This document shows, piece after piece, positions 1 to 64,000 of a stretch of DNA of 64,000 nucleotides. Source of the stretch: a virus; IMG/VR virus record IMGVR_UViG_3300035670_000099, positions 29,612 through 93,611 of that record. The stretch is one strand, 5' to 3'. The notes beneath the pieces were generated by a model. The model had not been told where the DNA came from. It was given only the letters and a program-made list of their open reading frames with translations, and made no database searches. Positions within the stretch are counted from its first letter, which is position 1, and each line of letters begins with the position of its first letter. The translations under genes and the position numbers were made by a program.

Positions 1-1509
1 TATTATGCCATTTATTGTCTGAGTTGTTAAATTAGTTATTGTTTGATTGCTAGTTTGATTGGTAGCTAAAGTTACTGGAGTCCATGCGGATACATTGCTA
101 CTACTAACAGTTAAACCACTATTAGATCTATAACTTCTAGTTACTTCAGTTGTTAAAGTAGTTGGTGCTGCTCCTAATGGAATAGTTAAACTTTTCTTAG
201 CCACAATCCAGTAATATGCTTTTTGCCCTGATACTGTTCCGTTTGAAAAGTTGTATTGTACTCCATTTAATAATTCATTGGTGTTTCTTAATGCTTGCTC
301 CCATGTCTTCCACCTATTGTTGTAAGTATCTATTTCAGCTGCGTGCTGAGTTCTCATTTGCTGTAAATCAATGTTACCACTTAAATAACTGTCGATTATT
401 GCATTCCAATTAGAAATCGTGTCTTGTGTGTTGGTTTCGTTAAGATCAGCCTCTGGGCGACGGTTTTCGTGAGTTAATATTGCTGGGACATCATTAAAAA
501 TGCTTGAAACATTTATTGATTTACTAAGATTGTTTGCAAATCCAGCTGCTATTGATATTAAAATATTGTCTAGTGATAACGGTGTTAATGGGCAATTCCG
601 CCAAGCAAATTCCATACTACTCACATTCCGAGTATTAAGTGCAGGGAATGATGTTAATGAGGTGTTGTCCCAAGTCGCATACATAGTATATACATTTTGA
701 GTATTAATCGATGGGAATGATATTAATGAGCCGCAATATTGCCAAGCAGTTTGCATTCTACCCACATTTTGAGTATTAAGCAATGGGAATGATGTTAATG
801 AGGTGCAACCATACCAAGCAAGTAGCATATCAGTCACATTCTGAGTATTAAGCAATGGGAATGATGTTAATGAGCTGCAACCATACCAAGCCGCATACAT
901 ACTAGTCACATTCTGAGTATTAAGCAATGGGAATGAGCTAACACGACAAGCAAAAAAACTGTTATTAGATTTAGTTACCCAAAAATTGTCAAGTGTAATC
1001 GCATTACTGTATTTAAGATTTTGGGATTTGCTTCCAAAATAATTTTCTATAACAGATCTATGATTTGGGTTAGATGTAATAACAATTCCTATAACTTTTA
1101 GAAAAGCATTTGAAGTGCCTGGTTGAAAATTTGCTTTAGTCCAAACATTTAAAATAGTATTAGCACCAACACTAATAGCAAAATCAAGCACACCATGATC
1201 TGCATCAGCAATATAAACAGTTCCATTAAAAGCATTTGTCCCAAAATTTATTAAGAAATTTCTAATAGGACTCATGTTTATAGTTCTTAATCCAGTGCCA
1301 GTAGCAGGATTATAAATTGGCTGTTCACTACCAACAGTTTGTGTAGCTGGTACATTATTAACACTCCTATCCCCCCAGCTGGTTATATTATTAGTGCCAG
1401 AAGCTAATGTAATTGTAGAAGTAGCTGTAGCATCATAAAATCTTAATACTTCAGGGAGTATTGATGATATATCAGCTGTTGCGTTTGTTTTAATTGCGAT
1501 TTTGCCCAT
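1..1509 (-). CDS. Partial (runs off window start) putative tail/receptor-binding protein with 24-aa BspA/DUF285-like leucine-rich repeats
   Basis: Absent from the ORF track because no stop falls in the window. Hand translation from ATG 1509 (RBS GGAG) gives MGKIAIKT... with no stop seen down to base 1. Contains repeats such as SLTSFPLLNTQNVTxMxxAWYGC. Lies at the end of the minus-strand structural cluster. Confidence 0.8.
   Translation of the reverse strand, partial: MGKIAIKTNATADISSILPEVLRFYDATATSTITLASGTNNITSWGDRSVNNVPATQTVGSEQPIYNPATGTGLRTINMSPIRNFLINFGTNAFNGTVYIADADHGVLDFAISVGANTILNVWTKANFQPGTSNAFLKVIGIVITSNPNHRSVIENYFGSKSQNLKYSNAITLDNFWVTKSNNSFFACRVSSFPLLNTQNVTSMYAAWYGCSSLTSFPLLNTQNVTDMLLAWYGCTSLTSFPLLNTQNVGRMQTAWQYCGSLISFPSINTQNVYTMYATWDNTSLTSFPALNTRNVSSMEFAWRNCPLTPLSLDNILISIAAGFANNLSKSINVSSIFNDVPAILTHENRRPEADLNETNTQDTISNWNAIIDSYLSGNIDLQQMRTQHAAEIDTYNNRWKTWEQALRNTNELLNGVQYNFSNGTVSGQKAYYWIVAKKSLTIPLGAAPTTLTTEVTRSYRSNSGLTVSSSNVSAWTPVTLATNQTSNQTITNLTTQTINGII
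601..935 (-). repeat. About 5 tandem ~72-bp coding repeats (24-aa LRR units)
   Basis: CACATT(C/T)TGAGTATTAAGCAATGGGAATGA recurs at ~72-bp spacing, in frame with the 1-1509 CDS. Confidence 0.9.
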
Positions 1510-1525
1510 TGGTTTCTCCTTTTAA

Positions 1526-3823
1526 TTAATATGCAGCTCCAACGCCTTCAAATAAGTAAGTAAAGGCAGCAATATTTCTGTATTCAACACCATTTGCATC
1601 ACTATGAGTCACAATAACTGTTTGTTCCAAGGTATTAGTATATGTATTTGTTGTTATCGCTTCGGTAGTTGTTGAAGGAAACTCATAATTAAACACTGCT
1701 GTTTGGCTGCTGCCGGCACCAATATCATTATTAACGCTTCCTTTTAACACTGTAACAGATTGATTATTGGATGATTTATCTACAACAATCGAAGGTGTTG
1801 CATTACTAAGGGGAAGAGTTACAGCATTAACTCTTACAGTATCTCCTATAGATATATTATTAAAAACTGCGCTATTTGCGGATAAAGTAAAGTAACTTCC
1901 CCCTGCTCCAGCGGCATAAGTGTTGTCTGCTGCTATTGTTAATCCAGAAATAGACGATTGATTTTTAACTGCATTTAGATTAAATGTGATGGTTAAAGTG
2001 CCATTATTAACACTTGTCCAAACAGATAAAGGACTTCCTATTCTTCTTAATTCAGGAGAGCTGCTACTTCCAGTCCATCCAGATAGAGTTATATCACCAC
2101 CTACAGTATTAACTATACTTGTGTATCTTGATTGTTTTTTAAAACAGATAAGAGCATTTGCTATAAAATAATTTGTCCAATTTGTTTGTGATGCTTCTGG
2201 TATTCCTTTTAATGTTATTCTGCATTGTGTGGTAGTAGGAAAAGTTAATTCACTGTTAACAAGTGCGCTACCAGCAAAATTTACAGCATTTCCAAGTCCT
2301 AAAGGAGTGCTTCCACCGTTGAAGCTAAAACCAAAATTAGCTTGATAAGGTAAAGTTACCAAACCACCTAATTTTGTATGATTCCAGTTAGAATATAACT
2401 TTATTGCAGACACTTGCGCTATTGCTAATTCACCATATTCTGATGTTAGATAATTTACTCCACTAGGATAACTATAATACAATCCATGAGTTATGTTTGT
2501 TCTACTTGGATTGAACAGTTCTCTAAATCCAGTAAAGACAATGCCAGTATTGTTTGTTCCAGTATATTTACTAAAATAAAGATATCTAAGTTTTCGCATT
2601 GCGCTAACTTTAAATGCATAAAGACTAAGCGACAAATCAGAATATAATTCCTCAAGATTTATGCATTTATGTAAATTATTTACTATTGAATTAACATCGA
2701 AAGAACCTTCTATAATCAAAGATTTTAGACTTTGTAAAGGTAGTGGTGCTATACCAATTCCTGGGCCGAATCTAGACTGAGTAGGACTATTTGAACTCCT
2801 TAATTGTAGTTCTTCCAACTTACTTAAATTTGTTCTTAATGTTGTATTATTTGCTCTAAATCTAGTCAAACTAGTTTCTGTACCTGTCATTTGACAGATA
2901 ATTTTTAATCCTCTTATTTCAGTAAAATTATTAAATTTTAGTTTAACAACAATAGGAACTTGAGCGCCTATAACTTTGTCATTAGGTGTTGTTTTGTAAC
3001 TATTATCAAGTTGATCAATAACTCTATTTGATTCATCCGGAAACTCTATTGTAAATGAGGCGTTTTGCTGTAATTTAACATCAAGTCTTGTCAATGTGCT
3101 TGCTATTGCTGGATTAATTTGTTCAGGAGTGTAATAATAATTTTGTGAACTATTTGTTAATCCATTGCATAAAATCCAAATTTCTTTATTATCCCAGTCT
3201 GGAACAGTCACATTAAATCCAGAGCCTCCTTCTAATCCAAGATTAATGATTGAATTGCCTTCGTATCCACAAGCAGCTACTACATATAAATGTGCATCTG
3301 TGTAAGATATTGTTTTCTTGGCTAATTGAGTAGTATCGGCATAATAGGTTACTTGATCTCCTTTCACTACGATAGATAAATTATTTATTCCAGGCTTAGG
3401 GAGAACTTGAGTTAATGTATTTTCGTGAACAATCCATAAGCTATCGTTATTTGTCATTGGACTATGGATAAAACCATAAGCAACAGATCTAGCAATTGTG
3501 TTGATATGTGTTGCGTATAAAGGTGGTATTCCAACTGTAAATCCACAAATAGCACTTAATGGATTGCTAGCTGTATTGTTTTGAAATCCAAACTCAAGTC
3601 TGCCATCATACGTGGCTTTGGCAAGACGTAAATTTAGCATTTTCCACTCAGCAGAGCTGACAAAAGGATTATTGTATCCGCTTCTACTGCTATTTCCGTA
3701 AAATAATGTCCATATGGTGCCATCGACTCCGCCAATAGCATTATTTTGATCAGGAATTTGTGTATGTTTATAAACAAATTGTCCGTTTGTATTTGTGTTT
3801 CTAGTTAAACTATTTGTAGCCAT
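1526..3823 (-). CDS. Putative tail fibre/receptor-binding protein, paralog A (765 aa)
   Basis: Asn/Thr/Ser-rich beta-type composition, short LRR-like stretch (LSKLEELQLRS, LQSLKSLII, INLEELYSDL), close paralog of 3920-6244. Confidence 0.6.
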   Translation of the reverse strand: MATNSLTRNTNTNGQFVYKHTQIPDQNNAIGGVDGTIWTLFYGNSSRSGYNNPFVSSAEWKMLNLRLAKATYDGRLEFGFQNNTASNPLSAICGFTVGIPPLYATHINTIARSVAYGFIHSPMTNNDSLWIVHENTLTQVLPKPGINNLSIVVKGDQVTYYADTTQLAKKTISYTDAHLYVVAACGYEGNSIINLGLEGGSGFNVTVPDWDNKEIWILCNGLTNSSQNYYYTPEQINPAIASTLTRLDVKLQQNASFTIEFPDESNRVIDQLDNSYKTTPNDKVIGAQVPIVVKLKFNNFTEIRGLKIICQMTGTETSLTRFRANNTTLRTNLSKLEELQLRSSNSPTQSRFGPGIGIAPLPLQSLKSLIIEGSFDVNSIVNNLHKCINLEELYSDLSLSLYAFKVSAMRKLRYLYFSKYTGTNNTGIVFTGFRELFNPSRTNITHGLYYSYPSGVNYLTSEYGELAIAQVSAIKLYSNWNHTKLGGLVTLPYQANFGFSFNGGSTPLGLGNAVNFAGSALVNSELTFPTTTQCRITLKGIPEASQTNWTNYFIANALICFKKQSRYTSIVNTVGGDITLSGWTGSSSSPELRRIGSPLSVWTSVNNGTLTITFNLNAVKNQSSISGLTIAADNTYAAGAGGSYFTLSANSAVFNNISIGDTVRVNAVTLPLSNATPSIVVDKSSNNQSVTVLKGSVNNDIGAGSSQTAVFNYEFPSTTTEAITTNTYTNTLEQTVIVTHSDANGVEYRNIAAFTYLFEGVGAAY

Positions 3824-3919
3824 TGATTTTGTCCTGTATTTTTAGAATTGTTTTGCAGTTTAACAATATTGCTTTTAAGTAAAAAAATAGAAGTAACTAA
3901 AACATTATAAAACATTTGG

Positions 3920-6244
3920 TTAATATCCTCCCCCAACGCCTTCGAACATGTAAGCAAAGGCAGCAGCCATATTTATGTAACTGCCTCCTGAAGGATTCCA
4001 AGTTACAATAACTGTCTCATCTATATTATTGGTATATGTCAATGTATCTGTTATTGCTTCGGTGGTTGCTGAAGGAAATTCATAATTAAACACTGCTGTT
4101 TGGTTGTTGCCGGCACCAATATCATTATCAACGCTTCCTTTTAACACTGTAACAGTCTGATTATTGGAGGATTTATCTACAACAATCGAAGGTGTTGCAT
4201 TGCTAAGGGGAAGAGTTACAGCATTAACTCTTACAGTATCTCCTATAGATATATTATTAAAAACTGCGCTATTTGCGGATAAACTAAAGTAACTAACTCC
4301 TGTTATGCCAGCATTATAAGCATTATCTGTTGTTATGTTTAAACCAGAAATAGATGATTGGTTTTTGATTGGCTTTAGATTGAATGTAATATCTAAATTG
4401 CTATTAGCAATGTTCCAAGCGTATGAAGTATTGCCTACCCTTCTTAGTTCATGATTAGTGCTAGTATCTTTCCATCCAGACAAAGTCACACCATTGACTA
4501 TTTGATCATATCTAGGCTGCTTTTTAAAACAAATCAAGACATTTTCCGTAAAAAACCACACCCAACTTGCTACTGATGTTTGCTCTATTCCTTTTAATGT
4601 TATTTTGCATTGTGTGCCACTGTTAATAAAGCTTAATTCGCCATTAACTAATTGCCTTCCAGCATAATTTGGATTATTTCCAAGCCCCAAAGGATTGGCT
4701 CCACCATTAAAAATAAATCCAAAATTAAGCATTCCAATAAATGTTGTGTAGTTAGGAGTTGCAGTATTATTAAAGCCTAGTTTTGTGTGATTCCAGCCAT
4801 ATAATTTTATTGCAGAAACTTGTGCTGTTGCTAATTCAGCATATTCTGGGACTAAAATATTTTCACCACCACTAGGATAAGTATAATACAATCCATGAGT
4901 TATATTTATATTGCTTGTTCTATTTGGATTAAACAATTCTCTAAATCCAGAAAAAGTAATACCAGTTGTGCCTAATCCAGTGAATTTACTAAAATAAAGA
5001 TATCTAAGTTTTCGCATTGCACTGATTTTAAATGCATAAAGACTAAGAGATAAATCAGAATATAATTCCTCAAGATTTACACATTTATGCAAATTATTTA
5101 CTATCGAATTAACATCAAAAGAACCTTCTATAATCAAAGATTTTAGATTCTGTAAAGGCAATGGTGCTATACCAATTCCTGGTGCAAATCTAGACTGAGT
5201 AGGACTAGCTGAGCTTCTTAATTGTAATTCTTCTAAATTGTTTAAGTTTGCTCTTAATGTTGTATTATCTGTTCTAAATCTAGTCAAACTAGTTTCTGTG
5301 CCTGTCATTTGACAGATAATTTTTAATCCTTTTATATCAGAAAAATTATTAAATTTTAGTTTAACAACAACAGGGATTTGAGCATTTATTGTCTTGTTAT
5401 TGGGTGTTGTTTTGTAATTATTATCGGATTGAGTAATAGCGGTAGTTGATTCATCCGGAAACTCCATTGTAAATGAGGCATTTTGTTGCAACTTAACATC
5501 AAGTCTTGTTAATGTGCTTGCTGCTATTGGGTTAGTTGTCTCATGAGGAGTATTGTAATAATTCTGAGAACTATTTGTTAATCCGTTACACAAAATCCAA
5601 ATTTCTTCATTATCCCAATCCGGAAGACTTGCATCAAATCCGCTACCATTTTCTAAGCCAACATTTACGATTGAATTTCCTGCATATCCGCATGCGCCTA
5701 CTACATATAAATGCGCATCTGTATAAGTTATTGTTCTTGTACTTAATTCAGTATCTCCTGTTTTGTAGGTTACTTGATTCCCTTCTATTGTGATAGACAA
5801 ATTATCTATTCCGTAAGTGCCAGACAATTGGCTTATAGTGTTTTCATGTACAATCCATAACGAGCCGTCGTCTGCCATGGGATTGCGGATAAAGCCATAG
5901 GCAACAGATCTAGCAATTGTATTGATATGTGTTGCGTATAAGGGAGGTATTCCAGCTGTAAATCCACAAATAGCACTTAATGGATTGCTGCTGTTGTTGC
6001 TAAAGCCAAACTCTAGTTTGCCGTTATACGGAGATTTAGTAAGACGTAAATTTAGCATCCTCCACTCAGCGGAACTGACAAAAGGATTATTATATCCACT
6101 TCTACTGCTATTTCCGTAAAACAATGTCCATATACTGCCGTCTTGTCCATAAACAGAATTATTCTGATCAGGAATTTGTGTGTGTCTATAAACAAATTGT
6201 CCGTTAACGTTTCCGCTAGTTCTAGTTAAGCTATTTGTAGCCAT
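3920..6244 (-). CDS. Putative tail fibre/receptor-binding protein, paralog B (774 aa)
   Basis: Same N-terminus (MATNSLTR) and long identical blocks shared with 1526-3823. Confidence 0.6.
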   Translation of the reverse strand: MATNSLTRTSGNVNGQFVYRHTQIPDQNNSVYGQDGSIWTLFYGNSSRSGYNNPFVSSAEWRMLNLRLTKSPYNGKLEFGFSNNSSNPLSAICGFTAGIPPLYATHINTIARSVAYGFIRNPMADDGSLWIVHENTISQLSGTYGIDNLSITIEGNQVTYKTGDTELSTRTITYTDAHLYVVGACGYAGNSIVNVGLENGSGFDASLPDWDNEEIWILCNGLTNSSQNYYNTPHETTNPIAASTLTRLDVKLQQNASFTMEFPDESTTAITQSDNNYKTTPNNKTINAQIPVVVKLKFNNFSDIKGLKIICQMTGTETSLTRFRTDNTTLRANLNNLEELQLRSSASPTQSRFAPGIGIAPLPLQNLKSLIIEGSFDVNSIVNNLHKCVNLEELYSDLSLSLYAFKISAMRKLRYLYFSKFTGLGTTGITFSGFRELFNPNRTSNINITHGLYYTYPSGGENILVPEYAELATAQVSAIKLYGWNHTKLGFNNTATPNYTTFIGMLNFGFIFNGGANPLGLGNNPNYAGRQLVNGELSFINSGTQCKITLKGIEQTSVASWVWFFTENVLICFKKQPRYDQIVNGVTLSGWKDTSTNHELRRVGNTSYAWNIANSNLDITFNLKPIKNQSSISGLNITTDNAYNAGITGVSYFSLSANSAVFNNISIGDTVRVNAVTLPLSNATPSIVVDKSSNNQTVTVLKGSVDNDIGAGNNQTAVFNYEFPSATTEAITDTLTYTNNIDETVIVTWNPSGGSYINMAAAFAYMFEGVGGGY

Positions 6245-8895
6245 TAATTTTGCCCTGTAATTACTGAAAGTGTTCCGCTGCCTGTGTTAACAATATGCAA
6301 TGGATTTGTTGCGGTAGGAGTTGCTATATTAAAATTTGATGTTCCTACGTTTGCTTGCCAGCTAATTTGTTCAGTTGTTTTACTAAGCAATTCTCCCAAA
6401 TGCTTTAAGAAAAATAATATTAAATCCTGTGACTCTATTTGATTAGTAAAACTATCATAACTTGTTGCAAAAAATTCTCTATATTCTTGGAATGCGTGAG
6501 TCAAATCTATTTGTTTAGCACCACCTCCTATAACTATATTTGATACTATATCTCCTACTGGCTGAAAACCGTCTTTGCTTACTAGAGCAGTTATACCAGC
6601 AGCTAATAGATTGCCTTTTAGGAATGAATTAGCTGATGTTAAATCAATAAAAGTTCCACCTGAATTTAATTCTAGGACAACTTGAGTAGAATTATATAAT
6701 AACGAATTTAAGTTTGGATCTACAACTATACCTATACTAGGAGCATTAGTTAATATTGTGTTTACAGTACTTGCGTAATTGCGTTTACTTATTACATTTG
6801 AGTTAGTTGTGCTTGCTACATACACAATATCTACACTGTCTACAGCGACAATAATGTCTGGATTTGACAGACTATGGCTAAAACTAAACTCACTACTATT
6901 TGTGTATTGGCTACCACTAAATCTTGTTAGACAAGAAACACTCCCAGATGACAAGGAAATAAATAGTTTAAGTTGGCTGTATGCTATTCCTAGAACAGAA
7001 GAAGCATTGTTAAAAGACGACTCTAAATCAGGAGCTGTTGTAGTCGTAGCAGAATAGATATTAACATTATTTTGCAGTGCAACAAAAAATCTATTATCAG
7101 CAGCTAATACTTGGGCAGTCAGAGGAACAGTCAATCCAGTAACACTATAAATTAGTGATGGAGATAAAAATCCTCTTGGGTTAATTGTGTCATCCGTGAT
7201 GTTCCATACGGTAAAACCTGAGGAATTAGTAATTATTAACCTATCTTGCAGAACACTGTTGACAGTGACAGAAGAAAAAGCCAAATCTATTGCATTAGAA
7301 CTGTTGGTGAGAAAGCTATCAATAATATCTCCAGTGCTTCCATTGATTGCTAAAATAGCATTACTTATGGTAGTTGCTACGTACAAAATATCGTATTTTT
7401 GTACATATAATATATTCCTAGCGTTGCAATCTACTGTTTTAATTAAAGTTTGTAATGTAGTTGAGATAAATGATATTTTGCCTGATAGTGAATCAACAAC
7501 ATAAAGTAAATTCTGACTATCATATTGTTCTTGTACAGTAGGTTCTAATTTTATAGTAGATGAATTAGATTCATTAAGTCTATATCTTCTAATTGTTAAT
7601 TCTGTAGGAACATTAGCTGTAGCTGTTAGATATTTTGGAAAATGTCTAGTGTAGTTTCTTTTTTCATTTAAAGAATCTTTAGTTAATAATCCAAATATAA
7701 AAGACTCCTTGAAAGGAATTAATTCTTTAAATTGTCCAGCAGCAGAAAACATTTTTATTACTGCTGTACTTGCCCCTACTCTAGTGACTGACGTTCCGTA
7801 TTTACTTAACTTACTAACACTTGAAAAACTAACACCTGAAAATGATGGGGTTGTAGAGTGAAAAAAAGTTAAAGGAAGTGCTGACGCGTTCCTTTCTGGA
7901 AATTGATTCAATGTGTCTGAAATGCCTATTTTATGGAACATTGTCCATGTATGTCTTCCCGCTCGTTTATCAGGAATATAAGCATAAAACTTAACAGCAC
8001 TGCCATCATAACTTCCTATTTCAATGGCAAACATTGTTACATAGGAAAAATCTATTACATGTCCAGATACTCCGCTACCATCTAATTTATCAACAAATTC
8101 ATTTCTATAAAAAACTTGATCTATAGTCTTATTGGGAGTTGTAATTCTAGAATCTGTATATCTTCTAACAACTTTAAAATTGTCTCCAGCGCCAGATCCG
8201 CTAATCTCGATAAACCAACCAGTTTCAGATGAATAAATTCCACATCTTGATAAACAGCTTTCGTTTTTATGCTCTCTTTTAAGTCCAAAAGAAACAAAAA
8301 CATTGGCTGCTACATCACAGTCAAATACTTGCTTGGTGGCACAAGTAACATACCTTCTGGCGGTGCTGCCAATGTCATACTTAGAATCTATAATTAAATC
8401 AATTGCAGAATTATCGTAATCTTCATAAGAAATAATCCCTTCATATTCGTCTTGTATTGACTGACTTCCTATACTCCAAACGCCTTTGTAATAAGGAAAT
8501 AAATCATTACTGATAGCATTACCAGAAGTGGATGGCAATTCATTTTTCTTAATATCATTTCCGTCTACACTTCCATATTGTATTACCCAATCGTTAGGAT
8601 CTATTCCATAAGAATGCGTGTCAGCAAATACTATTTGACGTTTATCTTCAATTGGATAACCAAAAATCGTTTCTTCAATTGGCTCTGGAAGTGGGATCGC
8701 TCTGTTAATTGTTACAAATGTGCCTTCTGTACTCAATACAGCAGGATAATGTTTTGGAGTGCTTGAAGGCTTAAGTCCTAAATCTTCACGAGACTCTCCT
8801 AGATCTTCGGGTAAATGTACAAGTTTTGGCCTTTTAAGTCCTGGATCTTCAAGAGACTCTCCTAAATCTTCGGGTAAATATACAAATTCTGGCAT
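6244..8895 (-). CDS. Virion structural protein (883 aa) with beta-propeller-like insert
   Basis: Motif DKLDGSGVSG..DFS..MF.IE recalls cyanophage virion proteins; YVTN-like blades (ILYVATTISNAILAINGSTG); coupled TAATG overlaps. Confidence 0.55.
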   Translation of the reverse strand: MPEFVYLPEDLGESLEDPGLKRPKLVHLPEDLGESREDLGLKPSSTPKHYPAVLSTEGTFVTINRAIPLPEPIEETIFGYPIEDKRQIVFADTHSYGIDPNDWVIQYGSVDGNDIKKNELPSTSGNAISNDLFPYYKGVWSIGSQSIQDEYEGIISYEDYDNSAIDLIIDSKYDIGSTARRYVTCATKQVFDCDVAANVFVSFGLKREHKNESCLSRCGIYSSETGWFIEISGSGAGDNFKVVRRYTDSRITTPNKTIDQVFYRNEFVDKLDGSGVSGHVIDFSYVTMFAIEIGSYDGSAVKFYAYIPDKRAGRHTWTMFHKIGISDTLNQFPERNASALPLTFFHSTTPSFSGVSFSSVSKLSKYGTSVTRVGASTAVIKMFSAAGQFKELIPFKESFIFGLLTKDSLNEKRNYTRHFPKYLTATANVPTELTIRRYRLNESNSSTIKLEPTVQEQYDSQNLLYVVDSLSGKISFISTTLQTLIKTVDCNARNILYVQKYDILYVATTISNAILAINGSTGDIIDSFLTNSSNAIDLAFSSVTVNSVLQDRLIITNSSGFTVWNITDDTINPRGFLSPSLIYSVTGLTVPLTAQVLAADNRFFVALQNNVNIYSATTTTAPDLESSFNNASSVLGIAYSQLKLFISLSSGSVSCLTRFSGSQYTNSSEFSFSHSLSNPDIIVAVDSVDIVYVASTTNSNVISKRNYASTVNTILTNAPSIGIVVDPNLNSLLYNSTQVVLELNSGGTFIDLTSANSFLKGNLLAAGITALVSKDGFQPVGDIVSNIVIGGGAKQIDLTHAFQEYREFFATSYDSFTNQIESQDLILFFLKHLGELLSKTTEQISWQANVGTSNFNIATPTATNPLHIVNTGSGTLSVITGQN
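8771..8885 (-). repeat. 2 x 63-bp coding duplication (LPEDLGESxEDxGLK) at the N-terminus of the 883-aa protein
   Basis: TTAAGTCCT...GAGACTCTCCTA.ATCTTCGGGTAAAT at 8771 and 8834. Confidence 0.9.
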
Positions 8896-10844
8896 TATTG
8901 TACTCCATAAACAAGACTACAAGAGACTATTGCATCTGCATCTGCTGATGATACCAAACTTCTTGCTATAACCATTAACGTGTCTCCAGCATTGTTAGGT
9001 GTAACATTCTCAGCGCGTCCTAATAACTCTCTTTGAGGATCGAAAATTTCTCTTAAATCAAATTCAACACCTTGGTTATTGCCGCAGTAAAAAGCTCCTA
9101 TTAATTTTTCTTGTCCAGTTATGCTGGTTGGATATCCGTTAGATACATTAATTGTTGTAGTAGTAAACTGTCCTTGACTAGCGCTTGCTACGGCAACTGG
9201 ATCTAAATCACTATTTAATGTTTGGGCATACCATGTTGGGGTAGTATTAAAGTAACTACTTGCAGCTAGCGCGTGAGAGCCTTTAACTAAATAAAATTCT
9301 GTGTTTTGTGTTGAACTGACATACAATTTAATAGGATACGCTCTTGATTTTTGTGGACGTTGTGCATCAGCCCCAGCAATAGTACTGTTATACACAAATG
9401 GCTTTAGAGCTATTGCCAACATTGGGGTGTACTTGTCATTTACCACTGTAATACCAGTTGCAGATGCTGATTCAATAGTTGCAGGACGTGGATCTCCTCC
9501 ATCAATCCAAACAGATACTCCAAATCTGTCTAAAAATACGCTGTCGTTAATAGTAGCAGTTGTTGCATTTGCTTTTTTACCAATTCTGTATGTAATTGGC
9601 ATATCTGGATTAGACATACTCGGAGTGGGTAAAGTGTCTCCAATCCTAATTTCATGTCCTGTTACCCACCTTGTAGCACCATTGTACGGAGGATTTTGAT
9701 CTGGAATATACATCAATCCTCTACCACCAGCTCCACCATACCAGCTTCTTTGTATAAGAAACATACAAAGATTTGAACGCTCATTAGCAAATATTGTTGT
9801 ACTTGCGGTAATATTGCTTGTTAAATCTCGCGATAGAGTAAATTGTGTTCCACTAGGATTAATAGCGGTAATATATGTATTGGGTTGAATACCACTTCCG
9901 CGAATAGTCATTCCTACTTTTAAAGGAATCTCATTAAGTACTGTTATAGTGTTTAGATTAACGTTACCACTAGCATTATTAAATTCATAGCTATCTGAAA
10001 TAAAAGATACTTGTCTTGCAGATTTTCCTCTTGTGCCATCAGCTGCTGGTGTTCCATCAGCGTCTTTACCAGTATATCTATCTCTGTTAAAACTAACAGA
10101 TCTACTTGTATCTAAAGTCGTAAAAGCTATTTCTTCCCATGTATTTGTATTTATATAAGATGTGTCTGCACCATCAGTGTCAACTAAATAAGCAGGACGG
10201 TACATTGTTGTTTGATTAACAAGTCTTCCTAAGTTAGCAGTATTTTCATACACGTCTCCTTGTACTACGCCTGTAGGAGTATTTTCCGGCATTGCTGAAG
10301 TACGCCTAAAGAATAGTAAATAATTATGCCAAGGGGTGTAACTTCCAGCAGAAGTTCCTTTTCTAGTTAATACTCTCCATCCGTATCCATCGCTTTTAGT
10401 GAATTCTCCCCATTCAATTACACAATTCTCTATTACAGGCCCAATGCTACACTGGACAGCTTGCGATATGGAGATTTGTTTGCCAGGCTGGTATTTGTAA
10501 GCAAATTTGCTTTGATGAGTGGAAATTGAAGTATCTCCACCTCCCCCAACTTTTATATTTACACAACTTCTGGATGGCAAATACGTTACACTACCTCCTG
10601 GATTGTTCCCCCACACAGAAGAATCAATGCCATAGTTAGGTAGTTCTTGTAATAAAAATTGTCTTTGTTCTGTAATAGGAAAACCAAACATTGATGCTTT
10701 TACATCACTAGGTATTGCAGCAGCATCCAATACATTTAACGCTGGTTGATCTGATGCTAATACAACAGATATTGACTCTGATGCTTGTTTTCTTCCTGGT
10801 GTGATAGGAATACTTCTAGAAACTATAACTCTATCATCGCTCAT
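8895..10844 (-). CDS. Virion structural protein (649 aa), probable distant paralog of the 883-aa protein
   Basis: YKYQPGK and MFLIQRSWYGG motifs; shares FG(F/Y)PI..RQ....YGID..W pattern with its neighbour. Confidence 0.55.
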   Translation of the reverse strand: MSDDRVIVSRSIPITPGRKQASESISVVLASDQPALNVLDAAAIPSDVKASMFGFPITEQRQFLLQELPNYGIDSSVWGNNPGGSVTYLPSRSCVNIKVGGGGDTSISTHQSKFAYKYQPGKQISISQAVQCSIGPVIENCVIEWGEFTKSDGYGWRVLTRKGTSAGSYTPWHNYLLFFRRTSAMPENTPTGVVQGDVYENTANLGRLVNQTTMYRPAYLVDTDGADTSYINTNTWEEIAFTTLDTSRSVSFNRDRYTGKDADGTPAADGTRGKSARQVSFISDSYEFNNASGNVNLNTITVLNEIPLKVGMTIRGSGIQPNTYITAINPSGTQFTLSRDLTSNITASTTIFANERSNLCMFLIQRSWYGGAGGRGLMYIPDQNPPYNGATRWVTGHEIRIGDTLPTPSMSNPDMPITYRIGKKANATTATINDSVFLDRFGVSVWIDGGDPRPATIESASATGITVVNDKYTPMLAIALKPFVYNSTIAGADAQRPQKSRAYPIKLYVSSTQNTEFYLVKGSHALAASSYFNTTPTWYAQTLNSDLDPVAVASASQGQFTTTTINVSNGYPTSITGQEKLIGAFYCGNNQGVEFDLREIFDPQRELLGRAENVTPNNAGDTLMVIARSLVSSADADAIVSCSLVYGVQ

Positions 10845-11968
10845 TGTAAATCACTCCAACTATCTGTAAATGTACAATTCCCTTCCATAACTCTAACAGT
10901 GTCTCCGTTATTCAATCTAACTAATATTTCATATCCATATTCTCCATCCATATCGTAAAATTCAGCGCTGTTTACGTATAATTCTAAACTAATTGTGTTG
11001 AATGGTATTACTCCAACCATGAATTTGGAATAAGGAGGGATGATAACATTACCTTCGGGTGCCAAAAGTTTTACTGTTGGTGTGGTTAATGCAGTAGGAG
11101 GGATTCCTACAAAATTTTCCTTGAAAGCTACTGCTCCTACATATTTCCATTCTTTATCAACATTAGAATAAGATTGAACATACAATCTTGTATTTGCAGT
11201 CATTGCGGGTAAACCTAAATACCAGCCTTGGATGCTTACATCTACTCCTGTTGTATTAGTTGAGTCAATCGCTATATCCGCACTTCCGTTATTTAAGTAA
11301 CCAACAGTATTTGTAACATAACAGTTGTAGCCATTAAGAGTGCCAGCGACAACTGTTTCTCTAATTTCAATACTTGTTTGTCCAGCATTTACAGTGTTTG
11401 CTACTGTAACTCCTGTTACTAATGTACCACTTGTAAAAGCAAGTATACTGCCAGCGGGGATTTGTTGAGTTACGCCTGTTACAGTTAACGCATTTTGTGT
11501 GTTGCTAGTTATATTTACGGTAAAATTGCTTGCTATGTTAGCATGAAACGCAGCCACTGATGCAGAACGATTGAATATTCTAGCTTCACTAACTGTTTTA
11601 GTTGCATTAGAACTTAAAACAAGAGTAGAGTCAGTGACAGCATCTACTTTAGCAATTGCAACAGCGCCTTCAACAATTACTTTATCCCCAACTCTAACAG
11701 GCAGTAAAGACAATATTTTACTTTTGTCAGCTGTAGCAGGATATGCTTTAATTTGTACATTTGGGGTGTTAATTGTAGTAGATGCAGTAAATCGTTTAAC
11801 TAAACTAAATCCCGGAGATTTACGTCGAACTTCTCCAAATACCAAAGCATTTGCAAAGTTCATGCCATAACTACCTGTTACAGTTAAATTAAATCTAGCT
11901 GTCTCACCTTTTTTAAGTAATAAATCTAATTTTTGTGTATTAAACTGAGGTTTAAATGGTTCAGTCAT
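10841..11968 (-). CDS. BppU-like baseplate/tail adaptor protein with inserted beta domains
   Basis: N-term LLLKKGETARFNLTV and C-term YGYEILVRLNNGDTVRVMEGNCTF match the two halves of a BppU-type Ig fold. Confidence 0.55.
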   Translation of the reverse strand: MTEPFKPQFNTQKLDLLLKKGETARFNLTVTGSYGMNFANALVFGEVRRKSPGFSLVKRFTASTTINTPNVQIKAYPATADKSKILSLLPVRVGDKVIVEGAVAIAKVDAVTDSTLVLSSNATKTVSEARIFNRSASVAAFHANIASNFTVNITSNTQNALTVTGVTQQIPAGSILAFTSGTLVTGVTVANTVNAGQTSIEIRETVVAGTLNGYNCYVTNTVGYLNNGSADIAIDSTNTTGVDVSIQGWYLGLPAMTANTRLYVQSYSNVDKEWKYVGAVAFKENFVGIPPTALTTPTVKLLAPEGNVIIPPYSKFMVGVIPFNTISLELYVNSAEFYDMDGEYGYEILVRLNNGDTVRVMEGNCTFTDSWSDLQ

Positions 11969-12167
11969 AATCTAATTCCAATAAATAAGACGGACTAATT
12001 TCCAATACTTTAGCTATCTTTTTAATTAAGCAAGCACGTTTAATTCCATTACTTTCCGCCCTAACGAGAGTCATGCGGCTAACTCCAATACAATTTGCTA
12101 GTTGTTGGCAACTAAAACCTTTCTCAATTCTACATTTTTTTAAATAGCTTCCCTGCCTTTTGGACAT
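11961..12167 (-). CDS. XRE-family HTH regulator
   Basis: LKKCRIEKGFSCQQLANCIGVSRMTLVRAE...IAKVLEIS. Confidence 0.85.
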   Translation of the reverse strand: MSKRQGSYLKKCRIEKGFSCQQLANCIGVSRMTLVRAESNGIKRACLIKKIAKVLEISPSYLLELDYD

Positions 12168-12229
12168 AATTTAATACCATAAAAGATACAGCTACAATAA
12201 TTATTGCCATTATAATTAGCGAGAATAGT

Positions 12230-12258
12230 TTAAGCTAAAAACAAGTGTTTTAGCTTAA
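12230..12258. promoter_or_regulatory. Perfect 11-bp inverted repeat between the XRE gene and the capsid gene (operator or hairpin)
   Basis: TTAAGCTAAAA-ACAAGTG-TTTTAGCTTAA. Confidence 0.55.
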
Positions 12259-12262
12259 TTGT

Positions 12263-14011
12263 ATGTCACGGAAATTTATAAAAGAATTATCAGAACAGCA
12301 AGTCATAGATTCAATTAATCAAGCAAAAAGAGAAAAAATGTCAGACAAACCAAAAGGATTTGCTATTGCCAACTCCGTCAAGATTCAAGACAGCGTATCA
12401 GTAGAATCTACTACAGATGTTTCAGCTCCTGCACCTACTCCTGCTCCTGAGCATGATGCGCCGAAGCCTTTATCTTTGGACGATGTTGAACGTGTTTTAT
12501 CTGTTCATTTAGATAAAATGCAATCTTCTTTAGAAGCGGAAAAACAAGCTAAAGCAGAATTGGAAGCTGCTTTACAAAAAGAACGTGCTGAAAAGGACGC
12601 TCTTAAATCTCAATTAGATACAGCGAGATTAGCTGAAAAAGTATTAAATGATATTGGTAGAATGCAAGGAAAAACTGAAAGCGTTTTTGTTCCTAATGTT
12701 AATAGAGTAATAACATCTAAAGCAGATGCGCCACAAGGTGCTTTAAAAGATTGGTTTAACATTTTTGATGACTGCTCCAAAGTCATCAAAGTACGCGCCA
12801 ATGGCTCTCAGTATGTTACTCAAGACAACAGGCAGTTGAATCAATTTGTTAAAGAAAACAAAGCAGCTGTTATTAAAGACTTAGAGTCTTGGGCAAAAGC
12901 CAATGGTATGTTGCGTGGTTCTTCTACCATTTCCAAAGATGCTGCAACAGTTGGTGGAGACATCCAAGGCGGCTTTTTGTCTGTTTTGTCATCAATTATG
13001 CGTACTAACAATCGTCAAGGATTTATCTTTTGGCAATTTGCTAATACTGTAATTGATTTTGGCAAAGGATTGGGGGACAACATTAAGATTCCTAGAGCGG
13101 CTTATTTACCCGCTCCTAACGCTCCTGAAGACAGATTATTGTCAAGTGCTGGTGCGTATACTCGTATTGACTCTGGTAATCAAAATTTGTCCACTGGAGT
13201 TGTAACAGCTCAGTTAAGTGAATGGGGTTTAGGACGTAATTCCCAATATCCTCCTGTTACTTTAGTTAGCTTTGTGACTGCCTATTCAATGATTGAACTA
13301 TTGTCAATTTTGAATAGAAACTTAATGCGAGATTACTACGCATGGGAAGATTTGCAGATTAGAAGCTTGTGGACTGGCACAACTCGTGTTGTTTATAATG
13401 ACAAGAACGCTGTTACTACTTCTATTGGTGATGTTGCTACTGCTGGAGATGATGGAACTTTATCTCGCAAATTCTTAGCGTCTCTGTATGGTTACATGAA
13501 AGAACTACAGATTCCTCCATTTGCTGGTAACAAGTATGGCTTGGTAGTTAACAGCACAGCTTTAACTCAATTGAAGATTAGCTATGACACTTTGTGGCAT
13601 GCTGCTACTCCTAGTGAATTGCAAGCTTTGACAGAGTTCTTGAATCCTGTTCTAATCTCTCCTGGCGAGACAGATAAACTAACTGGATATTGTGGAGATT
13701 TTGAGAACTTCATGATTTTCGAGACTAATGCTTATGGTGTTGGTGGTAGCGGCGCTCCTGGTGTTCAAACAGAAAGCAGCAAAGTCACTCACACTAGCTT
13801 TGCTTTTGGTGCTGACACAATCGGACGTGGCATCGGCACTGAAATGGAAGTTCGCTTTGATGATGACACTGATTTTGGACGTGCTACTAGAACTATCTGG
13901 CGCTCTGAAGAAGGATTTGTCCAGATGGATGTTGATGGTGCAGGAGACAGTAGTGCTGTTCCACAACAACTTAGAGTTATCAAAGTTAACACACTCAAAA
14001 CTGCAATTTAA
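12263..14011 (+). CDS. Major capsid protein (HK97 fold, N4-gp56-like) with N-terminal coiled-coil scaffold-like region
   Basis: C-term FGADTIGRGIGTEMEVRFDDDTDFGRATRTIW; DFGKGLGDNIKIPR; heads the head-neck-tail operon. True start may be ATG 12338. Confidence 0.85.
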   Translation: MSRKFIKELSEQQVIDSINQAKREKMSDKPKGFAIANSVKIQDSVSVESTTDVSAPAPTPAPEHDAPKPLSLDDVERVLSVHLDKMQSSLEAEKQAKAELEAALQKERAEKDALKSQLDTARLAEKVLNDIGRMQGKTESVFVPNVNRVITSKADAPQGALKDWFNIFDDCSKVIKVRANGSQYVTQDNRQLNQFVKENKAAVIKDLESWAKANGMLRGSSTISKDAATVGGDIQGGFLSVLSSIMRTNNRQGFIFWQFANTVIDFGKGLGDNIKIPRAAYLPAPNAPEDRLLSSAGAYTRIDSGNQNLSTGVVTAQLSEWGLGRNSQYPPVTLVSFVTAYSMIELLSILNRNLMRDYYAWEDLQIRSLWTGTTRVVYNDKNAVTTSIGDVATAGDDGTLSRKFLASLYGYMKELQIPPFAGNKYGLVVNSTALTQLKISYDTLWHAATPSELQALTEFLNPVLISPGETDKLTGYCGDFENFMIFETNAYGVGGSGAPGVQTESSKVTHTSFAFGADTIGRGIGTEMEVRFDDDTDFGRATRTIWRSEEGFVQMDVDGAGDSSAVPQQLRVIKVNTLKTAI

Positions 14012-14013
14012 TA

Positions 14014-14253
14014 TTGATATTTCCTATGACAGAACAAGATGAGAAGGAAATAATTCAAGAAGCCAAAGAGGTAAAGGAGCCAAGGAAAAAAACATCTACG
14101 GCTCCTACCCCAGCTTTTCAGCATCCTGGCTTTGACTCACAATTCAAATGTTTGTTGTGTGGGCAATTTAGAACTAACTTGGTTGGTACAATATTTTGCC
14201 CAGAGTATTTAAAAGAATGTCCTAGATTTGTGGAGGATAGACGCAATGCCTAA
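14014..14253 (+). CDS. Small protein with Cys cluster (CLLC...C...C), possible Zn finger
   Basis: ORF directly after the capsid gene. Confidence 0.55.
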   Translation: MIFPMTEQDEKEIIQEAKEVKEPRKKTSTAPTPAFQHPGFDSQFKCLLCGQFRTNLVGTIFCPEYLKECPRFVEDRRNA

Positions 14254-14761
14254 GTTAAATACAATACCAACTAGAGTCCAAGATGACTCCATTGGTGGAA
14301 TCGTTAAAGTTATTTATGATTTTGCTGATGTAGGTGGAAAAGTTGGCAATATTCCTTTGGAATTAGAGTTACCAGTTGGAACTATAATTTATGGTGGCTT
14401 TATAGATGTTGTGACTGCTATAGCAGGCGGCGCTAATGCTACGTTTGGATTAAGTTTTATCGATAACGCAAAATATGCAGTGGGTTCATCAGCAACGCCA
14501 CAAGTTCTTTATGGTGCTACAAACGCAACAATTGCAACAGGAGTTACAAGATTGTTTAGTACTGGAACTAGTGCTGTAACTTCTGTTCCTTCAGGAACAA
14601 CCAGCATTACTTTAACTACTAACACATTCCAATCTCCAGCTCTTAAATTAACAACTGGAGGAACTGGTGGAACAAAATGCGTACTTAATGCAGTAGTAGC
14701 TACTGCTGATTTAACTGCTGGCAAAGCTAATATTTATCTGCAATACTTCGGGGTTGCTTAA
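14246..14761 (+). CDS. Putative capsid decoration/cement protein
   Basis: YDFADVGG...LPVGTIIYGGFIDVVTA...GKANIYLQY jelly-roll-like pattern, downstream of the capsid gene; ATG 14246 preferred. Confidence 0.6.
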   Translation: MPKLNTIPTRVQDDSIGGIVKVIYDFADVGGKVGNIPLELELPVGTIIYGGFIDVVTAIAGGANATFGLSFIDNAKYAVGSSATPQVLYGATNATIATGVTRLFSTGTSAVTSVPSGTTSITLTTNTFQSPALKLTTGGTGGTKCVLNAVVATADLTAGKANIYLQYFGVA

Positions 14762-15476
14762 TATGCCGTGGCTCTCTAATCAAGACTGTATTAGTTATGC
14801 TCCCAGCATTACTTTGACTGGAGAGCCATTGACTACTGCAATAACTTTAGCTCAAAGTTTAGTGGAAGGAGTTAATGGCTCTAATCGTCCATTAGCTCTA
14901 ACAGAATTTACTAAAATTTTGTCTATACCAAATACTGGAAGAGTGATTGTGCCAATACGTCCACTACTTCCTTCTCCTGCTCCTGTAATAGAATTAAGAG
15001 GGAGTGATACTCCGCCTCGCTTTGGTGTTTATTCTTTACAAGAATGGGAATTACTTACTTTAGATAAAGATTATATTATTGATTACGATAACAATGAAGT
15101 TGGCTTATTGTCTCTTAGTCGAGTGTTAAGACATGAGTATTTTTATCATACTGGATTTAGAAGATATAGTCGCAGTCCAACAGTTCCTAGATTAAAAAAA
15201 CAACTTAAAATTACTTATTATTCTGGTTTTAATTTTACAACTAACACAGAGGAAGTTGTAATACTAAAACGTGCTTTAGCTAGTATTGTGGCTATGAGAA
15301 TTTCTCCTCAATCACAGGGAGTAAAATCTGTAGATGTTTCTGACGAGAAGTACAAAGTAGAGTATGCATCACAGTCAGATTATCTTGGAATAAGTGGCAA
15401 CAAAACTAGTGGTAGCCCAATAAATGAGTTATTATCAATATTTAGAAAATATCGCCCAAGTGAGTACACGTCATGA
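14754..15476 (+). CDS. Head-tail adaptor
   Basis: LKITYYSGF...LKRALASIV...KSVDVSDEKYKVEY...LLSIFRKYR pattern and position. Confidence 0.7.
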   Translation: MLNMPWLSNQDCISYAPSITLTGEPLTTAITLAQSLVEGVNGSNRPLALTEFTKILSIPNTGRVIVPIRPLLPSPAPVIELRGSDTPPRFGVYSLQEWELLTLDKDYIIDYDNNEVGLLSLSRVLRHEYFYHTGFRRYSRSPTVPRLKKQLKITYYSGFNFTTNTEEVVILKRALASIVAMRISPQSQGVKSVDVSDEKYKVEYASQSDYLGISGNKTSGSPINELLSIFRKYRPSEYTS

Positions 15477-15913
15477 ATATTGAGCAACTTGTCAGTGGCG
15501 CGTTAGAACATTTGCCCGATAATTATTTTAGTACAGTTAATTTAGAGTTAAAATTCAACGTTGGCAGTGGTAGTTTTACAGTAGATCCAGAGACTGGGAA
15601 TTATGTTCAATCATCTACTCCTACTACACTATTAGTTTCTGCAACTGAATACAAAGATCCAAAAGTGCTGCAAATGCCTGGCAGCTACAGTACTAGCTTA
15701 ATCCAAGTCGAAGGACGGCTGAGTAATCCAAAATTGATGCCAACTACAATCACTGTTCAATCTGTTGGTACAGCTAAACTAACCAACAACGATGGTTCTA
15801 TATTTCAAGGAACTTGGAAGTTCATAGCTATTACACAGAATAGAATAAATGCTTACACAACTAAAAGAGGTACGTTAATACGAGGTACTATAACGCTGCC
15901 AACAGCAGTCTAA
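15473..15913 (+). CDS. Putative head closure/neck protein
   Basis: Position after the adaptor, ATGA overlap, VDPETGNY motif. Confidence 0.55.
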   Translation: MNIEQLVSGALEHLPDNYFSTVNLELKFNVGSGSFTVDPETGNYVQSSTPTTLLVSATEYKDPKVLQMPGSYSTSLIQVEGRLSNPKLMPTTITVQSVGTAKLTNNDGSIFQGTWKFIAITQNRINAYTTKRGTLIRGTITLPTAV

Positions 15914-15932
15914 ATAATTTTTCAGAAAACTA

Positions 15933-15961
15933 TTGACAGCAATAAAATAGGATGCTATATT
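15933..15961 (+). promoter_or_regulatory. Sigma70-type promoter
   Basis: CTA-TTGACA-17 bp-TATATT. Confidence 0.7.
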
Positions 15962-16090
15962 AATTTTATTCGATAAGCAATAGGCAAATTCTATGGTATT
16001 TGATTATGATTATCCCGAACGGGATAAAAAAGACAAACAGTAAGCTCTAACTTACTAACTTGCAATAGCTACACCACAACACAAATGGGG

Positions 16091-16111
16091 CCTCCGCAAG
16101 GAGGTTTTTTT
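16091..16111 (+). terminator. Rho-independent terminator
   Basis: CCTCC-GCAA-GGAGG followed by T7. Confidence 0.8.
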
Positions 16112-16114
16112 ATT

Positions 16115-16333
16115 ATGTCAAACGTAGATCACCCACAGCATTACACAACAAGTTCAGTTGAATGCATTGATGCAATTGCAGCAGCTTTATCTCCGGAAGA
16201 GCTAAGAGGATTCATCAAAGGCAATGTCATCAAATACTTATGGAGAAGCGAACACAAGAATGGTAATGAAGATTTACAGAAAGCTTTATGGTACTTAAAT
16301 TGGTATGTCAATAAAATCAAAAATCCATCATAG
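16115..16333 (+). CDS. DUF3310 protein (T7 gp1.7-like nucleotide kinase family)
   Basis: VDHPQHY...ECIDAI...GFIKGNVIKYLWR..HKNG.EDL.KA.WYL; ATG 16115 preferred because the upstream ATG runs through the terminator. Confidence 0.9.
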   Translation: MSNVDHPQHYTTSSVECIDAIAAALSPEELRGFIKGNVIKYLWRSEHKNGNEDLQKALWYLNWYVNKIKNPS

Positions 16334-17276
16334 AGTTTTTGTGTAATTTTCCATTTACCACCTTATATTGCTTTAGCCAGTTATAGGCAGTAGATTGGCA
16401 AACACCTAAATAGAGTTTACACCATGCGAATGATTTGCCATTAGAAAGTGCGTTTAAGACTGTTATTTTGACATTGTCATCGTAAGAAGGCCTGCCAATT
16501 TGTAATGGATTTTCAACAAACTGACTTTGGCAACTTTTGCATAAATATTGCTGCCTATTTCCTCTTTTCCCGTTCTTGACAACATTTTTGCTTAAACAGC
16601 TAGGACAAACAACAATATCGTTGACTACATTTTTAAGTAGTTCTATACCTTCAGATTCTAGTTGTTTAATTTGGTATACTGACAAATTTAATAATGACTT
16701 AATATCTTGTATTTTATAATCTTCAATATAAATTAATCTAAGTATTTGTGCGTGCTTGCTTGGAATTTTAGCTAGTATTATCTCTAATTCATCGATAGTA
16801 GAGTTATCAAAGTAACTGATTTCAGGAAGTTCTATGTGAATTTTATCATGAGCTATCGCAGCTTCTTTGGCGGTTAATTCTGAAATAGTCAAGTCCCTAG
16901 CTGATTGTTCATAAGTAATACCTTTCTTTTTAGCATTACGCATTATTTTCTGATAAATGTCTTGGATGTTCCTAGGGATTTTAACTAATCTGTCTTTGTC
17001 CCGCAGGAACATTAACATATATCCATTTATGAAAGGAACAGCAAAGCTGGACAGCTTTTTAGATTTCTCAGGATTATATCTTTCAATAGCTTGGATTAAT
17101 CCTAGACACCCAATTTGTACTAAATCCTCTAATGGAACAGAGCAAGACTTCTGGACTTTTTGAGCAACAGAGTAGACAAGTCCTAAATTTTTTTCTACAA
17201 TCTTATTTCTTATTTTTATGTCTTTACTCTCGTAGTATTTGATTAGCAGCTGTTGGTTAACATCAAAATTCATCAC
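16317..17276 (-). CDS. Group-3 (SigF/SigB-like) sigma factor fused to a C-terminal IS1 InsA-like Zn ribbon plus HTH
   Basis: RNKIVEKNLGLVYSVA...EDLVQIGCLGLIQAIERY...SSFAVPFING...LRDK..LVKIPR; C-term CPSC..KNVVKNG....QQYLCKSC...GVCQSTAYNW. Confidence 0.85.
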   Translation of the reverse strand: MMNFDVNQQLLIKYYESKDIKIRNKIVEKNLGLVYSVAQKVQKSCSVPLEDLVQIGCLGLIQAIERYNPEKSKKLSSFAVPFINGYMLMFLRDKDRLVKIPRNIQDIYQKIMRNAKKKGITYEQSARDLTISELTAKEAAIAHDKIHIELPEISYFDNSTIDELEIILAKIPSKHAQILRLIYIEDYKIQDIKSLLNLSVYQIKQLESEGIELLKNVVNDIVVCPSCLSKNVVKNGKRGNRQQYLCKSCQSQFVENPLQIGRPSYDDNVKITVLNALSNGKSFAWCKLYLGVCQSTAYNWLKQYKVVNGKLHKNSMMDF

Positions 17277-17314
17277 ATTAACACAAATGTTACATATTTA
17301 TGTTACTTTAAAAA

Positions 17315-17321
17315 TGGCAAC
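17315..17321 (+). promoter_or_regulatory. Putative late promoter element TGGCAAC
   Basis: 33 nt upstream of ATG 17348; the same motif sits at similar distance before three other late genes. Confidence 0.5.
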
Positions 17322-17347
17322 TTTATAGGTAAACTATTCAGGAAACT

Positions 17348-17755
17348 ATGAAAGCTATTTGGAATAAAAATATTAATATTTCTCCTAAAACTGCTACTTA
17401 TACTTGGAGTGCAAATTACGCTCCTATTGTTCATGAAGGCGGTACAAGAAAGGATGGGAGTGATTTTCCTGCTCGTCCCTGGGTTTGGAAAACCGTAGGA
17501 TTAAATGGACAGGAAAGACGTTATGATATTGTACAAGATTTCAATGATAAAATACGTACAGCGAATAGTTTCGATCAATTGTTTGAGGACATTGCAAATA
17601 AACTTGATAGTGAATTTAGGAAGACTATAGAAGCTGAAATATTTACATGGGATGCAGCGACAAAAAGGAAAAATGGCATCACAGTTACGTCTCCAAGAGA
17701 TATTGTTGATTTAGGATTTTTAAGAAACTCTCAATCTAAGTCTATACAGCCATGA
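17348..17755 (+). CDS. HK97 gp10-like neck/tail-completion protein, motif order apparently permuted
   Basis: YAPIVHEG...PARPW and SPRDIVDLGFLRNS motifs. Confidence 0.65.
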   Translation: MKAIWNKNINISPKTATYTWSANYAPIVHEGGTRKDGSDFPARPWVWKTVGLNGQERRYDIVQDFNDKIRTANSFDQLFEDIANKLDSEFRKTIEAEIFTWDAATKRKNGITVTSPRDIVDLGFLRNSQSKSIQP

Positions 17756-18126
17756 ATGTAGCTGAATTAAACACACAACTAAGAACGCTATTAAGCACAG
17801 AGTTAGGAGTATACAGCAATGGTACTCCTAGTATTTGGGTGTATGGTTCAACAAGCAGTCCACCATCTGTAAGTAATGGACTGGAGTGTTTAATACGTCA
17901 GAATCCGATTGGATATGCCGGCGGATCTAGTGCTGGGCAAAGATATAAACCGCAGCAGTGGGAGATAATTCTTAAGAACTGGAAGCGAGATTCTAATTTA
18001 ATAAAAGCAATATCTAAAATAGAGCAACGTTATTGTGTTATGTCTTTGACACACATACCATTTAGCAATGAATTTATAGAACAGGCAACTATTTTTATTA
18101 AAGATCCAATTTTCATTAACACTTAG
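17752..18126 (+). CDS. Putative tail terminator
   Basis: Size and position immediately before the tail tube genes. Confidence 0.55.
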   Translation: MNVAELNTQLRTLLSTELGVYSNGTPSIWVYGSTSSPPSVSNGLECLIRQNPIGYAGGSSAGQRYKPQQWEIILKNWKRDSNLIKAISKIEQRYCVMSLTHIPFSNEFIEQATIFIKDPIFINT

Positions 18127-18129
18127 TCT

Positions 18130-18136
18130 TGGCAAC
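18130..18136 (+). promoter_or_regulatory. Putative late promoter element TGGCAAC
   Basis: 35 nt upstream of ATG 18165. Confidence 0.5.
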
Positions 18137-18164
18137 TATTAAGAAAGAAATATAGGGGATTTAT

Positions 18165-19145
18165 ATGCCTTTAGCAACTAGTTCTTTAATATTACAGAAT
18201 ACAAGCTTAGATTTGATTTTATTACCACTTGATGCAAATTATGGTGTACCTAGTCGTACAGTTTCTTTTGCTACTTTAGCGTTGCAAGCAAACGAAAATA
18301 TTGGAGATACCTCTATTAGTGTTTTATCAAGCACTACAGATACTCCTGTTTTTTTGCGCCAAGGAACTTCTTTATCATTTAGTGGTAGTACTGCCGCTCC
18401 ATTTAGGAGGCAAGTAATTGTCAATGAAGACAAAGTTGTTGGGACATCAGCTACTACTTTAAGTGTGACTCCTTTGTTGCGTCCTCTCGTTTCTGGAAGC
18501 GATCCAATAGGAATAGCAATTGTTCCTTTTGTGTCTAATCACGCTAATTTAGTGATTGAGTGTAATACGAGTAATGGTTCGCCAACTATTACTACTACTA
18601 ACTCTTTTGCCGACGTTGAAGTTGGTGATTTTGTTACTGGCGCTGGAGGCACTGGAATACCAGCCAATGCGTATGTTGTGTCAAAAGCAAGTAATACGTC
18701 TTTAACTATTAGCGCAAATGTTACTGCTGATGGCACCGGCGTAAATTTAACTTTTATTTCTCGTATTACTCCAACACCATTAACTGGTATCCAAACGCTT
18801 GATTTAAATAATCAAGAAACTCAAGTTGATACTACTCACTTTGCCTCTGGCGCTGGAACTGAAGCTGCAATTGTTAGATTTAATAGAAGTTACTCAGCAT
18901 CTGGCATTGCGTTAATTGGTGATGAAGCGCTAGAAAGAATTGTAAAAAGAGTAGCTGGTTTTGATAATGCTTTCTTAGGCAGAGAAGTATATGCTGTTTC
19001 AACCACTTCGGATGGTGAATCTATCCATGGTGTTGCAAAAATTATGGCATTAAACTTGCCTGCCAACCAAAACGAAGTTAAGAAATACTCTTTTACTCTT
19101 ATGTATCAAGGCAATGCTGCTTGGGTACAACCTTACTCTTATTAG
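18165..19145 (+). CDS. Tail tube protein paralog 1 (two inserted beta domains)
   Basis: GIQTLDLNNQETQVDTTHF...NRSYSASG...G.AKIMALNLPANQNEVKKYSFTLMYQG siphovirus tube pattern. Confidence 0.75.
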   Translation: MPLATSSLILQNTSLDLILLPLDANYGVPSRTVSFATLALQANENIGDTSISVLSSTTDTPVFLRQGTSLSFSGSTAAPFRRQVIVNEDKVVGTSATTLSVTPLLRPLVSGSDPIGIAIVPFVSNHANLVIECNTSNGSPTITTTNSFADVEVGDFVTGAGGTGIPANAYVVSKASNTSLTISANVTADGTGVNLTFISRITPTPLTGIQTLDLNNQETQVDTTHFASGAGTEAAIVRFNRSYSASGIALIGDEALERIVKRVAGFDNAFLGREVYAVSTTSDGESIHGVAKIMALNLPANQNEVKKYSFTLMYQGNAAWVQPYSY

Positions 19146-19156
19146 GAGAATGAATC

Positions 19157-19942
19157 ATGCCTTTAGCTACCGCGTCTCAGATTTTACAGTCTTTTTCTCT
19201 CGAGATGATGCTTTTGCCATTAGATACTTTTGGTGCTGCCAATAGATCTTCTACTGGGTATCCTTCTGCAACTATTACCACAACTGGTGCTGCTGTAGGC
19301 GCTACTTCTTTAAGCATAAGTGCTAGTTCTAGTATTGGCTCTTCAACAAGCTTTGCTATTAATGCTGGAACAGCTTTATCTTTTGCCCCTGCTAGTAATA
19401 TAAAGTCTAGACAACAAGTTGTAGTAACTCAAGATGTTCAAAGTCTTACAACTTCATCTACGTCAGTTTCTATTTCTCCATTACTTCGCCCAATAGCAGC
19501 CTCATCAACTGCTACTTTAATTTATCAAACAGACGCTAATATTAGTGCTGGCGCTACAAAGCTATTGCCATTAAGTGGTATTCAAACAATGGACTTGAAC
19601 AATCAAGAAACTCAAGTTGATACTACTCACTTTGGCTCTGGCGCTGGCACTGAAGCTGCAATTGTTAGATTCAATAGAAGTTATTCTGTATCTGGAATTG
19701 CATTAATTGGTGATGAATGTTTAGAAACTGTTGTTAAAAGAGCAGCTGGTTTTGATAACGCTAGACTTGGCAGAGAAGTGTATGCAATTACAACAATGCC
19801 TGATGGAGAAAGAATTGCTGGTGTTGCAAAAATCATGGCATTGAACTTGCCTGCCAACCAAAACGAAGTTAAGAAATACTCTTTCACATTGATGTATCAA
19901 GGTTCTATTTACGAATGGACTGCTCCTTACTCTAATTTTTAG
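19157..19942 (+). CDS. Tail tube protein paralog 2
   Basis: C-terminal core nearly identical to paralog 1. Confidence 0.75.
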   Translation: MPLATASQILQSFSLEMMLLPLDTFGAANRSSTGYPSATITTTGAAVGATSLSISASSSIGSSTSFAINAGTALSFAPASNIKSRQQVVVTQDVQSLTTSSTSVSISPLLRPIAASSTATLIYQTDANISAGATKLLPLSGIQTMDLNNQETQVDTTHFGSGAGTEAAIVRFNRSYSVSGIALIGDECLETVVKRAAGFDNARLGREVYAITTMPDGERIAGVAKIMALNLPANQNEVKKYSFTLMYQGSIYEWTAPYSNF

Positions 19943-19970
19943 TATGGCTTACTAAAAGCTAGGGGGATAA

Positions 19971-20699
19971 ATGGCTTCTACTTCGCAACCACTAAGAAGT
20001 TGCTGCTTAGAAATATTGCTGCTTGACGTTAATTCTGATGGCAGCACTATTACTGATTTGTTTAAGACAGAAATAGAAGTAGTAGAGACGGCAAACATCT
20101 CTGCTACTTCTGTTAAACTGCGCAGTTATACTGATGTATTCTTACCTGCTGGCACTTCTCTATCTTTTGTTAATCCAGACGCTGACGGCATAAATACATA
20201 CAGAAAGCAAATTATATTAACAGAAGACACAACGATAGAAGAATTTACTACAACTGTTAAAATCTATCCTTTACCTTATTCTTTGCGGCAGGGTGACATA
20301 GCAGAAGCCATAGAAGGAATTTTGCCATTATTTGGATTGCAAACAATTGATTTATCTTCCCAAGAAACTCAAGTAGAAACAACAAATTTTCGCTCTGGAA
20401 AAGGCGTAAATAATGCTTTTGTAAGATTAGCTAAAACATGTAATGTCACTGGCATAGCATTGGCAGGAGATAGAGCATTAGAAACTATAGTAAAACCAGT
20501 TGGTATTTTCTCTAGTGAACTATTTGGCAGGGATGTATATGTAGCTGTTACAATGCCAAATGGCGAGCGATTTGAAGGTATAGCTAAAATAGGATCTATG
20601 GCATTACCAGCTAATCAAAATGATGTCCAAAAATTCAGCTTTACTTTACTATTCCAAGGTGAAGATTTTGTTTGGCATCCTCCCTTCATTTTTAGTTAA
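19971..20699 (+). CDS. Tail tube protein paralog 3 (more divergent)
   Basis: GLQTIDLSSQETQVETTNF...LPANQNDVQKFSFTLLFQG. Confidence 0.7.
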   Translation: MASTSQPLRSCCLEILLLDVNSDGSTITDLFKTEIEVVETANISATSVKLRSYTDVFLPAGTSLSFVNPDADGINTYRKQIILTEDTTIEEFTTTVKIYPLPYSLRQGDIAEAIEGILPLFGLQTIDLSSQETQVETTNFRSGKGVNNAFVRLAKTCNVTGIALAGDRALETIVKPVGIFSSELFGRDVYVAVTMPNGERFEGIAKIGSMALPANQNDVQKFSFTLLFQGEDFVWHPPFIFS

Positions 20700-20742
20700 T
20701 CCATGATATTATTATTGTGCAACTAATTTGGTACAACAATAA

Positions 20743-20985
20743 TTGAAAATACTAACTGATAACACACGAGTGCTAGCAATTCTGGTAAACTGTAGACAAA
20801 ACGGCAATAAATTATTGTGTGGAGCAGCAGTTTTTAAGGGCGGATTATCAGGAAACATAAAAGTATACGATATATCAGATCCCTCTGTCTCGTTTACTAT
20901 CAAAGTCCCGGAGTCAGTTGCTTTAGTTGCTACAACAGAAACATTTGCTGATTACTACGATTCGTTTGAACTATTATTGGTGTAA
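20743..20985 (+). CDS. Hypothetical protein (80 aa) in the tail operon
   Basis: ORF between the tube and chaperone genes. Confidence 0.55.
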   Translation: MKILTDNTRVLAILVNCRQNGNKLLCGAAVFKGGLSGNIKVYDISDPSVSFTIKVPESVALVATTETFADYYDSFELLLV

Positions 20986-20990
20986 TAAAC

Positions 20991-21755
20991 ATGCTGCCAT
21001 TAATTCAAAAAAAAAGTTTACCAGAAATCATCAAAGTCGGAACTGATGAATCTGGATATTTGTATTTAGCTAAAACAAAATCTATCACAGTTGGGGAGAG
21101 GCAAGAACTATCTGAACACGAAAGAAAGCGTGGACAAGGTAGCGTAATGGCATCAAATCTAATTAACAAAATTGCCAAAGAAAAAAGCATCAGCACAGTT
21201 GAAGCACGTAATCTACTTGGTGGTATTGATAACTTAGATAATAGTCAAATTGTGGAAGAATATGCCAAAGAATTTTACGATTTGTCTACATTTATTGGCT
21301 CTGCTGACTTAGATATTAAAGTTGCTGTAGCGCATATCATTATTAAGAATAGAGTTGCTTACCCAATCAAAGTTGCTGTAGATGGCAACATAAATGACAA
21401 GAAGTTAACAGTTGAACCATTAACAGTTAATTTAACACATAGGCAAGGCATTAGAATAGGCAGTAGCTACATTATTGCTGAAGGAAATTATGAAATAGAT
21501 AACACGTTGATTAAAACGCAGCCATTACCAGCTTCTATTAAAGCAGGCAGCGTTGGATTTTTGTCATCCAATTATTTCTATGTGCTTGGAAGTTCTGAGT
21601 GGACATTAGAAATGACTAAGCAGCTAGATGAAATTCTTATTAACGATATTTATGACTTTTTCCAAAATGAATCTAACAGATGGGAATCTGTAGAGACAGT
21701 TGTACAAGATGAGCCGGGGGAGGACAAGACTCAACTAGCGTTACCGATGGAATAG
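20991..21755 (+). CDS. Tail assembly chaperone (gpG-like)
   Basis: Follows the tube genes; ends ...DIYDFFQNE...EPGE with slippery CCG GGG GAG. Confidence 0.7.
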   Translation: MLPLIQKKSLPEIIKVGTDESGYLYLAKTKSITVGERQELSEHERKRGQGSVMASNLINKIAKEKSISTVEARNLLGGIDNLDNSQIVEEYAKEFYDLSTFIGSADLDIKVAVAHIIIKNRVAYPIKVAVDGNINDKKLTVEPLTVNLTHRQGIRIGSSYIIAEGNYEIDNTLIKTQPLPASIKAGSVGFLSSNYFYVLGSSEWTLEMTKQLDEILINDIYDFFQNESNRWESVETVVQDEPGEDKTQLALPME

Positions 21756-22126
21756 ATTGGAAAAAACTGTATTGGCGTATTCAATCTTATCAAATCAAAG
21801 ATAGAAGATTTAGTGACTGGGAAACTTATTTGCAGCAGCCAGATTATGTAGTATTTGAATGTATTACTGAGATGGAATCTTTACGCATGGCTCAGTCAAA
21901 CATTGACTCTAGAGTTCATGCAATTGGCTGGGCTGGACTATTCAATGGATTTAAAGGAAAGGAAGATCCATCTATTGATTACACTGAATTGCTGCCTTTT
22001 CCAAATCAAGCCCACAATCCAAAATGCAAATTGAGTGATGTCACAAAAGCGATTATTAACGAAGCTATACGTAAAAAAGATTTACCATTGATTTCGTTGA
22101 CTAGCTTAGCTCTACTGTTAAATTAA
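21716..22126 (+). CDS. Tail chaperone -1 frameshift extension (gpT-like)
   Basis: The -1 frame opens just after a TGA before GGGGGAG (21716-21722) and reads GGQDSTSVTDGIDWKKLYWRIQ... into the 21830-22126 ORF. Confidence 0.75.
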   Translation, partial: GGGQDSTSVTDGIDWKKLYWRIQSYQIKDRRFSDWETYLQQPDYVVFECITEMESLRMAQSNIDSRVHAIGWAGLFNGFKGKEDPSIDYTELLPFPNQAHNPKCKLSDVTKAIINEAIRKKDLPLISLTSLALLLN

Positions 22127-22156
22127 AAAGCACTGCTGATAAATGCAGTGCTTTTT
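22125..22156. terminator. Bidirectional terminator between convergent units
   Basis: AAAAAGCACTGC-8 nt-GCAGTGCTTTTT. Confidence 0.85.
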
Positions 22157-22160
22157 AGTG

Positions 22161-22319
22161 TTATATAATTATTGCTCCAAACATTAATGCCGCCGATTCT
22201 AAGGACGATTCAATTGTTAGCTTTTTGCCATCGCTGGCGTAGATTTTTCCACCAACACTCCTGACATAATCAATGAAAGCATTCAGGCTTTCTTTGTGTT
22301 CAAATATAACCTGAGTCAT
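22161..22319 (-). CDS. Small hypothetical protein (52 aa, MTQVIFEHKES...)
   Basis: Hand translated; TAATG coupling with the upstream gene. Confidence 0.6.
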   Translation of the reverse strand: MTQVIFEHKESLNAFIDYVRSVGGKIYASDGKKLTIESSLESAALMFGAIII

Positions 22320-22729
22320 TAGTCATTTGATGCCCATTGCAAGAAATTATAGAATTCTAACGCCCACTCTAGAAAGTTGTAAACAACGTTTCTAACAGCT
22401 TCCTGATTGCTTCTTTGCTCAGGAGATAATGTCTCTCCCCCAAAGAAAGAAAGAGTCTCCTCAGAGAAATTTTGCCATGGTGAGATGGCGTGATCGAATT
22501 CCTTGTCAGAATCAATGCCAATTTTGACGTTTTGCTTGATTTGTTCAACTATCAAGCTATCCAAATCGGACGTTAATTCGGCAAATTGTTCCTCTTCAGT
22601 ATATCTTTGCCACAAATTGAAATCATCTGATTTAATTATCTCTCCAAAATCAAATGAATCGTACTCAGTGACTACTTCAATCATACAATTTCCCTCCTTT
22701 GTTTGTTCTCTTTGTACGATTTGTTTCAA
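22319..22729 (-). CDS. Acidic hypothetical protein (early cluster)
   Basis: ORF track; likely start MIEVV near 22684 with GGAGG RBS. Confidence 0.65.
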   Translation of the reverse strand: MKQIVQREQTKEGNCMIEVVTEYDSFDFGEIIKSDDFNLWQRYTEEEQFAELTSDLDSLIVEQIKQNVKIGIDSDKEFDHAISPWQNFSEETLSFFGGETLSPEQRSNQEAVRNVVYNFLEWALEFYNFLQWASND

Positions 22730-23054
22730 TTATCTCACCATCATGAAGCACTACTAAACATGCTTCATCTGTTGAGTATATGGTTTTGCCCCCAGTGGCA
22801 GGGCATAACAACAACACAAGAATATCAGTGCTGTTGTCTTTGGCTGGGATAATTTCATTGTCCACTAGCTCAACTTCTCCTTGTGTCCAGCCGACTCCAT
22901 CAGGGAGAACTCCCTTGGGAACAAAGTCGTCGTACCCATGATACGAAACTTGAATTTCTGGCGATACATTGATGTCCGTCCCTTGACATTTGCCATCCAG
23001 CGTTTGTATGCCGGCAAATTTAATTCCAAACTCATCGATAGTGTATGTATTCAT
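22677..23054 (-). CDS. Hypothetical protein (early cluster)
   Basis: ORF track, ATGA coupling, GAGGAA RBS. Confidence 0.65.
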   Translation of the reverse strand: MNTYTIDEFGIKFAGIQTLDGKCQGTDINVSPEIQVSYHGYDDFVPKGVLPDGVGWTQGEVELVDNEIIPAKDNSTDILVLLLCPATGGKTIYSTDEACLVVLHDGEIIETNRTKRTNKGGKLYD

Positions 23055-23254
23055 TCCTCTTCCTCCTTCAATATTGTTTGTGCTACCATTAGCAGCGAAT
23101 ATGCTTGCTGCTGAATTTCTTGTTCATCTGTAAACAGATATTTACAGTATGCGTAGGCAAGTGAGCCACCTTGCTCACTGCTTACATCAATTCCTTGCTC
23201 TTTAGCAAAGCTAACGAATAGATATATATCTTCCAAGTTCATGCCAAAATTCAA
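23051..23254 (-). CDS. Hypothetical protein (early cluster)
   Basis: First gene after a sigma70-type promoter. Confidence 0.6.
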   Translation of the reverse strand: MNFGMNLEDIYLFVSFAKEQGIDVSSEQGGSLAYAYCKYLFTDEQEIQQQAYSLLMVAQTILKEEEE

Positions 23255-23269
23255 AACTCAATCCATCTA

Positions 23270-23298
23270 ATAGTAGATGATTTTCAGGATAATGTCAA
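23270..23298 (-). promoter_or_regulatory. Sigma70-type promoter
   Basis: Minus strand CTA-TTGACA-17 bp-TACTAT. Confidence 0.7.
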
Positions 23299-23307
23299 TA
23301 GATTATC

Positions 23308-23622
23308 TTATTTTTTCTTATGCAATTGCTTATAATTACGCTGTAGCATTTTAGTGAAAGCTGGAGTATTTTTATTTTTCCAGACTGGATTATCTTTATT
23401 AGTTAACCAATTAGTAGTAGAGTGGCATATATTTTTATGACAGTATTTGCATACGGGGAAGATGTTAATTCCGTATCTGTCTCCTGACTTTCTATAGCTA
23501 GAATGATGTATTTCTTGACTGTCATTGATTTTGCAGCAACAACACTTACCACCAACATTGCTATGCGCTATTGCTGCTTTCTTTTTATACTTCTTTAGAT
23601 TGCCATATCTTTGCTGATACAT
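23308..23622 (-). CDS. HNH endonuclease
   Basis: KCCCC...EIHH..Y...NIFPVCKYCH. Confidence 0.75.
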   Translation of the reverse strand: MYQQRYGNLKKYKKKAAIAHSNVGGKCCCCKINDSQEIHHSSYRKSGDRYGINIFPVCKYCHKNICHSTTNWLTNKDNPVWKNKNTPAFTKMLQRNYKQLHKKK

Positions 23623-24362
23623 TAATAAGGGAATATTACTCTACCACTTGGGCGTATATCAGCATGGAAAAATCCTTTATTTCTTCCCATAAATACAGCA
23701 TCTCCTAGTCCTGTAAAATTGGAGGACAAAAGCACTTGCCAAAGTCTTCTAAAATCACCATTAACTGGTTGCATATCTAATGCTTTGAAATAAATATGCT
23801 GACTATTCCTAGCACCACCAATAGATTTGTTTACAGCAGGTGGACGATAGCCGGAAGTAATTCTAATTGGTGAGCCAAATTTATCTCTGACTTCTCCCCA
23901 TGTTCTAGCTAATCTGATAGCGTTCGCCACATGCTCCGACGATATAGGAACTCTTGTGCAGTCTTTAGTAGCTTCTCCCCAAGTCAGTGGAACATTATCA
24001 ACAATTAATGTATTTGCATACACTATTTTTCCACCTGGCAGCATCATACTTGGTTGACTATCAACTTTGTCTGTTTCACTTGCCGCGCATTCTTCTTTAT
24101 CTTGAAGTTCTAATAGTTCCTTTGCAGTTGTAACACCAAGAAATAGAGGATACTCAAGATTTTTATCAGACTTAAAATCTATAAATGCTTGCTTGGTGTT
24201 GTTCCCAACAATGCCATCTACAGTAATTTTAAGCAAAGATTGAATTTCTTTAACTAATTCTACTGGTAATTCGGAAATATGAATTGCAGTAGAATTAGTG
24301 CTTATGAATTTCTCAAGATTTTGCATGACTGGTAAAGATAATATCAATACCAATCTTAGCAT
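23622..24362 (-). CDS. Endolysin: PG-binding domain plus peptidase M15A
   Basis: IQSLL...VDGIVGNNT; ITSGYRPPAVNKSIGGARNSQH...ALD...FFHADIR; likely start MQNLEK. Confidence 0.9.
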   Translation of the reverse strand: MLRLVLILSLPVMQNLEKFISTNSTAIHISELPVELVKEIQSLLKITVDGIVGNNTKQAFIDFKSDKNLEYPLFLGVTTAKELLELQDKEECAASETDKVDSQPSMMLPGGKIVYANTLIVDNVPLTWGEATKDCTRVPISSEHVANAIRLARTWGEVRDKFGSPIRITSGYRPPAVNKSIGGARNSQHIYFKALDMQPVNGDFRRLWQVLLSSNFTGLGDAVFMGRNKGFFHADIRPSGRVIFPY

Positions 24363-24998
24363 TTAAGAGTTGGAAAAGCCTATCTTTTTATTTGCCCGAT
24401 TGATTTGACATATCGCTTCCTCTAATTTCTCAGAAGTGCCGTATATGCTATTCCTGTTGTCAAATGTTTGGACATATTTTACAGCAGCACGAAATTTGTA
24501 CTGAAATATTTGCCATGCTTGTTTTGTTCCTGCCGCTCCAAGATTTAAGTTGGCATCACATAAATTCTTGAGTTTTATTGCTTTCTCTCTAACACCTTCT
24601 TCTAAAAGCATTATAGAAGAAATTGGATTGTACGCAAAAATTTCCCACACTAATGCATCATCAATTAATAGATTAATGTATCTTAGCGCTTTATTACTGT
24701 CTTGATAAAATATTTTCCAGACATATTTTATGGCAGTTTCTCCAACAGGAAATGCTTCATAAACTTGTTTAATATCCAAAGCGACACTTCTAGTTTTTTC
24801 GTTGATTGCAAAGACTGATGCAGCAGGAGGAAAATATTCAAAAATCTCCCATACTAATTTGTTTTTTCTCAGCCCCTCGCTGATTATTTCAGCCTTAATC
24901 TTCTCAGAGTCATAAGAGAAGAAATACGGATCTTGTAAATCGATATCTTCCAACAGCTCTTGCAGATTTTTTGTCTTTTCTTTTGTCTTTCTAGTCAT
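24363..24998 (-). CDS. Hypothetical protein with two-fold internal repeat
   Basis: LVWEIF...WxIF unit occurs twice; ATG 24998 preferred because the promoter lies at 25025-25053. Confidence 0.65.
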   Translation of the reverse strand: MTRKTKEKTKNLQELLEDIDLQDPYFFSYDSEKIKAEIISEGLRKNKLVWEIFEYFPPAASVFAINEKTRSVALDIKQVYEAFPVGETAIKYVWKIFYQDSNKALRYINLLIDDALVWEIFAYNPISSIMLLEEGVREKAIKLKNLCDANLNLGAAGTKQAWQIFQYKFRAAVKYVQTFDNRNSIYGTSEKLEEAICQINRANKKIGFSNS

Positions 24999-25024
24999 GC
25001 GTTTATATCCAAAACAATTAGCTA

Positions 25025-25108
25025 ATAATACAGCAAAAAACACATAACGTCAATAGTTTTAGGAATAGTGATATATCTATTGACAAAATAGCCAAAATGC
25101 TTTACTGT
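25025..25108. promoter_or_regulatory. Divergent sigma70-type promoter pair
   Basis: Minus: CTA-TTGACG-17-TATTAT (25053-25025); plus: CTA-TTGACA-17-TACTGT (25080-25108). Confidence 0.7.
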
Positions 25109-25112
25109 TAGA

Positions 25113-26855
25113 ATGTGTAGCTATTTTCCATTTATGCTAAGAGACTATCAACAGTCAGCAATTAACCGGATATACCAGTTATTCAGAAACAACATAACCA
25201 GTGTTATGTTGTACGCTCCTACGGGTGCAGGCAAAACGCATATCAGCAGCAAGATTATCGCTGATTGCTTGTCTAAGAACAGGAGAATTTTATTTTTAGT
25301 CCACAGGACTAAGTTAATTGAACAGACAATATCTACTCTGGTTAAAAGCTATGGAGTGAAACTAGAGCAGATAGGCGTTATAGCGCCTAATTACAAGTCG
25401 GATTATAAATGTCCGGTTCAGATATCCATGGTGCAAACTATCCAAAACAGACAATATCCAGAAGACATCGGATTACTAATTGTGGATGAAGCCCATACCA
25501 CTGCTTATTTCAGTGTGTTTGAAAAGTTACTAAATCATTACAGTGGCGGCATTTGGACACAATCTAAATGCTTTGTACTTGGTTTATCTGCTTCACCATG
25601 GAGAACTAAAAAGAGAGAAGGTTTTTGTAGATTCTTCCAAGCGATGGTACGCGCGCCATATCCAGAAGAATTGATTAAGCAAGGACATTTATGCAGCGCT
25701 AGACATTTTGGCTGGGGTGGATTAATTGATTACTCTAAACTCGATGTTGGAGCAGCTGGAGATTTTACCCAAAACAGTTTAGAGGTTGTTTGTAATAGCG
25801 AATATAACAAAGTTATTATAGACAAATTTCTTAAGTTATGCCCCACCAGGAAGACGATAGCTTTCTGTGCTGGTGTTAAACAATCCATAGATTTATCTGA
25901 ACAATTCAATAGTGCTGGCATTAAAGCTAGTGTTGTTACCGGTGAAACTCCGGAATTTGTCCGGAAAGACATCTACAATCAATTTAAACGTGGAGACATT
26001 CAAGTTATTAGTAGCGTATCTGTATTGTGTGAGGGCTTTGATGAGACTAGCTGTAATGCTGCAATTATTGCCCGTCCTACTAAATCTAGAGCATTATTGG
26101 TGCAGATGTGTGGTAGAGCATTAAGATTGCATCCTGATAAACAAGATGCTTATTTATTAGACTTTGGGGATAATTTTAAACGACTTGGATTACCTGTCTC
26201 TAAATTCCCCACACCATTGTGTCCAACGTTTAAGAAAGCAGAAGAAATGCCAGTTAAAGAATGTCCTAACTGTTCTGCAATACTGCCAATTTTTGCTATG
26301 ATTTGTCCTGATTGTGGACACTTGTTTGTGAAAGAGGAAGAAGAAGACACTCCAGATACTTTGCCTGAGTTTGGAGAGATATTCTCCAAAGAACAACAAG
26401 AACAAATATCTTATCTAAGAGGACAACTACTACGTGCTTACAAAGCTGAAAGAGATATTGGGAGAGTCACGTGGTTGTTCACAGAAAGATATAATTTTTT
26501 GCCTCCACAGCATTGGTATTTAGACGCTATTTTTAGACGTGGTAGAAATGTCCATCCCACAGTCAGAAAGACAGATGAACAAGCATTACTACGTTTCTTT
26601 AAGAAGACTAAACCTACTGCCAGTTCTGGTTGGTTAGGAGAACAATTTAGGCGAGAATTTGGCAAAGGATATTATGACTTTGATACAATCAACTGGAAAG
26701 ATGTTTTAGGAGTTCCCGAGCATAGTAATTACAGTTACAAAGACGTAACTGATTTGTATAGACAAAAAATAGTACAAGCCTCTCCAGAAGATGCTTCGCT
26801 CTTAAACTTCTGTCTGGAAGAGGCATTGAAAATATTGAATTCGTCAGCCTATTGA
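25113..26855 (+). CDS. SF2 DEAH helicase (YejH/RadD-like) with Zn finger and J-like C-terminus
   Basis: LRDYQ, APTGAGKT, VDEAH, GLSASP, LCEGFD, QMCGRALR, CPNC...CPDC; likely start ATG 25134. Confidence 0.92.
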   Translation: MCSYFPFMLRDYQQSAINRIYQLFRNNITSVMLYAPTGAGKTHISSKIIADCLSKNRRILFLVHRTKLIEQTISTLVKSYGVKLEQIGVIAPNYKSDYKCPVQISMVQTIQNRQYPEDIGLLIVDEAHTTAYFSVFEKLLNHYSGGIWTQSKCFVLGLSASPWRTKKREGFCRFFQAMVRAPYPEELIKQGHLCSARHFGWGGLIDYSKLDVGAAGDFTQNSLEVVCNSEYNKVIIDKFLKLCPTRKTIAFCAGVKQSIDLSEQFNSAGIKASVVTGETPEFVRKDIYNQFKRGDIQVISSVSVLCEGFDETSCNAAIIARPTKSRALLVQMCGRALRLHPDKQDAYLLDFGDNFKRLGLPVSKFPTPLCPTFKKAEEMPVKECPNCSAILPIFAMICPDCGHLFVKEEEEDTPDTLPEFGEIFSKEQQEQISYLRGQLLRAYKAERDIGRVTWLFTERYNFLPPQHWYLDAIFRRGRNVHPTVRKTDEQALLRFFKKTKPTASSGWLGEQFRREFGKGYYDFDTINWKDVLGVPEHSNYSYKDVTDLYRQKIVQASPEDASLLNFCLEEALKILNSSAY

Positions 26856-26856
26856 A

Positions 26857-27021
26857 TTAACATTTCTCCCAAAGTATGTTTGCTTTAAGCAGATTCACAG
26901 CTTGCAATTTACTTAATGCAGTAACAACTACTGTGGGAGGATAACTTGAAAATTGTTTAAGAATCTCGCCGTAATTGCGAGGTTCATTACAAAATTTGAC
27001 TAGCTCTTGTTCTAAATCCAT
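26857..27021 (-). CDS. Small hypothetical protein (54 aa, MDLEQELVKFCNEPR..., winged-helix-like)
   Basis: Hand translated; TTGACA-16-TATAAT upstream on the minus strand. Confidence 0.55.
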   Translation of the reverse strand: MDLEQELVKFCNEPRNYGEILKQFSSYPPTVVVTALSKLQAVNLLKANILWEKC

Positions 27022-27096
27022 AACAATGGTAAAAATGGTACTCTAAAATTATACTATAATCCATTGACATGTCAAATTTAAAATTTATTTAAAGCA

Positions 27097-27122
27097 AAGC
27101 CTGTGTTGATTGGCACAGGCTT
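27097..27122 (-). terminator. Hairpin ending the minus-strand tail-tip unit
   Basis: AAGCCTGTG-8 nt-CACAGGCTT. Confidence 0.6.
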
Positions 27123-27125
27123 AAA

Positions 27126-27506
27126 TTATTTAACATCATAGACTAAAAAGTTAGAACTCCATTCCAAAATGGATAGCAACATCTTTTGAAAAAAAATTAT
27201 AAATAATGATTTGACTTTTACTACTGACTTAAAGATATTGATTTTAATGTTCCTGATTTCAAAAGTAACTGCATGAGATGCATCATCAACTGAAACCAAG
27301 ACAATTGACTTGATTTTAGATGGTTCAAATTTATCTGTCTGCATGTTATTAGAGCGTAAAAAAGCAATAAATCTAGGATAATGTTCAGTTATCAATATCC
27401 AGATATCGTCTTGACAAGATATAAATAAATCATATCCTTCTTCACTTTGAAAACCTGAGATTGAGCAGTATTCAAGTATTTCTTTGATAGGATTAAGATT
27501 ATTCAT
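27126..27506 (-). CDS. Hypothetical protein
   Basis: ORF track, ATGA coupling to the gpK-like gene. Confidence 0.55.
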   Translation of the reverse strand: MNNLNPIKEILEYCSISGFQSEEGYDLFISCQDDIWILITEHYPRFIAFLRSNNMQTDKFEPSKIKSIVLVSVDDASHAVTFEIRNIKINIFKSVVKVKSLFIIFFQKMLLSILEWSSNFLVYDVK

Positions 27507-28273
27507 TCAAAACTCCTGTGTCTGCATATATATCGTGTTGCATGTTTCCAGTAAGTGCCACCATAAACAAACAATTCGCTAGTTCTTTCACCTCCTAGAT
27601 TATGTAAACCAGTGTTATTGTCATCAATTATTATGCTTACATGGTGAGGCTGTATGTTATTTAAACTCATAACAATGACATCATTTTTTTGATGTAATTC
27701 TCCAAATTCTAACTTACGGAAATTAGCTTTTTGGAAATTCTCTTCTATCAAATTCCAAGAAGAAGATGTTGTTTCTTGCAAAGAAAACCCACGGGGAAAA
27801 TCAGGTAAAGATATATCTAACATTCCTTTATAATAAGCTCTAAGCAAGCTAAAGCAGTCAGTCCTATTGTAAACAAATGGCCACTTTAAATAATAGTTGA
27901 CTTCTTTGGGAGAACCGTCAATAAACAAAGGAAATGGATTAGCTAAATTTGCTGGATCAAACAAGTCCCAGGATTCAAAAGCAGAATGGTACAGAATATA
28001 TTTTATCTTACTGGATTTTGCATTACAAATATCTGGCGGGCTTAGATATTCGCTTTGTTCTGTCTTCCAGTGAGTGTGGTAAACACCTTGGATGTCATTG
28101 TATCCAACTATTAAATCTAGTTCGTCCGGTTCAATAACAAATGCTTCATGCTTGTTCTCAGCAGCATTTGTACATCTATACGGCACGTCTTCCACAATGA
28201 CACCGCAAACTTCTTGCTCTGGAAACTCCTTCGCGTGTTCAATTATATGCTCTTTTATATAAGCAGATATCAT
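27503..28273 (-). CDS. Tail tip assembly protein K-like (JAB plus NlpC/P60)
   Basis: EVCGVI...YHTH...LSPPD; TDCFSL...PHHVSI...LHN. Confidence 0.9.
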   Translation of the reverse strand: MISAYIKEHIIEHAKEFPEQEVCGVIVEDVPYRCTNAAENKHEAFVIEPDELDLIVGYNDIQGVYHTHWKTEQSEYLSPPDICNAKSSKIKYILYHSAFESWDLFDPANLANPFPLFIDGSPKEVNYYLKWPFVYNRTDCFSLLRAYYKGMLDISLPDFPRGFSLQETTSSSWNLIEENFQKANFRKLEFGELHQKNDVIVMSLNNIQPHHVSIIIDDNNTGLHNLGGERTSELFVYGGTYWKHATRYICRHRSFE

Positions 28274-28644
28274 ACTCTTGGTGGGTAAACTTTAGAAATT
28301 ATGCTGGCGTTAGATCTTACTTGAGTACTTGTTATTTTAGTAGAGATTGTGTATTGATTTTCTCCAACTGTGGTTACAGTCCATTCATCACAAACACACT
28401 CTTTAAGATCTTCACCGGTGGGACTCCACTCAAAAGAAGATAAAGAGTACTGTCGTAAATCAGCTAAAATAACATCTAATTCAGGCTTGCTATACACTGG
28501 ACTGCGCACATCCCATTCACAATATGGTGATATGCCCTGCGTTAAAATTTGGCTGTAATTATCCCCTAATCTTGTTTTAATAGTTGGGATAATTGTGTTT
28601 TTAGATAACTGCCACAATGGCGATAATTCCAGCACTAAGCTCAT
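28270..28644 (-). CDS. Minor tail protein M-like (distal tail) paralog
   Basis: KTRLGDNYSQ...GI...SFEWSP....CVCDEW. Confidence 0.7.
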   Translation of the reverse strand: MSLVLELSPLWQLSKNTIIPTIKTRLGDNYSQILTQGISPYCEWDVRSPVYSKPELDVILADLRQYSLSSFEWSPTGEDLKECVCDEWTVTTVGENQYTISTKITSTQVRSNASIISKVYPPRV

Positions 28645-29156
28645 AAGACAAAATATCCGATTGTGTAATTAAACGCAGAAGCAGCACTTGAGACAATATT
28701 CAAAGCAGTGTTAGCTGTTAGCTTAAATTCTCTATTTGCTGCAAGACTTATATCTTTGACAGAACCTTGAGAGGACAAATAAAAGCGAATTCTGTCTGTA
28801 GATCCATCTCGAATAGTAATAGTCTGAGCGGTAGTACCTTCTAATTCAACTCTAATGAAAGACACATAAATACTTACTCCCGCTCCTGGCGCTGCTATTG
28901 CTGCTGTAGTAGTAGCAGTACTTGCAGTACCAGTTACAAATAGCATTGTTGGCGATACATTAGTTTTTGCTAGTAATCTTTTTGCTAAAGAGATTAAACT
29001 TGCTGATGCAGTGTCTGATGTAGCAGCAGTGTCACCTTTGTCTCCAATAGCTGTTGACTCAAATTGCATCACATCTGGATCATTGGCAGTCCCAGATCCT
29101 GAAGTTGTAGCTCTTTCCCGTTGTTGCCCGGCTCCGTCGATATATTTAACTGGCAT
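28641..29156 (-). CDS. Small virion accessory protein
   Basis: Ala/Thr-rich, GSGTANDP, C-terminal jelly-roll-like segment, within the tail-tip operon. Confidence 0.5.
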   Translation of the reverse strand: MPVKYIDGAGQQRERATTSGSGTANDPDVMQFESTAIGDKGDTAATSDTASASLISLAKRLLAKTNVSPTMLFVTGTASTATTTAAIAAPGAGVSIYVSFIRVELEGTTAQTITIRDGSTDRIRFYLSSQGSVKDISLAANREFKLTANTALNIVSSAASAFNYTIGYFVL

Positions 29157-29157
29157 A

Positions 29158-29631
29158 TTAAAAATCTAAAGCAATGAATGAGTTTATTTTAGCACTTAAC
29201 TTTAAGCTGTACGTTGTGTAATCCACAATAATAAATGACTCAGCCCAATCAGATGGATTTGTGTTGCTAAAAAATGTTGCCTTGACTCTTGCATAATAAG
29301 TAGCTTTGGGCATATTTGAAAACGTGGCAAATGTCTCTATTGTGTTTTGAGTCATTTCCCATGCTCCTGTCAATCCTTTCTTAATCTCTACAACATATCC
29401 AATTGTCCATGGAGAATTTTGCAAAGAACCATTAATTGTCTGTTGAGGTGGAAGCCAAGAAACATAAATATCAAAAAAGTTTGCTCCTTCCGTGATTGGA
29501 ATACCATCAGCTGATAGTTTACCAATTGGATTAGTTGATACTGTAACTTCTCTTGGAACTACATTAACGTTGGGAGCATTAGAAGACACTCGTTGAGGCA
29601 ACGAATCAAAAGCCCATTGTACTGGTGTCAT
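29158..29631 (-). CDS. FN3-domain protein equivalent to the C-terminal part of gpJ
   Basis: VSWLPP...GYVVEIK...TYYARVKA...SDW. Confidence 0.7.
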   Translation of the reverse strand: MTPVQWAFDSLPQRVSSNAPNVNVVPREVTVSTNPIGKLSADGIPITEGANFFDIYVSWLPPQQTINGSLQNSPWTIGYVVEIKKGLTGAWEMTQNTIETFATFSNMPKATYYARVKATFFSNTNPSDWAESFIIVDYTTYSLKLSAKINSFIALDF

Positions 29632-31562
29632 ATTGTTGACATACTATCAATAAAACTATATTTAGTACTATCATATTCTGATGCAGTAATTTCATGCATA
29701 CCTTCAATCGTTTCTGAAACAGGCACTCTATTTATTACTCGATATTGTTTAGGAACAACAGAATTGCCGGATAATATCCAGTTAGATTCAGGTGGCGGTG
29801 CTGCACTAAAAGCAGAAGTTACTGTGACAACTGAAGTTGTATTAGCAGTGTTTTCTATTGTTTCTTGTTGCCAAGTACCATCACTCAAAGTAACACTAAT
29901 TTGGTATGTTTGCCCTGCCACTAACGTCACTGGACTATCTAGATTAATTGTGGTTGTAGTAGCTGAAACAATCAATCCTCCAGCACGCATTTCTAATCGT
30001 TCAGAGTCAGATATAGTAATAATATCTCCTGGCTTTATAAAAGCTGCATAAGCCCTAGCTTTAAATGTTACTGTCTCTTGTTCTAATCTATCAGAAATTA
30101 AAGCTGCTACTCCTGCTCGTCTTGCTTGTCCTCTGCTAGTACATGCAATAGCTTCTAATTCTAGTTCTTTAATTCCCCATTTTTGTATAGCAATTGGATC
30201 TTCTACCATCTCAACTGTTTTGCGGTAAAAATCAGCTGGATTTAGCCAACTTACTAATGCTACAGTTTTTTTGGATTTTAGCCCAACTCTGCTATATATA
30301 AAAACTCCATCTTCAACATCCGCTTGCGTAAATTGGTATTTTATAGCATCTGGTTTATCTGCAATAAATGTTATCGTTCCAGCCTGCCAATAAGCAAATC
30401 CTCTAAATATTGTTATCAAAGATTCCAGTACTTGGTATGCTTCTGTTTTGGCTTGTAAGACAATATTACATTGAAATCTTGGCTCATAAATTGGGCTACC
30501 ATTTGTGCTATATCCGCTTGGAACTAATTCATTACAGTATTTACTAATCTCGTATAATCCCCATTTATCTATTTGTTTAGTATCAATATACTTGCCAAGT
30601 CCATATCTAGTATTTGTAATTAAATCATATAAAATCCATGCTGGATCTGAAACAGCTACGTTTGGTGTTTGAAAAACTCCATTCCAAACGCCATCATAGA
30701 CAATACGTCTATTCAATCCATCTATTATGGCATTACTTGGAACTTGTACTAATCTCCCAAATACTTCAAATAAGACATTTGGAACTGAGCTAAACCCAGA
30801 TGTATCAAACGAAAAAGCTGCTAAAGCTGTATTTGGATAATTTAATTTTTTGTTTGTAATTTTTGCGTAAGAAACAAACGACATATTGCGTTGGTATCCA
30901 GCCTTTTCGGTTTCTGCATTATCTAAAGTAAGTTTGATAACTTTAATAGATAAATTACCCAACCCAGTAACTGGAGGAAATCTAAATCTATAATCAAATT
31001 CTGTTGGGCTTGAATAACGCCCAGAAACTACATTGTAATAAGTAAATAATGTTTCATAAGCATTATTTACTTCTCGTTGTATAATAATTTGAAATTCTAT
31101 ATTAGTTGTTTCAATATTACCATTATCTGGATTCTGTCTTTGCATTTGAAAAGACAATTTTACTTTAACTTCATCAGGAATACCACCTTGAATTTGTTGA
31201 GTAACACCAAGATTATTTCCTTCTCCATTCCATTCTACTGCTGAATTTACAGATATTTCGTTTGAAATAGTATCTCCAAATCCAAATAATTCAATTGGTG
31301 ATTGAATTTGGGTTCCTGCACGATAATCGAATTGAACATTCTTGAAATTATCACTATTATCTTCATTTTTGACTGGAGTTTCATCCAGATAAACTCTAGT
31401 CAATGGATTTGTTCCAAAACCTTGTATTGGGCCTTCTGATATTGCTCCTAAAATGTAAGCAACTGAAGTACTGGTTCCTGTTATTCTAGCAACATTAGGA
31501 GTTCCTCTTCCTCCTTTACCGCCGCCACTTCCTTGGATTTTTTTATGTTTTTTGTGTTTCAT
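29628..31562 (-). CDS. Central tail tip protein J-like (N-terminal part)
   Basis: GSGGGKGG, ISEGPIQG, YRAGTQ.Q, YPNTAL, DPAWILYDLITNTRYGLG, EPRF.CN, CTSRGQARR. Confidence 0.92.
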   Translation of the reverse strand: MKHKKHKKIQGSGGGKGGRGTPNVARITGTSTSVAYILGAISEGPIQGFGTNPLTRVYLDETPVKNEDNSDNFKNVQFDYRAGTQIQSPIELFGFGDTISNEISVNSAVEWNGEGNNLGVTQQIQGGIPDEVKVKLSFQMQRQNPDNGNIETTNIEFQIIIQREVNNAYETLFTYYNVVSGRYSSPTEFDYRFRFPPVTGLGNLSIKVIKLTLDNAETEKAGYQRNMSFVSYAKITNKKLNYPNTALAAFSFDTSGFSSVPNVLFEVFGRLVQVPSNAIIDGLNRRIVYDGVWNGVFQTPNVAVSDPAWILYDLITNTRYGLGKYIDTKQIDKWGLYEISKYCNELVPSGYSTNGSPIYEPRFQCNIVLQAKTEAYQVLESLITIFRGFAYWQAGTITFIADKPDAIKYQFTQADVEDGVFIYSRVGLKSKKTVALVSWLNPADFYRKTVEMVEDPIAIQKWGIKELELEAIACTSRGQARRAGVAALISDRLEQETVTFKARAYAAFIKPGDIITISDSERLEMRAGGLIVSATTTTINLDSPVTLVAGQTYQISVTLSDGTWQQETIENTANTTSVVTVTSAFSAAPPPESNWILSGNSVVPKQYRVINRVPVSETIEGMHEITASEYDSTKYSFIDSMSTI

Positions 31563-31564
31563 GG

Positions 31565-32587
31565 TTAAGAACCACCATGCTCATATTCTACATACGAAAC
31601 TTTCCAATGTATTTCTACTTTTTGGGAATAATCGTAATTTTGAGATAATCCAGATGTCACTGCTCTAACACGAATTGTCCAAGGGTTGACATTTGTATTG
31701 ACAAGAGAAGAACTGCACACAGCACTACCAAGCCCATCGTCATAAACGCAATTATATGGAGTTAAAGATACATCCTCTGTCAAAAATCCTTGTGAGTTAA
31801 AAATTAATTTATTTCCAGATATAATAAAACGAGAATTATAAGTATCTCCATCCCCTTGCACTAAAGAGAAAGTAACAGGAGAGTTATTTGGATCTCCCAA
31901 GAATTGAAGAGTAGCAAGTTCACTATTTGCTTGGTATAAATTAGGATCAAATGAAGCTTGATCTCCTAATAAAGTTTGACTTTGAAATCTTATCTGAAGT
32001 GGATTACCACTAATTGAACTATCTACTCTACTTGAAATAACATACATACCTGTTTGTATTCTCCCATACACAATAGGCATTCTACCGCCTTCTTGTGTGT
32101 TGTTAGGCAATCCTCCTATTGATTTACTCGTTGGCTCCTCTTCCGGCTTGGCTGGCTTAAATAAAGAGCTAATACCAGCAAGTAGTAAAATACTTCCTAA
32201 TAAAATTGTGGTGCTAGATTTAAGAATATGTGATCCCCAAATTGGAATTCCACCTGGAACCCAAATAGCTAAAGCAAACATTGCAGCAGCGCCGAGCCAC
32301 ATCCACCAATTGTCTCCACTGCCAGCAAGCACAGGGACAATTCTAATGTTACGTACTTTCTTAGATATTGGGCAGCTAAGCTTGTCAATTTTATCGTTAG
32401 TTATGTTTTCATGTCCAACAACTATGCGATATCTTACGCCGCGATTTTCAGCATCTTGTAAATAACTTAAAAAATTGCTAAAATTAGCTTTTAAAGCACG
32501 AAGTACTTCAGCAACTGATTCTACTGCTAAATCAAGTTTGCTTGTAAATAAATCGCCTAATTCACCTTCTAGGAAGACAGAGATCAT
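31565..32587 (-). CDS. Tail assembly protein I-like with C-terminal cadherin-like extension
   Basis: VFLEGELG...IRIVPVLAGSG, hydrophobic hairpin, NNTQEGGRMPIVYG; then FSLVQGDGDTYNSRFIISGNKL...IRVRA. Confidence 0.85.
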   Translation of the reverse strand: MISVFLEGELGDLFTSKLDLAVESVAEVLRALKANFSNFLSYLQDAENRGVRYRIVVGHENITNDKIDKLSCPISKKVRNIRIVPVLAGSGDNWWMWLGAAAMFALAIWVPGGIPIWGSHILKSSTTILLGSILLLAGISSLFKPAKPEEEPTSKSIGGLPNNTQEGGRMPIVYGRIQTGMYVISSRVDSSISGNPLQIRFQSQTLLGDQASFDPNLYQANSELATLQFLGDPNNSPVTFSLVQGDGDTYNSRFIISGNKLIFNSQGFLTEDVSLTPYNCVYDDGLGSAVCSSSLVNTNVNPWTIRVRAVTSGLSQNYDYSQKVEIHWKVSYVEYEHGGS

Positions 32588-32915
32588 GAGTTATCCTATT
32601 ATTCCTTTGGTTCCAAATTGGGACAGCACAAAGTCAGAGCAATCAAATATTATTGTAACTAAATACCAGCCTAACACAATTGAGGCAAGATCATCAAGAA
32701 CTAAAATCAATACCACAAATGTTACTTTCTCCGTGTCTGTTAATATAACTAATGGAACTGCTGTAGACACATTCTTGAGAGAACGTAATGGCAAAGCATT
32801 TAGAGTGGAAAATGACACTATGCTTTACTCTTGTACAGAATGGACTATACAAGCATTGGGAGAAGGTGTTGATTTATTCTCAGCTACATTTGAACAAGTT
32901 AGGAGATTTTTATGA
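32586..32915 (+). CDS. Minor tail protein M-like paralog
   Basis: VDTFLRERNGKAF...YSCTEW...FSATFEQV; ATG 32586 preferred. Confidence 0.8.
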   Translation: MSYPIIPLVPNWDSTKSEQSNIIVTKYQPNTIEARSSRTKINTTNVTFSVSVNITNGTAVDTFLRERNGKAFRVENDTMLYSCTEWTIQALGEGVDLFSATFEQVRRFL

Positions 32916-33643
32916 TTCCAAATTTATTAAGTTTAAATCCAGATTCATTTATAGAATTATATGAGATATATAAATACAGAGTGGAAGATATAAATAAAGA
33001 TGAAGCTGCACAAAATCCTAACGTGCCATCAACGATGATTGAAACAATTAGGATTGGTAGTATAGCCATGGATGAAAACACACCATGGGTTGTCTTTGAA
33101 GGCAAAACTTATTATGCAGTTGGATGTCAAGGAGAAGGATTTGATTTAATTGGACGTGGTACTATTCCTACTCCAACATTAACTGTATCTAACGTTGGTG
33201 GTATTTTGACTAAATGGCTAAAAGACAGTAGAGATCCAGCATACAGACTGGAAGGTACTCACGTCAAAAGACATGTGACTCAAAAAAGATTTTTAGATGG
33301 ACAAGTAGATGCTAATGCTGGGGTAAAAGAACTGCCAATACAAATTTATGTTATTGAACAGCTAGTAGAAGAGAACTATACTAACGCAAAATTCAGACTC
33401 GGATCTGCCTTTGACGTTGAGGGAATAACATTGCCAGCTAGAGTAATGGTGCGTAGCTGCACTTGGGTATATCGTAGTCCAGAATGCAGTTACGCTAATC
33501 CTGCAAAATTTACAATAAATAATGAGCCAACCCAAAATGCAAGTGAAGATTTCTGTGCAAAAACTATTGCAGCTTGTGAAACAAGATTTGGTGCAGGCAG
33601 TATATTACCATTTGGTGGATTCCCAGGATTAAATACTTACTAA
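32912..33643 (+). CDS. Minor tail protein L-like
   Basis: IELYEI, GFD..G.G..PTPTLTVSNV, CTWVYRSPECSY, CAKTIAACETRFG...LPFGGFPG (Fe-S Cys motif). Confidence 0.92.
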   Translation: MIPNLLSLNPDSFIELYEIYKYRVEDINKDEAAQNPNVPSTMIETIRIGSIAMDENTPWVVFEGKTYYAVGCQGEGFDLIGRGTIPTPTLTVSNVGGILTKWLKDSRDPAYRLEGTHVKRHVTQKRFLDGQVDANAGVKELPIQIYVIEQLVEENYTNAKFRLGSAFDVEGITLPARVMVRSCTWVYRSPECSYANPAKFTINNEPTQNASEDFCAKTIAACETRFGAGSILPFGGFPGLNTY

Positions 33644-33840
33644 ACCTCGGATTCGTTGCGTTTTAATTTCATGTATATCTTTATCTTGTTCCGTAGTTCT
33701 AGCTCCTGTATTAATCCACTAACAACTAATCTATTTACGATTGAACTGATAGATTCTTCTGTTTCTTGATGGATTGATTGTAAAACAGCAAAAACATCAG
33801 TTGATACAGACACGGAAACTTGTTTCATATTACCTCTCAT
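33640..33840 (-). CDS. Ribbon-helix-helix regulator
   Basis: KQVSVSVSTDVFAVLQSI...SISSIVNRLV. Confidence 0.65.
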   Translation of the reverse strand: MRGNMKQVSVSVSTDVFAVLQSIHQETEESISSIVNRLVVSGLIQELELRNKIKIYMKLKRNESEV

Positions 33841-33887
33841 TGCTTACTAAATTAACTATACATTATGTATAATGTACATAGCAAAAA

Positions 33888-33907
33888 AGTCCGACTTTAG
33901 TCGGACT
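33888..33907. promoter_or_regulatory. Palindromic operator between divergent regulators
   Basis: AGTCCGAC-TTTA-GTCGGACT, abutting the RBS of 33924. Confidence 0.6.
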
Positions 33908-33923
33908 AAAGGAGGTAACATAC

Positions 33924-34205
33924 ATGGAAATTATAACTAAATTTAATCCTATCCCAGACAAATATTCCTCTTTGGATAGACTCATGTGTCCACTAGAATT
34001 TAAACAAAAGTGGAAATTAACGATAGACGAGATGTCTTGGGTGCTGCAAATTAGTCCGGATACTTTTAAGTCTTGGGCTGTACCTGAGACAAGTGCCAAA
34101 AGCAGAAAAACACCTTTAATTGCTTTTGTTGCTTGCAAAGCATTAGATACTCTTTGGGAAAAGCAAGGTATGCCCAACGTTAGAATTTTGATGAATTTGC
34201 ATTAA
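33924..34205 (+). CDS. HTH-like DNA-binding protein
   Basis: FKQKWKLTIDEMSWVLQISPDTFKSW; strong RBS GGAGGT. Confidence 0.65.
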   Translation: MEIITKFNPIPDKYSSLDRLMCPLEFKQKWKLTIDEMSWVLQISPDTFKSWAVPETSAKSRKTPLIAFVACKALDTLWEKQGMPNVRILMNLH

Positions 34206-34227
34206 AAACTAATTTAATTACGAAACT

Positions 34228-34264
34228 GTGTACTTTGTCCGCATTATTTGTGTACAAAGTACAC
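34228..34264. promoter_or_regulatory. 11-bp inverted repeat
   Basis: GTGTACTTTGT-15 nt-ACAAAGTACAC. Confidence 0.55.
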
Positions 34265-34306
34265 TTGCTTTATATATACTTTGTTTTTATAGTTTAAGCA
34301 TAGTTC

Positions 34307-34347
34307 CAGAAACATTCCAGAAATAGTTCGGAAGTAAGACGGAAGTA
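34307..34347 (-). repeat. Array of four 8-mers (TAnTTCyG on the minus strand) at 11-bp period
   Basis: Plus strand CAGAAACA 34307, CAGAAATA 34318, CGGAAGTA 34329, CGGAAGTA 34340. Confidence 0.75.
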
Positions 34348-34357
34348 AGGAGGAAAA

Positions 34358-34732
34358 ATGGATACAGACATTTTGTATCCTGTTAAACACAAAAGACAGT
34401 ATAGGAGGAAAACTCAGTCATCGGTGGTGTTATCTGATTGCACCAGAGAAGCAATTGCACTTGAGCTGGAAGTATCTACTAGAACTGTTCAAGAGTTAAT
34501 CAGAATTGCATCAACGTATATTGATTTGTTTAATGAGTATACAGATGACAATTACAGATTAAATGGTTTGCCAATAGATTCAAAACAACAAGTTGAAGTG
34601 CTAAGGCAAATCAGACAAGTTAGGCAAAAGTACAGACACGTCAAAGACAAATCCTTTATCAAGAAGGAGTATCAAAAAATCAACGAAAAGGTTAAGGAGG
34701 AACAAAATGGCAGTCAAGAAAGTAACAGTTAA
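34358..34732 (+). CDS. HTH DNA-binding protein
   Basis: TREAIALELEVSTRTVQELIR; RBS GGAGG. Confidence 0.7.
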   Translation: MDTDILYPVKHKRQYRRKTQSSVVLSDCTREAIALELEVSTRTVQELIRIASTYIDLFNEYTDDNYRLNGLPIDSKQQVEVLRQIRQVRQKYRHVKDKSFIKKEYQKINEKVKEEQNGSQESNS

Positions 34733-35309
34733 AGATGTTGCAGCCTCAATTGGCTGGACAGTCAAAGAGTTGGTAACAAGGCTAAATCAAGAGCCTAACA
34801 TTAATGTCGCTCCTAGCGAAGCTTTTCCGACTTTGTCAGAGGACAGCGAGTTGTGGAAGCAAATCCAAGCTGCTGCTCAAAAAAGTCAAGTTAGTCAAGA
34901 GCCAGTTAAAGAGTCTGTCGCTATTGGAGAAGGCGAGATTAGTCCATACCAAACGCCAATACAAACAGTTGACACATTAGCTGAAGCTCAGAAAGTATTA
35001 GCAGAAGAGACAACTGGCATTCAAGTAGAACAAGCTCGTATACTTGGCTCTGTTGCTGGCATTAATGAAACCATTACATATTTTACAGCACGCCAACAAG
35101 TCACTGAAGCATTGCTTAGACATCATATTGAGCAACAAACTAATCTCACAGATAGTTTAATCGGAAAAGCCCAAGAATCTTCATTTGAGCTGCACAAGCA
35201 GACAAGAAATAGCTTGTCAGGAGCCTATGAATTAAAAAAAACTCTAGAAGAGCAAAAAGCCAGACTGAAAAACATAGTGACGCAAATGACACAATCATTT
35301 GGGATGTAA
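34707..35309 (+). CDS. Protein with N-terminal HTH-like segment and coiled coil
   Basis: VTVKDVAASIGWTVKELVTRL; Gln/Glu-rich helical C-terminus. Confidence 0.7.
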   Translation: MAVKKVTVKDVAASIGWTVKELVTRLNQEPNINVAPSEAFPTLSEDSELWKQIQAAAQKSQVSQEPVKESVAIGEGEISPYQTPIQTVDTLAEAQKVLAEETTGIQVEQARILGSVAGINETITYFTARQQVTEALLRHHIEQQTNLTDSLIGKAQESSFELHKQTRNSLSGAYELKKTLEEQKARLKNIVTQMTQSFGM

Positions 35310-35374
35310 TTAAGCTGGTTGATGAATCGACTTTAGCGCAAATAGAGTTAGCAATATCGATTGGACAAATTGAT

Positions 35375-35605
35375 ATGCTTCAGCAAATTCTAACAAGAAG
35401 AAAGGAGTTAATTAAAATCATGATTGACACATTGTTAGGAGTATCAAGTGTAGCAGGAGTGGCGACTATAGCGAGTTATTTTGCTGTTGCCACTGCTGTA
35501 GTCAATCCAGTTGTATTAACGGCATTAGGTGCAGCTGCTTTTTTAAGCGGTGTCTATATGCAATTTTCATCATCTAATTCAATTCAAATTACCCGGAGAA
35601 AATAA
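35375..35605 (+). CDS. Small 2-TM membrane protein
   Basis: Two hydrophobic segments; own start probably ATG 35420 (AAGGAG RBS). Confidence 0.65.
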   Translation: MLQQILTRRKELIKIMIDTLLGVSSVAGVATIASYFAVATAVVNPVVLTALGAAAFLSGVYMQFSSSNSIQITRRK

Positions 35606-35606
35606 C

Positions 35607-35864
35607 ATGTTGCTTAACGGAAAAGAACAAATCACAAGTCGTGTAGTAACTCAAATTACTAATACTACGTTGGAAAATGGTGGTACTTTGCATGACAAAA
35701 TAGAAACGCATTATTCACCAATTAATTCACACGTTGATAATGCTTTTTCTGCTGCAATTGTACCTTTAGCAATTGCTCTTGGCATATCCGGAGTAATTGC
35801 AGTATCTAACTGGACAGCGCCTCAATCACAGTCAAGAACATCATCCATTTGCTCAAATCAATAG
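35607..35864 (+). CDS. Small single-TM protein
   Basis: AAIVPLAIALGISGVIAV; GGAG RBS before ATG 35607. Confidence 0.6.
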   Translation: MLLNGKEQITSRVVTQITNTTLENGGTLHDKIETHYSPINSHVDNAFSAAIVPLAIALGISGVIAVSNWTAPQSQSRTSSICSNQ

Positions 35865-36282
35865 AGGCAACATGCTTAGCACATTGAAAGGATTTTTCTC
35901 TAACACAGGAGACAAATTAGAAAACATTCTGTATGGAGTCAATAAGCCAATTTTCCCATACGTTTACGAAGTAAGTGAGGAGGAAGTGAAGCAAATTACT
36001 GAAGACGCAACTGCAACAGAACAAATGGCTGCAAGAGTAAAAGCATATCTAAAAGCAGTGGAAAGAAAAACCAAAAGTGTTGAAGAAATGTTTAATGCAA
36101 ACAATGCTCTTGAAAAGTCAACGATGGCAACTGCTGAAAGACTACATGACAAAAACAAGATGATGTATGCCGCTCGAAAGGAATACAAAAAACAATTGCC
36201 TTTTAGCGTCAAGAGATACTTGCACCCAGCAAGGATTGTAGGCGATTCTACAGCAAACATTATCAAAGGAATTTGTCAATGA
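35797..36282 (+). CDS. Coiled-coil hypothetical protein
   Basis: ORF track; likely start MLSTLK. Confidence 0.6.
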   Translation: MQYLTGQRLNHSQEHHPFAQINRGNMLSTLKGFFSNTGDKLENILYGVNKPIFPYVYEVSEEEVKQITEDATATEQMAARVKAYLKAVERKTKSVEEMFNANNALEKSTMATAERLHDKNKMMYAARKEYKKQLPFSVKRYLHPARIVGDSTANIIKGICQ

Positions 36283-36536
36283 TGGAAGACGAAAGAATGA
36301 CAGATATTCAGAATTCAGCAAGGTGGATGTTAGGAGCCAATCAAATACTAATCGTCATAGCTTTTGGTGCTTTTACTGGCTATTTATCCCGCTATTATCC
36401 ACCTTCTAGTTCTGTCACGATAACAGTAATTACGTTTGCATGTATTTGTGGATTTCTGTTTCCAGCTACAAGAAAAATACTACTTTTAGTTGGAATATTT
36501 TATGGACTAGGACTTGTCCTTAGTCATTTGAATTAA
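36273..36536 (+). CDS. Small 3-TM membrane protein
   Basis: Three hydrophobic segments. Confidence 0.65.
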   Translation: MSMMEDERMTDIQNSARWMLGANQILIVIAFGAFTGYLSRYYPPSSSVTITVITFACICGFLFPATRKILLLVGIFYGLGLVLSHLN

Positions 36537-36600
36537 TTGTTTAGGAGATGCCAAGTGGATACCATTACTTGCCTCCTTATTCATTTTAAAGGGAGGTATT

Positions 36601-38433
36601 ATGTTCTTTTTTAAATCAAAAGCAAAACCTAAAGTTGTACACAAGAAATTTGAATTAAGTCCAGTTGTGTTGTACAACTTAATTGGAGTAACAATTTTAG
36701 TTTTTACACCTGCAATGATTAGCTGGAAAAATGCTAAAGAGTTGCGAGTAGCAAGTAGTGCCGTAGCAGTAATGTACTCTATGGTATTGTTAAAATATGC
36801 CCAAAACAATATTGATGAAGCTGATAGACTTGCCATAGAAAAAGAGCATTACTTTACGGCTTATGCTAATGCTTCTGGGGATGTTTATTTAAATTCAGAA
36901 CAACAAATCAAAAATGCTTTGTTGCCTCCTGCTTCTAGTCCAGAAGTAGACTTAGAAGTTCTGCATCCATTAGAAGATACACTCTTAAAATTAGGCATCA
37001 AAGCAACAATAGATGGAGAACCAATAGATTCTCCTACGTTTACTAGATTCAAGATAGTGCCTGACAAAGGAGTGCATTATCAAAAATTTAATAATTTATC
37101 AGATACCCTAAAAGTTCACATGGGGTATGATACGCCTCCACTGATTTCATGTCAAAGCAAGTATGTCTCGATTGATGTAGCAAAGACAGACTCAGAAAGA
37201 CGTTTTTGTGAATATCATGAATACTCAAACAATTTGAATTATTCTCTTGAGAAGTTCACTGTTCCTATTGGAGTTGATATCAATAACAATCTTGTTGAAG
37301 TGTCGTTATCAGATGCTAACTCCCCTCATTTATTGATTGCTGGAACTACTGGTAGTGGCAAGAGTGGTTGGTTAGTAGCTTGCATAACTAGTTTACTGGA
37401 TAGATTCCCTGCTGATAAATGCAGAGTATTTTTGATTGATCCAAAGCTAGTTGAGTTTGATATTTTTGAAAAATACAAACAAGTTGAGTTGGTAACAAAA
37501 CAAGAAGACGCTCTTACTTTGTTGCACAATTTACTTAACACAATGGAAAGTAGATATGAGCTGTTCAAAAAACATAAAGCACGGGATTTATCTCAATACA
37601 ATAGAGAAAATCCTAAGAATATTATGCCACGAGTTGTGGTGTGTTTTGATGAATACGCAACATTTATGGTAGGAGACAGCAAAGACGATTTTAACGATTG
37701 CTTATCTCAACTAGCACAGAGAGCGAGAAGTGCTGGAATACACCTTGTATTAGCTACTCAGCGTCCTGATGCGACAATTGTCACGCCTAGGATACGCTCT
37801 AACATACCTACTCGCATTGCATTAAAGACTATCCAACACCAGGATAGTGCTATAATTTTAGGAGTAGAAGATGGCACTTTAAATTCCAAGAATTTGTGTG
37901 GTAAAGGTGATTTAATTGCTAATTACAATGGCAAGCTAGAAAGACTGCAAGGATTGTATGTCAAAGATGTAGATTACACGTTATCAAATACTGAAATCAA
38001 GGAGTTAACAAATGTAGATTCACCTTGCCAAAATGACGAGATTGCCTATAGCTATGGTGAAGCACAAGATAGCGAGAAAGGTGAAGTGTATACTCACTTC
38101 TCCAAAACAGCTAAAAAGGATAGTGTACAAGCATTTGAGTCTAAAAACAAATTTGTAACTAGCTTAGTGAAGCTAAAAATCGCTGCCTTAATGTCTGGGG
38201 ATATAGACGAAACTGAGCCGTTATTTGATGATAGTTATGGGCTGTCATCAGAGCAGCAGCTTTTAGTGTTGAAGTTTTTTCTAGACAAAAACATAGGCAA
38301 AGAACGCACAATTAAAGCTCTATGGGGAACAAGTTCTGGTGGTAAAAATCATCATAAATATCAAAAATCAAGTGCTATTTATGATGACATGATATCTAAA
38401 ATAAAAGAACTTGAATACTTAACACAAGTGTAA
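36601..38433 (+). CDS. FtsK/SpoIIIE-family DNA translocase ATPase with N-terminal TM segments
   Basis: PHLLIAGTTGSGKS, LIDPK.VEF, VVCFDEYA, LAQRARSAGIHLVLATQRP, RIAL, LCGKGD; two N-terminal TMs; small C-terminal helical domain. Confidence 0.92.
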   Translation: MFFFKSKAKPKVVHKKFELSPVVLYNLIGVTILVFTPAMISWKNAKELRVASSAVAVMYSMVLLKYAQNNIDEADRLAIEKEHYFTAYANASGDVYLNSEQQIKNALLPPASSPEVDLEVLHPLEDTLLKLGIKATIDGEPIDSPTFTRFKIVPDKGVHYQKFNNLSDTLKVHMGYDTPPLISCQSKYVSIDVAKTDSERRFCEYHEYSNNLNYSLEKFTVPIGVDINNNLVEVSLSDANSPHLLIAGTTGSGKSGWLVACITSLLDRFPADKCRVFLIDPKLVEFDIFEKYKQVELVTKQEDALTLLHNLLNTMESRYELFKKHKARDLSQYNRENPKNIMPRVVVCFDEYATFMVGDSKDDFNDCLSQLAQRARSAGIHLVLATQRPDATIVTPRIRSNIPTRIALKTIQHQDSAIILGVEDGTLNSKNLCGKGDLIANYNGKLERLQGLYVKDVDYTLSNTEIKELTNVDSPCQNDEIAYSYGEAQDSEKGEVYTHFSKTAKKDSVQAFESKNKFVTSLVKLKIAALMSGDIDETEPLFDDSYGLSSEQQLLVLKFFLDKNIGKERTIKALWGTSSGGKNHHKYQKSSAIYDDMISKIKELEYLTQV

Positions 38434-38448
38434 TATTAAATATTGTGT

Positions 38449-38500
38449 TAGTTCCGTTTTACTTCTGTTGTAGTTCTGCTTTACTGCCGAAGTATTACCG
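38449..38500 (+). repeat. Array of five 8-mers (TAnTTCyG) at 11-bp period just after the FtsK-like stop
   Basis: TAGTTCCG 38449, TACTTCTG 38460, TAGTTCTG 38471, TACTGCCG 38482, TATTACCG 38493. Confidence 0.7.
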
Positions 38501-38611
38501 GAATTTAACCAGTATTTTGGTGTTAACACATTGCCAGTACTGTAAGTAGTTGGGAACAGCAGATAACCTCAATAGTTTACTCACGTCAAAGTAAATCCAG
38601 TAAGCAAAATT

Positions 38612-39190
38612 ATGATTAAAAATGATAAGTGGATTCTAGAGGAATGTAAAAAAGGGATGATTCAACCATATGAAACACAACTTGTTAAATACAACAATGG
38701 CAAGCGAATTAGTTATGGATTATCTTCTTATGGTTATGATATTAGTTTGTCTGACACAGAATTCTGGGTGTTTAGAAATGATAACAATACTGTTGTCAAC
38801 CCCAAGAATTTTATTAGAACAAATCTAGAATCTGTGCCTTTGCAAAAAGATGAATATGGAGAGTTTTTTGTAATTCCAGCCCACTCTTATGGATTGGGAG
38901 TTGCACTAGAGAAAATTACAATGCCTGACAATGTAACTGCTGTTTGTGTTGGTAAAAGCACTTATGCCAGAGTTGGATTGATTGCTAACATCACTCCTGT
39001 TGAAGCTGGATGGAGTGGACATTTAACATTAGAATTTAGCAATTCCTCCGGTGCTGACTGCCGAATTTATGCAAATGAGGGAATAGCACAATTACTGTTT
39101 TTTGAAGGTGAGACTTGCTCTACAAGCTATAGCCAAAGACAAGGCAAGTATCAAGATCAACCTGAGAAAGTGGTATTCGCTAAAGTCTAA
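38612..39190 (+). CDS. dcd: dCTP deaminase
   Basis: ISYGLSSYGYD, GKSTYARVG, TPVEAGWSGHLTLEFSN, YANEGIAQLLF, GKYQ. Confidence 0.95.
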   Translation: MIKNDKWILEECKKGMIQPYETQLVKYNNGKRISYGLSSYGYDISLSDTEFWVFRNDNNTVVNPKNFIRTNLESVPLQKDEYGEFFVIPAHSYGLGVALEKITMPDNVTAVCVGKSTYARVGLIANITPVEAGWSGHLTLEFSNSSGADCRIYANEGIAQLLFFEGETCSTSYSQRQGKYQDQPEKVVFAKV

Positions 39191-39837
39191 GATTGTTGGA
39201 TTACATTCTCTATAAGAGCAGCAATCTCCGCTGCTCTTTTAACTTGTGGACATTTAATAATATGACAACATACTCTTTCTAATAACAAGAATCCAACATA
39301 CTTGCCTTCAATTAAGTAAAACATATAGCTATAAGTCTTCCTCGACTCTAACCATGTTTGGCACACCTTGCCATTTTTGACATTAGAAAACACATATTTA
39401 TCACCAGATTCTAATAAAAAATTAACTTGCAATGATACGTAAGAATAAATACATTTATTGTCTAAAACTTGCATTTTCTTTGTTTTAGAACATACTTCTA
39501 TCCAGGTGGAAAAGCTATCTGCAAATATGCCTTTATCAGTCCTCTTTGTCTGATCCAAAAAGAATAATGTAACTCTATTAAATCCTGTACTTATTAACTC
39601 TTGTAGATATGATTTAATGTATTCCTCCTCTTTAGTAGTAAAGGATGGTGTATTTAATGTGTTCATGGAATTTATTCTGTCACTTAATGTTTTTACACTT
39701 TTCTTAATCAAGTAAATTATCCATGCACTTATTAAAGAAAATAAGATAGGAAATGCGTCTATAATCAATTGAGACGCGACAGATGACACTAAAGATAAAT
39801 CGTTATTTTGAGAAGGAACTTCTTTGTATTCAGCCAT
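39187..39837 (-). CDS. Single-TM protein with GAF-like soluble domain, candidate T4 gpT-type holin
   Basis: One TM (FPILFSLISAWIIYLI), 216 aa, C-terminal alpha/beta pattern (...YVGFLLLE); preceded by TGGCAAC. Confidence 0.45.
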   Translation of the reverse strand: MAEYKEVPSQNNDLSLVSSVASQLIIDAFPILFSLISAWIIYLIKKSVKTLSDRINSMNTLNTPSFTTKEEEYIKSYLQELISTGFNRVTLFFLDQTKRTDKGIFADSFSTWIEVCSKTKKMQVLDNKCIYSYVSLQVNFLLESGDKYVFSNVKNGKVCQTWLESRKTYSYMFYLIEGKYVGFLLLERVCCHIIKCPQVKRAAEIAALIENVIQQS

Positions 39838-39868
39838 TTTTTTGCTCCCTAGCTGCTCTTAAATAAAA

Positions 39869-39875
39869 GTTGCCA
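39869..39875 (-). promoter_or_regulatory. Putative late promoter element TGGCAAC
   Basis: 38 nt upstream of ATG 39837. Confidence 0.45.
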
Positions 39876-39877
39876 AT

Positions 39878-42800
39878 CTATCTTTTAAGTATTCCACCCT
39901 GTCTTTGTTGACGTTGTATTTCTACTATTACTGCTGTTTTAATAGCATTCTGCATCGCATTTGGATCTATAGACGGTGATTTGTCACCATCTTGACTTTC
40001 AATCGTTATAGGCACATTTACAGTTGTATTTGTTGTTGGTTGATTAATATTTCCTATTCCAGGAGATGGGGGAATAACTCCACCACTTGCAAAGTTCATT
40101 ATGTTTCTTACTTTTAATTCGCTATTGCTTACGTTACCTCCCATGGCGTAATTCATTACAGATTCAATATTGTTGTTTTTAATTACTTTATCTAATCCCA
40201 TCGACTGGAACTTAGCATTGTCAGCAACACTCAACACTCTTTCTCCTGGCGTTAATACTGCTACTACTGGTGTTATTCCTCCATTTGCAGCTTTTTCTCT
40301 GACAATCGCTTCATTTAATGATTGAATTATGCCTCCACCAGCATAGTTCTTGATTACTCCTCCTTTGTATTGGCTGAATACTTCGCCTCCATCGTTGGCA
40401 CTTGGAACTTCGCCGCCGCTATTTCCTCCAAATATTCCTCCAATTGATTTGAATAGTGAATCAAGAATCCCTCCTGCTCCTACTAATGACTGCATTAATG
40501 ATTTGATAGCTATGTTAATGAGTCCGCTCAGCATGTTTCTAGCTAGGTTGTTTAAGACATCGTCTAGTTTTTCAACACCCATTATTACGTCTGTAAGCCC
40601 AGCTGATAAATCATTGATTAAACTATTTCTTATTAAATCTCTTATAGAAGCTACTACACTTTTGGCTGAATTTTCAATTTCTTTAATTTCTGCATCACGT
40701 TTTGCTTTAGCTTCTTCTTTTTTTTCTTTTTTTTGTTGATCGTCAAGATTTGGATCATTTTCTATATCTTCTTTTTCTTTTTCATATTCTTTTTCTTTTT
40801 GCTTTATTTTTATATCTCTTTCTTGAGCGTTAGCAACAAATTCGTTACCTCCTGAATTTCTGTAATTTTGTATTGTAAGTAATTTAGTTTGTATTTTTGA
40901 CTCTTCAAAACGTTTTGTTTGTTCGTAATCTAAATTTTCTTTTTGTATCTTTGCCAGTCCCTCTACTGCTCTTGTTAAACGATCTTTTTCTTCTTGTGGT
41001 AAAACAGCTGTTTGAATTTTTTCTTTTAAATCAAGTACTCTTAAATCAATATTTAATTTTTCAATAGTTTGATCTTTACCAAAAGCTTCAGCTTCAAGTA
41101 TTTTTAAATTTGTTTTATCTTTATTTGTTTGAATTTCATTTAATGTTGTTTCAATAATTGCCTGTGTATTGTTATTTTGTTTTTGTTTATCACGAATACT
41201 TTCGGCTTTTTTAACTTCTTCTGCTATCTTGTCTTGAGTTAGCCCAGAAGTACTCAAACTAACTTTGATTTTTTCTTGTAAAAATTGAATTTCAGCTTGC
41301 TGATCATTAATTTTTCGTTTTAATGCTGTAATATCATTTAAGGTAGTTAAAATTTTATCTTGTTTTTCTGGGTCTTGTTTAATTGATTCTAATTCTTTTT
41401 CTTTTTGATTTAATGAGCGTTGATAGCTTTCTAATGCTCTTTCAAGTTCCTGTTTTTGCTTTTCATCAGGAGTAACTTTTCTATTTTGTGACACATTTTG
41501 ATTAACTCGTATTCTAGCTTGATCTAATTTTTTTTGTAATTCAGGAAGTTTGCTATTAATAATATTTAACCTTTCTTGAGCTTTTGATTTTGACGATTGT
41601 AAAGCATCGTTCATTTCTTTTATTAAATTACTACCGTCATTTCTTGAAATAAGTCCTTCTTTAACTTGACCTTCTATAGTTTTTCTGTATCTTTCAAAAA
41701 TTGCATCAATTGATTTTAATGCGCTAAATAAATTTGTTTTTTCAGTAGTTAATTTTTTAACAGATTCTTTAGCAGAATCAAGATCTGATTTACTTTGTTC
41801 AATTATTGATTGTGATTCAAATGATGTATTATTATTTATGATTTTATCTAAATCTTGCGTAATTTTGTCTATTTCTGATTGCTTATTTGTAATTGAATCT
41901 TCTTGTAAAATATTATCTTTTATTTTTTTTATTTGATCTTCAAGATTCTGTCTCAATAATCTAGCATCTTCCAATTGCTGTTTTTTTCTTTCAGCGTCTA
42001 AAGCTTGTTGTTGTTGAGTAACTAAATCTTGCGAAATATTTAAAGGTTGATTTGAAACAGGTATTTTTATCGTTGAATTTGTAGATACAGATGTTAATCC
42101 TGGCATTGAACCCTGGAATCCTGTTGTTGGATTTGAATGTGAACACAAACATTTTGTTGCTGAATCTAAAATAGATATTATTTTTGTTACTAAAATTAAA
42201 AGTGGATCTCCTGTTGCTGTTGTATTTGAAACAGGTATTGCACTTGCTGTATTTGCAGGTATTGTTATTGCTGTATTTGAAACAGGTATTGCACTTGCTG
42301 TATTTGCAGGTGTTGTTATTGCTGTATTTGAAACAGGTATTGCACTTGCTGTATTTGCAGGTGTACCTGTTCCTTGCAATATTTTAACTATGTCTAAAAC
42401 AAGCTTTTTCGCTTCAATCTGAGAATTATTTAAAAATCTATTTGCATACTTTTTCTCATCTTCTGTTATTATTGCATTTAAAGGGGTTTTTGTTTTATCT
42501 GAAGGTACAGGTTTTCTTGTTTTTTGTGTTTTATTTGGAGGAGCAAAAACATCATCTAAAGATTCATCAAAAAGATAACTTAAAAAATTAAATACTTCTT
42601 TTTCTGTTATTTTTGTATCTAAAACAGGTTTTGTTTTTTGTGTTTTATTTGGAGGAGCAAAAAAATCATCTAAAGATTTATCATAAAGATAACTTAAAAA
42701 ATTAAATGCTTCTTTTTCTGTTATTAATCCTATTTTTTTCAAATTATCAATTATTGGAGGAGTAAGAGTAACAGAGTTTGTTGGAAGCACAAGTTCTTGT

Positions 42801-45800
42801 TTTGATGTTAATCCTGCTTTTTGCAATTCATTTCCTAATTTAAGAATTGATTGAGAATCGAGGCTATTTACAGAACGTAAATTTAATTTTCTTAAAGTTG
42901 GAACTATTTGTTTTGAATGCTGAGGAATCCGATTACTTTCTTGTTTATTTAAAAAATAATTTTCAAGAATATTTAATGGAGTTCCAACTACATCACCAAT
43001 TACGCCACCAATTACAGGTATTCTAGATCCAAAATTTTTAGCGTGGTCTCCAAAATTTAATTTTTCTCTTTCTTCATTTCTTTTTTTAACTGCTTCTAAA
43101 GTAAAATGCCTTTTTTCTTTTTCAGGCATGCCATAATTAGTAGTTTTTGCATTATTATATTTAGGATTATTTAAGAAATCAACTATTTGATTATAACTTG
43201 ATCTTTGTATTACATTTAAAAATATCTGTTCAACATTTGGATTTATTGGTGAACTTCTGTAATTAGAAATATTTCTAAGCCTATTATACATAGCCTCTTC
43301 TGTTTTTAGGCGCTCTTCTAAAGTCGGATTATCATCATGAGGAATTGCTTGATATCTTAATGGCTTAGATTTAGGTTTGAGAAAACCAAGTGCTATTTCG
43401 TTTTCGTTATTTTTTCTAAAATTTATGTAATCTTTAGGATTTAAACGATTTGAAGAATTAAAAGACGAAGAAGTATTACCACGTTCATATCCAATTAAAT
43501 TCAAAGAAGCTGAAGCTATTTTTACTCCTTGATTAAATCCTGTGTTATTATTAGCAATTTGAATAGAAGAAGGATTGGAAACATGACTAGGTCTTATTGA
43601 AGGTAAAATATTTCCAGGCAAATTATTATTAGGAGTGTTTTGCCTATTCGATTGAACAGAGATAGTAACTATTTTGCTAGATCCAATGTTTGATAAATAA
43701 TTTTTTATTAAAGCAAATTTATAAACACTGTCACTTAAATTTCTGTTTAAAGATAATACACCCGATCCTAATCGATTCATTGATTTTCCTGTTTTATCAA
43801 CTGATTCTTCAATATAAGATACTTGTTTATTGGTAAATTTCATCTCTTTTCTAAGTCTTTCTAATTCTTTGAATGATTCTTCAAATAATTTTTTAAAAGT
43901 AGCAGTAGATTGTTGAGCAAAATTTTTAATAGCATTTACATTTTCATTTGCTGATTTACCTAATAATTGAATAGCTTCGCTAAGTTTACGTTTATCTTCA
44001 ATGTCTTTGCGAGCATCTTCTAAAGCTTTTTGCTCTTGTTGTATTTTTTCTAAAGCTAATTCATTTATTTCAGTAATAAATTCTGAGACAACTTGTGCTA
44101 ATTGTGTTAATTCATTGTCTCCCATTCCTTTAAGTAATAATTTTAATGTTTTACCAGAGAACCTATTGTTAAGCTCTATTACTGCTTTTCTTAATTCAAA
44201 TCTTGCATCTTCAATTTGTTTTTGTACAGCTAGATTATAATCTTCTATTTGTTTTTTAGCGTCTTTAATTTTGTTTCTTAAATCTAAATTAGCTTTGCTG
44301 ATATCAACAGATGCTTTTGATCTATCAACTTTTGCTTTATTTATTTCTTTCTGTAATTCTTCTATCCTTTCTTTGTCTGACTCTCCTAGCTCAGACGAAG
44401 GTATTGAATTTAATAAATTTAAGGCTTGTGTTTTAGTTTTTATTTCATTATCAATAGCATCAAAAGTTTTATTTAGTTGATTTATTTTTAAATTCAACAA
44501 TTGAATATCAGCATCAGATTGAGATATAGTACCTTTATCTAAATTTTTGTAAATTTCTGCTTCTTTTTCATTAGATTCTATTTCAAGCTCTTGAAGATAT
44601 TCATCATAAGCTTTTGTAAATTTATTTAAATTACTAACAATTTTTGTGTATCTAGATTCAATCTCTGGTATAGCTCCTTTAGGTAAAAGATCTTTGTATT
44701 GTTTAGAAAAAGTATCAATTTTTTTTATTAACTCATCAAAAAAGCTACCAACCTTAAATCCTGGAAAAAGCTTTTCCGCTAGTTCCTTTTGTTTTATTAA
44801 AGTTTCTTTAACATTTTCTAATTCTTTGTATTTAGAACTATATCTTGATATAATAGATTGTTTTTCCTTTTCAATATTTGAATACTCTTTATCTATTCGG
44901 TCTATTTCTTTTTCATCATTTGATTCAAATGCTTTTTGTCTTTTCTCGCTTAATTCTTTTTGTTTATTTATTAATTTATTTATTTTTGTTTTATCTTGAG
45001 AAAAGTTTGAATCTTTATCTTGATTGTATTTCTTTAACTCTTTAATATTATCTTCAACTTCTTTGAAAAGATCTTTCTCAATACTATCTTTTAACTCAAG
45101 CATGTTATTTAAAAACATTTTTACTGATTCAAGAGCATCATAATCAGTATCGCGTACAATTGTTCCATACATTCCAAGTTCTTTTGCTATTTTTATTTGG
45201 TTCTTAGTATAAACTTTAGGTTTGTTTTCATCATTAGCTCCTATGTCAACTTGACGTTTAAAACTACCATATCCTTTGTCAAACCAAGTAAGGGGCTGAT
45301 AAGTAGAGCCTAAGTTTCCTCTTTCAACTTGTTCGTCATAATAGTCTTTAAGCTGCTCTGGACTCATTTTCCCTGATTTTACTAAATGAGCAGCGTAATT
45401 TATACGCTTTCTACGTTCATCTTCTACGTACGATTCTTCTTCTCCTTGAACTCCAATTACAACAAATGGATTTAATTGAAAGCCTTTACTAGGAATTGAT
45501 TGATAAGCAGAAAAGTTTGGTTTATTTCCTTTTGTTTTTTTAAGCTCATTATTAAAATCACGAAAAGCATTTGCAGCATTTTCAATACTTTTTGATATAT
45601 CATTAAATCCTTCTTTAAAAGGAACAGAAAAATCAGCTGCAGATAAAAATAAAGTACCAAAAGTAATTGCTAATGATGCTGCTCCTTTCGCTAAAGATCC
45701 AATTGAAATTTTAATTTTTTTAATAGATGTTAATCCAATTGTAATGAAAGTACTAAAAAAAGCAGATCCTAATTTTATTACAGCAGGAATTGCTTGGCTT

Positions 45801-48800
45801 AAAATAATAGATGCCATTTTAGATAAAAACTGTATTATTGTGTGAACAGCAGTTACTGTAAATATTCCTTTAAAAGCACCACCTAAAAAGCTAAATACTG
45901 GACTTATAGATTTAGCAAATTCTTTAAAAGTATTTAAAACAGGCTTTAAAGAAATACTTAAATATTCACTAATAAAACTAAAAGCATTTGTAATGATTTT
46001 AAGTGGATTTCGTCCACCAAAAAATTCATTTAATCCATTATGAAAAGCTGCACCTGAAGCTATTCCAATGATTTTAAATGTAGATGGAAAACTTGTTTGA
46101 AGAACTGCTATCACCCCTTTTAAAGAAGTAGACGCTGCTAAAGAAGCAGTGATTCCTGAAAAAATAGCAGGAGCGATTAATAAAGCAATTCCAGCAATTG
46201 CTATACTAAGTATAATAGCTGCGGAAGTGACTCCTTTTATAGCATTTGTAAGAATAGAGAAGCTGTCAGCAATATTAATAATTGCTTTAGGTATTATTCC
46301 AATCAATAATTCAAAAGAATCAATAATATGTAGTACTGCTTCAGTTCCAATGTTTTGCAGTTTTGTCAATGTTATTGCCAACCCACTTGCATTTTGCGCT
46401 GAGCCTTCGTATCTAGCTCTTAATATTTTGCCAACATTAGGTAATATATCAGCAGAAAGAATAGCACCTTGGCTTGTTAAATCAATTAACTCAGGAATTG
46501 TTTTGCCTATAGCCTGAGCAAAAATTTCCATCGCTGGAGGGAATTTTTCTCCTAATTGCTGTCTTAATTCTTCCATAGATAACTTACCTTTCGCCAATAT
46601 TTGAGTATAAGCAAGTAATATGTAAGTTACGTCTTTTCCTGTGATACCTAATGCATTTATGGATGAAGCAATTCCTTTATATAAATCTTGAATACCTTGC
46701 CCTTCTAGTTTTGTATTTTGCGCAGCTGCAAGTAATTGTCCATAAGCTTCTAATCCATCTGATATCGATACGTTGTATTGCTTAGATGCGTTAATTGCAA
46801 AATCAATTTCTTTTCCGCTTTTTGCTTCTCCTACAATAGAATTAATTTTTCTCAACGAAGGCTCTAATTTTATTATTTCTTCTCCAAGAGCAATTATTTT
46901 ATCAGTCAAGATAGACATAAAATCAGAAATATTGTAAAAAACATTAGTTAATGGGGAGAAAGTATCATCAATAGTATTTCCTAATTCTATTAAAGGAGAA
47001 ATTGCATTATGAAATTCTTCTCCAGCAATTTTAGCTAATCCATTAATTTCAGTAAGTTTGTTAATACCTTCAGATAATTTTTCTGGATCTGGTAAACTAG
47101 CTTCTTTTATGTCATCTACTATCTCTGAATGAACACTTGCATCAGGAGCTGAAATAGCTTGAAATTCTGTATAATCTTCAGTCGTTACTAAATTTATTTT
47201 AGTTTCTTCGCTTTCAATAGGATCTGTATACTGCTCTATTTCAACTTGTCCACCTTCTAATAAGATTTTAAAATTCCTAAGCTTTATTTCTTTTTCTTCT
47301 TCTGATAAATCAGGATGCTCAATAATTGCTTTAATTTCTTTTCTTATATTTTGCTGTGTATATTGACTAAATTCTGCTTTAATATCAAATTTTTGTTCTT
47401 TTTTAATTTTTTTATCTAATTCTTTTTCTAATTTATTTTTTTGATTTTTTAATTCTTCAATTTTCTTTTTCGCTTTATTTTCTTCTTTTGTTATTTCATT
47501 GTTCAATGCTTCACTTCTCGCTCTTAACGATTGAATCATTTCTGCACTAGCTTTTTGATCTGAGCCTTGTATAATATCTTTTTCGTAATCACTCAAATCT
47601 TTTAATTTTAATGCTGCTTCTTTTCTTTTGTCAATTAATTCTTCTTCTGTATTTTTAATTGCATTTACTTTATCTTGTATATTATCAAGTTCTTTTCCAT
47701 ATGTTTCACTTAATTTTGCAAATTTATCTATTCTTGATGCGTTTTGGTAATCTTTTTCTGCTTGCATTGCTTCTTTTTCTGCTTGTTTTATTTCTTCTTC
47801 TAATCTTGCAATTGATGCTTTATTCTCTTTTATTTGTTCTTCATATTTTTGCTTTTGCTCTTTGCCTATTTTACCTTTTTGTCTGTTTGTACGTTCATTT
47901 TGAAGACTTTTAAGTTCTGCCTGTGTTTGTTTAATCTCTTTGTCGTCGCGAGTTTTTTGTTCTTTTGTATATCCTCTACGACGTTCGTCAAAATCAAGGC
48001 GATTCATTTTTTCAACCAATTTATCTCTTTTTTCCTGTATTTCTTTTCTTTCTTCAATGTCTTCAGGTAATGTACGTCCAAACTCTTCTTCTAGTATTCG
48101 GTCTTCATCCTCAAGTTTCTTAATTTCATTATTAATAAATTCATCAAAATTTTTATTTTTTATTTTTTTATTTTCTTTTAATTCTCGAAGTTTGTTTATA
48201 AGATTTTCTATATTTTCGTCTAATTCTTTTTCTTCTTTTACTGTGAAATTTCTTTCGTTTTTTGCGTTTACTTTTTTTATTTCTTCTTCAATGTTATCAA
48301 GCTCTGCTTCTAAATTCTCTATTAATTTTATCTTTTCTTTAAGGTTTTCTATTTTAGCAGTGTCTGGATCAAAAGAAGATTCTTCAAATTCTAAAAGCTC
48401 TCTAAGCTCTGCTTTGTTTCCAGTACTTAATTCTAAATGAAGTTTTTTTTCTGTTTCTTTTCTTTCTTTCTCATATCCTTCGAGTTCTTTTTTATATCCT
48501 CTTCTTTCTTTGCTTGTTACATCTGTTTTTAAAAATTCTAATTGTTCATTTTTTCTTTTTAAATCTATTATTTTGTCTTCATTTTCTGCTTTTATAGATT
48601 CTTTTTCGTCTTTTTTTGATTCTTTTTTTCTTTCCAATGCTTCTGTATCATTAAATCTTATTTGATTTTGTTTTTTTAAAATTTCTTTATTAACTCTTTC
48701 ATTCATGCTATTAAGTTCTGCTTCTTTCTTTGCTATTTCTTTATCTAATCGTTCAAGTTCTTTTTTCTTGGATTCCTCCGCAGTAGTTTCATTTTTTTTA

Positions 48801-51800
48801 AGTGCCGTTATTTCTTTATCTAATCTCAATAATTCTTTTTTTGATTCTAATTCTTTTTGTTTTATCTGTTTATTTATTTTTTCAATTTTAGCAGTTTTAT
48901 CTTTTTCTGAAATAGATAATTGTTTTTGTTCTTCTAATTTTTGTATTTCTTTTTCAACTTCTAGTGATTTTTCCCTTATTTTTTGATTTATACTTTGAAT
49001 TCTTTCTTTTTTGTCTTCTTCATTTAATTTTTTATTTGCTGAAATTTCTCTTCTTTCTTTTTCTAAATCACTAATTGGTTGTCTTGCTATTTTTTTCTGA
49101 TTTTCAATTTCTCTATCTCTTTCTTTTTTTTTCACTTCACTAAAAACAGTAAGTCCTTCAATTCTTGCTTTTTCTTCATTAAGTTTTGATACTGCTTTTT
49201 CAGTTTCTTTTATTTTTTTATTTTTTGAAGCTTGTTTTTCTAAAACAGCAGATGATGTATCATGACTAATGCTTTCTACTCTAATTTTTTCTTCTCTTAA
49301 ACCTGTTAACTCTGATTCAAGTTCTCCTTGCTTTTCTAATCGCTTATCTTCTAATTTCTTTATTTCTTCTCTAATTTCTGCCACTTTTTCGCCTGTTTCT
49401 TTAGCTTTCTTTATAATAATAGAAGGATTAATAGTATTTAAAAAAGCTTTTCCAATAGCATGTGTAACAACCGCTAATTCTGCTACAACCGAATTAGAAT
49501 AAGAGTGAACAACATTATATCCTACATCTCTTAATTCTGTTGATGGAGAAGCTATACCAAATACTTTTTTAATAATTTTTAAAACGCCCTCAAATGCATT
49601 TTTAATAACTTGATTATCTATTGAAGCAATTTGGCTTTCAAAAGTATCTACAATATTTTTACCAATATTTTTGTATGAATCATCAATAACATAATCTATA
49701 GGATTTTGTATTAAATTTTGTTTAATTGCTTTTGGAGTCAATTGAACAGCTTCAGCAATACCAGTTCTTTCACTAGCTAGATTTCTTTTTCCATCCTTAC
49801 CAACTTTTGGGTTGACAGGCGCTGTAGTAACTTGTAGTAAATAATTTGTTCTAGCTCCTGCATCATGAATTCCTGATTTTTCTAATTCTTTAAAATTAAC
49901 TAATTTATCTTTATACATTTTTGCTAATAAATTGTTAAATTCCTTTCTTGAGTATAAAGACATTTTCTCCCTAAGTTCTTTAATGTCTACTAACAATTCA
50001 TCATTGTCTTTATATTTTTTTATTAATGTTTTAAAATAAAAATCAAAATCAGATTGAAATTGTTTATATAATTTATCTAATTCTTCTTGAGAATATATTT
50101 TTTCAAATCTTTTAAGATTTGAAGTAATAGCTGGAATCCAGCTATCTTTACCGTCAAACAAAGCTGTGCCTTTTCCAGCAACAACTATTTCTGGAAGTGG
50201 TTTCATATGAATTGGTTTATGTCCTTCTGATCTTTTTATTTTTGCTGAAAGTTGAAGAAGTATTTTCATCAAACCAATCGAGTTATGATCTTGCTGGCTA
50301 GTTATTACAGAATTACGAGGAGCGTAACCTTTTTTAGCAAAATTAGGATGATTATGTGCCACAGAATAAAATATTTTGTCATTAGATTTTCTTGCAGCTT
50401 CATAAATTTTTAAAAAAAGTTTGTCACTATCAAATTGAACGTACTTTTCACTCCGTTCTTTAGCAATATTAAATTCTTCTATAATTTGTCCTCTAGAATT
50501 CATAATAATACCTATTACATCTTCTAATTTTTCATTTCTAATGTCATCTATTTTTTTACTATTGTAAGGATTTTGTATTTTATCTAAATTTTGTCTAGGA
50601 TTTATAAAATTTAATTTTCCAGCTTTAGAATAATCATCTAATTCTCTTTTCTGATTTTCATCTGTTAATAATTCTTCTCTTAAATGTTTATAAATTTCAA
50701 TATAATCTTCTAACTTTCTAAATTCTCCTAATTCAGGCTTTGCAATATTTAAATCAAATAAATGATCTGGTATATCTTTAATTTCTCCAAATTGTCTAAA
50801 TAAACCCTGAATAATGTTATCAATAATAAGCCGTCCGGCTTTAAATCCATTTTTAATCGAGTCAAAAAATGTTTTTGTAATATTTACTGCTACTTCTATT
50901 ATTTTTTTAGCTGGAGAAGCTATACCAAATACATCTTTAATACCTTGTAAAACTTTCTTAAATTCATCTTTAATAGATTCATCGTCTAATAAAGCAATTT
51001 GGCTTTCAAAAGTATCTACAATATTTTTACCAACATTTTTGTATGAATCATCAATTCCTTCAATAGCAGAAGCTTTAGATTGATTAATTTGCCTACTTTG
51101 CTGCGGAGTTGAAGAGTAAGCAGTCTTATAAGATTCTGATGTAGATTCAAGTTTGTTTTTGACATCAAGTACATTATCTTTTATGTATTTAGATAAAGTT
51201 TTTAGCAATGCAAAAACTTCTGCATCAATATTTAATGATTGAATTTTAGGTAAAATTTCTTTTATTTGTTGTATAAAAGTATCATTTACTTCTTTGTATA
51301 AATTAGTAATTTTTATAAAGTCATCTTGTAAAAACTGTTGATTAGGCGTGCTAGGTATATCAGCATCTTGCATTGATGCGACATTTGCTGTATTTTTAAT
51401 ATAATTATAAATAAAATCTAATCCTTGAGAAGATATTGCTTTATTAGCATCAGAGACATTATTTATTAATTCTTGTTTAAATGTGTCTATAAAACTAGTA
51501 TCAATTTTTTTACCACTATTAGCAATTTTATTAGTAATTGTTTTTTCAATTGCATTTAGCGCTTTATTAATGGATTCATTAATAGTAGCAGGATCAACGC
51601 CTCCTGTTTTTTGTATTGATTCAATGATTTCTTGTTGAATTTTTGTTAACTTTTCTTTATATTTAGTAGCAAGATTTTCAGGTTTTGTCGGATTAATTGA
51701 TTTAGCAATATTTTTAAGATTTAAAGATTGGTTTAATATATCATCTAATCTAGTAGAAGAATTAGTAGTTGGTAGCTTTGATGCAATTTTATTAATTGAA

Positions 51801-54800
51801 GCAATTAATTTTTTCTGATTAAAAACAAAATCTATAATTTTATTTTCAGTTTGTCCTAATCCTTTAAGTTCATTCTCAAATGCTTCTAAAACATCTAAAG
51901 CATCACTAGGATTAAGTTTGTCTAAATATATTTTTTGGAATTTAAGTATTACTGTTTTTGTTTTATTGATTATTTTTTCAATATTGCCTTTATAACTTCC
52001 GGATGTATCTTCTTTAGATAATTCAACAGCATTATCAATTATTGACGCAAATGATTTTGCCCATTTTATTACATCTTGTAAAATTATATTTTTATCTGTT
52101 ATAGAAGCATTAAGTATTGTTTCTAACTCTTTTAAGCTTTTTGCTGTTAAAGAATTAGCTTGTTTTTCTAATTCTGCAATTCTTTCATTAATATTTTCAA
52201 CCTCATTACTTTCCAAAGACATTTCTATCTGTGGGTTAGGTTGTTGAGTAACAATAAATTGTTTTTTAGACTCAGTTGATTTAGATGAATCGATTGTTTT
52301 TTTAGATAATTGGGATGAATCTTGCGTAACATTAGCATACTCTAATTGTTTAATTTGTGGTAATTCAATTTTTATATTATTAACTTTTTTAGCTGCTGCT
52401 TCTAATTTTTCCAAAGATTCCGTTAATTGTTTTATTAAATTATTTAAATTACTAAAGCTTTCTAAATTATATTTAATATTAATTTCATTATTATTTAAGC
52501 ATTTTTGAGTATCTTTAGCTGCCTCACAAATTAAATGAATATTATCCGCAATTTCCTTAGAATTAGTGCCAACAGATAATTTAAAGTTAAATTCATTTAA
52601 TGCTTGTTTAATTAAATTTAAAGATTCGTTGACAGAATTTAACAAACTTGCATCATCAATTTTTATTTCAGCTTTTAATAAATTAAGTTTTTTGTTAATT
52701 TTTTCTGCTAAATCATCAGCCGCAAAAGGAACTGATTTTAATGATTCTTCAAATTTACTTAAATCTACATTGATTTCAATTAAATTTACAGTATTAAAGT
52801 TTTCTAATATTAAATTAGAGATTTTTCTAAGATCTCCAGCTAAAGACTCTGCTTCTTTAACAGTTATCTCTATTTCATAATTTTTGTCAAAGTTGCTAAG
52901 ATTTTGAATTACATTAGATGTTAATTCTTGCAATTGTCTAAAAGAATCAATATTCTTGATATCAAGACTTAGATTCTCAAATTGATTTAAAAGATTTTTT
53001 AGAGATTCTATATTTCTAGCTATAGTAGTAGAATCATTTACAAATGTCTTGAGATCAGTCAAATAACTCTTGACTTGATTCATCCCTTGAGTAAAATTAA
53101 CTAAAGATGCGTCAACGTCTGCTAAATTAGATTTTACTTGTTCTTTTTGTGTTGAAGTGCCTGTTGATTCATTTAATGCTTGGTGTCCAGAAATTACATT
53201 TCTAACATTATCTGCAAGTGATGTTATTTCTTTCAATTTTTCAATTATTTGATTTGCTTGAATTAAGAAATTACTAGTATCATCAAGCATTCCAATTTTA
53301 ACTTTACTTAAATCAGAAATAGATATTATACTTTCCCTAAGTTCTTCTAACTTAGCTATAAAATCATCTACTACTGGAATGCCTTTTAAATCTATATTTA
53401 TGTCAGAATCGAAAGTATTCTTAATGCTTTTTGCGGTATTATCTAATAATTGTAAAATTTCACTTAAATTATTTAAATCTGGAGTTTGATTAATTACAAT
53501 ATTTAAAGGAGTTTTTAAATTAGCAGTTAAACTTTTAACATTTTTATCAATTTCTTTTACTGCTTCATTAACAGACTGTAAATGCGTTGTTATACTTGTT
53601 TGATTTACAGCTTCCAAATCTAATTTATATTGGCGTAATGCTTCCCCTATAGCTGATATACTAGAAGTCACTTTTTGTGCTGATTGTTCATCTACTCCAA
53701 ATACAACTTTATTATCTAAAACACATTGATTATTTTCTTTTACTACTTCACAAATACTGTTAACTTGGTTAATTATTTCATTTAAATTTTGCAAATTAAC
53801 ATTAATAGATAAAATATTATTGTTTAAAATACTCTGTAAATTTGTCAATAACTCTGTCAATCTTTCGATAGCAGATTGCCTATTGATTTGAAAATCTAAA
53901 TTAATTGATTGATTATTTGTTGCTTCTTCAATATTTAAATTTTGGAGGCTATTAATTTTTTGCTGTATATTTTCTGTTAAAGTATTGATTTGATTAGCAT
54001 TAATTTTTACATTAAATTCTTCTGCTAATTTATTTTTTAAATTATCTAATACTTGAATTAAATTGTTTAAACTATTTTGAGATCTGTCAGCAGAGGATTG
54101 AATATGTCCTAAAGACTCAACGGCATTTCCTATCTGTAAATTCAAAACTTTGCTATTAACAACTTGAGTAACAGAATCAAGTAAAGAATTAACTTCATTT
54201 AATACTGTATTTGAAACATTAAAATCAATAACAACTTTATTATCATTTTTATTTATTTCATCTTGGCATTCTTTAATAATTGCTTTAATTTGAGATTCGG
54301 CAGCAGAATTAACTGCAACTTGTATAGTAATGTTTCCACTAATTTGTAAAGAATTTAATGTTGCTACTAAAGCATTAATTTGCTCTCTAAGAGCATTTGG
54401 ATTATCTCCACTAAAAGAAATATTAATACTAGATAAATTATTTTGGTTAAGTTGAATTATTGCATTAATTAAATTGTTAACAGATTCAATCCCGCCAGAA
54501 ATTTGAGTATCATCTAATTCTGGAACAGCTATTTTTATAGCAGAAAGTGCATCAGCGCCTTCTCTTAATTGATCAGAAATAATTTGAATTTTTGAAGTAA
54601 TATTTACTTCATCTAAATTGGTTAAATCAATTTTAGCAATAAATACATTAGAATTAGCAGATTCTATTGCTTGCTTATATGTATCTAATTTTAATATTAT
54701 ATTGTTTATTAACAAATCTAAAGAAGAGATTGAATTATCGTCAAAATTTATTTTAAATACATTATCGTTTAAATACTTTTTAATTCCTTTTATTGATTCA

Positions 54801-57800
54801 AGTATTTTAGTAATCTGCTCAATTGCTTCTTCAGGATTATTTACAGATATATTATATTCTAAATCATTGTCATCAATTAATTCTTGTAGATTATTTAAAA
54901 GATTTAAAAGTGCTGCCCTAGCATTTTCTGATTCAGGATTAAGTTGTACATTCAATGCTTGCAATTGAATGTTATCCAATACATCACTAACAGCGTTTAA
55001 AGGATTATTTATTTCTGTAGTAATATTAATTTTTTTATCATTAATTTCTTGAATTTTATTATTTACAAAATTACTAAAATCGTTAATTTTATTTTCTGCT
55101 GCTTTTAAAGATTCTTCAAAATTTTCATTATTAACATCTAAGTTAGAAATAATATTAAATAATACTGGAACAGATGCACTTGCTTTTAATTCATTAATTT
55201 TTTGAGTAGCATTTTCTATTGCTTTAATACTAGATACTAACTCTGTAGTATCAATAGATAAATTATTTTTTAAATTATTTATTTTAATTAAAATTTCATC
55301 AATTTTTAAAATTAAATTTTCATAATCAGAAAAATTAACATCTATATTATATTCTAAATCTAAAATTTGTTTAAGATCGTTTAATATTTTTGTTAAACTA
55401 GCAATTTTTTTATTATTTTCTTCAACAGCATTAGCATTAGCAGTAGCAGTAGCGGTAAAATTAGAAAAGTCACCATCGACAAAAGCAGCAATTCTTATAT
55501 CAGAAAGATCCGCAATAGTTCTTTGAATAAGAGATTTAAAACTTTCTAAGTTAGCTATAGAAAGAGTAATTCCTACAGGAGTTTTTTGTAATTCAGATCT
55601 AAATCTGTTAACTATATCTTGAGATTGCTCTAAAACATCAGCAGAAAGGTATGCTCTAATTTCTACAACTCCACTTAAAGCTAATCCAGCTAAGCTATTA
55701 TTGATTTGTTCAATATTTTCAGAATAATTAGATATATCAGATCTAAAGAAAATATTAATTTCTACTGTTTTATTATTATTTAAATTCTCAATAGTTTCTG
55801 TTAAATTATCAATGGATTGTTTAGTAGAATCTAAATTTTCTGTATTAACAGGTCTTATATTAAGTGTAATATTTTCCAGCTCTTGTTTTTTTGCTTTTAC
55901 AACTTCACATACTTCGTTAATAGCATTAGAAATATTATCTTTATCAATTTCATTAAGATTTATTCTTACAACTAAAGTATTGCTATCTAAATACTGCTGA
56001 GTCTGTTCTACTTGATTACGTACTTCAGAAGTATTGATTTCTATTGGTTTATTATTAATTTCTGTATTAATTTCATCTATTTTAGATTCGATACTATTTT
56101 TAAATGTATTCAAAGAATTTAATAAATCAGCACCAATATCTTCTGAAGCATTAATGTTGATGCTTTGAGTTTTAGTAGATTGCAGTAATTCTAAAGAATT
56201 TATTACATTATTTATTTGTTCAACAATTTGATTTAAATTTTGATTCTGTGTTGTTATCGAAATTTCTACATCTTTAACTTCAATAAGTTGATTTAATAGA
56301 TTTCTTAAATTATTAATATCTTCAATCAAGGAAGAAGTATTTAATTCATTTATATTAAGATTGATAGAATTATTAGAAAAATATTCAATAGCATCATTTA
56401 GGATATTCTTAACTCCTCCTAACTCAGTAACTAATTTTTGCGCATTAACGTCAAAATCAACAGTAGTTTTTTGATTATCAACTTCGCTAGATTGAGTAGG
56501 AGTAGCATTTAATGATTTTAATTTAACTTGTATATTTTCTATTGCAGTATCTAATTGAGATATAGCATTTTCGATTGAACTTTGATTTATCGATAAAGAT
56601 ATTTCATTATCTAATTTTCCTTTAATTTCATCTAACTTTGTGCTTAAATTATTTATAGAAGTTTGAGCTAAATTACTATCATTAGAAGTGTCATTTAATG
56701 CTGCATTTAATTTATTTATTTCCTCTTCAACTTGAATAATAATATTTCTTAATGAATTTAAGTTATTTGATATATTGTTTATATTTACGTAAGATTCTTC
56801 TGATATATTAAATTGAATTTGTTTTTCTGATAAATTATTTAAAATACCATTTAAATTATTAACAATATCGCTAAAACTATCTTCTAATTCTTTTAATTTG
56901 TTTTTAATATTAGTAACAACAGCTAAATCTGCATTATCTGAAACTTCACTAAAAATAGTAGCAAAACTTGTTTTTATTTCTTGAATATCATTTCTTAAAA
57001 TATTAATAAAATCATTATTTATTTGTATTTGAATAGTTTTATCATTTGTTGAAATAGCTTCATCAAGGTTAAGATTGCTTAAATTATAAACAATATTTAC
57101 TGCGTGAGGATTTTGTTTTATTGCATTTATTCTTTGCTCTATATTTGTTAAATTAGTATCATTTACCTTAATATCTAATATTAAATTATTAACAATATTA
57201 AAAATATTTGTTAAATCTTGTATAAGTTTCTTTACATTAGCCTGCGAATCTGGATTTATTTGTAAAGAAATCGCCGAAGAACTGTAATGCGCTATTAAAT
57301 TATTTAGATCGTTTTTTAAGCCTGATAAATTATTTTTTAAATTATTGATATTATCTAAATTTACAACAGGAGTAATTCTACCAGAATCAAAAGTATTTAT
57401 TGTTTCCAATAAAACGTTTTCGGCTTTTTCTAAATCATCTTTTATTTCTTCAATATTAGATGAATCAATTAAAACTTTTGCTTCAATTGTTTTATCTTTG
57501 GAACCAGAAGATTGAGATTCTCCTTTTCCTTGGATAATAGCTTTTCCTCCTGTAAAGACTCTTCTTAGTCTTTCTATTGATGTATTTATGCCAGATCTAA
57601 TAGCTGGTCCAAGACTTTGCGTTATTTGCCCTAATTTGCCAAAGCTATTTAAAAGCAAATTAGGAAGTTGATTTAATCCTAGCGAATTTGCATTTCCTTC
57701 TCTATTTTCTTTGCTAGAACGATTAGATGCAGTTTTTTCTTTATTGCGTTCAACAATACTACTAGTAACTTGCGACGTGTTAGATGATTTAGTTGTTACA

Positions 57801-58585
57801 TTTTGCTGAATATTAATATTTTGTTTTTCTGTAAATGCTCTGCGCAATGCATTACTAGTAGACGATTTAATAACTGATTCAATTGCTGACGATGTATTTG
57901 TTAACCCATTTCTAATTCCTTCCGTTAATCCTAACTCAATTGATAAAGAGACTAATTGTTTTGTTTTTTCTACGCTATTTTTATCAATTAAAAAAGATAC
58001 TGGTATTTCATAAGAATTAGAAGTTAAATCATCTAATTGTTTATTTAAATTATCTAATGCAGAAGAATCAACTCTAGGCTTAATAGGATTTGAAGCAAAA
58101 TAATTATTAACTTCTTTAGAATGTTGTACTTTTTTGTCTAAATGTTGATTTAAATCATCTAATTCAGAATCGTCTACAGTTGCCTTAACTGCAACGAGAG
58201 AGCCTAACAAAGTAAATGATCTTATTCTTTTTTCTAAATTATTTAATTCAGAATCATCTACATTTACTTCGATATTAACAATTTTGTTTATCAAAGCAAG
58301 CGACTTTATTCTTTTTTCTAAATTATTTAATTCAGAATCATTTACTTTTATTTTTATTGAATTGTCGTTATAATATTTAATAGTTGTATCTAAATGCTTT
58401 TCTGCGGTTTTTAATTCTTTTGCTAAATTATTAAAGCTTGCTTTATTTGCAGAAATATTAGCTTCTAAATCTAATCCAAGAGAATCTTTAGATTTACTTA
58501 TATTTGATTGAATATCTTTAATTTGTTTTTGAAAATTACTTGTATCTAATGACAGCTTAACAATTAATTCACCTAATGTAGTCAT
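39878..58585 (-). CDS. Giant tape measure protein (6235 aa) with internal JAB-like cassette
   Basis: N-term MTTLGELIVKLSLDTSNF; tape-measure motif QILAKGKLSMEELRQQLGEKFP near 46560; hydrophobic region ~45650-46350; gpH-like C-term YAGGG..LTPGERVL..FASGG..QRQGGIL. Confidence 0.9.
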   Translation of the reverse strand: MTTLGELIVKLSLDTSNFQKQIKDIQSNISKSKDSLGLDLEANISANKASFNNLAKELKTAEKHLDTTIKYYNDNSIKIKVNDSELNNLEKRIKSLALINKIVNIEVNVDDSELNNLEKRIRSFTLLGSLVAVKATVDDSELDDLNQHLDKKVQHSKEVNNYFASNPIKPRVDSSALDNLNKQLDDLTSNSYEIPVSFLIDKNSVEKTKQLVSLSIELGLTEGIRNGLTNTSSAIESVIKSSTSNALRRAFTEKQNINIQQNVTTKSSNTSQVTSSIVERNKEKTASNRSSKENREGNANSLGLNQLPNLLLNSFGKLGQITQSLGPAIRSGINTSIERLRRVFTGGKAIIQGKGESQSSGSKDKTIEAKVLIDSSNIEEIKDDLEKAENVLLETINTFDSGRITPVVNLDNINNLKNNLSGLKNDLNNLIAHYSSSAISLQINPDSQANVKKLIQDLTNIFNIVNNLILDIKVNDTNLTNIEQRINAIKQNPHAVNIVYNLSNLNLDEAISTNDKTIQIQINNDFINILRNDIQEIKTSFATIFSEVSDNADLAVVTNIKNKLKELEDSFSDIVNNLNGILNNLSEKQIQFNISEESYVNINNISNNLNSLRNIIIQVEEEINKLNAALNDTSNDSNLAQTSINNLSTKLDEIKGKLDNEISLSINQSSIENAISQLDTAIENIQVKLKSLNATPTQSSEVDNQKTTVDFDVNAQKLVTELGGVKNILNDAIEYFSNNSINLNINELNTSSLIEDINNLRNLLNQLIEVKDVEISITTQNQNLNQIVEQINNVINSLELLQSTKTQSININASEDIGADLLNSLNTFKNSIESKIDEINTEINNKPIEINTSEVRNQVEQTQQYLDSNTLVVRINLNEIDKDNISNAINEVCEVVKAKKQELENITLNIRPVNTENLDSTKQSIDNLTETIENLNNNKTVEINIFFRSDISNYSENIEQINNSLAGLALSGVVEIRAYLSADVLEQSQDIVNRFRSELQKTPVGITLSIANLESFKSLIQRTIADLSDIRIAAFVDGDFSNFTATATANANAVEENNKKIASLTKILNDLKQILDLEYNIDVNFSDYENLILKIDEILIKINNLKNNLSIDTTELVSSIKAIENATQKINELKASASVPVLFNIISNLDVNNENFEESLKAAENKINDFSNFVNNKIQEINDKKINITTEINNPLNAVSDVLDNIQLQALNVQLNPESENARAALLNLLNNLQELIDDNDLEYNISVNNPEEAIEQITKILESIKGIKKYLNDNVFKINFDDNSISSLDLLINNIILKLDTYKQAIESANSNVFIAKIDLTNLDEVNITSKIQIISDQLREGADALSAIKIAVPELDDTQISGGIESVNNLINAIIQLNQNNLSSINISFSGDNPNALREQINALVATLNSLQISGNITIQVAVNSAAESQIKAIIKECQDEINKNDNKVVIDFNVSNTVLNEVNSLLDSVTQVVNSKVLNLQIGNAVESLGHIQSSADRSQNSLNNLIQVLDNLKNKLAEEFNVKINANQINTLTENIQQKINSLQNLNIEEATNNQSINLDFQINRQSAIERLTELLTNLQSILNNNILSINVNLQNLNEIINQVNSICEVVKENNQCVLDNKVVFGVDEQSAQKVTSSISAIGEALRQYKLDLEAVNQTSITTHLQSVNEAVKEIDKNVKSLTANLKTPLNIVINQTPDLNNLSEILQLLDNTAKSIKNTFDSDINIDLKGIPVVDDFIAKLEELRESIISISDLSKVKIGMLDDTSNFLIQANQIIEKLKEITSLADNVRNVISGHQALNESTGTSTQKEQVKSNLADVDASLVNFTQGMNQVKSYLTDLKTFVNDSTTIARNIESLKNLLNQFENLSLDIKNIDSFRQLQELTSNVIQNLSNFDKNYEIEITVKEAESLAGDLRKISNLILENFNTVNLIEINVDLSKFEESLKSVPFAADDLAEKINKKLNLLKAEIKIDDASLLNSVNESLNLIKQALNEFNFKLSVGTNSKEIADNIHLICEAAKDTQKCLNNNEINIKYNLESFSNLNNLIKQLTESLEKLEAAAKKVNNIKIELPQIKQLEYANVTQDSSQLSKKTIDSSKSTESKKQFIVTQQPNPQIEMSLESNEVENINERIAELEKQANSLTAKSLKELETILNASITDKNIILQDVIKWAKSFASIIDNAVELSKEDTSGSYKGNIEKIINKTKTVILKFQKIYLDKLNPSDALDVLEAFENELKGLGQTENKIIDFVFNQKKLIASINKIASKLPTTNSSTRLDDILNQSLNLKNIAKSINPTKPENLATKYKEKLTKIQQEIIESIQKTGGVDPATINESINKALNAIEKTITNKIANSGKKIDTSFIDTFKQELINNVSDANKAISSQGLDFIYNYIKNTANVASMQDADIPSTPNQQFLQDDFIKITNLYKEVNDTFIQQIKEILPKIQSLNIDAEVFALLKTLSKYIKDNVLDVKNKLESTSESYKTAYSSTPQQSRQINQSKASAIEGIDDSYKNVGKNIVDTFESQIALLDDESIKDEFKKVLQGIKDVFGIASPAKKIIEVAVNITKTFFDSIKNGFKAGRLIIDNIIQGLFRQFGEIKDIPDHLFDLNIAKPELGEFRKLEDYIEIYKHLREELLTDENQKRELDDYSKAGKLNFINPRQNLDKIQNPYNSKKIDDIRNEKLEDVIGIIMNSRGQIIEEFNIAKERSEKYVQFDSDKLFLKIYEAARKSNDKIFYSVAHNHPNFAKKGYAPRNSVITSQQDHNSIGLMKILLQLSAKIKRSEGHKPIHMKPLPEIVVAGKGTALFDGKDSWIPAITSNLKRFEKIYSQEELDKLYKQFQSDFDFYFKTLIKKYKDNDELLVDIKELREKMSLYSRKEFNNLLAKMYKDKLVNFKELEKSGIHDAGARTNYLLQVTTAPVNPKVGKDGKRNLASERTGIAEAVQLTPKAIKQNLIQNPIDYVIDDSYKNIGKNIVDTFESQIASIDNQVIKNAFEGVLKIIKKVFGIASPSTELRDVGYNVVHSYSNSVVAELAVVTHAIGKAFLNTINPSIIIKKAKETGEKVAEIREEIKKLEDKRLEKQGELESELTGLREEKIRVESISHDTSSAVLEKQASKNKKIKETEKAVSKLNEEKARIEGLTVFSEVKKKERDREIENQKKIARQPISDLEKERREISANKKLNEEDKKERIQSINQKIREKSLEVEKEIQKLEEQKQLSISEKDKTAKIEKINKQIKQKELESKKELLRLDKEITALKKNETTAEESKKKELERLDKEIAKKEAELNSMNERVNKEILKKQNQIRFNDTEALERKKESKKDEKESIKAENEDKIIDLKRKNEQLEFLKTDVTSKERRGYKKELEGYEKERKETEKKLHLELSTGNKAELRELLEFEESSFDPDTAKIENLKEKIKLIENLEAELDNIEEEIKKVNAKNERNFTVKEEKELDENIENLINKLRELKENKKIKNKNFDEFINNEIKKLEDEDRILEEEFGRTLPEDIEERKEIQEKRDKLVEKMNRLDFDERRRGYTKEQKTRDDKEIKQTQAELKSLQNERTNRQKGKIGKEQKQKYEEQIKENKASIARLEEEIKQAEKEAMQAEKDYQNASRIDKFAKLSETYGKELDNIQDKVNAIKNTEEELIDKRKEAALKLKDLSDYEKDIIQGSDQKASAEMIQSLRARSEALNNEITKEENKAKKKIEELKNQKNKLEKELDKKIKKEQKFDIKAEFSQYTQQNIRKEIKAIIEHPDLSEEEKEIKLRNFKILLEGGQVEIEQYTDPIESEETKINLVTTEDYTEFQAISAPDASVHSEIVDDIKEASLPDPEKLSEGINKLTEINGLAKIAGEEFHNAISPLIELGNTIDDTFSPLTNVFYNISDFMSILTDKIIALGEEIIKLEPSLRKINSIVGEAKSGKEIDFAINASKQYNVSISDGLEAYGQLLAAAQNTKLEGQGIQDLYKGIASSINALGITGKDVTYILLAYTQILAKGKLSMEELRQQLGEKFPPAMEIFAQAIGKTIPELIDLTSQGAILSADILPNVGKILRARYEGSAQNASGLAITLTKLQNIGTEAVLHIIDSFELLIGIIPKAIINIADSFSILTNAIKGVTSAAIILSIAIAGIALLIAPAIFSGITASLAASTSLKGVIAVLQTSFPSTFKIIGIASGAAFHNGLNEFFGGRNPLKIITNAFSFISEYLSISLKPVLNTFKEFAKSISPVFSFLGGAFKGIFTVTAVHTIIQFLSKMASIILSQAIPAVIKLGSAFFSTFITIGLTSIKKIKISIGSLAKGAASLAITFGTLFLSAADFSVPFKEGFNDISKSIENAANAFRDFNNELKKTKGNKPNFSAYQSIPSKGFQLNPFVVIGVQGEEESYVEDERRKRINYAAHLVKSGKMSPEQLKDYYDEQVERGNLGSTYQPLTWFDKGYGSFKRQVDIGANDENKPKVYTKNQIKIAKELGMYGTIVRDTDYDALESVKMFLNNMLELKDSIEKDLFKEVEDNIKELKKYNQDKDSNFSQDKTKINKLINKQKELSEKRQKAFESNDEKEIDRIDKEYSNIEKEKQSIISRYSSKYKELENVKETLIKQKELAEKLFPGFKVGSFFDELIKKIDTFSKQYKDLLPKGAIPEIESRYTKIVSNLNKFTKAYDEYLQELEIESNEKEAEIYKNLDKGTISQSDADIQLLNLKINQLNKTFDAIDNEIKTKTQALNLLNSIPSSELGESDKERIEELQKEINKAKVDRSKASVDISKANLDLRNKIKDAKKQIEDYNLAVQKQIEDARFELRKAVIELNNRFSGKTLKLLLKGMGDNELTQLAQVVSEFITEINELALEKIQQEQKALEDARKDIEDKRKLSEAIQLLGKSANENVNAIKNFAQQSTATFKKLFEESFKELERLRKEMKFTNKQVSYIEESVDKTGKSMNRLGSGVLSLNRNLSDSVYKFALIKNYLSNIGSSKIVTISVQSNRQNTPNNNLPGNILPSIRPSHVSNPSSIQIANNNTGFNQGVKIASASLNLIGYERGNTSSSFNSSNRLNPKDYINFRKNNENEIALGFLKPKSKPLRYQAIPHDDNPTLEERLKTEEAMYNRLRNISNYRSSPINPNVEQIFLNVIQRSSYNQIVDFLNNPKYNNAKTTNYGMPEKEKRHFTLEAVKKRNEEREKLNFGDHAKNFGSRIPVIGGVIGDVVGTPLNILENYFLNKQESNRIPQHSKQIVPTLRKLNLRSVNSLDSQSILKLGNELQKAGLTSKQELVLPTNSVTLTPPIIDNLKKIGLITEKEAFNFLSYLYDKSLDDFFAPPNKTQKTKPVLDTKITEKEVFNFLSYLFDESLDDVFAPPNKTQKTRKPVPSDKTKTPLNAIITEDEKKYANRFLNNSQIEAKKLVLDIVKILQGTGTPANTASAIPVSNTAITTPANTASAIPVSNTAITIPANTASAIPVSNTTATGDPLLILVTKIISILDSATKCLCSHSNPTTGFQGSMPGLTSVSTNSTIKIPVSNQPLNISQDLVTQQQQALDAERKKQQLEDARLLRQNLEDQIKKIKDNILQEDSITNKQSEIDKITQDLDKIINNNTSFESQSIIEQSKSDLDSAKESVKKLTTEKTNLFSALKSIDAIFERYRKTIEGQVKEGLISRNDGSNLIKEMNDALQSSKSKAQERLNIINSKLPELQKKLDQARIRVNQNVSQNRKVTPDEKQKQELERALESYQRSLNQKEKELESIKQDPEKQDKILTTLNDITALKRKINDQQAEIQFLQEKIKVSLSTSGLTQDKIAEEVKKAESIRDKQKQNNNTQAIIETTLNEIQTNKDKTNLKILEAEAFGKDQTIEKLNIDLRVLDLKEKIQTAVLPQEEKDRLTRAVEGLAKIQKENLDYEQTKRFEESKIQTKLLTIQNYRNSGGNEFVANAQERDIKIKQKEKEYEKEKEDIENDPNLDDQQKKEKKEEAKAKRDAEIKEIENSAKSVVASIRDLIRNSLINDLSAGLTDVIMGVEKLDDVLNNLARNMLSGLINIAIKSLMQSLVGAGGILDSLFKSIGGIFGGNSGGEVPSANDGGEVFSQYKGGVIKNYAGGGIIQSLNEAIVREKAANGGITPVVAVLTPGERVLSVADNAKFQSMGLDKVIKNNNIESVMNYAMGGNVSNSELKVRNIMNFASGGVIPPSPGIGNINQPTTNTTVNVPITIESQDGDKSPSIDPNAMQNAIKTAVIVEIQRQQRQGGILKR
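42222..42362 (-). repeat. About 3 x 51-bp coding tandem repeat (PANTASAIPVSNTAIT) in the tape measure gene
   Basis: Units start at 42222, 42273 and 42324. Confidence 0.9.
42510..42725 (-). repeat. 2 x ~115-bp coding duplication (ITEKExFNFLSYLxDxSLDDxFAPPNKTQKT)
   Basis: Near-identical at DNA and protein level. Confidence 0.85.
49545..51055 (-). repeat. Direct repeats 1368 bp apart flanking the JAB-like cassette
   Basis: GGCTTTCAAAAGTATCTACAATATTTTTACCAA at 49633 and 51001; GGAGAAGCTATACCAAATAC at 49545 and 50913. Confidence 0.85.
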
Positions 58586-58612
58586 AATTAAACACCAATC
58601 TATATATTAAGT

Positions 58613-58619
58613 GTTGCCA
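58613..58619 (-). promoter_or_regulatory. Putative late promoter element TGGCAAC
   Basis: 34 nt upstream of the tape measure ATG. Confidence 0.5.
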
Positions 58620-58629
58620 AAACAAAATA

Positions 58630-60033
58630 TTAAAATTGAAAATAAGGTTTTTTTTCTAATAAACTATTTTGAGCTTTAGCTAGCTCTATACCAAGATAAG
58701 CAGCATGACTTGCCAACATAGAAGGATTATTGACTAAAATCTTGCTGCAAATTAAATTGCAAGATATGCCAGAGTATTTAGCTATTTCTTCTCCATCCTT
58801 AGTCACGTGAGTTACTAAAATCCTATTGCTATCAACTTCGATAACAAAATTTCCAACAGGATCGTCAAAAACTTTTTGATTAGCAATCCGCTGGTAATAA
58901 GAACAAATAACATCATCAGCAGCAACCCAAGAGTTTTCATATATATGTGCGCTTTCACTAATAATCGTTAAAGAGCCTATTTTAATGTCTGGGTAAAAAT
59001 TTTTAATTTGACTAAAAATATAATACTGCAATCGCCTTAGCCCCATGGCATTAGATACCCAAGCAGAAAACATGTCATTACTTCTAAAAAGTGCTGTTAA
59101 GTAAAATTGATTATTATATATTTTTATCCAAATATGATTTAAGCATGGTGGAGATTGAGAAAAAATATCAGTATTAGCATCCCAAAGATTAATTACTAAT
59201 CTGTTAGAGATTTGACTTGTTTTAAGCATGTTAATAACATTTTCAATCTGATTAACACCAAAATACTCATTAATCCTAGTTCCATAGCTGTTGCTGTTAT
59301 CAGCAATGCATAATATTTGCTGCACATATTTGTTTATAAACTCTCTGCTTGTCGGTAAATAATTTGGTTCTGGGAATATTAATTCTTCTGGTTCTTCTGT
59401 AATAATAACAGTAAAATTTAATAATTCTTGCCACAAAATATTGCTTGAACTAATGTCAATTTTACCAAGACTTCTAATTCTATGCAATATTTTTACCCAA
59501 GCTTCATGAATAAATTTTGATTGTATTCTATGTCCATTTAATTCTCCGGAAACAGTCGAGACAATTGGTTTGTTTTCTGGAAAAATCATTGGAGAAGCCC
59601 ATAAATTACAACTTTTACCGCTAAATGATTTAACAGCTTTTACTAAAGAAAAAATATCTTCAAATTTGTATGATTGAACAGAAAATCGTAAGCAATCAAG
59701 AGCATTTTTTGGTATTTCAATATCAATATAAGCTGCATGTTTAGATTCTACTATCCAAGCATTTCTGCCGCCACTAGTCTTTCCTAGCCTTACTCCATTA
59801 GCAAAAAAATCCAATAAGCAATCTATAGAGCCTGAATTTAAATCATATTTACTAGCTTTTAACAAAAATAAATATCTAATATTTGTATTAGCTAATAAAT
59901 TACGTATTAACAAATTAATTCCAGGAGTGCATGAATATAATTCTTTTAATACAAAATAATTATTTGCTTCTAAATGTTTAGAGACATTAGAAGCAATTGT
60001 CCATCCTGTTGCTATAGCAATATGATTACTCAT
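58630..60033 (-). CDS. thyA: Thymidylate synthase fusion (MtrA-like N-domain, ThyA core, DUF4346-like C-domain)
   Basis: SYGTRI, PPCL, FRSND, SAHIYE; C-term DPVGNFVI...HAAYLGIELAKA; N-term GINLLIRNLLAN.NIRYL; ATG 60033 preferred. Confidence 0.85.
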   Translation of the reverse strand: MSNHIAIATGWTIASNVSKHLEANNYFVLKELYSCTPGINLLIRNLLANTNIRYLFLLKASKYDLNSGSIDCLLDFFANGVRLGKTSGGRNAWIVESKHAAYIDIEIPKNALDCLRFSVQSYKFEDIFSLVKAVKSFSGKSCNLWASPMIFPENKPIVSTVSGELNGHRIQSKFIHEAWVKILHRIRSLGKIDISSSNILWQELLNFTVIITEEPEELIFPEPNYLPTSREFINKYVQQILCIADNSNSYGTRINEYFGVNQIENVINMLKTSQISNRLVINLWDANTDIFSQSPPCLNHIWIKIYNNQFYLTALFRSNDMFSAWVSNAMGLRRLQYYIFSQIKNFYPDIKIGSLTIISESAHIYENSWVAADDVICSYYQRIANQKVFDDPVGNFVIEVDSNRILVTHVTKDGEEIAKYSGISCNLICSKILVNNPSMLASHAAYLGIELAKAQNSLLEKKPYFQF

Positions 60034-60649
60034 AAGAAACATTATGCAATGGCATGTAGCATCGTGCTTGATTATCTGGTAAATAAGATGGGCATCTCCA
60101 ACCCCAATCCTTGACTTTATAATCACACAAAAATATTCGGCTGTCTTTTTGCAAATAAATACAAGGAACAGGACGACTAAGTTTGTCATTTTTCCATAAA
60201 TGATAATCGTCGATTAGCTCTTCTACTAACCAGCTTTTAATACCAGAATAAAACATAGTTTTATATTTTCCTAAAAAATGAATATATTCTAGCAATTCTT
60301 CTAATTTTTGCAAATCTGCTCGACAATACCAAGTAATTTGAGATGTTACTCTCCATGGTTTTATAGTACCATTGCCAAGATTATGATTTTTCTGTAAAAA
60401 ATAATACGGACTACTAGTTTTATAATACCAACTTGTCTTATCATTAGATAAATACCCAATTTCTAATGGAATATTCTCTTTTATGATTATTAGCCCAGCT
60501 TTAATTTGTTCCATATCAGGGTTTTGTTTAAGCATTTTAGCATTAAACAAAATTTGATGAGACAAAATTGCGTCAAAGCTAGGATTCCAATCATTACTTA
60601 ATGCGACAGGATTGGATAAAAAGGCAACTATTTTAATGTTAGAAATCAT
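60026..60649 (-). CDS. Orphan type IV CRISPR Csf3 (Cas5-group RAMP)-like protein
   Basis: KIVAFLSNPV...PSFDAIL...PL...WYYKTSSP...ITWYCRAD...LL..IHFLGK...W.VEE...L.RPVP...GWRCPSY..N...C.MP follows the Csf3 pattern as recalled. Confidence 0.65.
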   Translation of the reverse strand: MISNIKIVAFLSNPVALSNDWNPSFDAILSHQILFNAKMLKQNPDMEQIKAGLIIIKENIPLEIGYLSNDKTSWYYKTSSPYYFLQKNHNLGNGTIKPWRVTSQITWYCRADLQKLEELLEYIHFLGKYKTMFYSGIKSWLVEELIDDYHLWKNDKLSRPVPCIYLQKDSRIFLCDYKVKDWGWRCPSYLPDNQARCYMPLHNVSYE

Positions 60650-60657
60650 GATTAAGT

Positions 60658-61335
60658 ATGAATTACCATAATATTTTGAATCTGTGTCAATACTGCGCTA
60701 AAGTCTATGTGACCGAATCTATCATAGAGCATTCAACTGATACTGAAGTTTTAATAGATAAACAGCCTGACAAAATTATTATAGCATTTTGCGGAAGTGA
60801 ATCTATTGTAGATTGGAAGCAAAATATTGATTTTATATTAAGACCATTTCCTCAAGATAGAAAATGTAAAGTGCATTCTGGTTTTCTAGAATGCTTTTTA
60901 TCTGTTAAAAACAAAATCAATAAGATTTTAGAATTAATTCAAAATGAAAAACTTCCAGTTTTCTTTACAGGACACAGCTTAGGAGGTGCTATAGCTACTT
61001 TAGCGGCTGTTGATGCAAAAATGTCTTATCAAAATCTTAATATTACTTGTGTTACTTTTGGATCTCCAAAACCAGGTGACAAAAATTTTTCTCTGCTTTA
61101 TTCTAATCTAGGAATTTCAACATATAGAGTAATTAATTCTAATGATATTGTCCCATCACTGCCAAGATGGTGGCAAGGAAATTATTATCACGTCTGCCCA
61201 GCCTATCAAATTGGATTTGCAAATATTTTCTCCGCTATTAAATTAACAAATAAAATCAAAAACCACTATGTAAGTAAATACATAGAGGTTTTAGAAAAAC
61301 AATTATCTATTAACCATTTTGATTTTACGCGTTAA
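60658..61335 (+). CDS. Class 3 lipase
   Basis: IIIAFCGS, VHSGF, TGHSLGGAIA, TFGSPKPG, DIVP.LP, terminal His (NHY). Confidence 0.92.
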   Translation: MNYHNILNLCQYCAKVYVTESIIEHSTDTEVLIDKQPDKIIIAFCGSESIVDWKQNIDFILRPFPQDRKCKVHSGFLECFLSVKNKINKILELIQNEKLPVFFTGHSLGGAIATLAAVDAKMSYQNLNITCVTFGSPKPGDKNFSLLYSNLGISTYRVINSNDIVPSLPRWWQGNYYHVCPAYQIGFANIFSAIKLTNKIKNHYVSKYIEVLEKQLSINHFDFTR

Positions 61336-61605
61336 AGCTAATTCTTTTTTTGCTTCACGATTATTAGGATCAATTCTTAAAATAGCCTTAAAATCTGCTA
61401 TCGCTTCATCGTAAAAAAGTATTTTACGATATAATAACGCACGAATTAATAGACTTTCTATGTCTTTGGGATTTCTATCTATTAATTCACTGTATTTATA
61501 AATTAATAAAGACTCATTGTTTTGCGATTGTGCGGGCAAACAATTCAACCCAAGTAAAATTGAAATAGCTATTGTCAGCTTTACGCATTGTCTTGTTAAT
61601 GTCAT
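61303..61605 (-). CDS. Signal-peptide TPR protein
   Basis: Hydrophobic leader; RALLY...YDEAIADFKAILRIDPNNREA. Confidence 0.8.
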   Translation of the reverse strand: MTLTRQCVKLTIAISILLGLNCLPAQSQNNESLLIYKYSELIDRNPKDIESLLIRALLYRKILFYDEAIADFKAILRIDPNNREAKKELALTRKIKMVNR

Positions 61606-61636
61606 GGATAAGTACTGATAATTTAAGAATACTTTT

Positions 61637-61697
61637 AATATACAACATATTTTAAATATGTCAACCTATTGACAAAATCCAAAAGGTAGTTTATAGT
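61637..61697. promoter_or_regulatory. Back-to-back sigma70-type promoters
   Basis: Plus: CTA-TTGACA(61669)-17-TATAGT; minus: TTGACA(61664)-16-TATATT. Confidence 0.65.
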
Positions 61698-61726
61698 ATT
61701 TTTAGTATTAATTTTGTAGGTGTAAT

Positions 61727-62326
61727 ATGAAAGTCCCGTATGTAAGGCTAGAAACAAAAACACTTGTGCTTAAAGACAGAGAAGTAGACATCACAAACAA
61801 GCTTTTGTTTAATAGAGCTTTGAACGAAGCCTTGAAGGAACAAAAAGCTGCAAAAAAGGAAAGTAGTAATTCTTTCCTTGTTGTAGGAAAAGAATTTAGT
61901 TATAGGATGCGGTTTCTTAAATCTGGAACTGCTGTAAATCCTAGATGGACTTCAGAGAAAAAAATAGAGAAAACTAATGTAAAATATTACCTCCCGGTAG
62001 GAGATCCATTAACAATATCAAGTTTACTTGATTTTTACGCAAGATATAAAGTTGAGCTAGAGGCGGCAAATCTTGAAATCAAAAAAAGAGGTAGGCCTAA
62101 ATTACCAGCTGAATTAAGAAAGCCAAGAAAAAAGTATCCTAAGCCTCCATCTTTGTCCTTAAAGAAAAGAGGAAGACCAAAGTCTGAAAAGACTTTAGCT
62201 AAAGAAAGATGGATTAAATGGCATGAAGATAGCGGTGTACCTATAGCTCCTCGAAAAAGAGGAAGGCCATTGAAAAAAACTTTGTGGTATACTTGCGAAT
62301 TGCCACCAAATTATGTAAAATTATAA
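61727..62326 (+). CDS. Basic DNA-binding protein with three AT-hooks
   Basis: KKRGRPK, KKRGRPK, RKRGRPL. Confidence 0.75.
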   Translation: MKVPYVRLETKTLVLKDREVDITNKLLFNRALNEALKEQKAAKKESSNSFLVVGKEFSYRMRFLKSGTAVNPRWTSEKKIEKTNVKYYLPVGDPLTISSLLDFYARYKVELEAANLEIKKRGRPKLPAELRKPRKKYPKPPSLSLKKRGRPKSEKTLAKERWIKWHEDSGVPIAPRKRGRPLKKTLWYTCELPPNYVKL

Positions 62327-62329
62327 AAT

Positions 62330-62352
62330 AATAGGCAGGTTATCTGCCTATT
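62330..62352 (+). terminator. Hairpin/terminator
   Basis: AATAGGCAG-5 nt-CTGCCTATT. Confidence 0.55.
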
Positions 62353-62373
62353 TAATATTATTGAGTTAAAGAC

Positions 62374-62895
62374 ATGAAAGAACATTTAAAAGTAGAAAAC
62401 AAAGATCTATCGTCTCTAAAGCCTTACATTAATAATGCTAAATTGCATCCTGAAGAACAAATACTTAAAATAGCTAGGAGTATCAAAGAATTAGGCTTTC
62501 TAGATCCAGTAGCTGTAGATGAGAATAATGAAATATTAGAAGGACACGGCAGATTTTTGGCTGCAAAATTACTGGGATTAGAAACAATTCCTACTATAAC
62601 TATCACTAATTTATCTAAAGATGAAAAAATAGCGTATAGAATTGCGCACAATAAATTGACAATGGATACAGGCTGGGATCTTGAGCTATTGCAATTTGAT
62701 TTACAACAAATAGAGGATTTAGATATTTCATTATCAGGTTTTGATAAATTTGAATTTTCCTCTTTTTATGAAGATGAAGAGGATGAAAGTGAAGATCAAG
62801 ATGAAGATGAAGACTTGCCATTATCCAAAGAAATTTTAGATGATGATTTAAAGAAATATAAACACACATGTCCAGAGTGTGGATTTAAATGGTAA
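62374..62895 (+). CDS. ParB/Srx N-terminal domain protein with acidic linker and CPECG tail
   Basis: LKPYINNAKLH...SIKELGFLDPV.VD....ILEGHGR..AA...YRIAHNKL. Confidence 0.88.
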   Translation: MKEHLKVENKDLSSLKPYINNAKLHPEEQILKIARSIKELGFLDPVAVDENNEILEGHGRFLAAKLLGLETIPTITITNLSKDEKIAYRIAHNKLTMDTGWDLELLQFDLQQIEDLDISLSGFDKFEFSSFYEDEEDESEDQDEDEDLPLSKEILDDDLKKYKHTCPECGFKW

Positions 62896-63869
62896 AAGAT
62901 TTAACTGTTATTAGTACTTTTGCTGGTGGCGGAGGATCTAGTCTTGGCTATAATTTAGCTGAATACAAAGAATTGCTAGCTATTGAATGGGATTCTAACG
63001 CTGCCGAATGTTTAAAGGCTAATTTTCCTGATTTACCTGTATTCCAGCAAGATATAAAAAAAATTACATCTAAAAAAATATTAGATTTTACTGGATTAGC
63101 GCCAGGAGAATTAGATTTATTAGATGGCTCTCCGCCTTGTCAAGGATTTTCAACTACAGGCAAAAGAGATTATAAAGATCAAAGAAATAATCTTTTTATA
63201 GAGTTTGTTAGACTTCTTAAAGATTTACAGCCAAGATCTTTTTTAATGGAAAATGTGTCTGGAATGATTATAGGAGCTAATAAAAAGACATATTTATTAT
63301 GTGTAGATGAATTAAGACAGGCTGGATATGTAATAAAATCTGGGCTATATAATACCAAATACTTTGGTGTTCCTCAATCTAGAGAGAGATTAATTATTAT
63401 AGGCATTAGAAAAGATTTAGGCATAGCACCAACTTTAATTGAAAATAAAACAAAGCCTATTACAGTAAAAAATGCTTTTAAAGGATTAGATGATAATTCT
63501 GGAATAGAATTTCCAGATTGGCTTAAAAAAGCAACATTAGAAATGATTCCAGGTAATTTTGGAAAAGAACATGTAGAAAGAGCTTTTATAAAATATAGAG
63601 GAAATCCAAATGGTGCAAGATCTTTTAAATTATTAGCATGGGATAAACCATCTTGTACAGTCACAAAAACTTGGATTCTACCATCTGGTATAGCACATCC
63701 AGATAAACAAAGATATATTAATATTTCTGAAATAAAAAGATTGTGCAGTTTCCCAGATAATTACAAATTGCCTGGTAAATTTACAGATCAATTAGCAAGA
63801 ATGGGTAATTCCGTACCACCATTGTTTGCAAAGCATTTAGCAGAGCATATAAAAAATTTATTGTCATAA
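62889..63869 (+). CDS. C5 DNA cytosine methyltransferase
   Basis: STFAGGGG, GSPPCQGFS, ENV, PQSRER, GNSVPP. Confidence 0.95.
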   Translation: MVKDLTVISTFAGGGGSSLGYNLAEYKELLAIEWDSNAAECLKANFPDLPVFQQDIKKITSKKILDFTGLAPGELDLLDGSPPCQGFSTTGKRDYKDQRNNLFIEFVRLLKDLQPRSFLMENVSGMIIGANKKTYLLCVDELRQAGYVIKSGLYNTKYFGVPQSRERLIIIGIRKDLGIAPTLIENKTKPITVKNAFKGLDDNSGIEFPDWLKKATLEMIPGNFGKEHVERAFIKYRGNPNGARSFKLLAWDKPSCTVTKTWILPSGIAHPDKQRYINISEIKRLCSFPDNYKLPGKFTDQLARMGNSVPPLFAKHLAEHIKNLLS

Positions 63870-63881
63870 TCACTTAAACCA

Positions 63882-63950
63882 CAAGCAGTTTAGGGAGAAA
63901 AAAGTTTTTTTTCTAAACTGCTTGACAAACAGAAAAAAGTAGTTTATATT
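63882..63950 (+). promoter_or_regulatory. 12-bp inverted repeat overlapping a sigma70-type promoter
   Basis: CAAGCAGTTTAG...CTAAACTGCTTG (63882-63924); TTGACA(63922)-17-TATATT. Confidence 0.65.
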
Positions 63951-63981
63951 AAAAACATACACAGAGAACGGAGAGAGGACA

Positions 63982-64000
63982 ATGTTTAACGATAAGTTAG
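63982..64000 (+). CDS. Start of a CDS running off the window (MFNDKL...)
   Basis: ATG with GAGAGGA RBS downstream of a promoter. Confidence 0.5.

Follow-up and report, generated by a model that had tools for sequence, protein, structure and literature searches.

A 6,235-residue tape measure protein with an internal, probably helical expansion in an uncultured relative of phages CrV-01T and Cr-LKS4

A single gene of 18.7 kb in an uncultured virus encodes a protein of 6,235 amino acids whose domain content marks it as a genuine tape measure protein (TMP). The gene lies in a 64,000-nucleotide stretch of DNA (the window) from a 93.6-kb IMG/VR phage record, a metagenome assembly in which ~10% of the genome is missing. 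The protein belongs to the TMP family of the Cylindrospermopsis phages CrV-01T (4,416 aa) and Cr-LKS4 (2,987 aa). On balance, we favor the explanation that it is the single TMP of a non-contractile-tailed relative of these phages, that it acts as a ruler over its full length, that it is a long, exchangeable allele, and that it carries a probable JAB domain as a passenger.

In both the ORF list and the translation, the gene starts with ATG and runs without interruption through 6,235 codons to a stop. An earlier note on this DNA had described an ORF of this size as more AT-rich than its surroundings, and the gene is 24-30% GC compared to 33-39% elsewhere in the window. An open frame of 18.7 kb at 27% GC rules out a chance origin. 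The GC content at third codon positions (GC3) is 11.5%, compared to 16-31% in 13 other genes, so the AT-richness is not purely an amino acid effect. A second, independent record (G001) is 93-98% identical in DNA and contains an intact, collinear ortholog of 6,256 aa. The frame stays open across the 13 indels that separate the two genes, and the ortholog also has the direct repeat and the cassette described below. The window gene is thus neither a chimera nor a pseudogene, and the assembly chimera that the earlier note had raised is excluded by this ortholog. When 24 kb were compared by megablast with 50,697 phage records, no near-identical known phage came up, and an Rfam scan of the gene found no intron or other RNA element. 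The gene and its parts are as follows (positions are those of the window).

39878..58585 (-): whole TMP gene, 6,235 codons plus stop; the only TMP_3 match, with an ortholog in G001
58613..58620 (-): TTGGCAAC motif, candidate late promoter, 27 nt ahead of the TMP ATG
57836..58585 (-): N-terminus, MTTLGELIVKLSLD... followed by 28-aa repeats, aa 1-250; the family-wide start
51056..57835 (-): Asn/Ile/Leu-rich helical spacer, aa 251-2510, marked by composition, hydrophobic period and dN/dS
50855..51055 (-): first copy of the '...VFGIASP' module, aa 2511-2577, in the direct repeat
49688..50854 (-): lineage-specific cassette, aa 2578-2966, with a probable RadC-like JAB core at ~aa 2680-2775 and HNHP at 50345-50356
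49421..49687 (-): second copy of the GIASP module, aa 2967-3055, the copy common to relatives (BLASTP)
47006..49420 (-): Lys/Glu-rich helical stretch, aa 3056-3860, 42-52% charged residues
46334..46900 (-): tape-measure domain, aa 3896-4084, Pfam TMP_3 with TIGR02675 inside
45734..46333 (-): hydrophobic membrane-type block, aa 4085-4284, Kyte-Doolittle peak of 2.73 at aa 4115-4154
43586..45733 (-): conserved helical body, aa 4285-5000, phrog_2335 over aa 4001-4863, period 3.6 (z 10)
40886..43585 (-): variable region, aa 5001-5900, Pro/Thr-rich tandem repeats and then a coil; second hot-spot at ~aa 5200-5700
39881..40885 (-): Gly-rich gpH-like C-terminal domain, aa 5901-6235 (hhalign, phrog_339, RcGTA_tape)

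The repeats near the N-terminus are 84 nt long at 58046-58353, and the tandem repeats of the variable region lie at 42221-42364 and 42517-42725.

Assignment as a TMP is based on several profiles. Pfam TMP_3 matches aa 3896-4084 with 63 bits (cut-off 41), TIGR02675 matches aa 3976-4045 with 46.9 bits (cut-off 21.35), and nine PHROG tape-measure families match, with a best E of 1.6e-26. No other gene in the 93.6-kb record matches TMP_3. The domain order proposed in the earlier note, a tape motif near residue 4000 followed by a hydrophobic block and a gpH-like end, is borne out: the hydrophobic block directly follows TMP_3 and is conserved family-wide together with the core, and the C-terminus aligns with the last 204 aa of lambda gpH (hhalign probability 96%, E 2.3e-9). 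The C-terminal domain also matches phrog_339 and RcGTA_tape. As in all relatives, the tape-measure domain with its membrane block is set ~2,350 residues back from the C-terminus. At the other end, the N-terminal start is common to 25 of the 28 family members inspected, and the family profile aligns with residues 5-50 of lambda gpH (hhalign probability 65%, E 6e-5). The earlier note had counted ~3900 residues ahead of the canonical motif. The position of the domain agrees with this, but the N-terminal add-on that it implied does not hold. Because the protein opens at residue 1 with a canonical TMP start, the added residues are an internal expansion, namely a spacer of amphipathic-helix type between the N-terminus and the tape-measure domain.

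The length of the protein is at the top of the family range and is not a one-off. Among ~50 IMG/VR relatives, TMP lengths form an unbroken series between ~3,000 and 6,256 aa, in which three unrelated members have 6,123-6,228 aa. The earlier note's proviso that relatives might make this length routine thus turned out to be half true, since the protein still exceeds the 5,002-5,006 aa of the longest TMPs in studied phages by ~25% (PMC10770324). Length variation falls almost wholly ahead of the tape-measure domain. The part from this domain to the end (the C-part) is ~2,000-2,800 aa across members, and the part ahead of it (the N-part) is 981-3,861 aa. In G004 (6,228 aa) and L024 (4,505 aa), the last 3,039 aa are 86% identical. 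The N-parts of G002, G003, and G004 are 3,346-3,562 aa long and cannot be aligned with that of the window protein, which suggests that length is kept and sequence is not. By BLASTP, P0004, P0006-P0009, G002, and G004 each have a single GIASP module. A tblastn search of the TMP core against a plasmid collection found no cyanobacterial match.

The N-part has the character of a helical spacer. Asn, Ile, and Leu abound in residues 1-2500, where Pro (34) and Gly (53) are scarce, and the quasi-repeats that the earlier note had seen there are present, though weak (24-35% identical in aa 251-2510). Among the spacer features, Pro plus Gly come to 4.1%. The hydrophobic period of aa 251-2510 is 3.4-3.7 residues (z 6-13 versus shuffles), and a period in this range also covers aa 3056-5000 and 5501-5900. 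In total, it spans ~4,600 residues, with helicity read from periodicity alone. The N-parts of 10 relatives have it as well (z 4.6-27). The Lys/Glu coiled coil that had been placed at ~47350-49400 corresponds to the Lys/Glu-rich stretch at 47006-49420, which is 98.6% identical to G001 and has a hydrophobic period of 3.5 (z 5.8). Residues 4373-5000 are 99.7% identical to G001. The dN/dS compared to G001, a pairwise estimate from two sequences, is ~0.27 over aa 1-2000, a strong shortage of replacements (p ~2e-13); aa 251-2000 alone give 0.28, and aa 2001-2510 give 0.51. Profile searches with aa 251-2510 found no family match and no enzyme family ahead of the cassette. An RNA polymerase cargo, as in phage P23-45, was considered and rejected, as the single DxDxD is at aa 4479, outside the N-part. 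HExxH is absent.

The surroundings of the gene support a non-contractile-tailed phage because no sheath gene was found in the 93.6-kb record, while the record does contain tandem tube paralogs and tip genes that resemble lambda J, K, and tail-assembly genes. The neighbours of the TMP gene are thyA on one side and a gp065 homolog on the other; the tube genes are ~19 kb away and the tip genes 7 kb. This is not the classical TMP position, which is after a frameshifted chaperone pair and tube gene and before the tip genes. A G/GT-type chaperone was not identified, and the TMP gene adjoins neither chaperone nor tube genes, which counts against our preferred explanation. The TMP genes of CrV-01T and Cr-LKS4 sit in a similarly detached position, and the order TMP, gp065 homolog, dCTP deaminase is common with CrV. 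The TTGGCAAC motif occurs in six copies in the window, including those before the TMP gene, the downstream gene (39869-39876), and the first tail-tube paralog (18129-18136). It is absent inside the TMP gene, and a shorter isoform from an internal promoter was therefore rejected.

The body of the TMP gene appears to have been exchanged on a phage backbone. Over window 17000-40630, tail-tube and tip genes included, the DNA of record G007 is 96-98% identical, yet its TMP has 4,453 aa and a GC3 of 25%. The junction is at ~40630 (aa ~5985), and L008 and L009 are 97-98% identical at the nucleotide level from 40630 downward only. The GC3 of the C-terminal domain (aa 5901-6235) is 20.9%, and the codon composition of the long allele, with its GC3 of 11.5%, is foreign. 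A similar exchange separates Cr-LKS4 and CrV-01T, where flanking genes are 99-100% identical and the TMPs are 2,987 and 4,416 aa; portal and tail-tube genes are 99.6-100% identical (PMC10811720 Table S8). As part of the overall explanation, and with the same moderate confidence, we regard the TMP body as an exchangeable allele. A long, AT-rich allele would have recombined onto a backbone that carries the 4,453-aa allele in another record, and the last ~250 residues, which would need to fit the resident tip proteins, would have been retained. The ruler would need no matching change in other tail genes, and for this reason the gene body could behave as an exchangeable allele. This would be a structural protein acting as such an allele, with a junction whose position leaves the tip-binding end together with its partners.

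The spacer is interrupted by a cassette of 389 aa (aa 2578-2966) flanked by two direct-repeat copies. The repeat is 177 nt long and 82% identical, and its spacing of 1,368 nt is 456 codons, in frame. The metal site of JAB peptidases has the general motif E...HxHx7Sx2D, and the G001 cassette has exactly the canonical HNHPNKAVGASQGD. The window cassette keeps the H, H, S, and D with 16 residues in place of 7, due to a 9-aa insert inside the motif. The cassette probably carries a RadC-like JAB core. The JAB cassette of the earlier note is in place and its label is probable, but profile scores fall short of the threshold: the G001 cassette scores 21.6 bits against Pfam RadC (E 2e-4), below the cut-off of 22.1, and the window copy had no match in Pfam, NCBIfam, or six-frame RadC and Prok-JAB searches. 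Across the genome, Prok-JAB matched just one gene, the lambda-K-like tail gene at 27503-28273. No homolog of the cassette turned up when 1.84 billion representatives were searched exhaustively with HMMER, and PDB sequence searches gave no JAB match. The only PDB match under E 0.01, the GTPase YPT6 (E 8e-4), is read as chance. The language-model neighbours of the cassette are RadC clusters (0.80-0.86), which we take as a lead only, and AlphaFold models were uninformative (pLDDT of 36 from a single sequence and 40 from a two-sequence alignment). Replacements are concentrated in two hot-spots, ~aa 2500-3060, which includes the cassette, and ~aa 5200-5700. Compared to G001, dN/dS is ~2 for the cassette and 1.3-3.5 for the variable region, where most of the indels are located. 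Within the spacer, the cassette would be a passenger that acts as an ejected effector or as a maturation protease, and it would evolve under diversifying selection. Such signs of diversifying selection are the pattern expected of a host-interaction factor.

The earlier note had offered two alternatives, a tail near 0.9 micrometre or a protein of which only part acts as ruler; both are sound, and the evidence favors the first. Such a tail might, as that note also put forward, serve to cross a thick sheath or mucilage. Most likely, the whole protein acts as the ruler, with a predicted tail of ~0.9-1.1 micrometre. As in lambda, a few TMP copies would be fixed to the tip complex through their C-termini, with the tube polymerising around them until the N-terminus is reached. 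All 6,235 residues would then set the length, at ~0.15-0.18 nm per residue. At infection, the TMP would be ejected ahead of the DNA, and the hydrophobic block would form a conduit. In the accessible literature, which did not include the original papers, a published tail length of CrV-01T or Cr-LKS4 was not found.

Further features count against a ruler of full length. The tape-measure domain is normally near the N-terminus of TMPs, as reflected in the name of the NCBIfam model TIGR02675, tape_meas_nterm, and the ~1,500 residues that lack the helical period (aa 1-250, the cassette, aa 5001-5500, and the C-terminus) would contribute less tail length. The ruler might instead be only the C-terminal ~2,350 residues, giving a tail of ~0.35-0.45 micrometre, with the 3,860-residue N-part ejected as a passenger. 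The N-part could then be a helical tether or conduit extension that spans a thick envelope, or it could bear effector modules such as the JAB cassette, and it might be released by proteolysis. A nearly constant C-part behind an N-part of such variable length is also what a constant ruler with variable cargo would give, the N-part contains what is probably a JAB peptidase, and the N-terminal ~1,100 residues of P23-45 gp96 are a functional virion RNA polymerase (PMC10770324). However, the length of the P23-45 tail is credited to the full 5,002 residues, cargo included (PMC10770324). Outside the cassette, the N-part has no enzyme-like domain and resembles a uniform helical spacer. Moreover, the gpH-type start is found at residue 1 whatever the length of the protein, which fits an end-to-end ruler, the N-parts of unrelated members have come to similar lengths although their sequences do not resemble one another, and no internal promoter motif was found. 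A ruler confined to the C-part is therefore the less likely reading, at somewhat better than one chance in four.

The internal direct repeat invites two other explanations, both of which we consider very improbable. It could mark the join of two TMP segments in a frame that is an artefact, either an assembly chimera of two tape-measure genes or a decaying, unused gene. The composition of the gene is unlike that of the backbone, and the record is a metagenome assembly. The G001 ortholog argues against this, as its collinearity extends to the repeat and cassette and its 13 indels are frame-neutral, and so do the purifying selection on the N-part and the relatives of 6,123-6,228 aa with matching architecture. 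The shift in composition is explained by the natural recombination junction common to L008 and L009. The repeat pair can also be read as the template and variable region of a diversity-generating retroelement, whose mutagenesis, and not selection, would have produced the hot-spots. The replacements are clustered, with few silent changes and many transversions, but they are not adenine-specific. The variable tracts of 0.5-1.7 kb are far above the usual size of a target region, both repeat copies are coding, and no reverse transcriptase is present in the 93.6-kb record.

The full-length ruler that we prefer can be set beside known systems. CrV-01T (MH636380, gp064) and Cr-LKS4 (OQ625504, g67) have TMPs of the same family. 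The N-terminus and GIASP module are common to them and the window protein, identity is 30-37% in the tape-measure domain and membrane block and 30-34% in the C-terminal domain, and the TMP body is likewise swapped on a near-identical backbone. The window TMP exceeds theirs by 1,800-3,250 residues, which all precede the tape-measure domain, and is far more AT-rich, with a duplicated GIASP module and the cassette. Its gene has thyA upstream, where the isolates have a small ORF. The Thermus phages P74-26 and P23-45 also have giant TMPs and non-contractile tails, and the TMP gene occupies a similar ~18-20% of the genome. The P74-26 TMP is 5,006 aa, and its tail of nearly 1 micrometre is the longest known (PMC10034513); the P23-45 TMP, 5,002 aa, "defines the length" of the tail (PMC10770324). 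These proteins, too, contain embedded non-ruler modules, a metallopeptidase and the virion RNA polymerase (PMC10034513; PMC10770324). There is no detectable sequence relationship, however. The Thermus gene follows that of the major tail protein within a classical tail operon, but the window gene stands alone, and the N-part is an enzyme in the Thermus protein and a low-complexity helical spacer in the window protein. Phage Mic1 was reported to have a tail of 400 nm, and its largest ORF encodes 2,572 aa (PMC7156551). The ruler mechanism is borrowed from lambda, whose gpH (853 aa) aligns position for position with the N-terminal start and the last ~110 residues of the window TMP; J- and K-like tip genes are also present in the window phage. 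The window TMP is seven times longer than gpH, has a TMP_3 domain and membrane block in mid-protein, and has no adjacent G/GT chaperone genes.

If the whole protein is a ruler, CrV-like cyanophages may have the longest non-contractile tails, of ~1 micrometre or more, with lengths stepped by swaps of the ruler body and with JAB delivery in addition, a proposal that we make tentatively and put at about one chance in three. The steps would amount to hundreds of nanometres between genomes that are otherwise 96-100% identical (4,453 vs 6,235 aa; 2,987 vs 4,416 aa), and tail length would vary ~two-fold among near-identical phages. With one backbone and two rulers, CrV-01T and Cr-LKS4 are a natural test pair. 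The ruler would also carry into the cell a JAB peptidase that evolves fast. Under this proposal, tail length would be a trait that evolves quickly and is exchanged horizontally, perhaps in keeping with how thick the host sheath or envelope is.

The tape measure protein (TMP) of this phage is encoded by one uninterrupted ORF of 6,235 codons with an ATG start (window 39878-58585, minus strand). The 64-kb window forms the right-hand end of an IMG/VR virus record of 93,611 bp (CheckV completeness 90%), and the TMP gene makes up 20% of the genome. All elements of the layout described in the earlier note (quasi-repeats, cassette, Lys/Glu stretch, tape motif and hydrophobic block) were found in the protein.

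Features of the TMP, in residues
aa 1-2500 (-): Asn/Ile/Leu-rich part by composition, with Pro and Gly very scarce
aa 2578-2966 (-): cassette of 389 residues, flanked by two copies of a 177-nt repeat
aa 3056-3860 (-): Lys/Glu-rich stretch by composition
aa 3896-4084 (-): Pfam TMP_3 match, 63 bits (cut-off 41)
aa 3976-4045 (-): TIGR02675 match by profile search
aa 4085-4284 (-): hydrophobic block by hydrophobicity
up to aa 6235 (-): Gly-rich C-terminus

Internal repeats within aa 1-2500 are weak (24-35% identity). The C-terminal part contains near-perfect in-frame tandem repeats at window 42221-42364 (51 nt, 2.8 copies) and 42517-42725 (114 nt, 1.8 copies). The AT-richness of the ORF reported from the first reading is confirmed, with a G+C content of 24-30% vs 33-39% in the rest of the window. 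GC3 is 11.5% vs 16-31% in thirteen other genes, and only the final 335 codons of the TMP gene depart from this low value, at 20.9%.

No sheath gene was found in the record, which encodes lambda J-like, K-like and tail-assembly-like genes and tandem major-tail-protein paralogs. This gene content marks the source as a phage with a non-contractile tail and a tip of lambda type. Of the sequenced phages, the nearest are Cylindrospermopsis raciborskii virus CrV-01T and Cylindrospermopsis phage Cr-LKS4, whose annotated TMPs have 4,416 and 2,987 aa. All three share a gene order in which the TMP is followed by a ~220-aa gene and a dCTP deaminase on the opposite strand.

Genes discussed with the TMP, in window coordinates
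18165-20699 (+): tandem major-tail-protein paralogs, two of three matching phrog_820
27503-28273 (-): lambda K-like minor tail protein, phrog_30 match and sub-threshold NlpC/P60
36601-38433 (+): FtsK/SpoIIIE-family ATPase of 610 aa, near the TMP; homolog annotated in Cr-LKS4 (g55)
39187-39837 (-): gp065 homolog directly downstream of the TMP, 48% identity to CrV gp065
58630-60189 (-): ORF directly upstream of the TMP, with a thymidylate-synthase-like region and a C-terminal PterinBD-DUF4346

CrV gp065 has been described as a cyanobacteriochrome-like GAF-fold protein (PMC12481020). The motif TTGGCAAC precedes both the TMP gene and the gp065 homolog. The upstream ORF (58630-60189) overlaps a 207-aa ORF at 60026-60649, and the K-like gene has the sole Prok-JAB profile match in the genome (E 2.9e-5, below cut-off). 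CrV and Cr-LKS4 each possess three gpV-like paralogs, gp028-030 (PMC10811720 Table S8), and tandem tube paralogs may be relevant to assembling a very long tube. A Crocosphaera sp. genome bin (NZ_JASJEB010000008.1) encodes a protein related to the TMP core, 43% identical over ~155 aa; this locus may be a prophage and a pointer to the host range of the TMP family. The window phage likely has a cyanobacterial host.

The gene is intact in a second IMG/VR record (G001, 36 kb) from a different sample. G001 is collinear with window 39100-59000 at 93-98% nucleotide identity and encodes an intact ortholog of 6,256 aa, which rules out the assembly chimera raised as a concern in the earlier note. The two genes differ by 13 indels, with the frame open throughout, and the length differences lie mostly around the tandem repeats at window 42221-42725. 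Over residues 1-2000, dN/dS is ~0.27 at a dS of ~0.05, and replacements fall far below the neutral expectation (p roughly 2e-13). This deficit indicates that the long N-terminal part is maintained coding sequence.

Both ends of the protein are those of a canonical TMP. A common start of the type MNLGELIVELSLD... is found in 25 of 28 family members inspected, at any length, and reads MTTLGELIVKLSLD in the window TMP. The family N-terminal profile matches lambda gpH residues 5-50 in hhalign (probability 65%, E 6e-5). The gpH-like C-terminus proposed earlier is supported by the profile of the last 200 residues, which aligns with the final ~110 residues of gpH up to the last GG-containing motif (probability 96%, E 2.3e-9). 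The canonical start excludes a foreign N-terminal fusion; judged from both ends, the 3,900 residues before the tape-measure domain are an expansion between start and domain.

A survey of a 5.8-billion-protein collection and IMG/VR identified ~50 loci with clear relatives. Complete family genes form a continuum between about 3,000 and 5,846 aa, and three more loci, once extended, gave complete genes of 6,123, 6,125 and 6,228 aa. The suggestion that relatives might make this length routine thus holds in part: members reach 6,123-6,228 aa, but the range starts at about 3,000 aa. These three giants have only the terminal modules and the core in common with the window TMP, plus, in two of the three, the GIASP module. 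Counted from the tape-measure domain onward to the C-terminus, every member has about 2,000-2,800 aa, and the stretch ahead of the domain varies from 981 to 3,861 aa. For example, the 6,228-aa TMP and a 4,505-aa relative (L024) are 86% identical over their final 3,039 residues, and the 1,700 residues by which they differ in length are all in the front part. Hydrophobicity in the front parts of the window TMP and ten relatives recurs strongly every 3.5 residues (z 4.6-27 vs shuffles), and there is no beta-type period. In the window TMP, this period covers ~4,600 residues (aa 251-2510, 3056-5000 and 5501-5900); it was not seen in the cassette, aa 5001-5500 or the C-terminal domain.

The TMP body has been exchanged on a conserved backbone. 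A related 72-kb record, G007, shares 96-98% DNA identity with window 17000-40630, which holds the tube paralogs, tip genes, FtsK-like gene, dCTP deaminase, gp065 homolog and final ~250 TMP codons. From window ~40630 upward (aa ~5985), similarity collapses abruptly within the TMP C-terminal domain, and a further record (L009) has its junction at the same place. The G007 TMP has 4,453 aa, is 37-42% identical to the window TMP in the core and has a backbone-like GC3 of 25%. DNA identity upstream of the TMP gene is just 69%, and each record stops a few kb beyond the gene on that side. With a divergent, lower-GC3 body beginning at this junction, the AT-richness marks an allele of foreign composition that was recombined onto the backbone. 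The position of the junction leaves the resident tip-binding end in place. The two cultured phages resemble the window/G007 pair, as the TMP body differs on near-identical flanks. Cr-LKS4 and CrV-01T are 99-100% identical in the TMP-flanking genes and 99.6-100% in the portal and tail-tube genes (PMC10811720 Table S8), whereas their TMPs have only the final ~295 residues in common (84%).

The cassette is confined to the window/G001 lineage, where it is repeat-flanked in both records; relatives have one GIASP module, about 700-1,400 residues ahead of the core. In the window TMP, the flanking repeats are 82% identical and spaced exactly 456 codons apart, so recombination between them would delete the cassette in frame. 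No homologs were found among 1.84 billion representative proteins. The G001 motif, HNHPNKAVGASQGD, has exact JAMM spacing and its best match is Pfam RadC (E 2e-4), though at 21.6 bits this is below the cut-off of 22.1; the window copy has no Pfam or NCBIfam match and nine additional residues within the motif. RadC clusters are also the language-model neighbours of the cassette, which is no more than a lead. Taken together, these matches make a RadC-like JAB domain probable, and the version in the window may be impaired.

The cassette and its flanks (aa ~2500-3060) form the first of two replacement hot-spots against G001, with a dN/dS of ~2 and a cassette identity of 74.5%. The second spans aa ~5200-5700 (dN/dS 1.3-3.5). 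The tape-measure domain is identical in the two orthologs. In both hot-spots silent changes are very few and transversions make up about half of substitutions; the replacement excess over the neutral fraction of ~0.81 is modest (p ~0.005-0.008, from one sequence pair). No reverse transcriptase was found in the 93,611-bp record. The likeliest reading of these substitutions is diversifying selection on ejected, host-exposed parts of the TMP.

In lambda, the tip complex holds the TMP by its C-terminus and the extended helical protein guides tube growth as far as its N-terminus, giving ~0.15 nm of tail per residue. By analogy, the window TMP would dock its C-terminus in the tip complex, and polymerisation along the extended helical protein would stop at the N-terminus. 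Its 6,235 residues would then predict a tail of roughly 0.9-1.1 micrometre, or ~0.7 micrometre if only the periodic helical segments count. Length scaling is supported by Mic1 (400-nm tail, largest ORF 2,572 aa; PMC7156551), by P74-26 (5,006-aa TMP, tail of nearly 1 micrometre; PMC10034513) and by P23-45, whose 5,002-aa TMP is said to define tail length (PMC10770324).

The near-constant length of the C-terminal part and the variable N-terminal part across the family would also suit a ruler of ~0.35-0.45 micrometre formed by the C-terminal part, with the N-terminal part as an ejected passenger. In P23-45, the N-terminal ~1,100 residues of the giant TMP form a working virion RNA polymerase (PMC10770324). 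However, the N-terminal part of the window TMP has no enzyme-like domain other than the cassette, the protein has no HExxH and a single DxDxD far outside this part, and the candidate late-promoter motif does not occur inside the gene. We regard such a passenger as rather unlikely. It is reasonably probable that spacer length itself is the selected property, with a ruler exchangeable without change in other tail genes. This reading fits the conservation of both ends of the protein and the uniform, helical character of a spacer that purifying selection maintains. It also fits the similar lengths reached by members with dissimilar sequences, and the exchange of alleles while tube and tip genes stay fixed.

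GenBank already lists giant TMPs of the CrV-like family under that annotation, and the window TMP is thus an extreme case of a known type. What deserves note is the allele-swap pattern of the TMP, together with CrV-01T and Cr-LKS4 as an existing pair of isolates for comparison.

Follow-up and report, generated by a model that had tools for sequence, protein, structure and literature searches.

The window, a stretch of 64,000 nucleotides from a 93.6-kb freshwater phage record, contains a giant tape measure protein (TMP) gene, P0001, which runs as a single open frame (Table 1). The frame is open on the sister contig L003 too, and neither contig carries a stop or frameshift in it. The Pfam domain TMP_3 was found at aa ~3896-4084 with 62.6 bits (cut-off 41), and the C-terminal half matched eight PHROG TMP families, phrog_2335 with an E-value of 6e-33 and seven more. 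With a core domain above its curated threshold and these profile matches, the assignment as tape measure protein made by the first-pass annotation could be confirmed. The canonical TMP core lies at aa ~3900-6235. It is preceded by a non-canonical N-terminal extension of ~2,500 aa, and the JAB domain discussed here falls between extension and core. Scanning the entire 6,235-aa protein against Pfam and PHROGs detected TMP elements only and no other enzyme domain; the JAB domain was recognised via its orthologue on L003. Lambda-like J, I and K tail genes are also present in the window. The gpK-like gene, combining JAB and NlpC/P60, is separate from the TMP and gave the sole Prok-JAB match in the genome. 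Contigs of this phage lineage were found in 12 studies.

Table 1 Position of the tape measure protein gene, its cassette and further features in the window
Feature	Residues (aa)	Position (nt)	Strand	Remark
Giant TMP gene P0001		39878-58585	minus	single open frame, 6,235 aa
Repeat copy 1, duplicated GIHSPS-type TMP module, DDSYKNVGKNIVDTFESQIALLDDESIKDEFKKVLQGIKDVFGIASP	2512-2558	50912-51052	minus	PHROG TMP profiles match
Cassette N-terminal part, TMP-module helix continued (AKKIIEVAVNITKTF...), then linker	2559-2685	50531-50911	minus	
Divergent RadC-clade JAB (MPN+) domain, predicted	2686-2815	50141-50530	minus	orthologue matches, model
E2688, predicted catalytic glutamate (KLE-D-V)	2688	50522-50524	minus	aligns with nearly invariant RadC Glu
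H2744-N-H2746-P, predicted HxH zinc ligands, RadC-type HNHP signature	2744-2747	50345-50356	minus	
Nine-residue insertion FAKKGYAPR, zinc-binding loop	2749-2757	50315-50341	minus	absent from sister allele
S2763-Q-Q-D2766, SxxD of JAMM motif	2763-2766	50288-50299	minus	SQGD in L003
Cassette C-terminal helical part	2816-2967	49685-50140	minus	weak winged-helix-like matches at aa ~2873-2919
Repeat copy 2, ...VFGIASP then STELRDVGYN	2968-3014	49544-49684	minus	phrog_58, phrog_4372
Lambda gpK-like tail gene, JAB + NlpC/P60		27503-28273		

The cassette is bracketed by two in-frame copies of a module of 47 aa (DDSYKNxGKNIVDTFESQIA...VFGIASP). Their spacing of 1,368 nt, equal to 456 codons, had been given exactly in the first-pass annotation. 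The copies were also described there as near-identical in DNA. The repeats are real and their ends alike, but with 82% identity over 177 nt and a diverged middle this description was overstated. In the repeat core 122 of 141 nt are identical, with 63 of 66 in the first and 22 of 24 in the last part. The upstream boundary of the repeats is sharp and the downstream one fades gradually. The remaining repeats in the same 4 kb (at most 55 nt, 66-73%) are far weaker than this flanking pair, and no further copies of the module were detected in the 93.6-kb virus record. Matches in tblastn searches with the module were confined to annotated TMPs, and a word-based search found no shorter proteins containing it. 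Comparison with the phiScoe3 TMP set its LGIHSPSRV against the VFGIASP module; copy 2 fits the generic TMP module better than copy 1. Judged from these sequence comparisons, the flanking repeat is a duplicated module common to many TMPs and not an insertion scar. Copy 2 of L003 agrees with copy 1 at 130-132 of 141 nt, compared to 121 of 141 with its positional orthologue. Gene conversion takes place between the repeat copies.

Between the repeats lie 409 aa. For the N-terminal part (aa 2559-2685) no family match was obtained, and its helices were predicted at low confidence by a single-sequence model. In the C-terminal part, aa ~2873-2919 matched the Pfam family POLR3C_WHD with 20.5 bits (cut-off 30) and ScpB with an E-value of 0.12; as both winged-helix matches are below cut-off, they are a lead only.

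The domain in the middle was examined in both alleles. The copy of the window was unmatched in PHROGs, NCBIfam and Pfam, in the latter even at E-values up to 10. L003 is collinear with the window at 95-99% nucleotide identity, and its orthologue of the JAB domain is 66% identical. For this orthologue RadC was the top match in Pfam (PF04002, E 5.7e-4, 20.2 bits, gathering threshold 22.1) and in NCBIfam (E 3.9e-4, 20.1 bits, equivalog cut-off 180), and a 'DNA repair protein' was the top match in PHROGs (E 0.023), all three beneath the curated cut-offs. Alignment with 34 RadC sequences by hhalign yielded a probability of 84% and an E-value of 7.4e-6 over 107 columns; the motifs E, HNHP and S..D as well as the last strand, LDHIVVG, were aligned in register. 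A home-made RadC HMM scored 11.8 bits with the L003 domain, a value reached by none of 2,000 shuffles, and 1.2 bits with the window domain, reached by 91 of 2,000. Comparison of ESM features linked the L003 domain to RadC clusters at 0.86, and the ESM Atlas returned mostly unnamed phage clusters and one 13% Prok-JAB at 0.89 for the window domain; both are leads only. No sequence match to Prok-JAB (PF14464) was found for either allele.

In an exhaustive phmmer search, no homologue of the insert was detected among 1.84 billion representative proteins, and searches of IMG/VR, JGI metagenome contigs and GTDB genomes recovered the sister contig only. Neither the insert nor a two-allele profile retrieved a JAB from the PDB by sequence, and the matches were at chance level (YPT6 GTPase, E ~1e-3). 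With 700 aa spanning the cassette, tblastn gave no match in INPHARED, and the L003 JAB domain gave three non-significant matches (E 5). One of these falls within a lambda-type 'tail tip assembly protein K', and the records of the remaining two are unannotated.

The structure prediction proposed in the first-pass annotation gave a divided result. AlphaFold of the 409-aa insert as single sequence was uninformative (pLDDT 36). With an alignment of 34 RadC sequences and the two alleles, AF2 predicted a JAB fold with a pLDDT of 81.9 and a pTM of 0.77. This confident model leans towards the JAB fold and is not independent evidence, because the alignment consists mostly of RadC sequences. In VIA-align the model matched RadC 2qlc_A first (Z 11.9, rmsd 2.7 A, 113 of 126 residues). 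The next structural matches were all JAMM/MPN proteins, including JAMM1, BubCD (Z 10.5) and Rpn11; for a bacterial Ubl-deubiquitinase Z was 8.3.

The residues of the JAMM motif, E2688, H2744, H2746, S2763 and D2766, are present in the window, and all five are conserved in the L003 allele. E2688 was aligned to the RadC glutamate by both MAFFT and hhalign and is kept in L003. In the MAFFT alignment of 36 sequences (34 RadC and the two alleles) the H, N, S and D columns are invariant and those of E2688, H2746 and P nearly invariant. The HNHP block, located correctly in the first-pass annotation, is nucleotide-identical in L003. Compared to the RadC signature HNHPSG...PSxxD, HNHP is kept, N replaces SG and (T/A)S replaces PS. 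Between HxH and S the window copy has 16 residues instead of the canonical 7, because of the nine-residue insertion; the longer spacing noticed earlier is thus real in this allele. The L003 allele has exactly 7, and its sequence AHNHPNKAVGASQGD corresponds to the canonical HxH-x7-S-xx-D of the JAMM motif (PMC300881). The last strand reads LPHIVVAG in L003 and LPEIVVAG in the window, where the RadC-invariant His is replaced by Glu. Because of this Glu and a zinc loop longer by nine residues, the window allele may be impaired. The earlier claim of a JAB domain with E, HxH and SxxD between the repeats is supported mainly via the L003 orthologue, with its RadC matches, the hhalign result and the model.

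Within the TMP, the cassette evolves fastest. From a simple Nei-Gojobori count with two sequences (window and L003), a pN/pS of 2.0 was calculated (Fisher p 0.004) compared to 0.33 in aa 540-2511. Synonymous divergence from L003 is ~0.06 in the cassette and in the upstream flank alike. Most changes in the cassette affect the first two codon positions (75/52/30 for the three positions), and amid this dense change the catalytic blocks are nucleotide-identical between window and L003. An allele of the zinc loop lacking the insertion (joint 50237>50342) was found in the metagenome runs X6 and X10, and both zinc-loop alleles are present in these two lake runs. A diversity-generating retroelement was considered as the cause of the variable patch; this explanation was rejected, since the substitutions show no adenine specificity and an indel is present.

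According to the first-pass annotation, the cassette would occupy an exchangeable cargo slot, and it was proposed to look for empty or alternative cassettes in related TMPs as well as for deletion forms. In the relatives searched, neither an empty site nor alternative cargo was found at this position, and the only relative found as a contig, L003, carries the same cassette. Contigs from four metagenome runs, compared with 48800-51800, showed no 1,368-nt deletion joint between the repeats; since metagenome contigs drop rare variants, this is not evidence of absence. The long skips seen over the same region, with sides of 21 nt and low likeness, are probably artefacts. The base composition of the cassette (GC 26.2%, GC3 11%) is that of the rest of the TMP gene. 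The exchangeable slot stays hypothetical, and of the proposed recombination between the repeats the exchange of sequence by gene conversion stands, but no joint for loss of the cassette was seen in the four metagenomes. A recent import of the cassette from a distant lineage was rejected, because its composition equals that of the rest of the gene and its synonymous divergence that of the upstream flank.

In our interpretation, aa ~2686-2815 are a real, very divergent RadC-clade JAB/MPN+ zinc-hydrolase domain with a complete predicted catalytic set. The domain lies in a segment of ~410 aa that is bracketed by a duplicated GIHSPS module with copies exchanging sequence, and the cassette is old enough to have the composition of the gene. 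We assign this reading a probability of roughly 0.85 to 0.9. As part of the TMP the domain would be packaged in the virion and would leave the tail together with this protein when a cell is infected. At this early stage it could hydrolyze a component of the host in a metal-dependent manner. For such a packaged and ejected domain that hydrolyzes a host component early in infection, we would put the chances slightly below even. The position of the domain, fixed inside a protein ejected into the host, argues for action at entry. Three TMP copies, each with a folded domain, may be too bulky for the tail lumen, a point against delivery. For RadC-family enzymes no substrate has been demonstrated (PMC5512222). 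By analogy with the family the substrate would be a nucleic acid or nucleotide, as predicted for RadC, with an (iso)peptide bond as alternative.

The domain could also be no JAB at all, so that E...HNHP...SQQD would be a chance likeness in low-complexity, AT-rich coding sequence, serving as TMP filler between the module copies. The window copy remained unmatched in every profile library, no homologue appeared among the 1.84 billion proteins, the single-sequence fold failed and the matches of the sister allele are all under curated cut-offs. Against these points stand RadC as top match of the orthologue in three independent libraries, the hhalign alignment with all motifs in register, a score of the orthologue that none of the shuffles reached and its exactly canonical x7 spacing. 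We therefore consider a chance likeness very improbable. A dead or decaying JAB domain, kept as TMP spacer or protein-binding module or drifting to loss, is improbable to a lesser degree and would apply at least to the window allele. Many MPN domains are non-catalytic scaffolds. The insertion between HxH and SxxD, the loss of the RadC-invariant His before the last strand and the lack of recognition by any profile are in line with decay of the window allele, and relaxed constraint also yields a high rate of amino-acid change. However, neither allele has lost any of the five catalytic residues, which lie in nucleotide-identical blocks amid dense change, pN/pS is significantly above 1 and not merely near 1, and the frame is intact in either contig.

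A different role for an active domain would be that of a cis-acting maturation peptidase, which cuts the TMP itself or a partner tail protein at assembly or after ejection. The flanking modules would then be docking or cleavage sites, and the 6,235-aa precursor would be converted into the working tape measure and released pieces. Proteolytic processing of TMPs is known, e.g. for lambda gpH and T5 pb2. The location of the domain between the ~2,500-aa non-canonical extension and the TMP core is compatible with such processing, and gene conversion keeps the flanking modules alike. Since the phage has its own gpK-like gene with JAB and NlpC/P60, JAB chemistry would not be without precedent in tail assembly. 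Where the chemistry of JAB/MPN+ enzymes is known, they cleave peptide or isopeptide bonds (PMC300881; PMC5512222), and embedded peptidases were proposed to process large virion-borne multidomain proteins (PMC5512222). In contrast, the RadC clade was argued to have no groove for a peptide tail (PMC5512222), and the flanking module is generic and found in many TMPs with no JAB match. A housekeeping enzyme for self-processing would be expected to be conserved, whereas pN/pS is ~2 here. Hence, we regard self-processing as unlikely, with a somewhat better chance than a dead domain.

Regarding known systems, the domain resembles the RadC family (PF04002; E. coli YicR; prophage YkfG/YfjY/YeeS; 2qlc) in E...HNHP...SxxD, in the order of secondary structures and in the final (L)(D/P)HIVV(A)G strand. 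It differs by an identity of only ~17-25% and by HNHPN rather than HNHPSG; the nine extra zinc-loop residues and the Glu for the invariant His occur in the window allele alone. RadC stands alone or follows a helix-hairpin-helix domain, whereas the phage domain is embedded midway in a virion protein of 6,235 aa and has no relatives beyond its own lineage among the 1.84 billion representative proteins. RadC-like JAB domains are very widespread in bacteria, prophages and conjugative elements.

No relevant report on RadC or JAB in tape measure proteins was found in the literature searched. Peptidoglycan hydrolase or peptidase domains and motifs are embedded in TMPs of mycobacteriophages, in T5 pb2 and in TMPs of staphylococcal phages. 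To our knowledge, the enzymes known in TMPs act on the cell wall. These proteins share with P0001 an enzymatic domain in frame, and being in frame inside a TMP such a domain would travel in the tail and be set free at infection; in P0001 it is predicted to be of JAB/RadC type and lies in mid-protein between duplicated TMP modules. With the polyvalent proteins (Iyer et al. 2017, PMC5512222) P0001 has in common that it is a very large protein codelivered with the DNA and bearing a conflict-type enzyme domain, and RadC is among the domains catalogued there. Polyvalent proteins, however, contain arrays of 2-15 distinct conflict-related enzyme domains (PMC5512222), whereas one enzyme domain was detected here and the carrier is a TMP, so that P0001 falls outside this multi-domain class. 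Lambda gpK (JAB + NlpC/P60) is likewise a siphovirus tail protein with JAB, but it belongs to the Prok-JAB clade, is a small separate NlpC/P60 fusion for tip assembly and is not part of the TMP.

A relation to the JAB deconjugases of CBASS Cap3 and Bil/Bub systems (9ea4, 8tyx) had been suggested in the first-pass annotation. According to the model, fold and metal motif are probably common. In contrast to these enzymes the phage domain has no Prok-JAB match, RadC is first by sequence and by structure, and no linked ubiquitin-like, E1 or E2 partner was noted. All sequence-level matches are RadC, for which the lack of a ubiquitin-tail groove was argued and a nucleic-acid- or nucleotide-processing enzyme considered more likely (Iyer et al. 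2017, PMC5512222). By sequence, the deconjugase link thus finds no support; by fold, BubCD (Z 10.5) comes close behind RadC (Z 11.9). An anti-defence role of the domain is a conjecture. The excess of amino-acid change around an unchanged core and the two alleles in lakes are compatible with an arms race against a target or inhibitor of the host. In its most far-reaching form this would mean an injected counter-defence or host-takeover enzyme with positive selection on the surroundings of the active site and at least two zinc-loop alleles maintained in lakes, the GIHSPS duplicate serving as recombination joint for gain, conversion and loss of TMP cargo; we consider this combination doubtful.

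For the biology of these phages, the domain would extend the enzyme types carried by TMPs beyond cell-wall hydrolases, and the GIHSPS module marks a site of TMP expansion. The pattern of unchanged core, fast-changing surroundings and two natural alleles fits a host-facing enzyme. If the counter-defence reading were true, it would provide the first functional context and a clue to the natural substrate for the long-enigmatic RadC family.

Within the 6,235-aa tape measure protein (TMP) of this phage lies, in frame, a RadC-type JAB domain with the full predicted catalytic set (E2688, H2744, H2746, S2763, D2766), which evolves fast around a fixed core. It is part of a 409-aa cassette between two repeat copies. 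The source IMG/VR record comprises 93.6 kb at an estimated completeness of about 90%. The first-pass annotation had called the carrier a TMP, in agreement with Pfam TMP_3 at aa about 3896-4084 (62.6 bits, cut-off 41) and with eight PHROG TMP families matching the C-terminal half. The G+C content is 26% for the TMP gene and 32.5% for the whole window; the composition of the cassette equals that of the remaining gene. Lambda-like tail genes in the window encode a J-type central fibre, an I-type assembly protein and a gpK-like JAB+NlpC/P60 protein; with the latter, the tail module has a second JAB domain of another clade. A tail chaperone as the gene directly upstream of TMP was rejected, the gene there encoding a thymidylate synthase segment and a PterinBD-DUF4346 domain instead, and no G/GT-type chaperone pair was evident adjoining TMP.

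Features of the TMP region (window nucleotides or TMP residues; pN/pS from the window and the sister contig L003)
Feature	Position	Strand	Evidence
TMP gene, 6,235 aa, single ORF	39878-58585	minus	Pfam TMP_3 and PHROG TMP families
Lambda gpK-like tail gene	27503-28273	minus	Prok-JAB 18.8 bits (cut-off 25), then NlpC/P60 22.5 bits (cut-off 23)
519-aa protein, thymidylate synthase segment and C-terminal PterinBD-DUF4346 domain	58630-60189	minus	directly upstream of TMP
Repeat copies 1 and 2, DDSYKNxGKNIVDTFESQIA...VFGIASP	aa 2512-2558 and aa 2968-3014	minus	DNA and protein repeat
Cassette	aa 2559-2967		pN/pS 2.0; 122.6 non-synonymous, 14.4 synonymous; Fisher p 0.004
JAB domain alone	aa 2686-2815		pN/pS 2.0; 64.1 non-synonymous, 7.9 synonymous; Fisher p 0.047
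Upstream extension	aa 540-2511		pN/pS 0.33; 85.0 non-synonymous, 64.0 synonymous; Fisher p 1.3e-10 (below 1)
HNHP motif	50345-50356		position as first annotated
Winged-helix-like stretch	49829-49969 (aa about 2873-2919)	minus	POLR3C_WHD 20.5 bits (cut-off 30); ScpB E 0.12

The window copy of the domain had no Pfam match even at E up to 10, was unrecognised in PHROGs and NCBIfam, and found no recognising match among PDB sequences or 1.84 billion representative proteins. Its orthologue on L003, a sister IMG/VR contig, matched always the same family, namely RadC in Pfam (E 5.7e-4, 20.2 bits, cut-off 22.1), RadC in NCBIfam (E 3.9e-4) and a PHROG family annotated 'DNA repair protein' (E 0.023); among the ESM-feature neighbours, some at 0.86 bear the name RadC, taken as a lead only. 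A reference alignment of 34 RadC sequences was built for hhalign, HMM, MAFFT and AlphaFold2. With hhalign both alleles aligned to it at 84% probability (E 7.4e-6, 107 columns), every motif from Glu through HNHP and S..D to the last strand, LDHIVVG, being in register. The RadC HMM scored 11.8 bits on the L003 domain, reached by none of 2,000 shuffles, and 1.2 bits on the window domain, reached by 91 of 2,000. Among the 36 sequences aligned by MAFFT, H2744, N2745, S2763 and D2766 stand in invariant columns, and E2688, H2746 and P2747 in nearly invariant ones. At sequence level, the family indicated is RadC rather than Prok-JAB/Cap3-like. Since the Pfam score lies below the formal membership threshold and the window allele lacks the canonical spacing, the label should be 'RadC-like', short of a bona fide family member. 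The weak winged-helix-like matches just downstream possibly mark a putative nucleic-acid-binding appendage.

The repeat copies are in frame and spaced exactly 1,368 nt. Described before as near-identical in DNA, they are so at the start (63/66) and the end (22/24), but the middle is diverged (82% over 177 nt; 122/141 over the core). The repeat far exceeds every other nearby repeat in strength, and only two copies exist in the 93.6-kb record. PHROG TMP profiles phrog_4372 and phrog_58 match the module, tblastn against the phage collection gave 16 weak matches, each within an annotated TMP of an unrelated phage, and the 1,465-aa TMP of Streptomyces phage phiScoe3 has a corresponding stretch (...MIKIADSMVKAIKKALGIHSPSRVMAALG) about 100 residues before its C-terminus. 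Hence, the flanks are a duplicated generic TMP module rather than an insertion scar. Copy 2, followed by STELRDVGYN, is closer to the generic pattern than copy 1. Such GIHSPS-type modules usually lie near the TMP C-terminus (phiScoe3: aa about 1313-1361); here the module is mid-protein (aa 2512-3014), followed by a Lys/Glu coiled coil of ~800 aa and a complete canonical TMP core (aa 3896-6235). The protein may be a head-to-tail fusion of two TMP-like units.

L003 is collinear with the window (95-99% DNA identity), and neither the repeats nor the cassette are missing from it. Identity between the two TMPs is 93% overall; divergence is concentrated in the cassette and highest in the JAB core. 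The L003 metal loop reads AHNHPNKAVGASQGD, with exactly the canonical JAMM spacing HxH-x7-S-xx-D (PMC300881). The window loop has nine extra residues (FAKKGYAPR), which accounts for the overlong spacing noticed earlier. The excess of non-synonymous changes in the cassette (see table) suggests diversifying selection, without proving it, as it derives from two full sequences and simple counting. Synonymous divergence is about 0.06 in cassette and upstream part alike, so import of the patch from a distant lineage was rejected. Most changes affect the first and second codon positions (75/52/30), and they are densest in the hairpin preceding helix 1 and in the S- and D-bearing loop and helix. No nucleotide differs in the strands or in the blocks HNHP, GHKPIH and IVVAGK. 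A diversity-generating retroelement is unlikely because the spectrum is not adenine-specific. Elsewhere in the TMP, synonymous divergence is mosaic, about 0.055 in aa 540-2511 and only 0.001-0.004 in aa 3100-5230, which suggests recent exchange of the latter. Further hot spots with pN/pS >1 are aa 2070-2140 and aa 5230-5450, the region of the FNFLSYL... and TPANTASAIPVSNTAIT repeats.

The repeats had been thought to permit recombination at an exchangeable cargo slot. The two copies do exchange sequence: copy 2 of L003 shares 130-132 of 141 nt with copy 1, be it that of L003 or of the window, and only 121 of 141 with the window copy at its own position. Searches for relatives revealed no empty site or other cargo, and no repeat-to-repeat joint occurred among contigs of four runs, in which rare forms would not show up. 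The slot is therefore kept as a possibility. DNA near-identical to 48800-51800 turned up among the contigs of 20 public runs (12 studies), for the most part freshwater or lake, some subsurface, soil and marine; thus, the lineage is widespread. The cassette was present in all four runs compared over this region. In two metagenome runs (X6 and X10) the L003-type loop, seen as joint 50237>50342, stood beside window-type contigs, hence two zinc-loop alleles coexist. Over the cassette the Logan contigs are highly fragmented, in keeping with microdiversity there. One X10 contig omits 102 nt within repeat copy 2 (49573-49676), which hints at a further natural variant of this module.

AlphaFold2 with the RadC-rich alignment gave a model of pLDDT 81.9 with the nine-residue insertion in a loop. 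RadC 2qlc_A is the nearest solved structure (Z 11.9, rmsd 2.7 A over 113 residues), followed by JAMM/MPN proteins only. As the alignment leans on RadC sequences, the model is counted as consistent with JAB and not as independent proof. The single-sequence model failed to give a usable fold. Altogether, a JAB fold is highly probable, and a domain of another kind very improbable. An inactive or decaying structural domain is conceivable especially for the window allele, with its insertion and a lost His; we consider this unlikely. Somewhat less unlikely, though still doubtful, is a self-processing peptidase of the giant TMP, for which the flanking modules would be docking or cleavage sites.

TMPs with enzyme domains are known, but those domains act on the cell wall. 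No report of a RadC or JAB domain in a TMP was found in the searchable literature, and no homologue beyond this phage lineage. RadC domains also occur in polyvalent proteins; the RadC-bearing ones of a 2017 survey all belong to conjugative elements (PMC5512222), whereas the carrier here is a TMP. We tentatively prefer, at a probability of roughly 0.45, an injected, host-directed enzyme. Since TMPs are released from the tail during infection, the JAB domain would reach the host envelope or cytoplasm and act there as a zinc hydrolase. The fold alone is compatible with ubiquitin-like conjugates (BubCD, Z 10.5), but the expectation for the RadC family (PMC5512222) would favour a nucleic-acid or nucleotide substrate.

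Follow-up and report, generated by a model that had tools for sequence, protein, structure and literature searches.

Among CRISPR-Cas subtypes, type IV-B is, to our knowledge, one that still lacks an assigned function, and we know of a single solved type IV-B complex, in which Csf3 is not resolved. A solitary gene resembling csf3, the type IV cas5, that overlaps a thymidylate synthase (TS) gene in a freshwater cyanophage hence raises the question of whether it encodes a genuine effector subunit, where it came from, and what such a subunit might do away from its cassette. The gene, here called csf3L, lies in a stretch of 64,000 nt (the window) belonging to a viral record of 93.6 kb that is ~90% complete by CheckV, so that up to 10% of the phage genome is unseen. 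The features under discussion are as follows (window coordinates).

58630..60033, minus strand: cyanobacterial-type thymidylate synthase, 467 aa (PF00303, PF14251, TIGR03283)
60026..60033, minus strand: csf3L/TS overlap ATGAGTAA, 8 nt, csf3L stop over TS start
60026..60649, minus strand: csf3L, 207-aa thumbless orphan Csf3 (type IV Cas5) homologue
60239..60274, minus strand: degenerate G-rich loop LGKYKTMFYSGI, residues 126-137 (alignment A3; coordinates checked by translation)
60353..60394, minus strand: thumb-replacing short loop QKNHNLGNGTIKPW, residues 86-99 (alignment of 137 relatives and AlphaFold model)
60658..61335, plus strand: divergent class-3 lipase (Pfam Lipase_3, E 6.5e-33)

Homology, fold and orphan status of csf3L

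The preliminary description of this locus had called the open reading frame RAMP-like, and both profile searches and the predicted fold bear this out. csf3L matches the PADLOC typeIV_Cas5 model PDLC01727 (E 7.9e-25) in two stretches (model positions 4-70 and 120-218), as well as PDLC01498 (E 5e-12); against NCBIfam TIGR03116 it scores 14.4 bits (E 0.022), below the 140-bit equivalog cut-off. Among 40 csf3L relatives, 37 match TIGR03116 at E <= 0.001, all 40 of the nearest relatives match Csf3 models, and the csf3L family profile matches Csf3 chains in the PDB (E 6e-27). P0001, which represents the cluster, was used for fold prediction and alignments; N69S distinguishes it from the window protein. 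The AlphaFold (AF2) model (pLDDT 93.6) has the RAMP fold, and Foldseek places it with the type IV-A Csf3 chains 7XG1_B (P. aeruginosa IV-A1), 8RC3_F and 8RC2_F (TM 0.65-0.68, with E 6e-10 at TM 0.68). The likeness extends over the whole length of the fold, with 177-184 residues aligned and VIA-align Z scores of 17.8, 17.7 and 16.5 to the three chains, the next match reaching 7.9, and the SSP, GK, RPxP, WGWRPP and CxMP motifs are held in common. csf3L is thus a true but derived homologue of Csf3/Cas5, the type IV effector subunit. Its reading frame is intact, and the close group, at 55-75% identity, shares 70 invariant alignment columns.

Unlike the solved Csf3 proteins, csf3L is encoded without csf1, csf2, cas6, dinG or an array. 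The absence of Csf2/Cas7, Csf1, cysH and a CRISPR array, first remarked upon for the window, extends to the whole 93.6-kb record, in which profile and tblastn searches found no csf1, csf2, cas11 or cysH: TIGR03115, TIGR03114, PDLC01724, PDLC01725 and PF01507 (cysH) have no match in it, and neither do the proteins of the type IV-B cassette of a sister phage, G002, searched by tblastn. No CRISPR array was found in the record either. Within this ~90% complete record, the csf3 derivative is therefore the only representative of a csf1, cas11, csf2, csf3 and cysH-like type IV-B cassette. An ordinary split type IV-B locus can be rejected, since the cassette is absent from this ~90% complete record and G002 (86 kb, complete) carries the thumbless gene and, ~1.5 kb from it, a full cassette with a canonical csf3 of its own. 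The latter was verified as Csf2/Cas11/Csf1/CysH/Csf3 (contig G002/L005, 10491-14194), and its Csf3 is 28% identical to the csf3L of the same phage.

The gene is surrounded by the lipase, the TS, a TPR protein, a ParB_N-like protein and a C5 DNA methylase. The lipase starts 8 nt from the start of csf3L in divergent orientation, and lipase, csf3L and TS form one block in close relatives (synteny in L004, L005 and L006), which in G002 occupies another genome position. Neither an aca-type HTH regulator nor a known acr gene adjoins csf3L. Promoter-like sites are not in excess (30 observed against a shuffled expectation of 24.5), and no transcription unit is therefore claimed.

The missing thumb and the origin of the clade

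A short central region and a degenerate Gly-rich loop had been suspected from the outset, and both are confirmed by the alignment of 137 relatives. csf3L is short of ~30 aa where canonical and solved Csf3 have a thumb hairpin with a basic tip loop, and the segment from SSP to ITW spans 28 aa in csf3L versus ~58 aa in canonical relatives. In the csf3L model, a strand (82-85) is followed by a loop (86-99), where pLDDT falls to 63, and by the next strand (100-112); in the model of a canonical phage Csf3, a tip loop of 27 aa joins strands 74-87 and 115-124. In the G-rich loop, for which Csf3 relatives show the consensus GKKRxxGxG, F133 and S135 replace glycines that are kept in at least 90% of the 137 relatives. 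In type IV-A3, interference requires the arginine loop of the Csf3 thumb, and a notch in the thumb holds base pair -1 (PMC11519345).

The thumbless proteins form a single monophyletic clade (SH-aLRT 99) on a long, well-supported stem, nested within a larger clade (SH-aLRT 99) to which all IMG/VR type IV-B Csf3 sequences of the tree belong. On this phylogeny, the thumbless clade has a single origin, in the Csf3 encoded by type IV-B cassettes of phages. It spans three phage lineages at 30-75% identity, with intact, full-length reading frames throughout, both G-rich-loop glycines missing in all three, and mildly basic proteins (pI 8.1-9.3); csf3L itself is present in lake metagenomes of many studies. 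The initial account is hence supported in that csf3L is an orphan, shortened Csf3/Cas5 homologue that descends from type IV-B and is carried by a mobile element.

The evolutionary source, the phage type IV-B cassettes (cas11-csf2-csf3-cysH-csf1; G002/L005, Fuxiviridae, PMC10541130), shares the freshwater viral pool and the lack of arrays with csf3L. The two differ in their carriers: phages with csf3L usually lack a cassette, and cassette phages lack csf3L, as do all 25 of the other IV-B phage contigs. Within these cassettes cysH directly follows csf3, with an 8-nt overlap in L012, and one viral operon (L032) encodes three divergent csf3 paralogues, all of canonical length.

Two members of the clade, ORF58 and ORF60 of the cultured phages CrV-01T and Cr-LKS4, have already been published as a 'Csf3 structural homologue' (PMC12481020). 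They share with csf3L its clade, its solitary state and its type of carrier, a cyanophage with a long tail that encodes a giant tape measure and an FtsK-like protein. In contrast, they are 30% identical to csf3L and do not lie beside a TS, and CrV-01T carries a mini CRISPR array, whereas the present phage has none, nor any copy of the CrV-01T repeat even when 9 mismatches are allowed. The loss of thumb and G-rich loop and the descent from phage IV-B cassettes are absent from that paper (PMC12481020). Three contig IDs of the clade (L004, G002, L006), looked for in the table of 358 orphan viral cas genes of Katz et al. (10.1101/2023.06.24.545427), are not in it.

The thymidylate synthase neighbour

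The preliminary description had csf3L coupled to thyA through a stop codon overlapping the thyA start by 8 nt. The overlap stands, with the csf3L TAA at 60028-60026 and the ATG of the downstream gene at 60033-60031, but the neighbour is not a classical ThyA. It combines an MtrA-like N-terminus, an archaeal-type TS core and a PterinBD-DUF4346 region (Pfam PF00303 and PF14251; TIGR03283, E 1e-37), and is 44-46% identical over its full length to TS proteins of Dolichospermum, Anabaena and other cyanobacteria. The catalytic PPC and RSND motifs are kept, and C297 and R317-S318-N319-D320, invariant in 40 homologues, are present. TS genes with DUF4346 are common metabolic genes of cyanophages. Gene callers also choose an ATG at 60042, and homologues begin MSN... 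or MNK....

The overlap constitutes a conserved translational coupling. L005 has the identical 8-nt overlap and L006 a 4-nt, ATGA-type one. In the distant group of L064 and P0038, a 4-nt ATGA overlap recurs at 40%/46% identity on a different phage backbone, which also encodes a sliding clamp, methylases and FGE-like proteins. P0038 itself was found in metagenome contigs and in none of the viral contigs scanned. A lead towards thymidine hypermodification was dropped, the two PHROG 'kinase' genes beside the pair in L064 being FGE-sulfatase-like by Pfam. The coupling is genuine and is found again in a second lineage. It does not, however, establish a functional tie to the TS, since 76 of 80 viral loci with this type of TS have no Csf3-like gene within 3 kb; such a gene is present in three, all close relatives, and the remaining locus lacks upstream sequence.

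Possible roles of a thumbless Csf3

We tentatively favour a model in which csf3L acts against phage-borne type IV-B complexes as a dominant-negative mimic of Cas5. The Cas5 palm is kept in the predicted structure, so that contacts with Cas7/Csf2 and Csf1 are probably kept as well, and csf3L has lost the elements with which type IV-A Csf3 grips the first guide:target base pair and brings in PAM-side DNA. It would then occupy the Csf3 position in the IV-B complexes of competing or resident phages of the same cyanobacterial host, and complexes so occupied would fail to engage their nucleic-acid partner. The precedent is AcrIB3, a Cas5 homologue from a Listeria phage, which becomes part of Cascade and disables it by preventing the binding of target DNA (10.1101/2023.06.24.545427); csf3L would be the equivalent anti-type-IV device in phage-phage conflict. 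Both are viral Cas5 homologues encoded outside a cas operon and forming a clade of their own, but AcrIB3 derives from type I-B and has proven activity, whereas csf3L derives from type IV and is known from its sequence and predicted fold. Candidate targets exist in the same viral pool, which holds IV-B cassettes in 51 viral loci, including that of G002, and the lack of csf3L from all 25 other IV-B contigs is in keeping with the model, as is the selection on csf3L suggested by its intact frame, its 70 invariant positions and its spread across lake metagenomes. Host Cascade, proposed as the target in the preliminary description, is an unlikely one, because matching IV-B cassettes are almost confined to viral contigs: outside viruses, a single 4.6-kb Dolichospermum MAG contig was found among 185,579 species genomes.

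Several observations weigh against a dominant-negative mimic. G002 carries csf3L together with an intact IV-B cassette, which is awkward unless the poison is specific to foreign complexes, and csf3L has no adjoining aca-type regulator or known acr gene. The role of type IV-B is itself not established, so that the interference to be blocked is hypothetical. The mimic model would treat the csf3L-TS overlap as co-expression in a nucleotide-metabolism unit, with no shared mechanism; its conservation at 40%/46% identity is left unexplained and hints at a tie to the TS. The mildly basic character of the clade would be compatible with nucleic-acid binding, and the comparison of charge and pI does not discriminate between functional models.

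That basic pI is also in line with an unlikely, though still credible, alternative in which csf3L is a stand-alone, host-aimed RNA-binding protein whose palm binds the 5' handle of crRNAs or some other RNA, either sequestering the crRNAs of cyanobacterial type I/III systems or serving a phage mini-array, as has been proposed for CrV-01T. Cas5 proteins cap crRNA 5' handles, and crRNA neutralisation has been proposed for IV-B modules by Pinilla-Redondo et al.; AcrVIA2 is a precedent for a Cas homologue that acts on crRNA. In CrV-01T, 39 kb separate the five-repeat mini-array from the clade member, and the authors describing that phage connect array and protein (PMC12481020). Against this reading, the two glycines of the G-rich loop are lost across all three lineages, and the present phage has neither an array nor a CrV-type repeat.

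The overlap itself brings forward a further, rather improbable explanation, in which csf3L is a partner or regulator of the TS and the RAMP protein serves as adaptor or regulator of a nucleotide enzyme, the two genes forming a counterpart to the csf3-cysH pair of IV-B. In its favour are the start/stop overlap, which is kept at 8 or 4 nt in the window group and as ATGA in that of P0038, the similar placing of csf3 before cysH, with an overlap in L012, and the movement of the lipase-csf3L-TS block as a unit between G000 and G002. However, few viral TS genes of this type are accompanied by a Csf3-like gene, host cyanobacteria use the same TS without csf3L, and a TS of this kind is missing from the CrV-01T/Cr-LKS4 lineage, where csf3L is present. 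A broader version, to which we would give little credence, holds that Csf3-family proteins are adaptors for nucleotide-handling enzymes in general, the csf3L-TS pair being a stripped-down, enzyme-swapped csf3-cysH core; if so, IV-B would deliver or regulate a nucleotide or nucleic-acid-modifying activity and not guided interference. The overlap conserved in two lineages and the position of cysH directly after csf3 speak for it, and the many viral TS genes of this type that have no Csf3-like neighbour speak against it.

It is similarly doubtful that csf3L acts in trans as an alternative cap subunit, that is, as a functional variant Cas5 altering what a IV-B complex binds, whether that complex belongs to the phage encoding csf3L (the case in G002) or to a co-resident element. 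G002 does keep both csf3L and cassette, and the three csf3 paralogues of L032 suggest that mixed Cas5 variants may be normal in IV-B cassettes. Yet those paralogues are of canonical length, the other 25 IV-B contigs do without csf3L, and csf3L occurs without any cassette in G000 and Cr-LKS4, both checked, the complete Cr-LKS4 genome having no csf2 upon direct inspection; CrV-01T, according to its authors, encodes no other Cas protein (PMC12481020). Least probable is the early suggestion of a decaying, functionless remnant of a lost IV-B cassette, to which the missing partner genes and the loss of two hallmark motifs could point, because the clade is intact and conserved at 30-75% identity in three phage lineages, with a confidently predicted fold, and its long, well-supported stem, the invariant columns of the close group and the conserved translational coupling argue in the same direction.

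Whichever of these roles applies, the thumbless clade represents a natural separation-of-function variant of the IV-B Cas5, with the palm kept and the thumb and G-rich loop gone. It comes with natural controls in the form of near-isogenic phages with and without a IV-B cassette (G002 versus G000), cassette phages that lack the thumbless gene, and two cultured Raphidiopsis raciborskii phages (CrV-01T and Cr-LKS4), each with a member of the clade. Should csf3L prove to work with RNA or with the TS, it would offer a handle on the role of Csf3 in type IV-B. Should it prove a decoy, no earlier anti-type-IV protein would have come from a Cas subunit, and the IV-B cassettes of phages would be shown to act in conflicts between phages.

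Gene neighbourhood and structure of csf3L

The window covers the right-hand 64 kb of an IMG/VR virus record of 93.6 kb (completeness ~90%, CheckV). The virus is a siphovirus, with tail-tip genes of lambda type, an ATPase resembling FtsK and a tape measure of 6235 aa. Features of the window include:

692-936: coding tandem repeat with a 72-nt unit, 3.4 copies and 84% matches, within an ORF running off the window start
58630-60033, minus strand: 467-aa thymidylate synthase-type gene (TS)
60026-60649, minus strand: csf3L, 207 aa; its stop TAA (60028-60026) overlaps the TS ATG (60033-60031), an 8-nt overlap
60658-61335: class-3 lipase
61637-61697: back-to-back promoter-like sites in the gap between the TPR and 199-aa genes, TTGACA-16-TATATT (minus) and TTGACA-17-TATAGT (plus), each with 11/12 consensus matches; the minus-strand site is directed towards TPR, then the lipase in antisense, then csf3L
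61727-62326: 199-aa basic protein with repeated, AT-hook-like KRGRPK/RKRGRP motifs; homologue in the sister phage G002 (5060-5368), no match in a family search
62374-62895: ParB_N-like gene, with a paralogue at 8839-9417 of the whole record (L010)
62889-63869: C5 cytosine DNA methylase, following the ParB_N-like gene at the contig end

The stretch is also present in the lake and freshwater metagenomes of many studies. A Pfam search of the 207-aa protein returned no family, and the NCBIfam equivalog TIGR03116 only 14 bits (cut-off 140), but the PADLOC type IV Cas5 model PDLC01727 matched in two stretches (E 7.9e-25), skipping model positions 70-120. An exhaustive profile search yielded 175 relatives, mostly of 215-240 aa, the nearest 40 of which all match Csf3 models, and the family profile matches solved Csf3 chains (E 6e-27). 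The AlphaFold model, built on 137 relatives and made, like the alignments, with a cluster representative differing from the window protein by N69S, has a pLDDT of 93.6. Strong structural similarity is confined to the three type IV-A Csf3 proteins of solved structure (Foldseek TM 0.65-0.68; VIA-align Z 17.8, 17.7 and 16.5); the next match is a type I-A Cas5 at Z 7.9.

The short central region and degenerate Gly-rich loop suspected in the preliminary description are both borne out. Between the SSP motif and the ITW strand, csf3L has 28 residues, against ~58 in canonical relatives, where the segment includes RKRWD...WGKRKAK...KSYDLPL. In the model of the canonical Csf3 of the sister phage, this segment forms a long hairpin (strands 74-87 and 115-124, with a 27-residue tip loop), of which the csf3L model retains just strand 82-85 and a loop of 14 residues. 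Because thumb residues 105-127 of the type IV-A Cas5 8RC3_F align to this segment, the missing portion corresponds in position to the type IV-A thumb, which crosses the guide:target duplex, holds base pair -1 and bears an arginine loop; this loop recruits PAM-side DNA, and interference depends on it (PMC11519345). In the G-rich loop, GxG is present in at least 90% of the 137 relatives, and csf3L has F133 and S135. The loss of the thumb segment and that of the G-rich-loop glycines are common to all members of the thumbless clade, to which csf3L belongs.

Origin of csf3L and its relation to type IV-B cassettes

Canonical relatives of csf3L abound on viral contigs (51 IMG/VR loci, almost every one of which has cas11-csf2-csf3-cysH-csf1), and the single match among 185,579 species genomes, a 4.6-kb Dolichospermum MAG contig, carries the same operon. 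In a quick IQ-TREE phylogeny of 183 Csf3 sequences with SH-aLRT support values, csf3L falls in a long-stemmed clade of 14 rows (SH-aLRT 99) that comprises its own close group, a second csf3L-TS lineage (the P0038 group) and a group from the cultured cyanophages CrV-01T and Cr-LKS4. This clade nests within one of 84 rows (SH-aLRT 99) containing all viral IV-B Csf3, indicating that the thumbless form arose once, from a phage type IV-B Csf3; its placement beside Dolichospermum-type cassettes is weakly supported (SH-aLRT 84). The identity of csf3L as a Csf3 homologue and its descent are well supported, and we consider them highly probable. One viral IV-B operon (L032:1753-8605) holds three divergent full-length csf3 paralogues between csf2 and cysH (starts 3387, 4819 and 6546), each in a different Csf3 subclade.

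Neither models of Csf2, Csf1 and PAPS reductase nor the five cassette proteins of G002 found a match in the whole 93.6-kb record. A weak DinG match proved to be a generic helicase, and a search for CRISPR arrays returned, as spaced repeats, coding tandem repeats only. The sister phage G002 (86.3 kb, 100% complete, with inverted terminal repeats) carries csf3L-TS at 71-72% identity and, ~1.5 kb downstream of TS, a complete IV-B cassette:

Csf2, E 2e-39
Cas11
Csf1, E 2e-23
CysH-like protein (PF01507)
canonical Csf3, E 4e-42, only 28% identical to csf3L

The 3.7-kb cassette (csf3-cysH-csf1-cas11-csf2) lies, within the interval L005:10131-14664, between homologues of two genes that, in our phage, are 38 nt apart outside the window (whole-record positions 8195-8452 and 8491-8799), so that the two genomes are a natural cassette presence/absence pair. 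The 199aa-TPR-lipase-csf3L-TS block occupies a different place in each. Cr-LKS4 (complete, 101 kb) has csf3L, and csf2 was not found in its genome; conversely, a second, thumbless csf3 is absent from all of 25 IV-B contigs (five with a completeness of 90% or more). From these comparisons, csf3L usually occurs without a cassette. A split IV-B locus with csf3L as its Cas5 is rejected, as no cassette turned up in our ~90% complete record and the one in G002 has a canonical Csf3 of its own.

The thymidylate synthase neighbour

The downstream gene, described at first as thyA, is not a classical ThyA. Its domain make-up is:

MtrA-like N-terminus
archaeal-type TS core (TIGR03283, E 1e-37)
PterinBD-DUF4346 C-terminus

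It retains the invariant PPC and RSND motifs. Aligned end to end, it shares 44-46% identity with annotated thymidylate synthases of Dolichospermum, Anabaena, Calothrix, Crocosphaera and numerous further cyanobacteria. We read it as a putative auxiliary metabolic gene of cyanobacterial origin, which points to a cyanobacterium as candidate host. This TS+DUF4346 type with the MtrA-like domain occurs on at least 80 IMG/VR contigs (36-72% identity), and is a common, little-noted cyanophage metabolic gene.

csf3L and TS share 8 nt in our phage as well as in G002; in the close relative L006 they share 4 nt. In the P0038 group (csf3L 40% and TS 46% identical), csf3L again runs into TS through an ATGA overlap; the backbone is a different one, encoding two methylases, a sliding clamp and FGE-like proteins. 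In its locus L064, two FGE-sulfatase-like genes (formylglycine-generating enzyme family; L064:7246-7923 and L064:10158-10937), labelled 'kinase' in PHROGs, flank the clamp gene just downstream of csf3L-TS. A class-3 lipase lies close to nucleotide-metabolism genes both here (TS) and in CrV-01T, where a lipase-dCTP deaminase pair occurs twice, inverted, near the right end (L086:2569-3171 and L086:32756-33358).

Possible roles of csf3L

The function of type IV-B systems, and of their Csf3 and CysH, is still an open question (PMC8175902; PMC7038947). We tentatively favour csf3L as a dominant-negative Cas5 mimic directed against phage-borne IV-B complexes, because it is an orphan that keeps the palm and has lost the target-engaging parts, and because potential IV-B targets are encoded within the same phage pool. 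Orphan cas genes of viruses have already been described as a class. Among them AcrIB3, a homologue of Cas5 that is taken up into Cascade and prevents its binding to DNA (10.1101/2023.06.24.545427), is a direct precedent; contigs L004, G002 and L006 are absent from the table of that study. Two findings speak against such a mimic: G002 carries csf3L alongside the cassette, and the coupling to TS is conserved.

A doubtful alternative is an RNA binder that would either counter host CRISPR or serve a mini-array. CrV-01T ORF58, published in 2025 with Cr-LKS4 ORF60 as a Csf3 structural homologue, was tied by its authors to the mini CRISPR array of that phage (PMC12481020). We confirmed the five-repeat array 39 kb from ORF58 (36-39-nt repeats, L086:19190-19521, CrV-01T 89192-89521); in it, the first and second repeat-spacer units match each other exactly over 76 nt (100%). 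The repeat of CrV-01T is absent from our genome. A partnership with TS, suggested by the coupling, is unlikely, since only three of the 80 viral TS contigs, all close relatives, have a Csf3-like gene within 3 kb, and the CrV-01T/Cr-LKS4 lineage has csf3L without TS. Use of csf3L in trans as a variant cap appears quite improbable, and a mere remnant most improbable of all.
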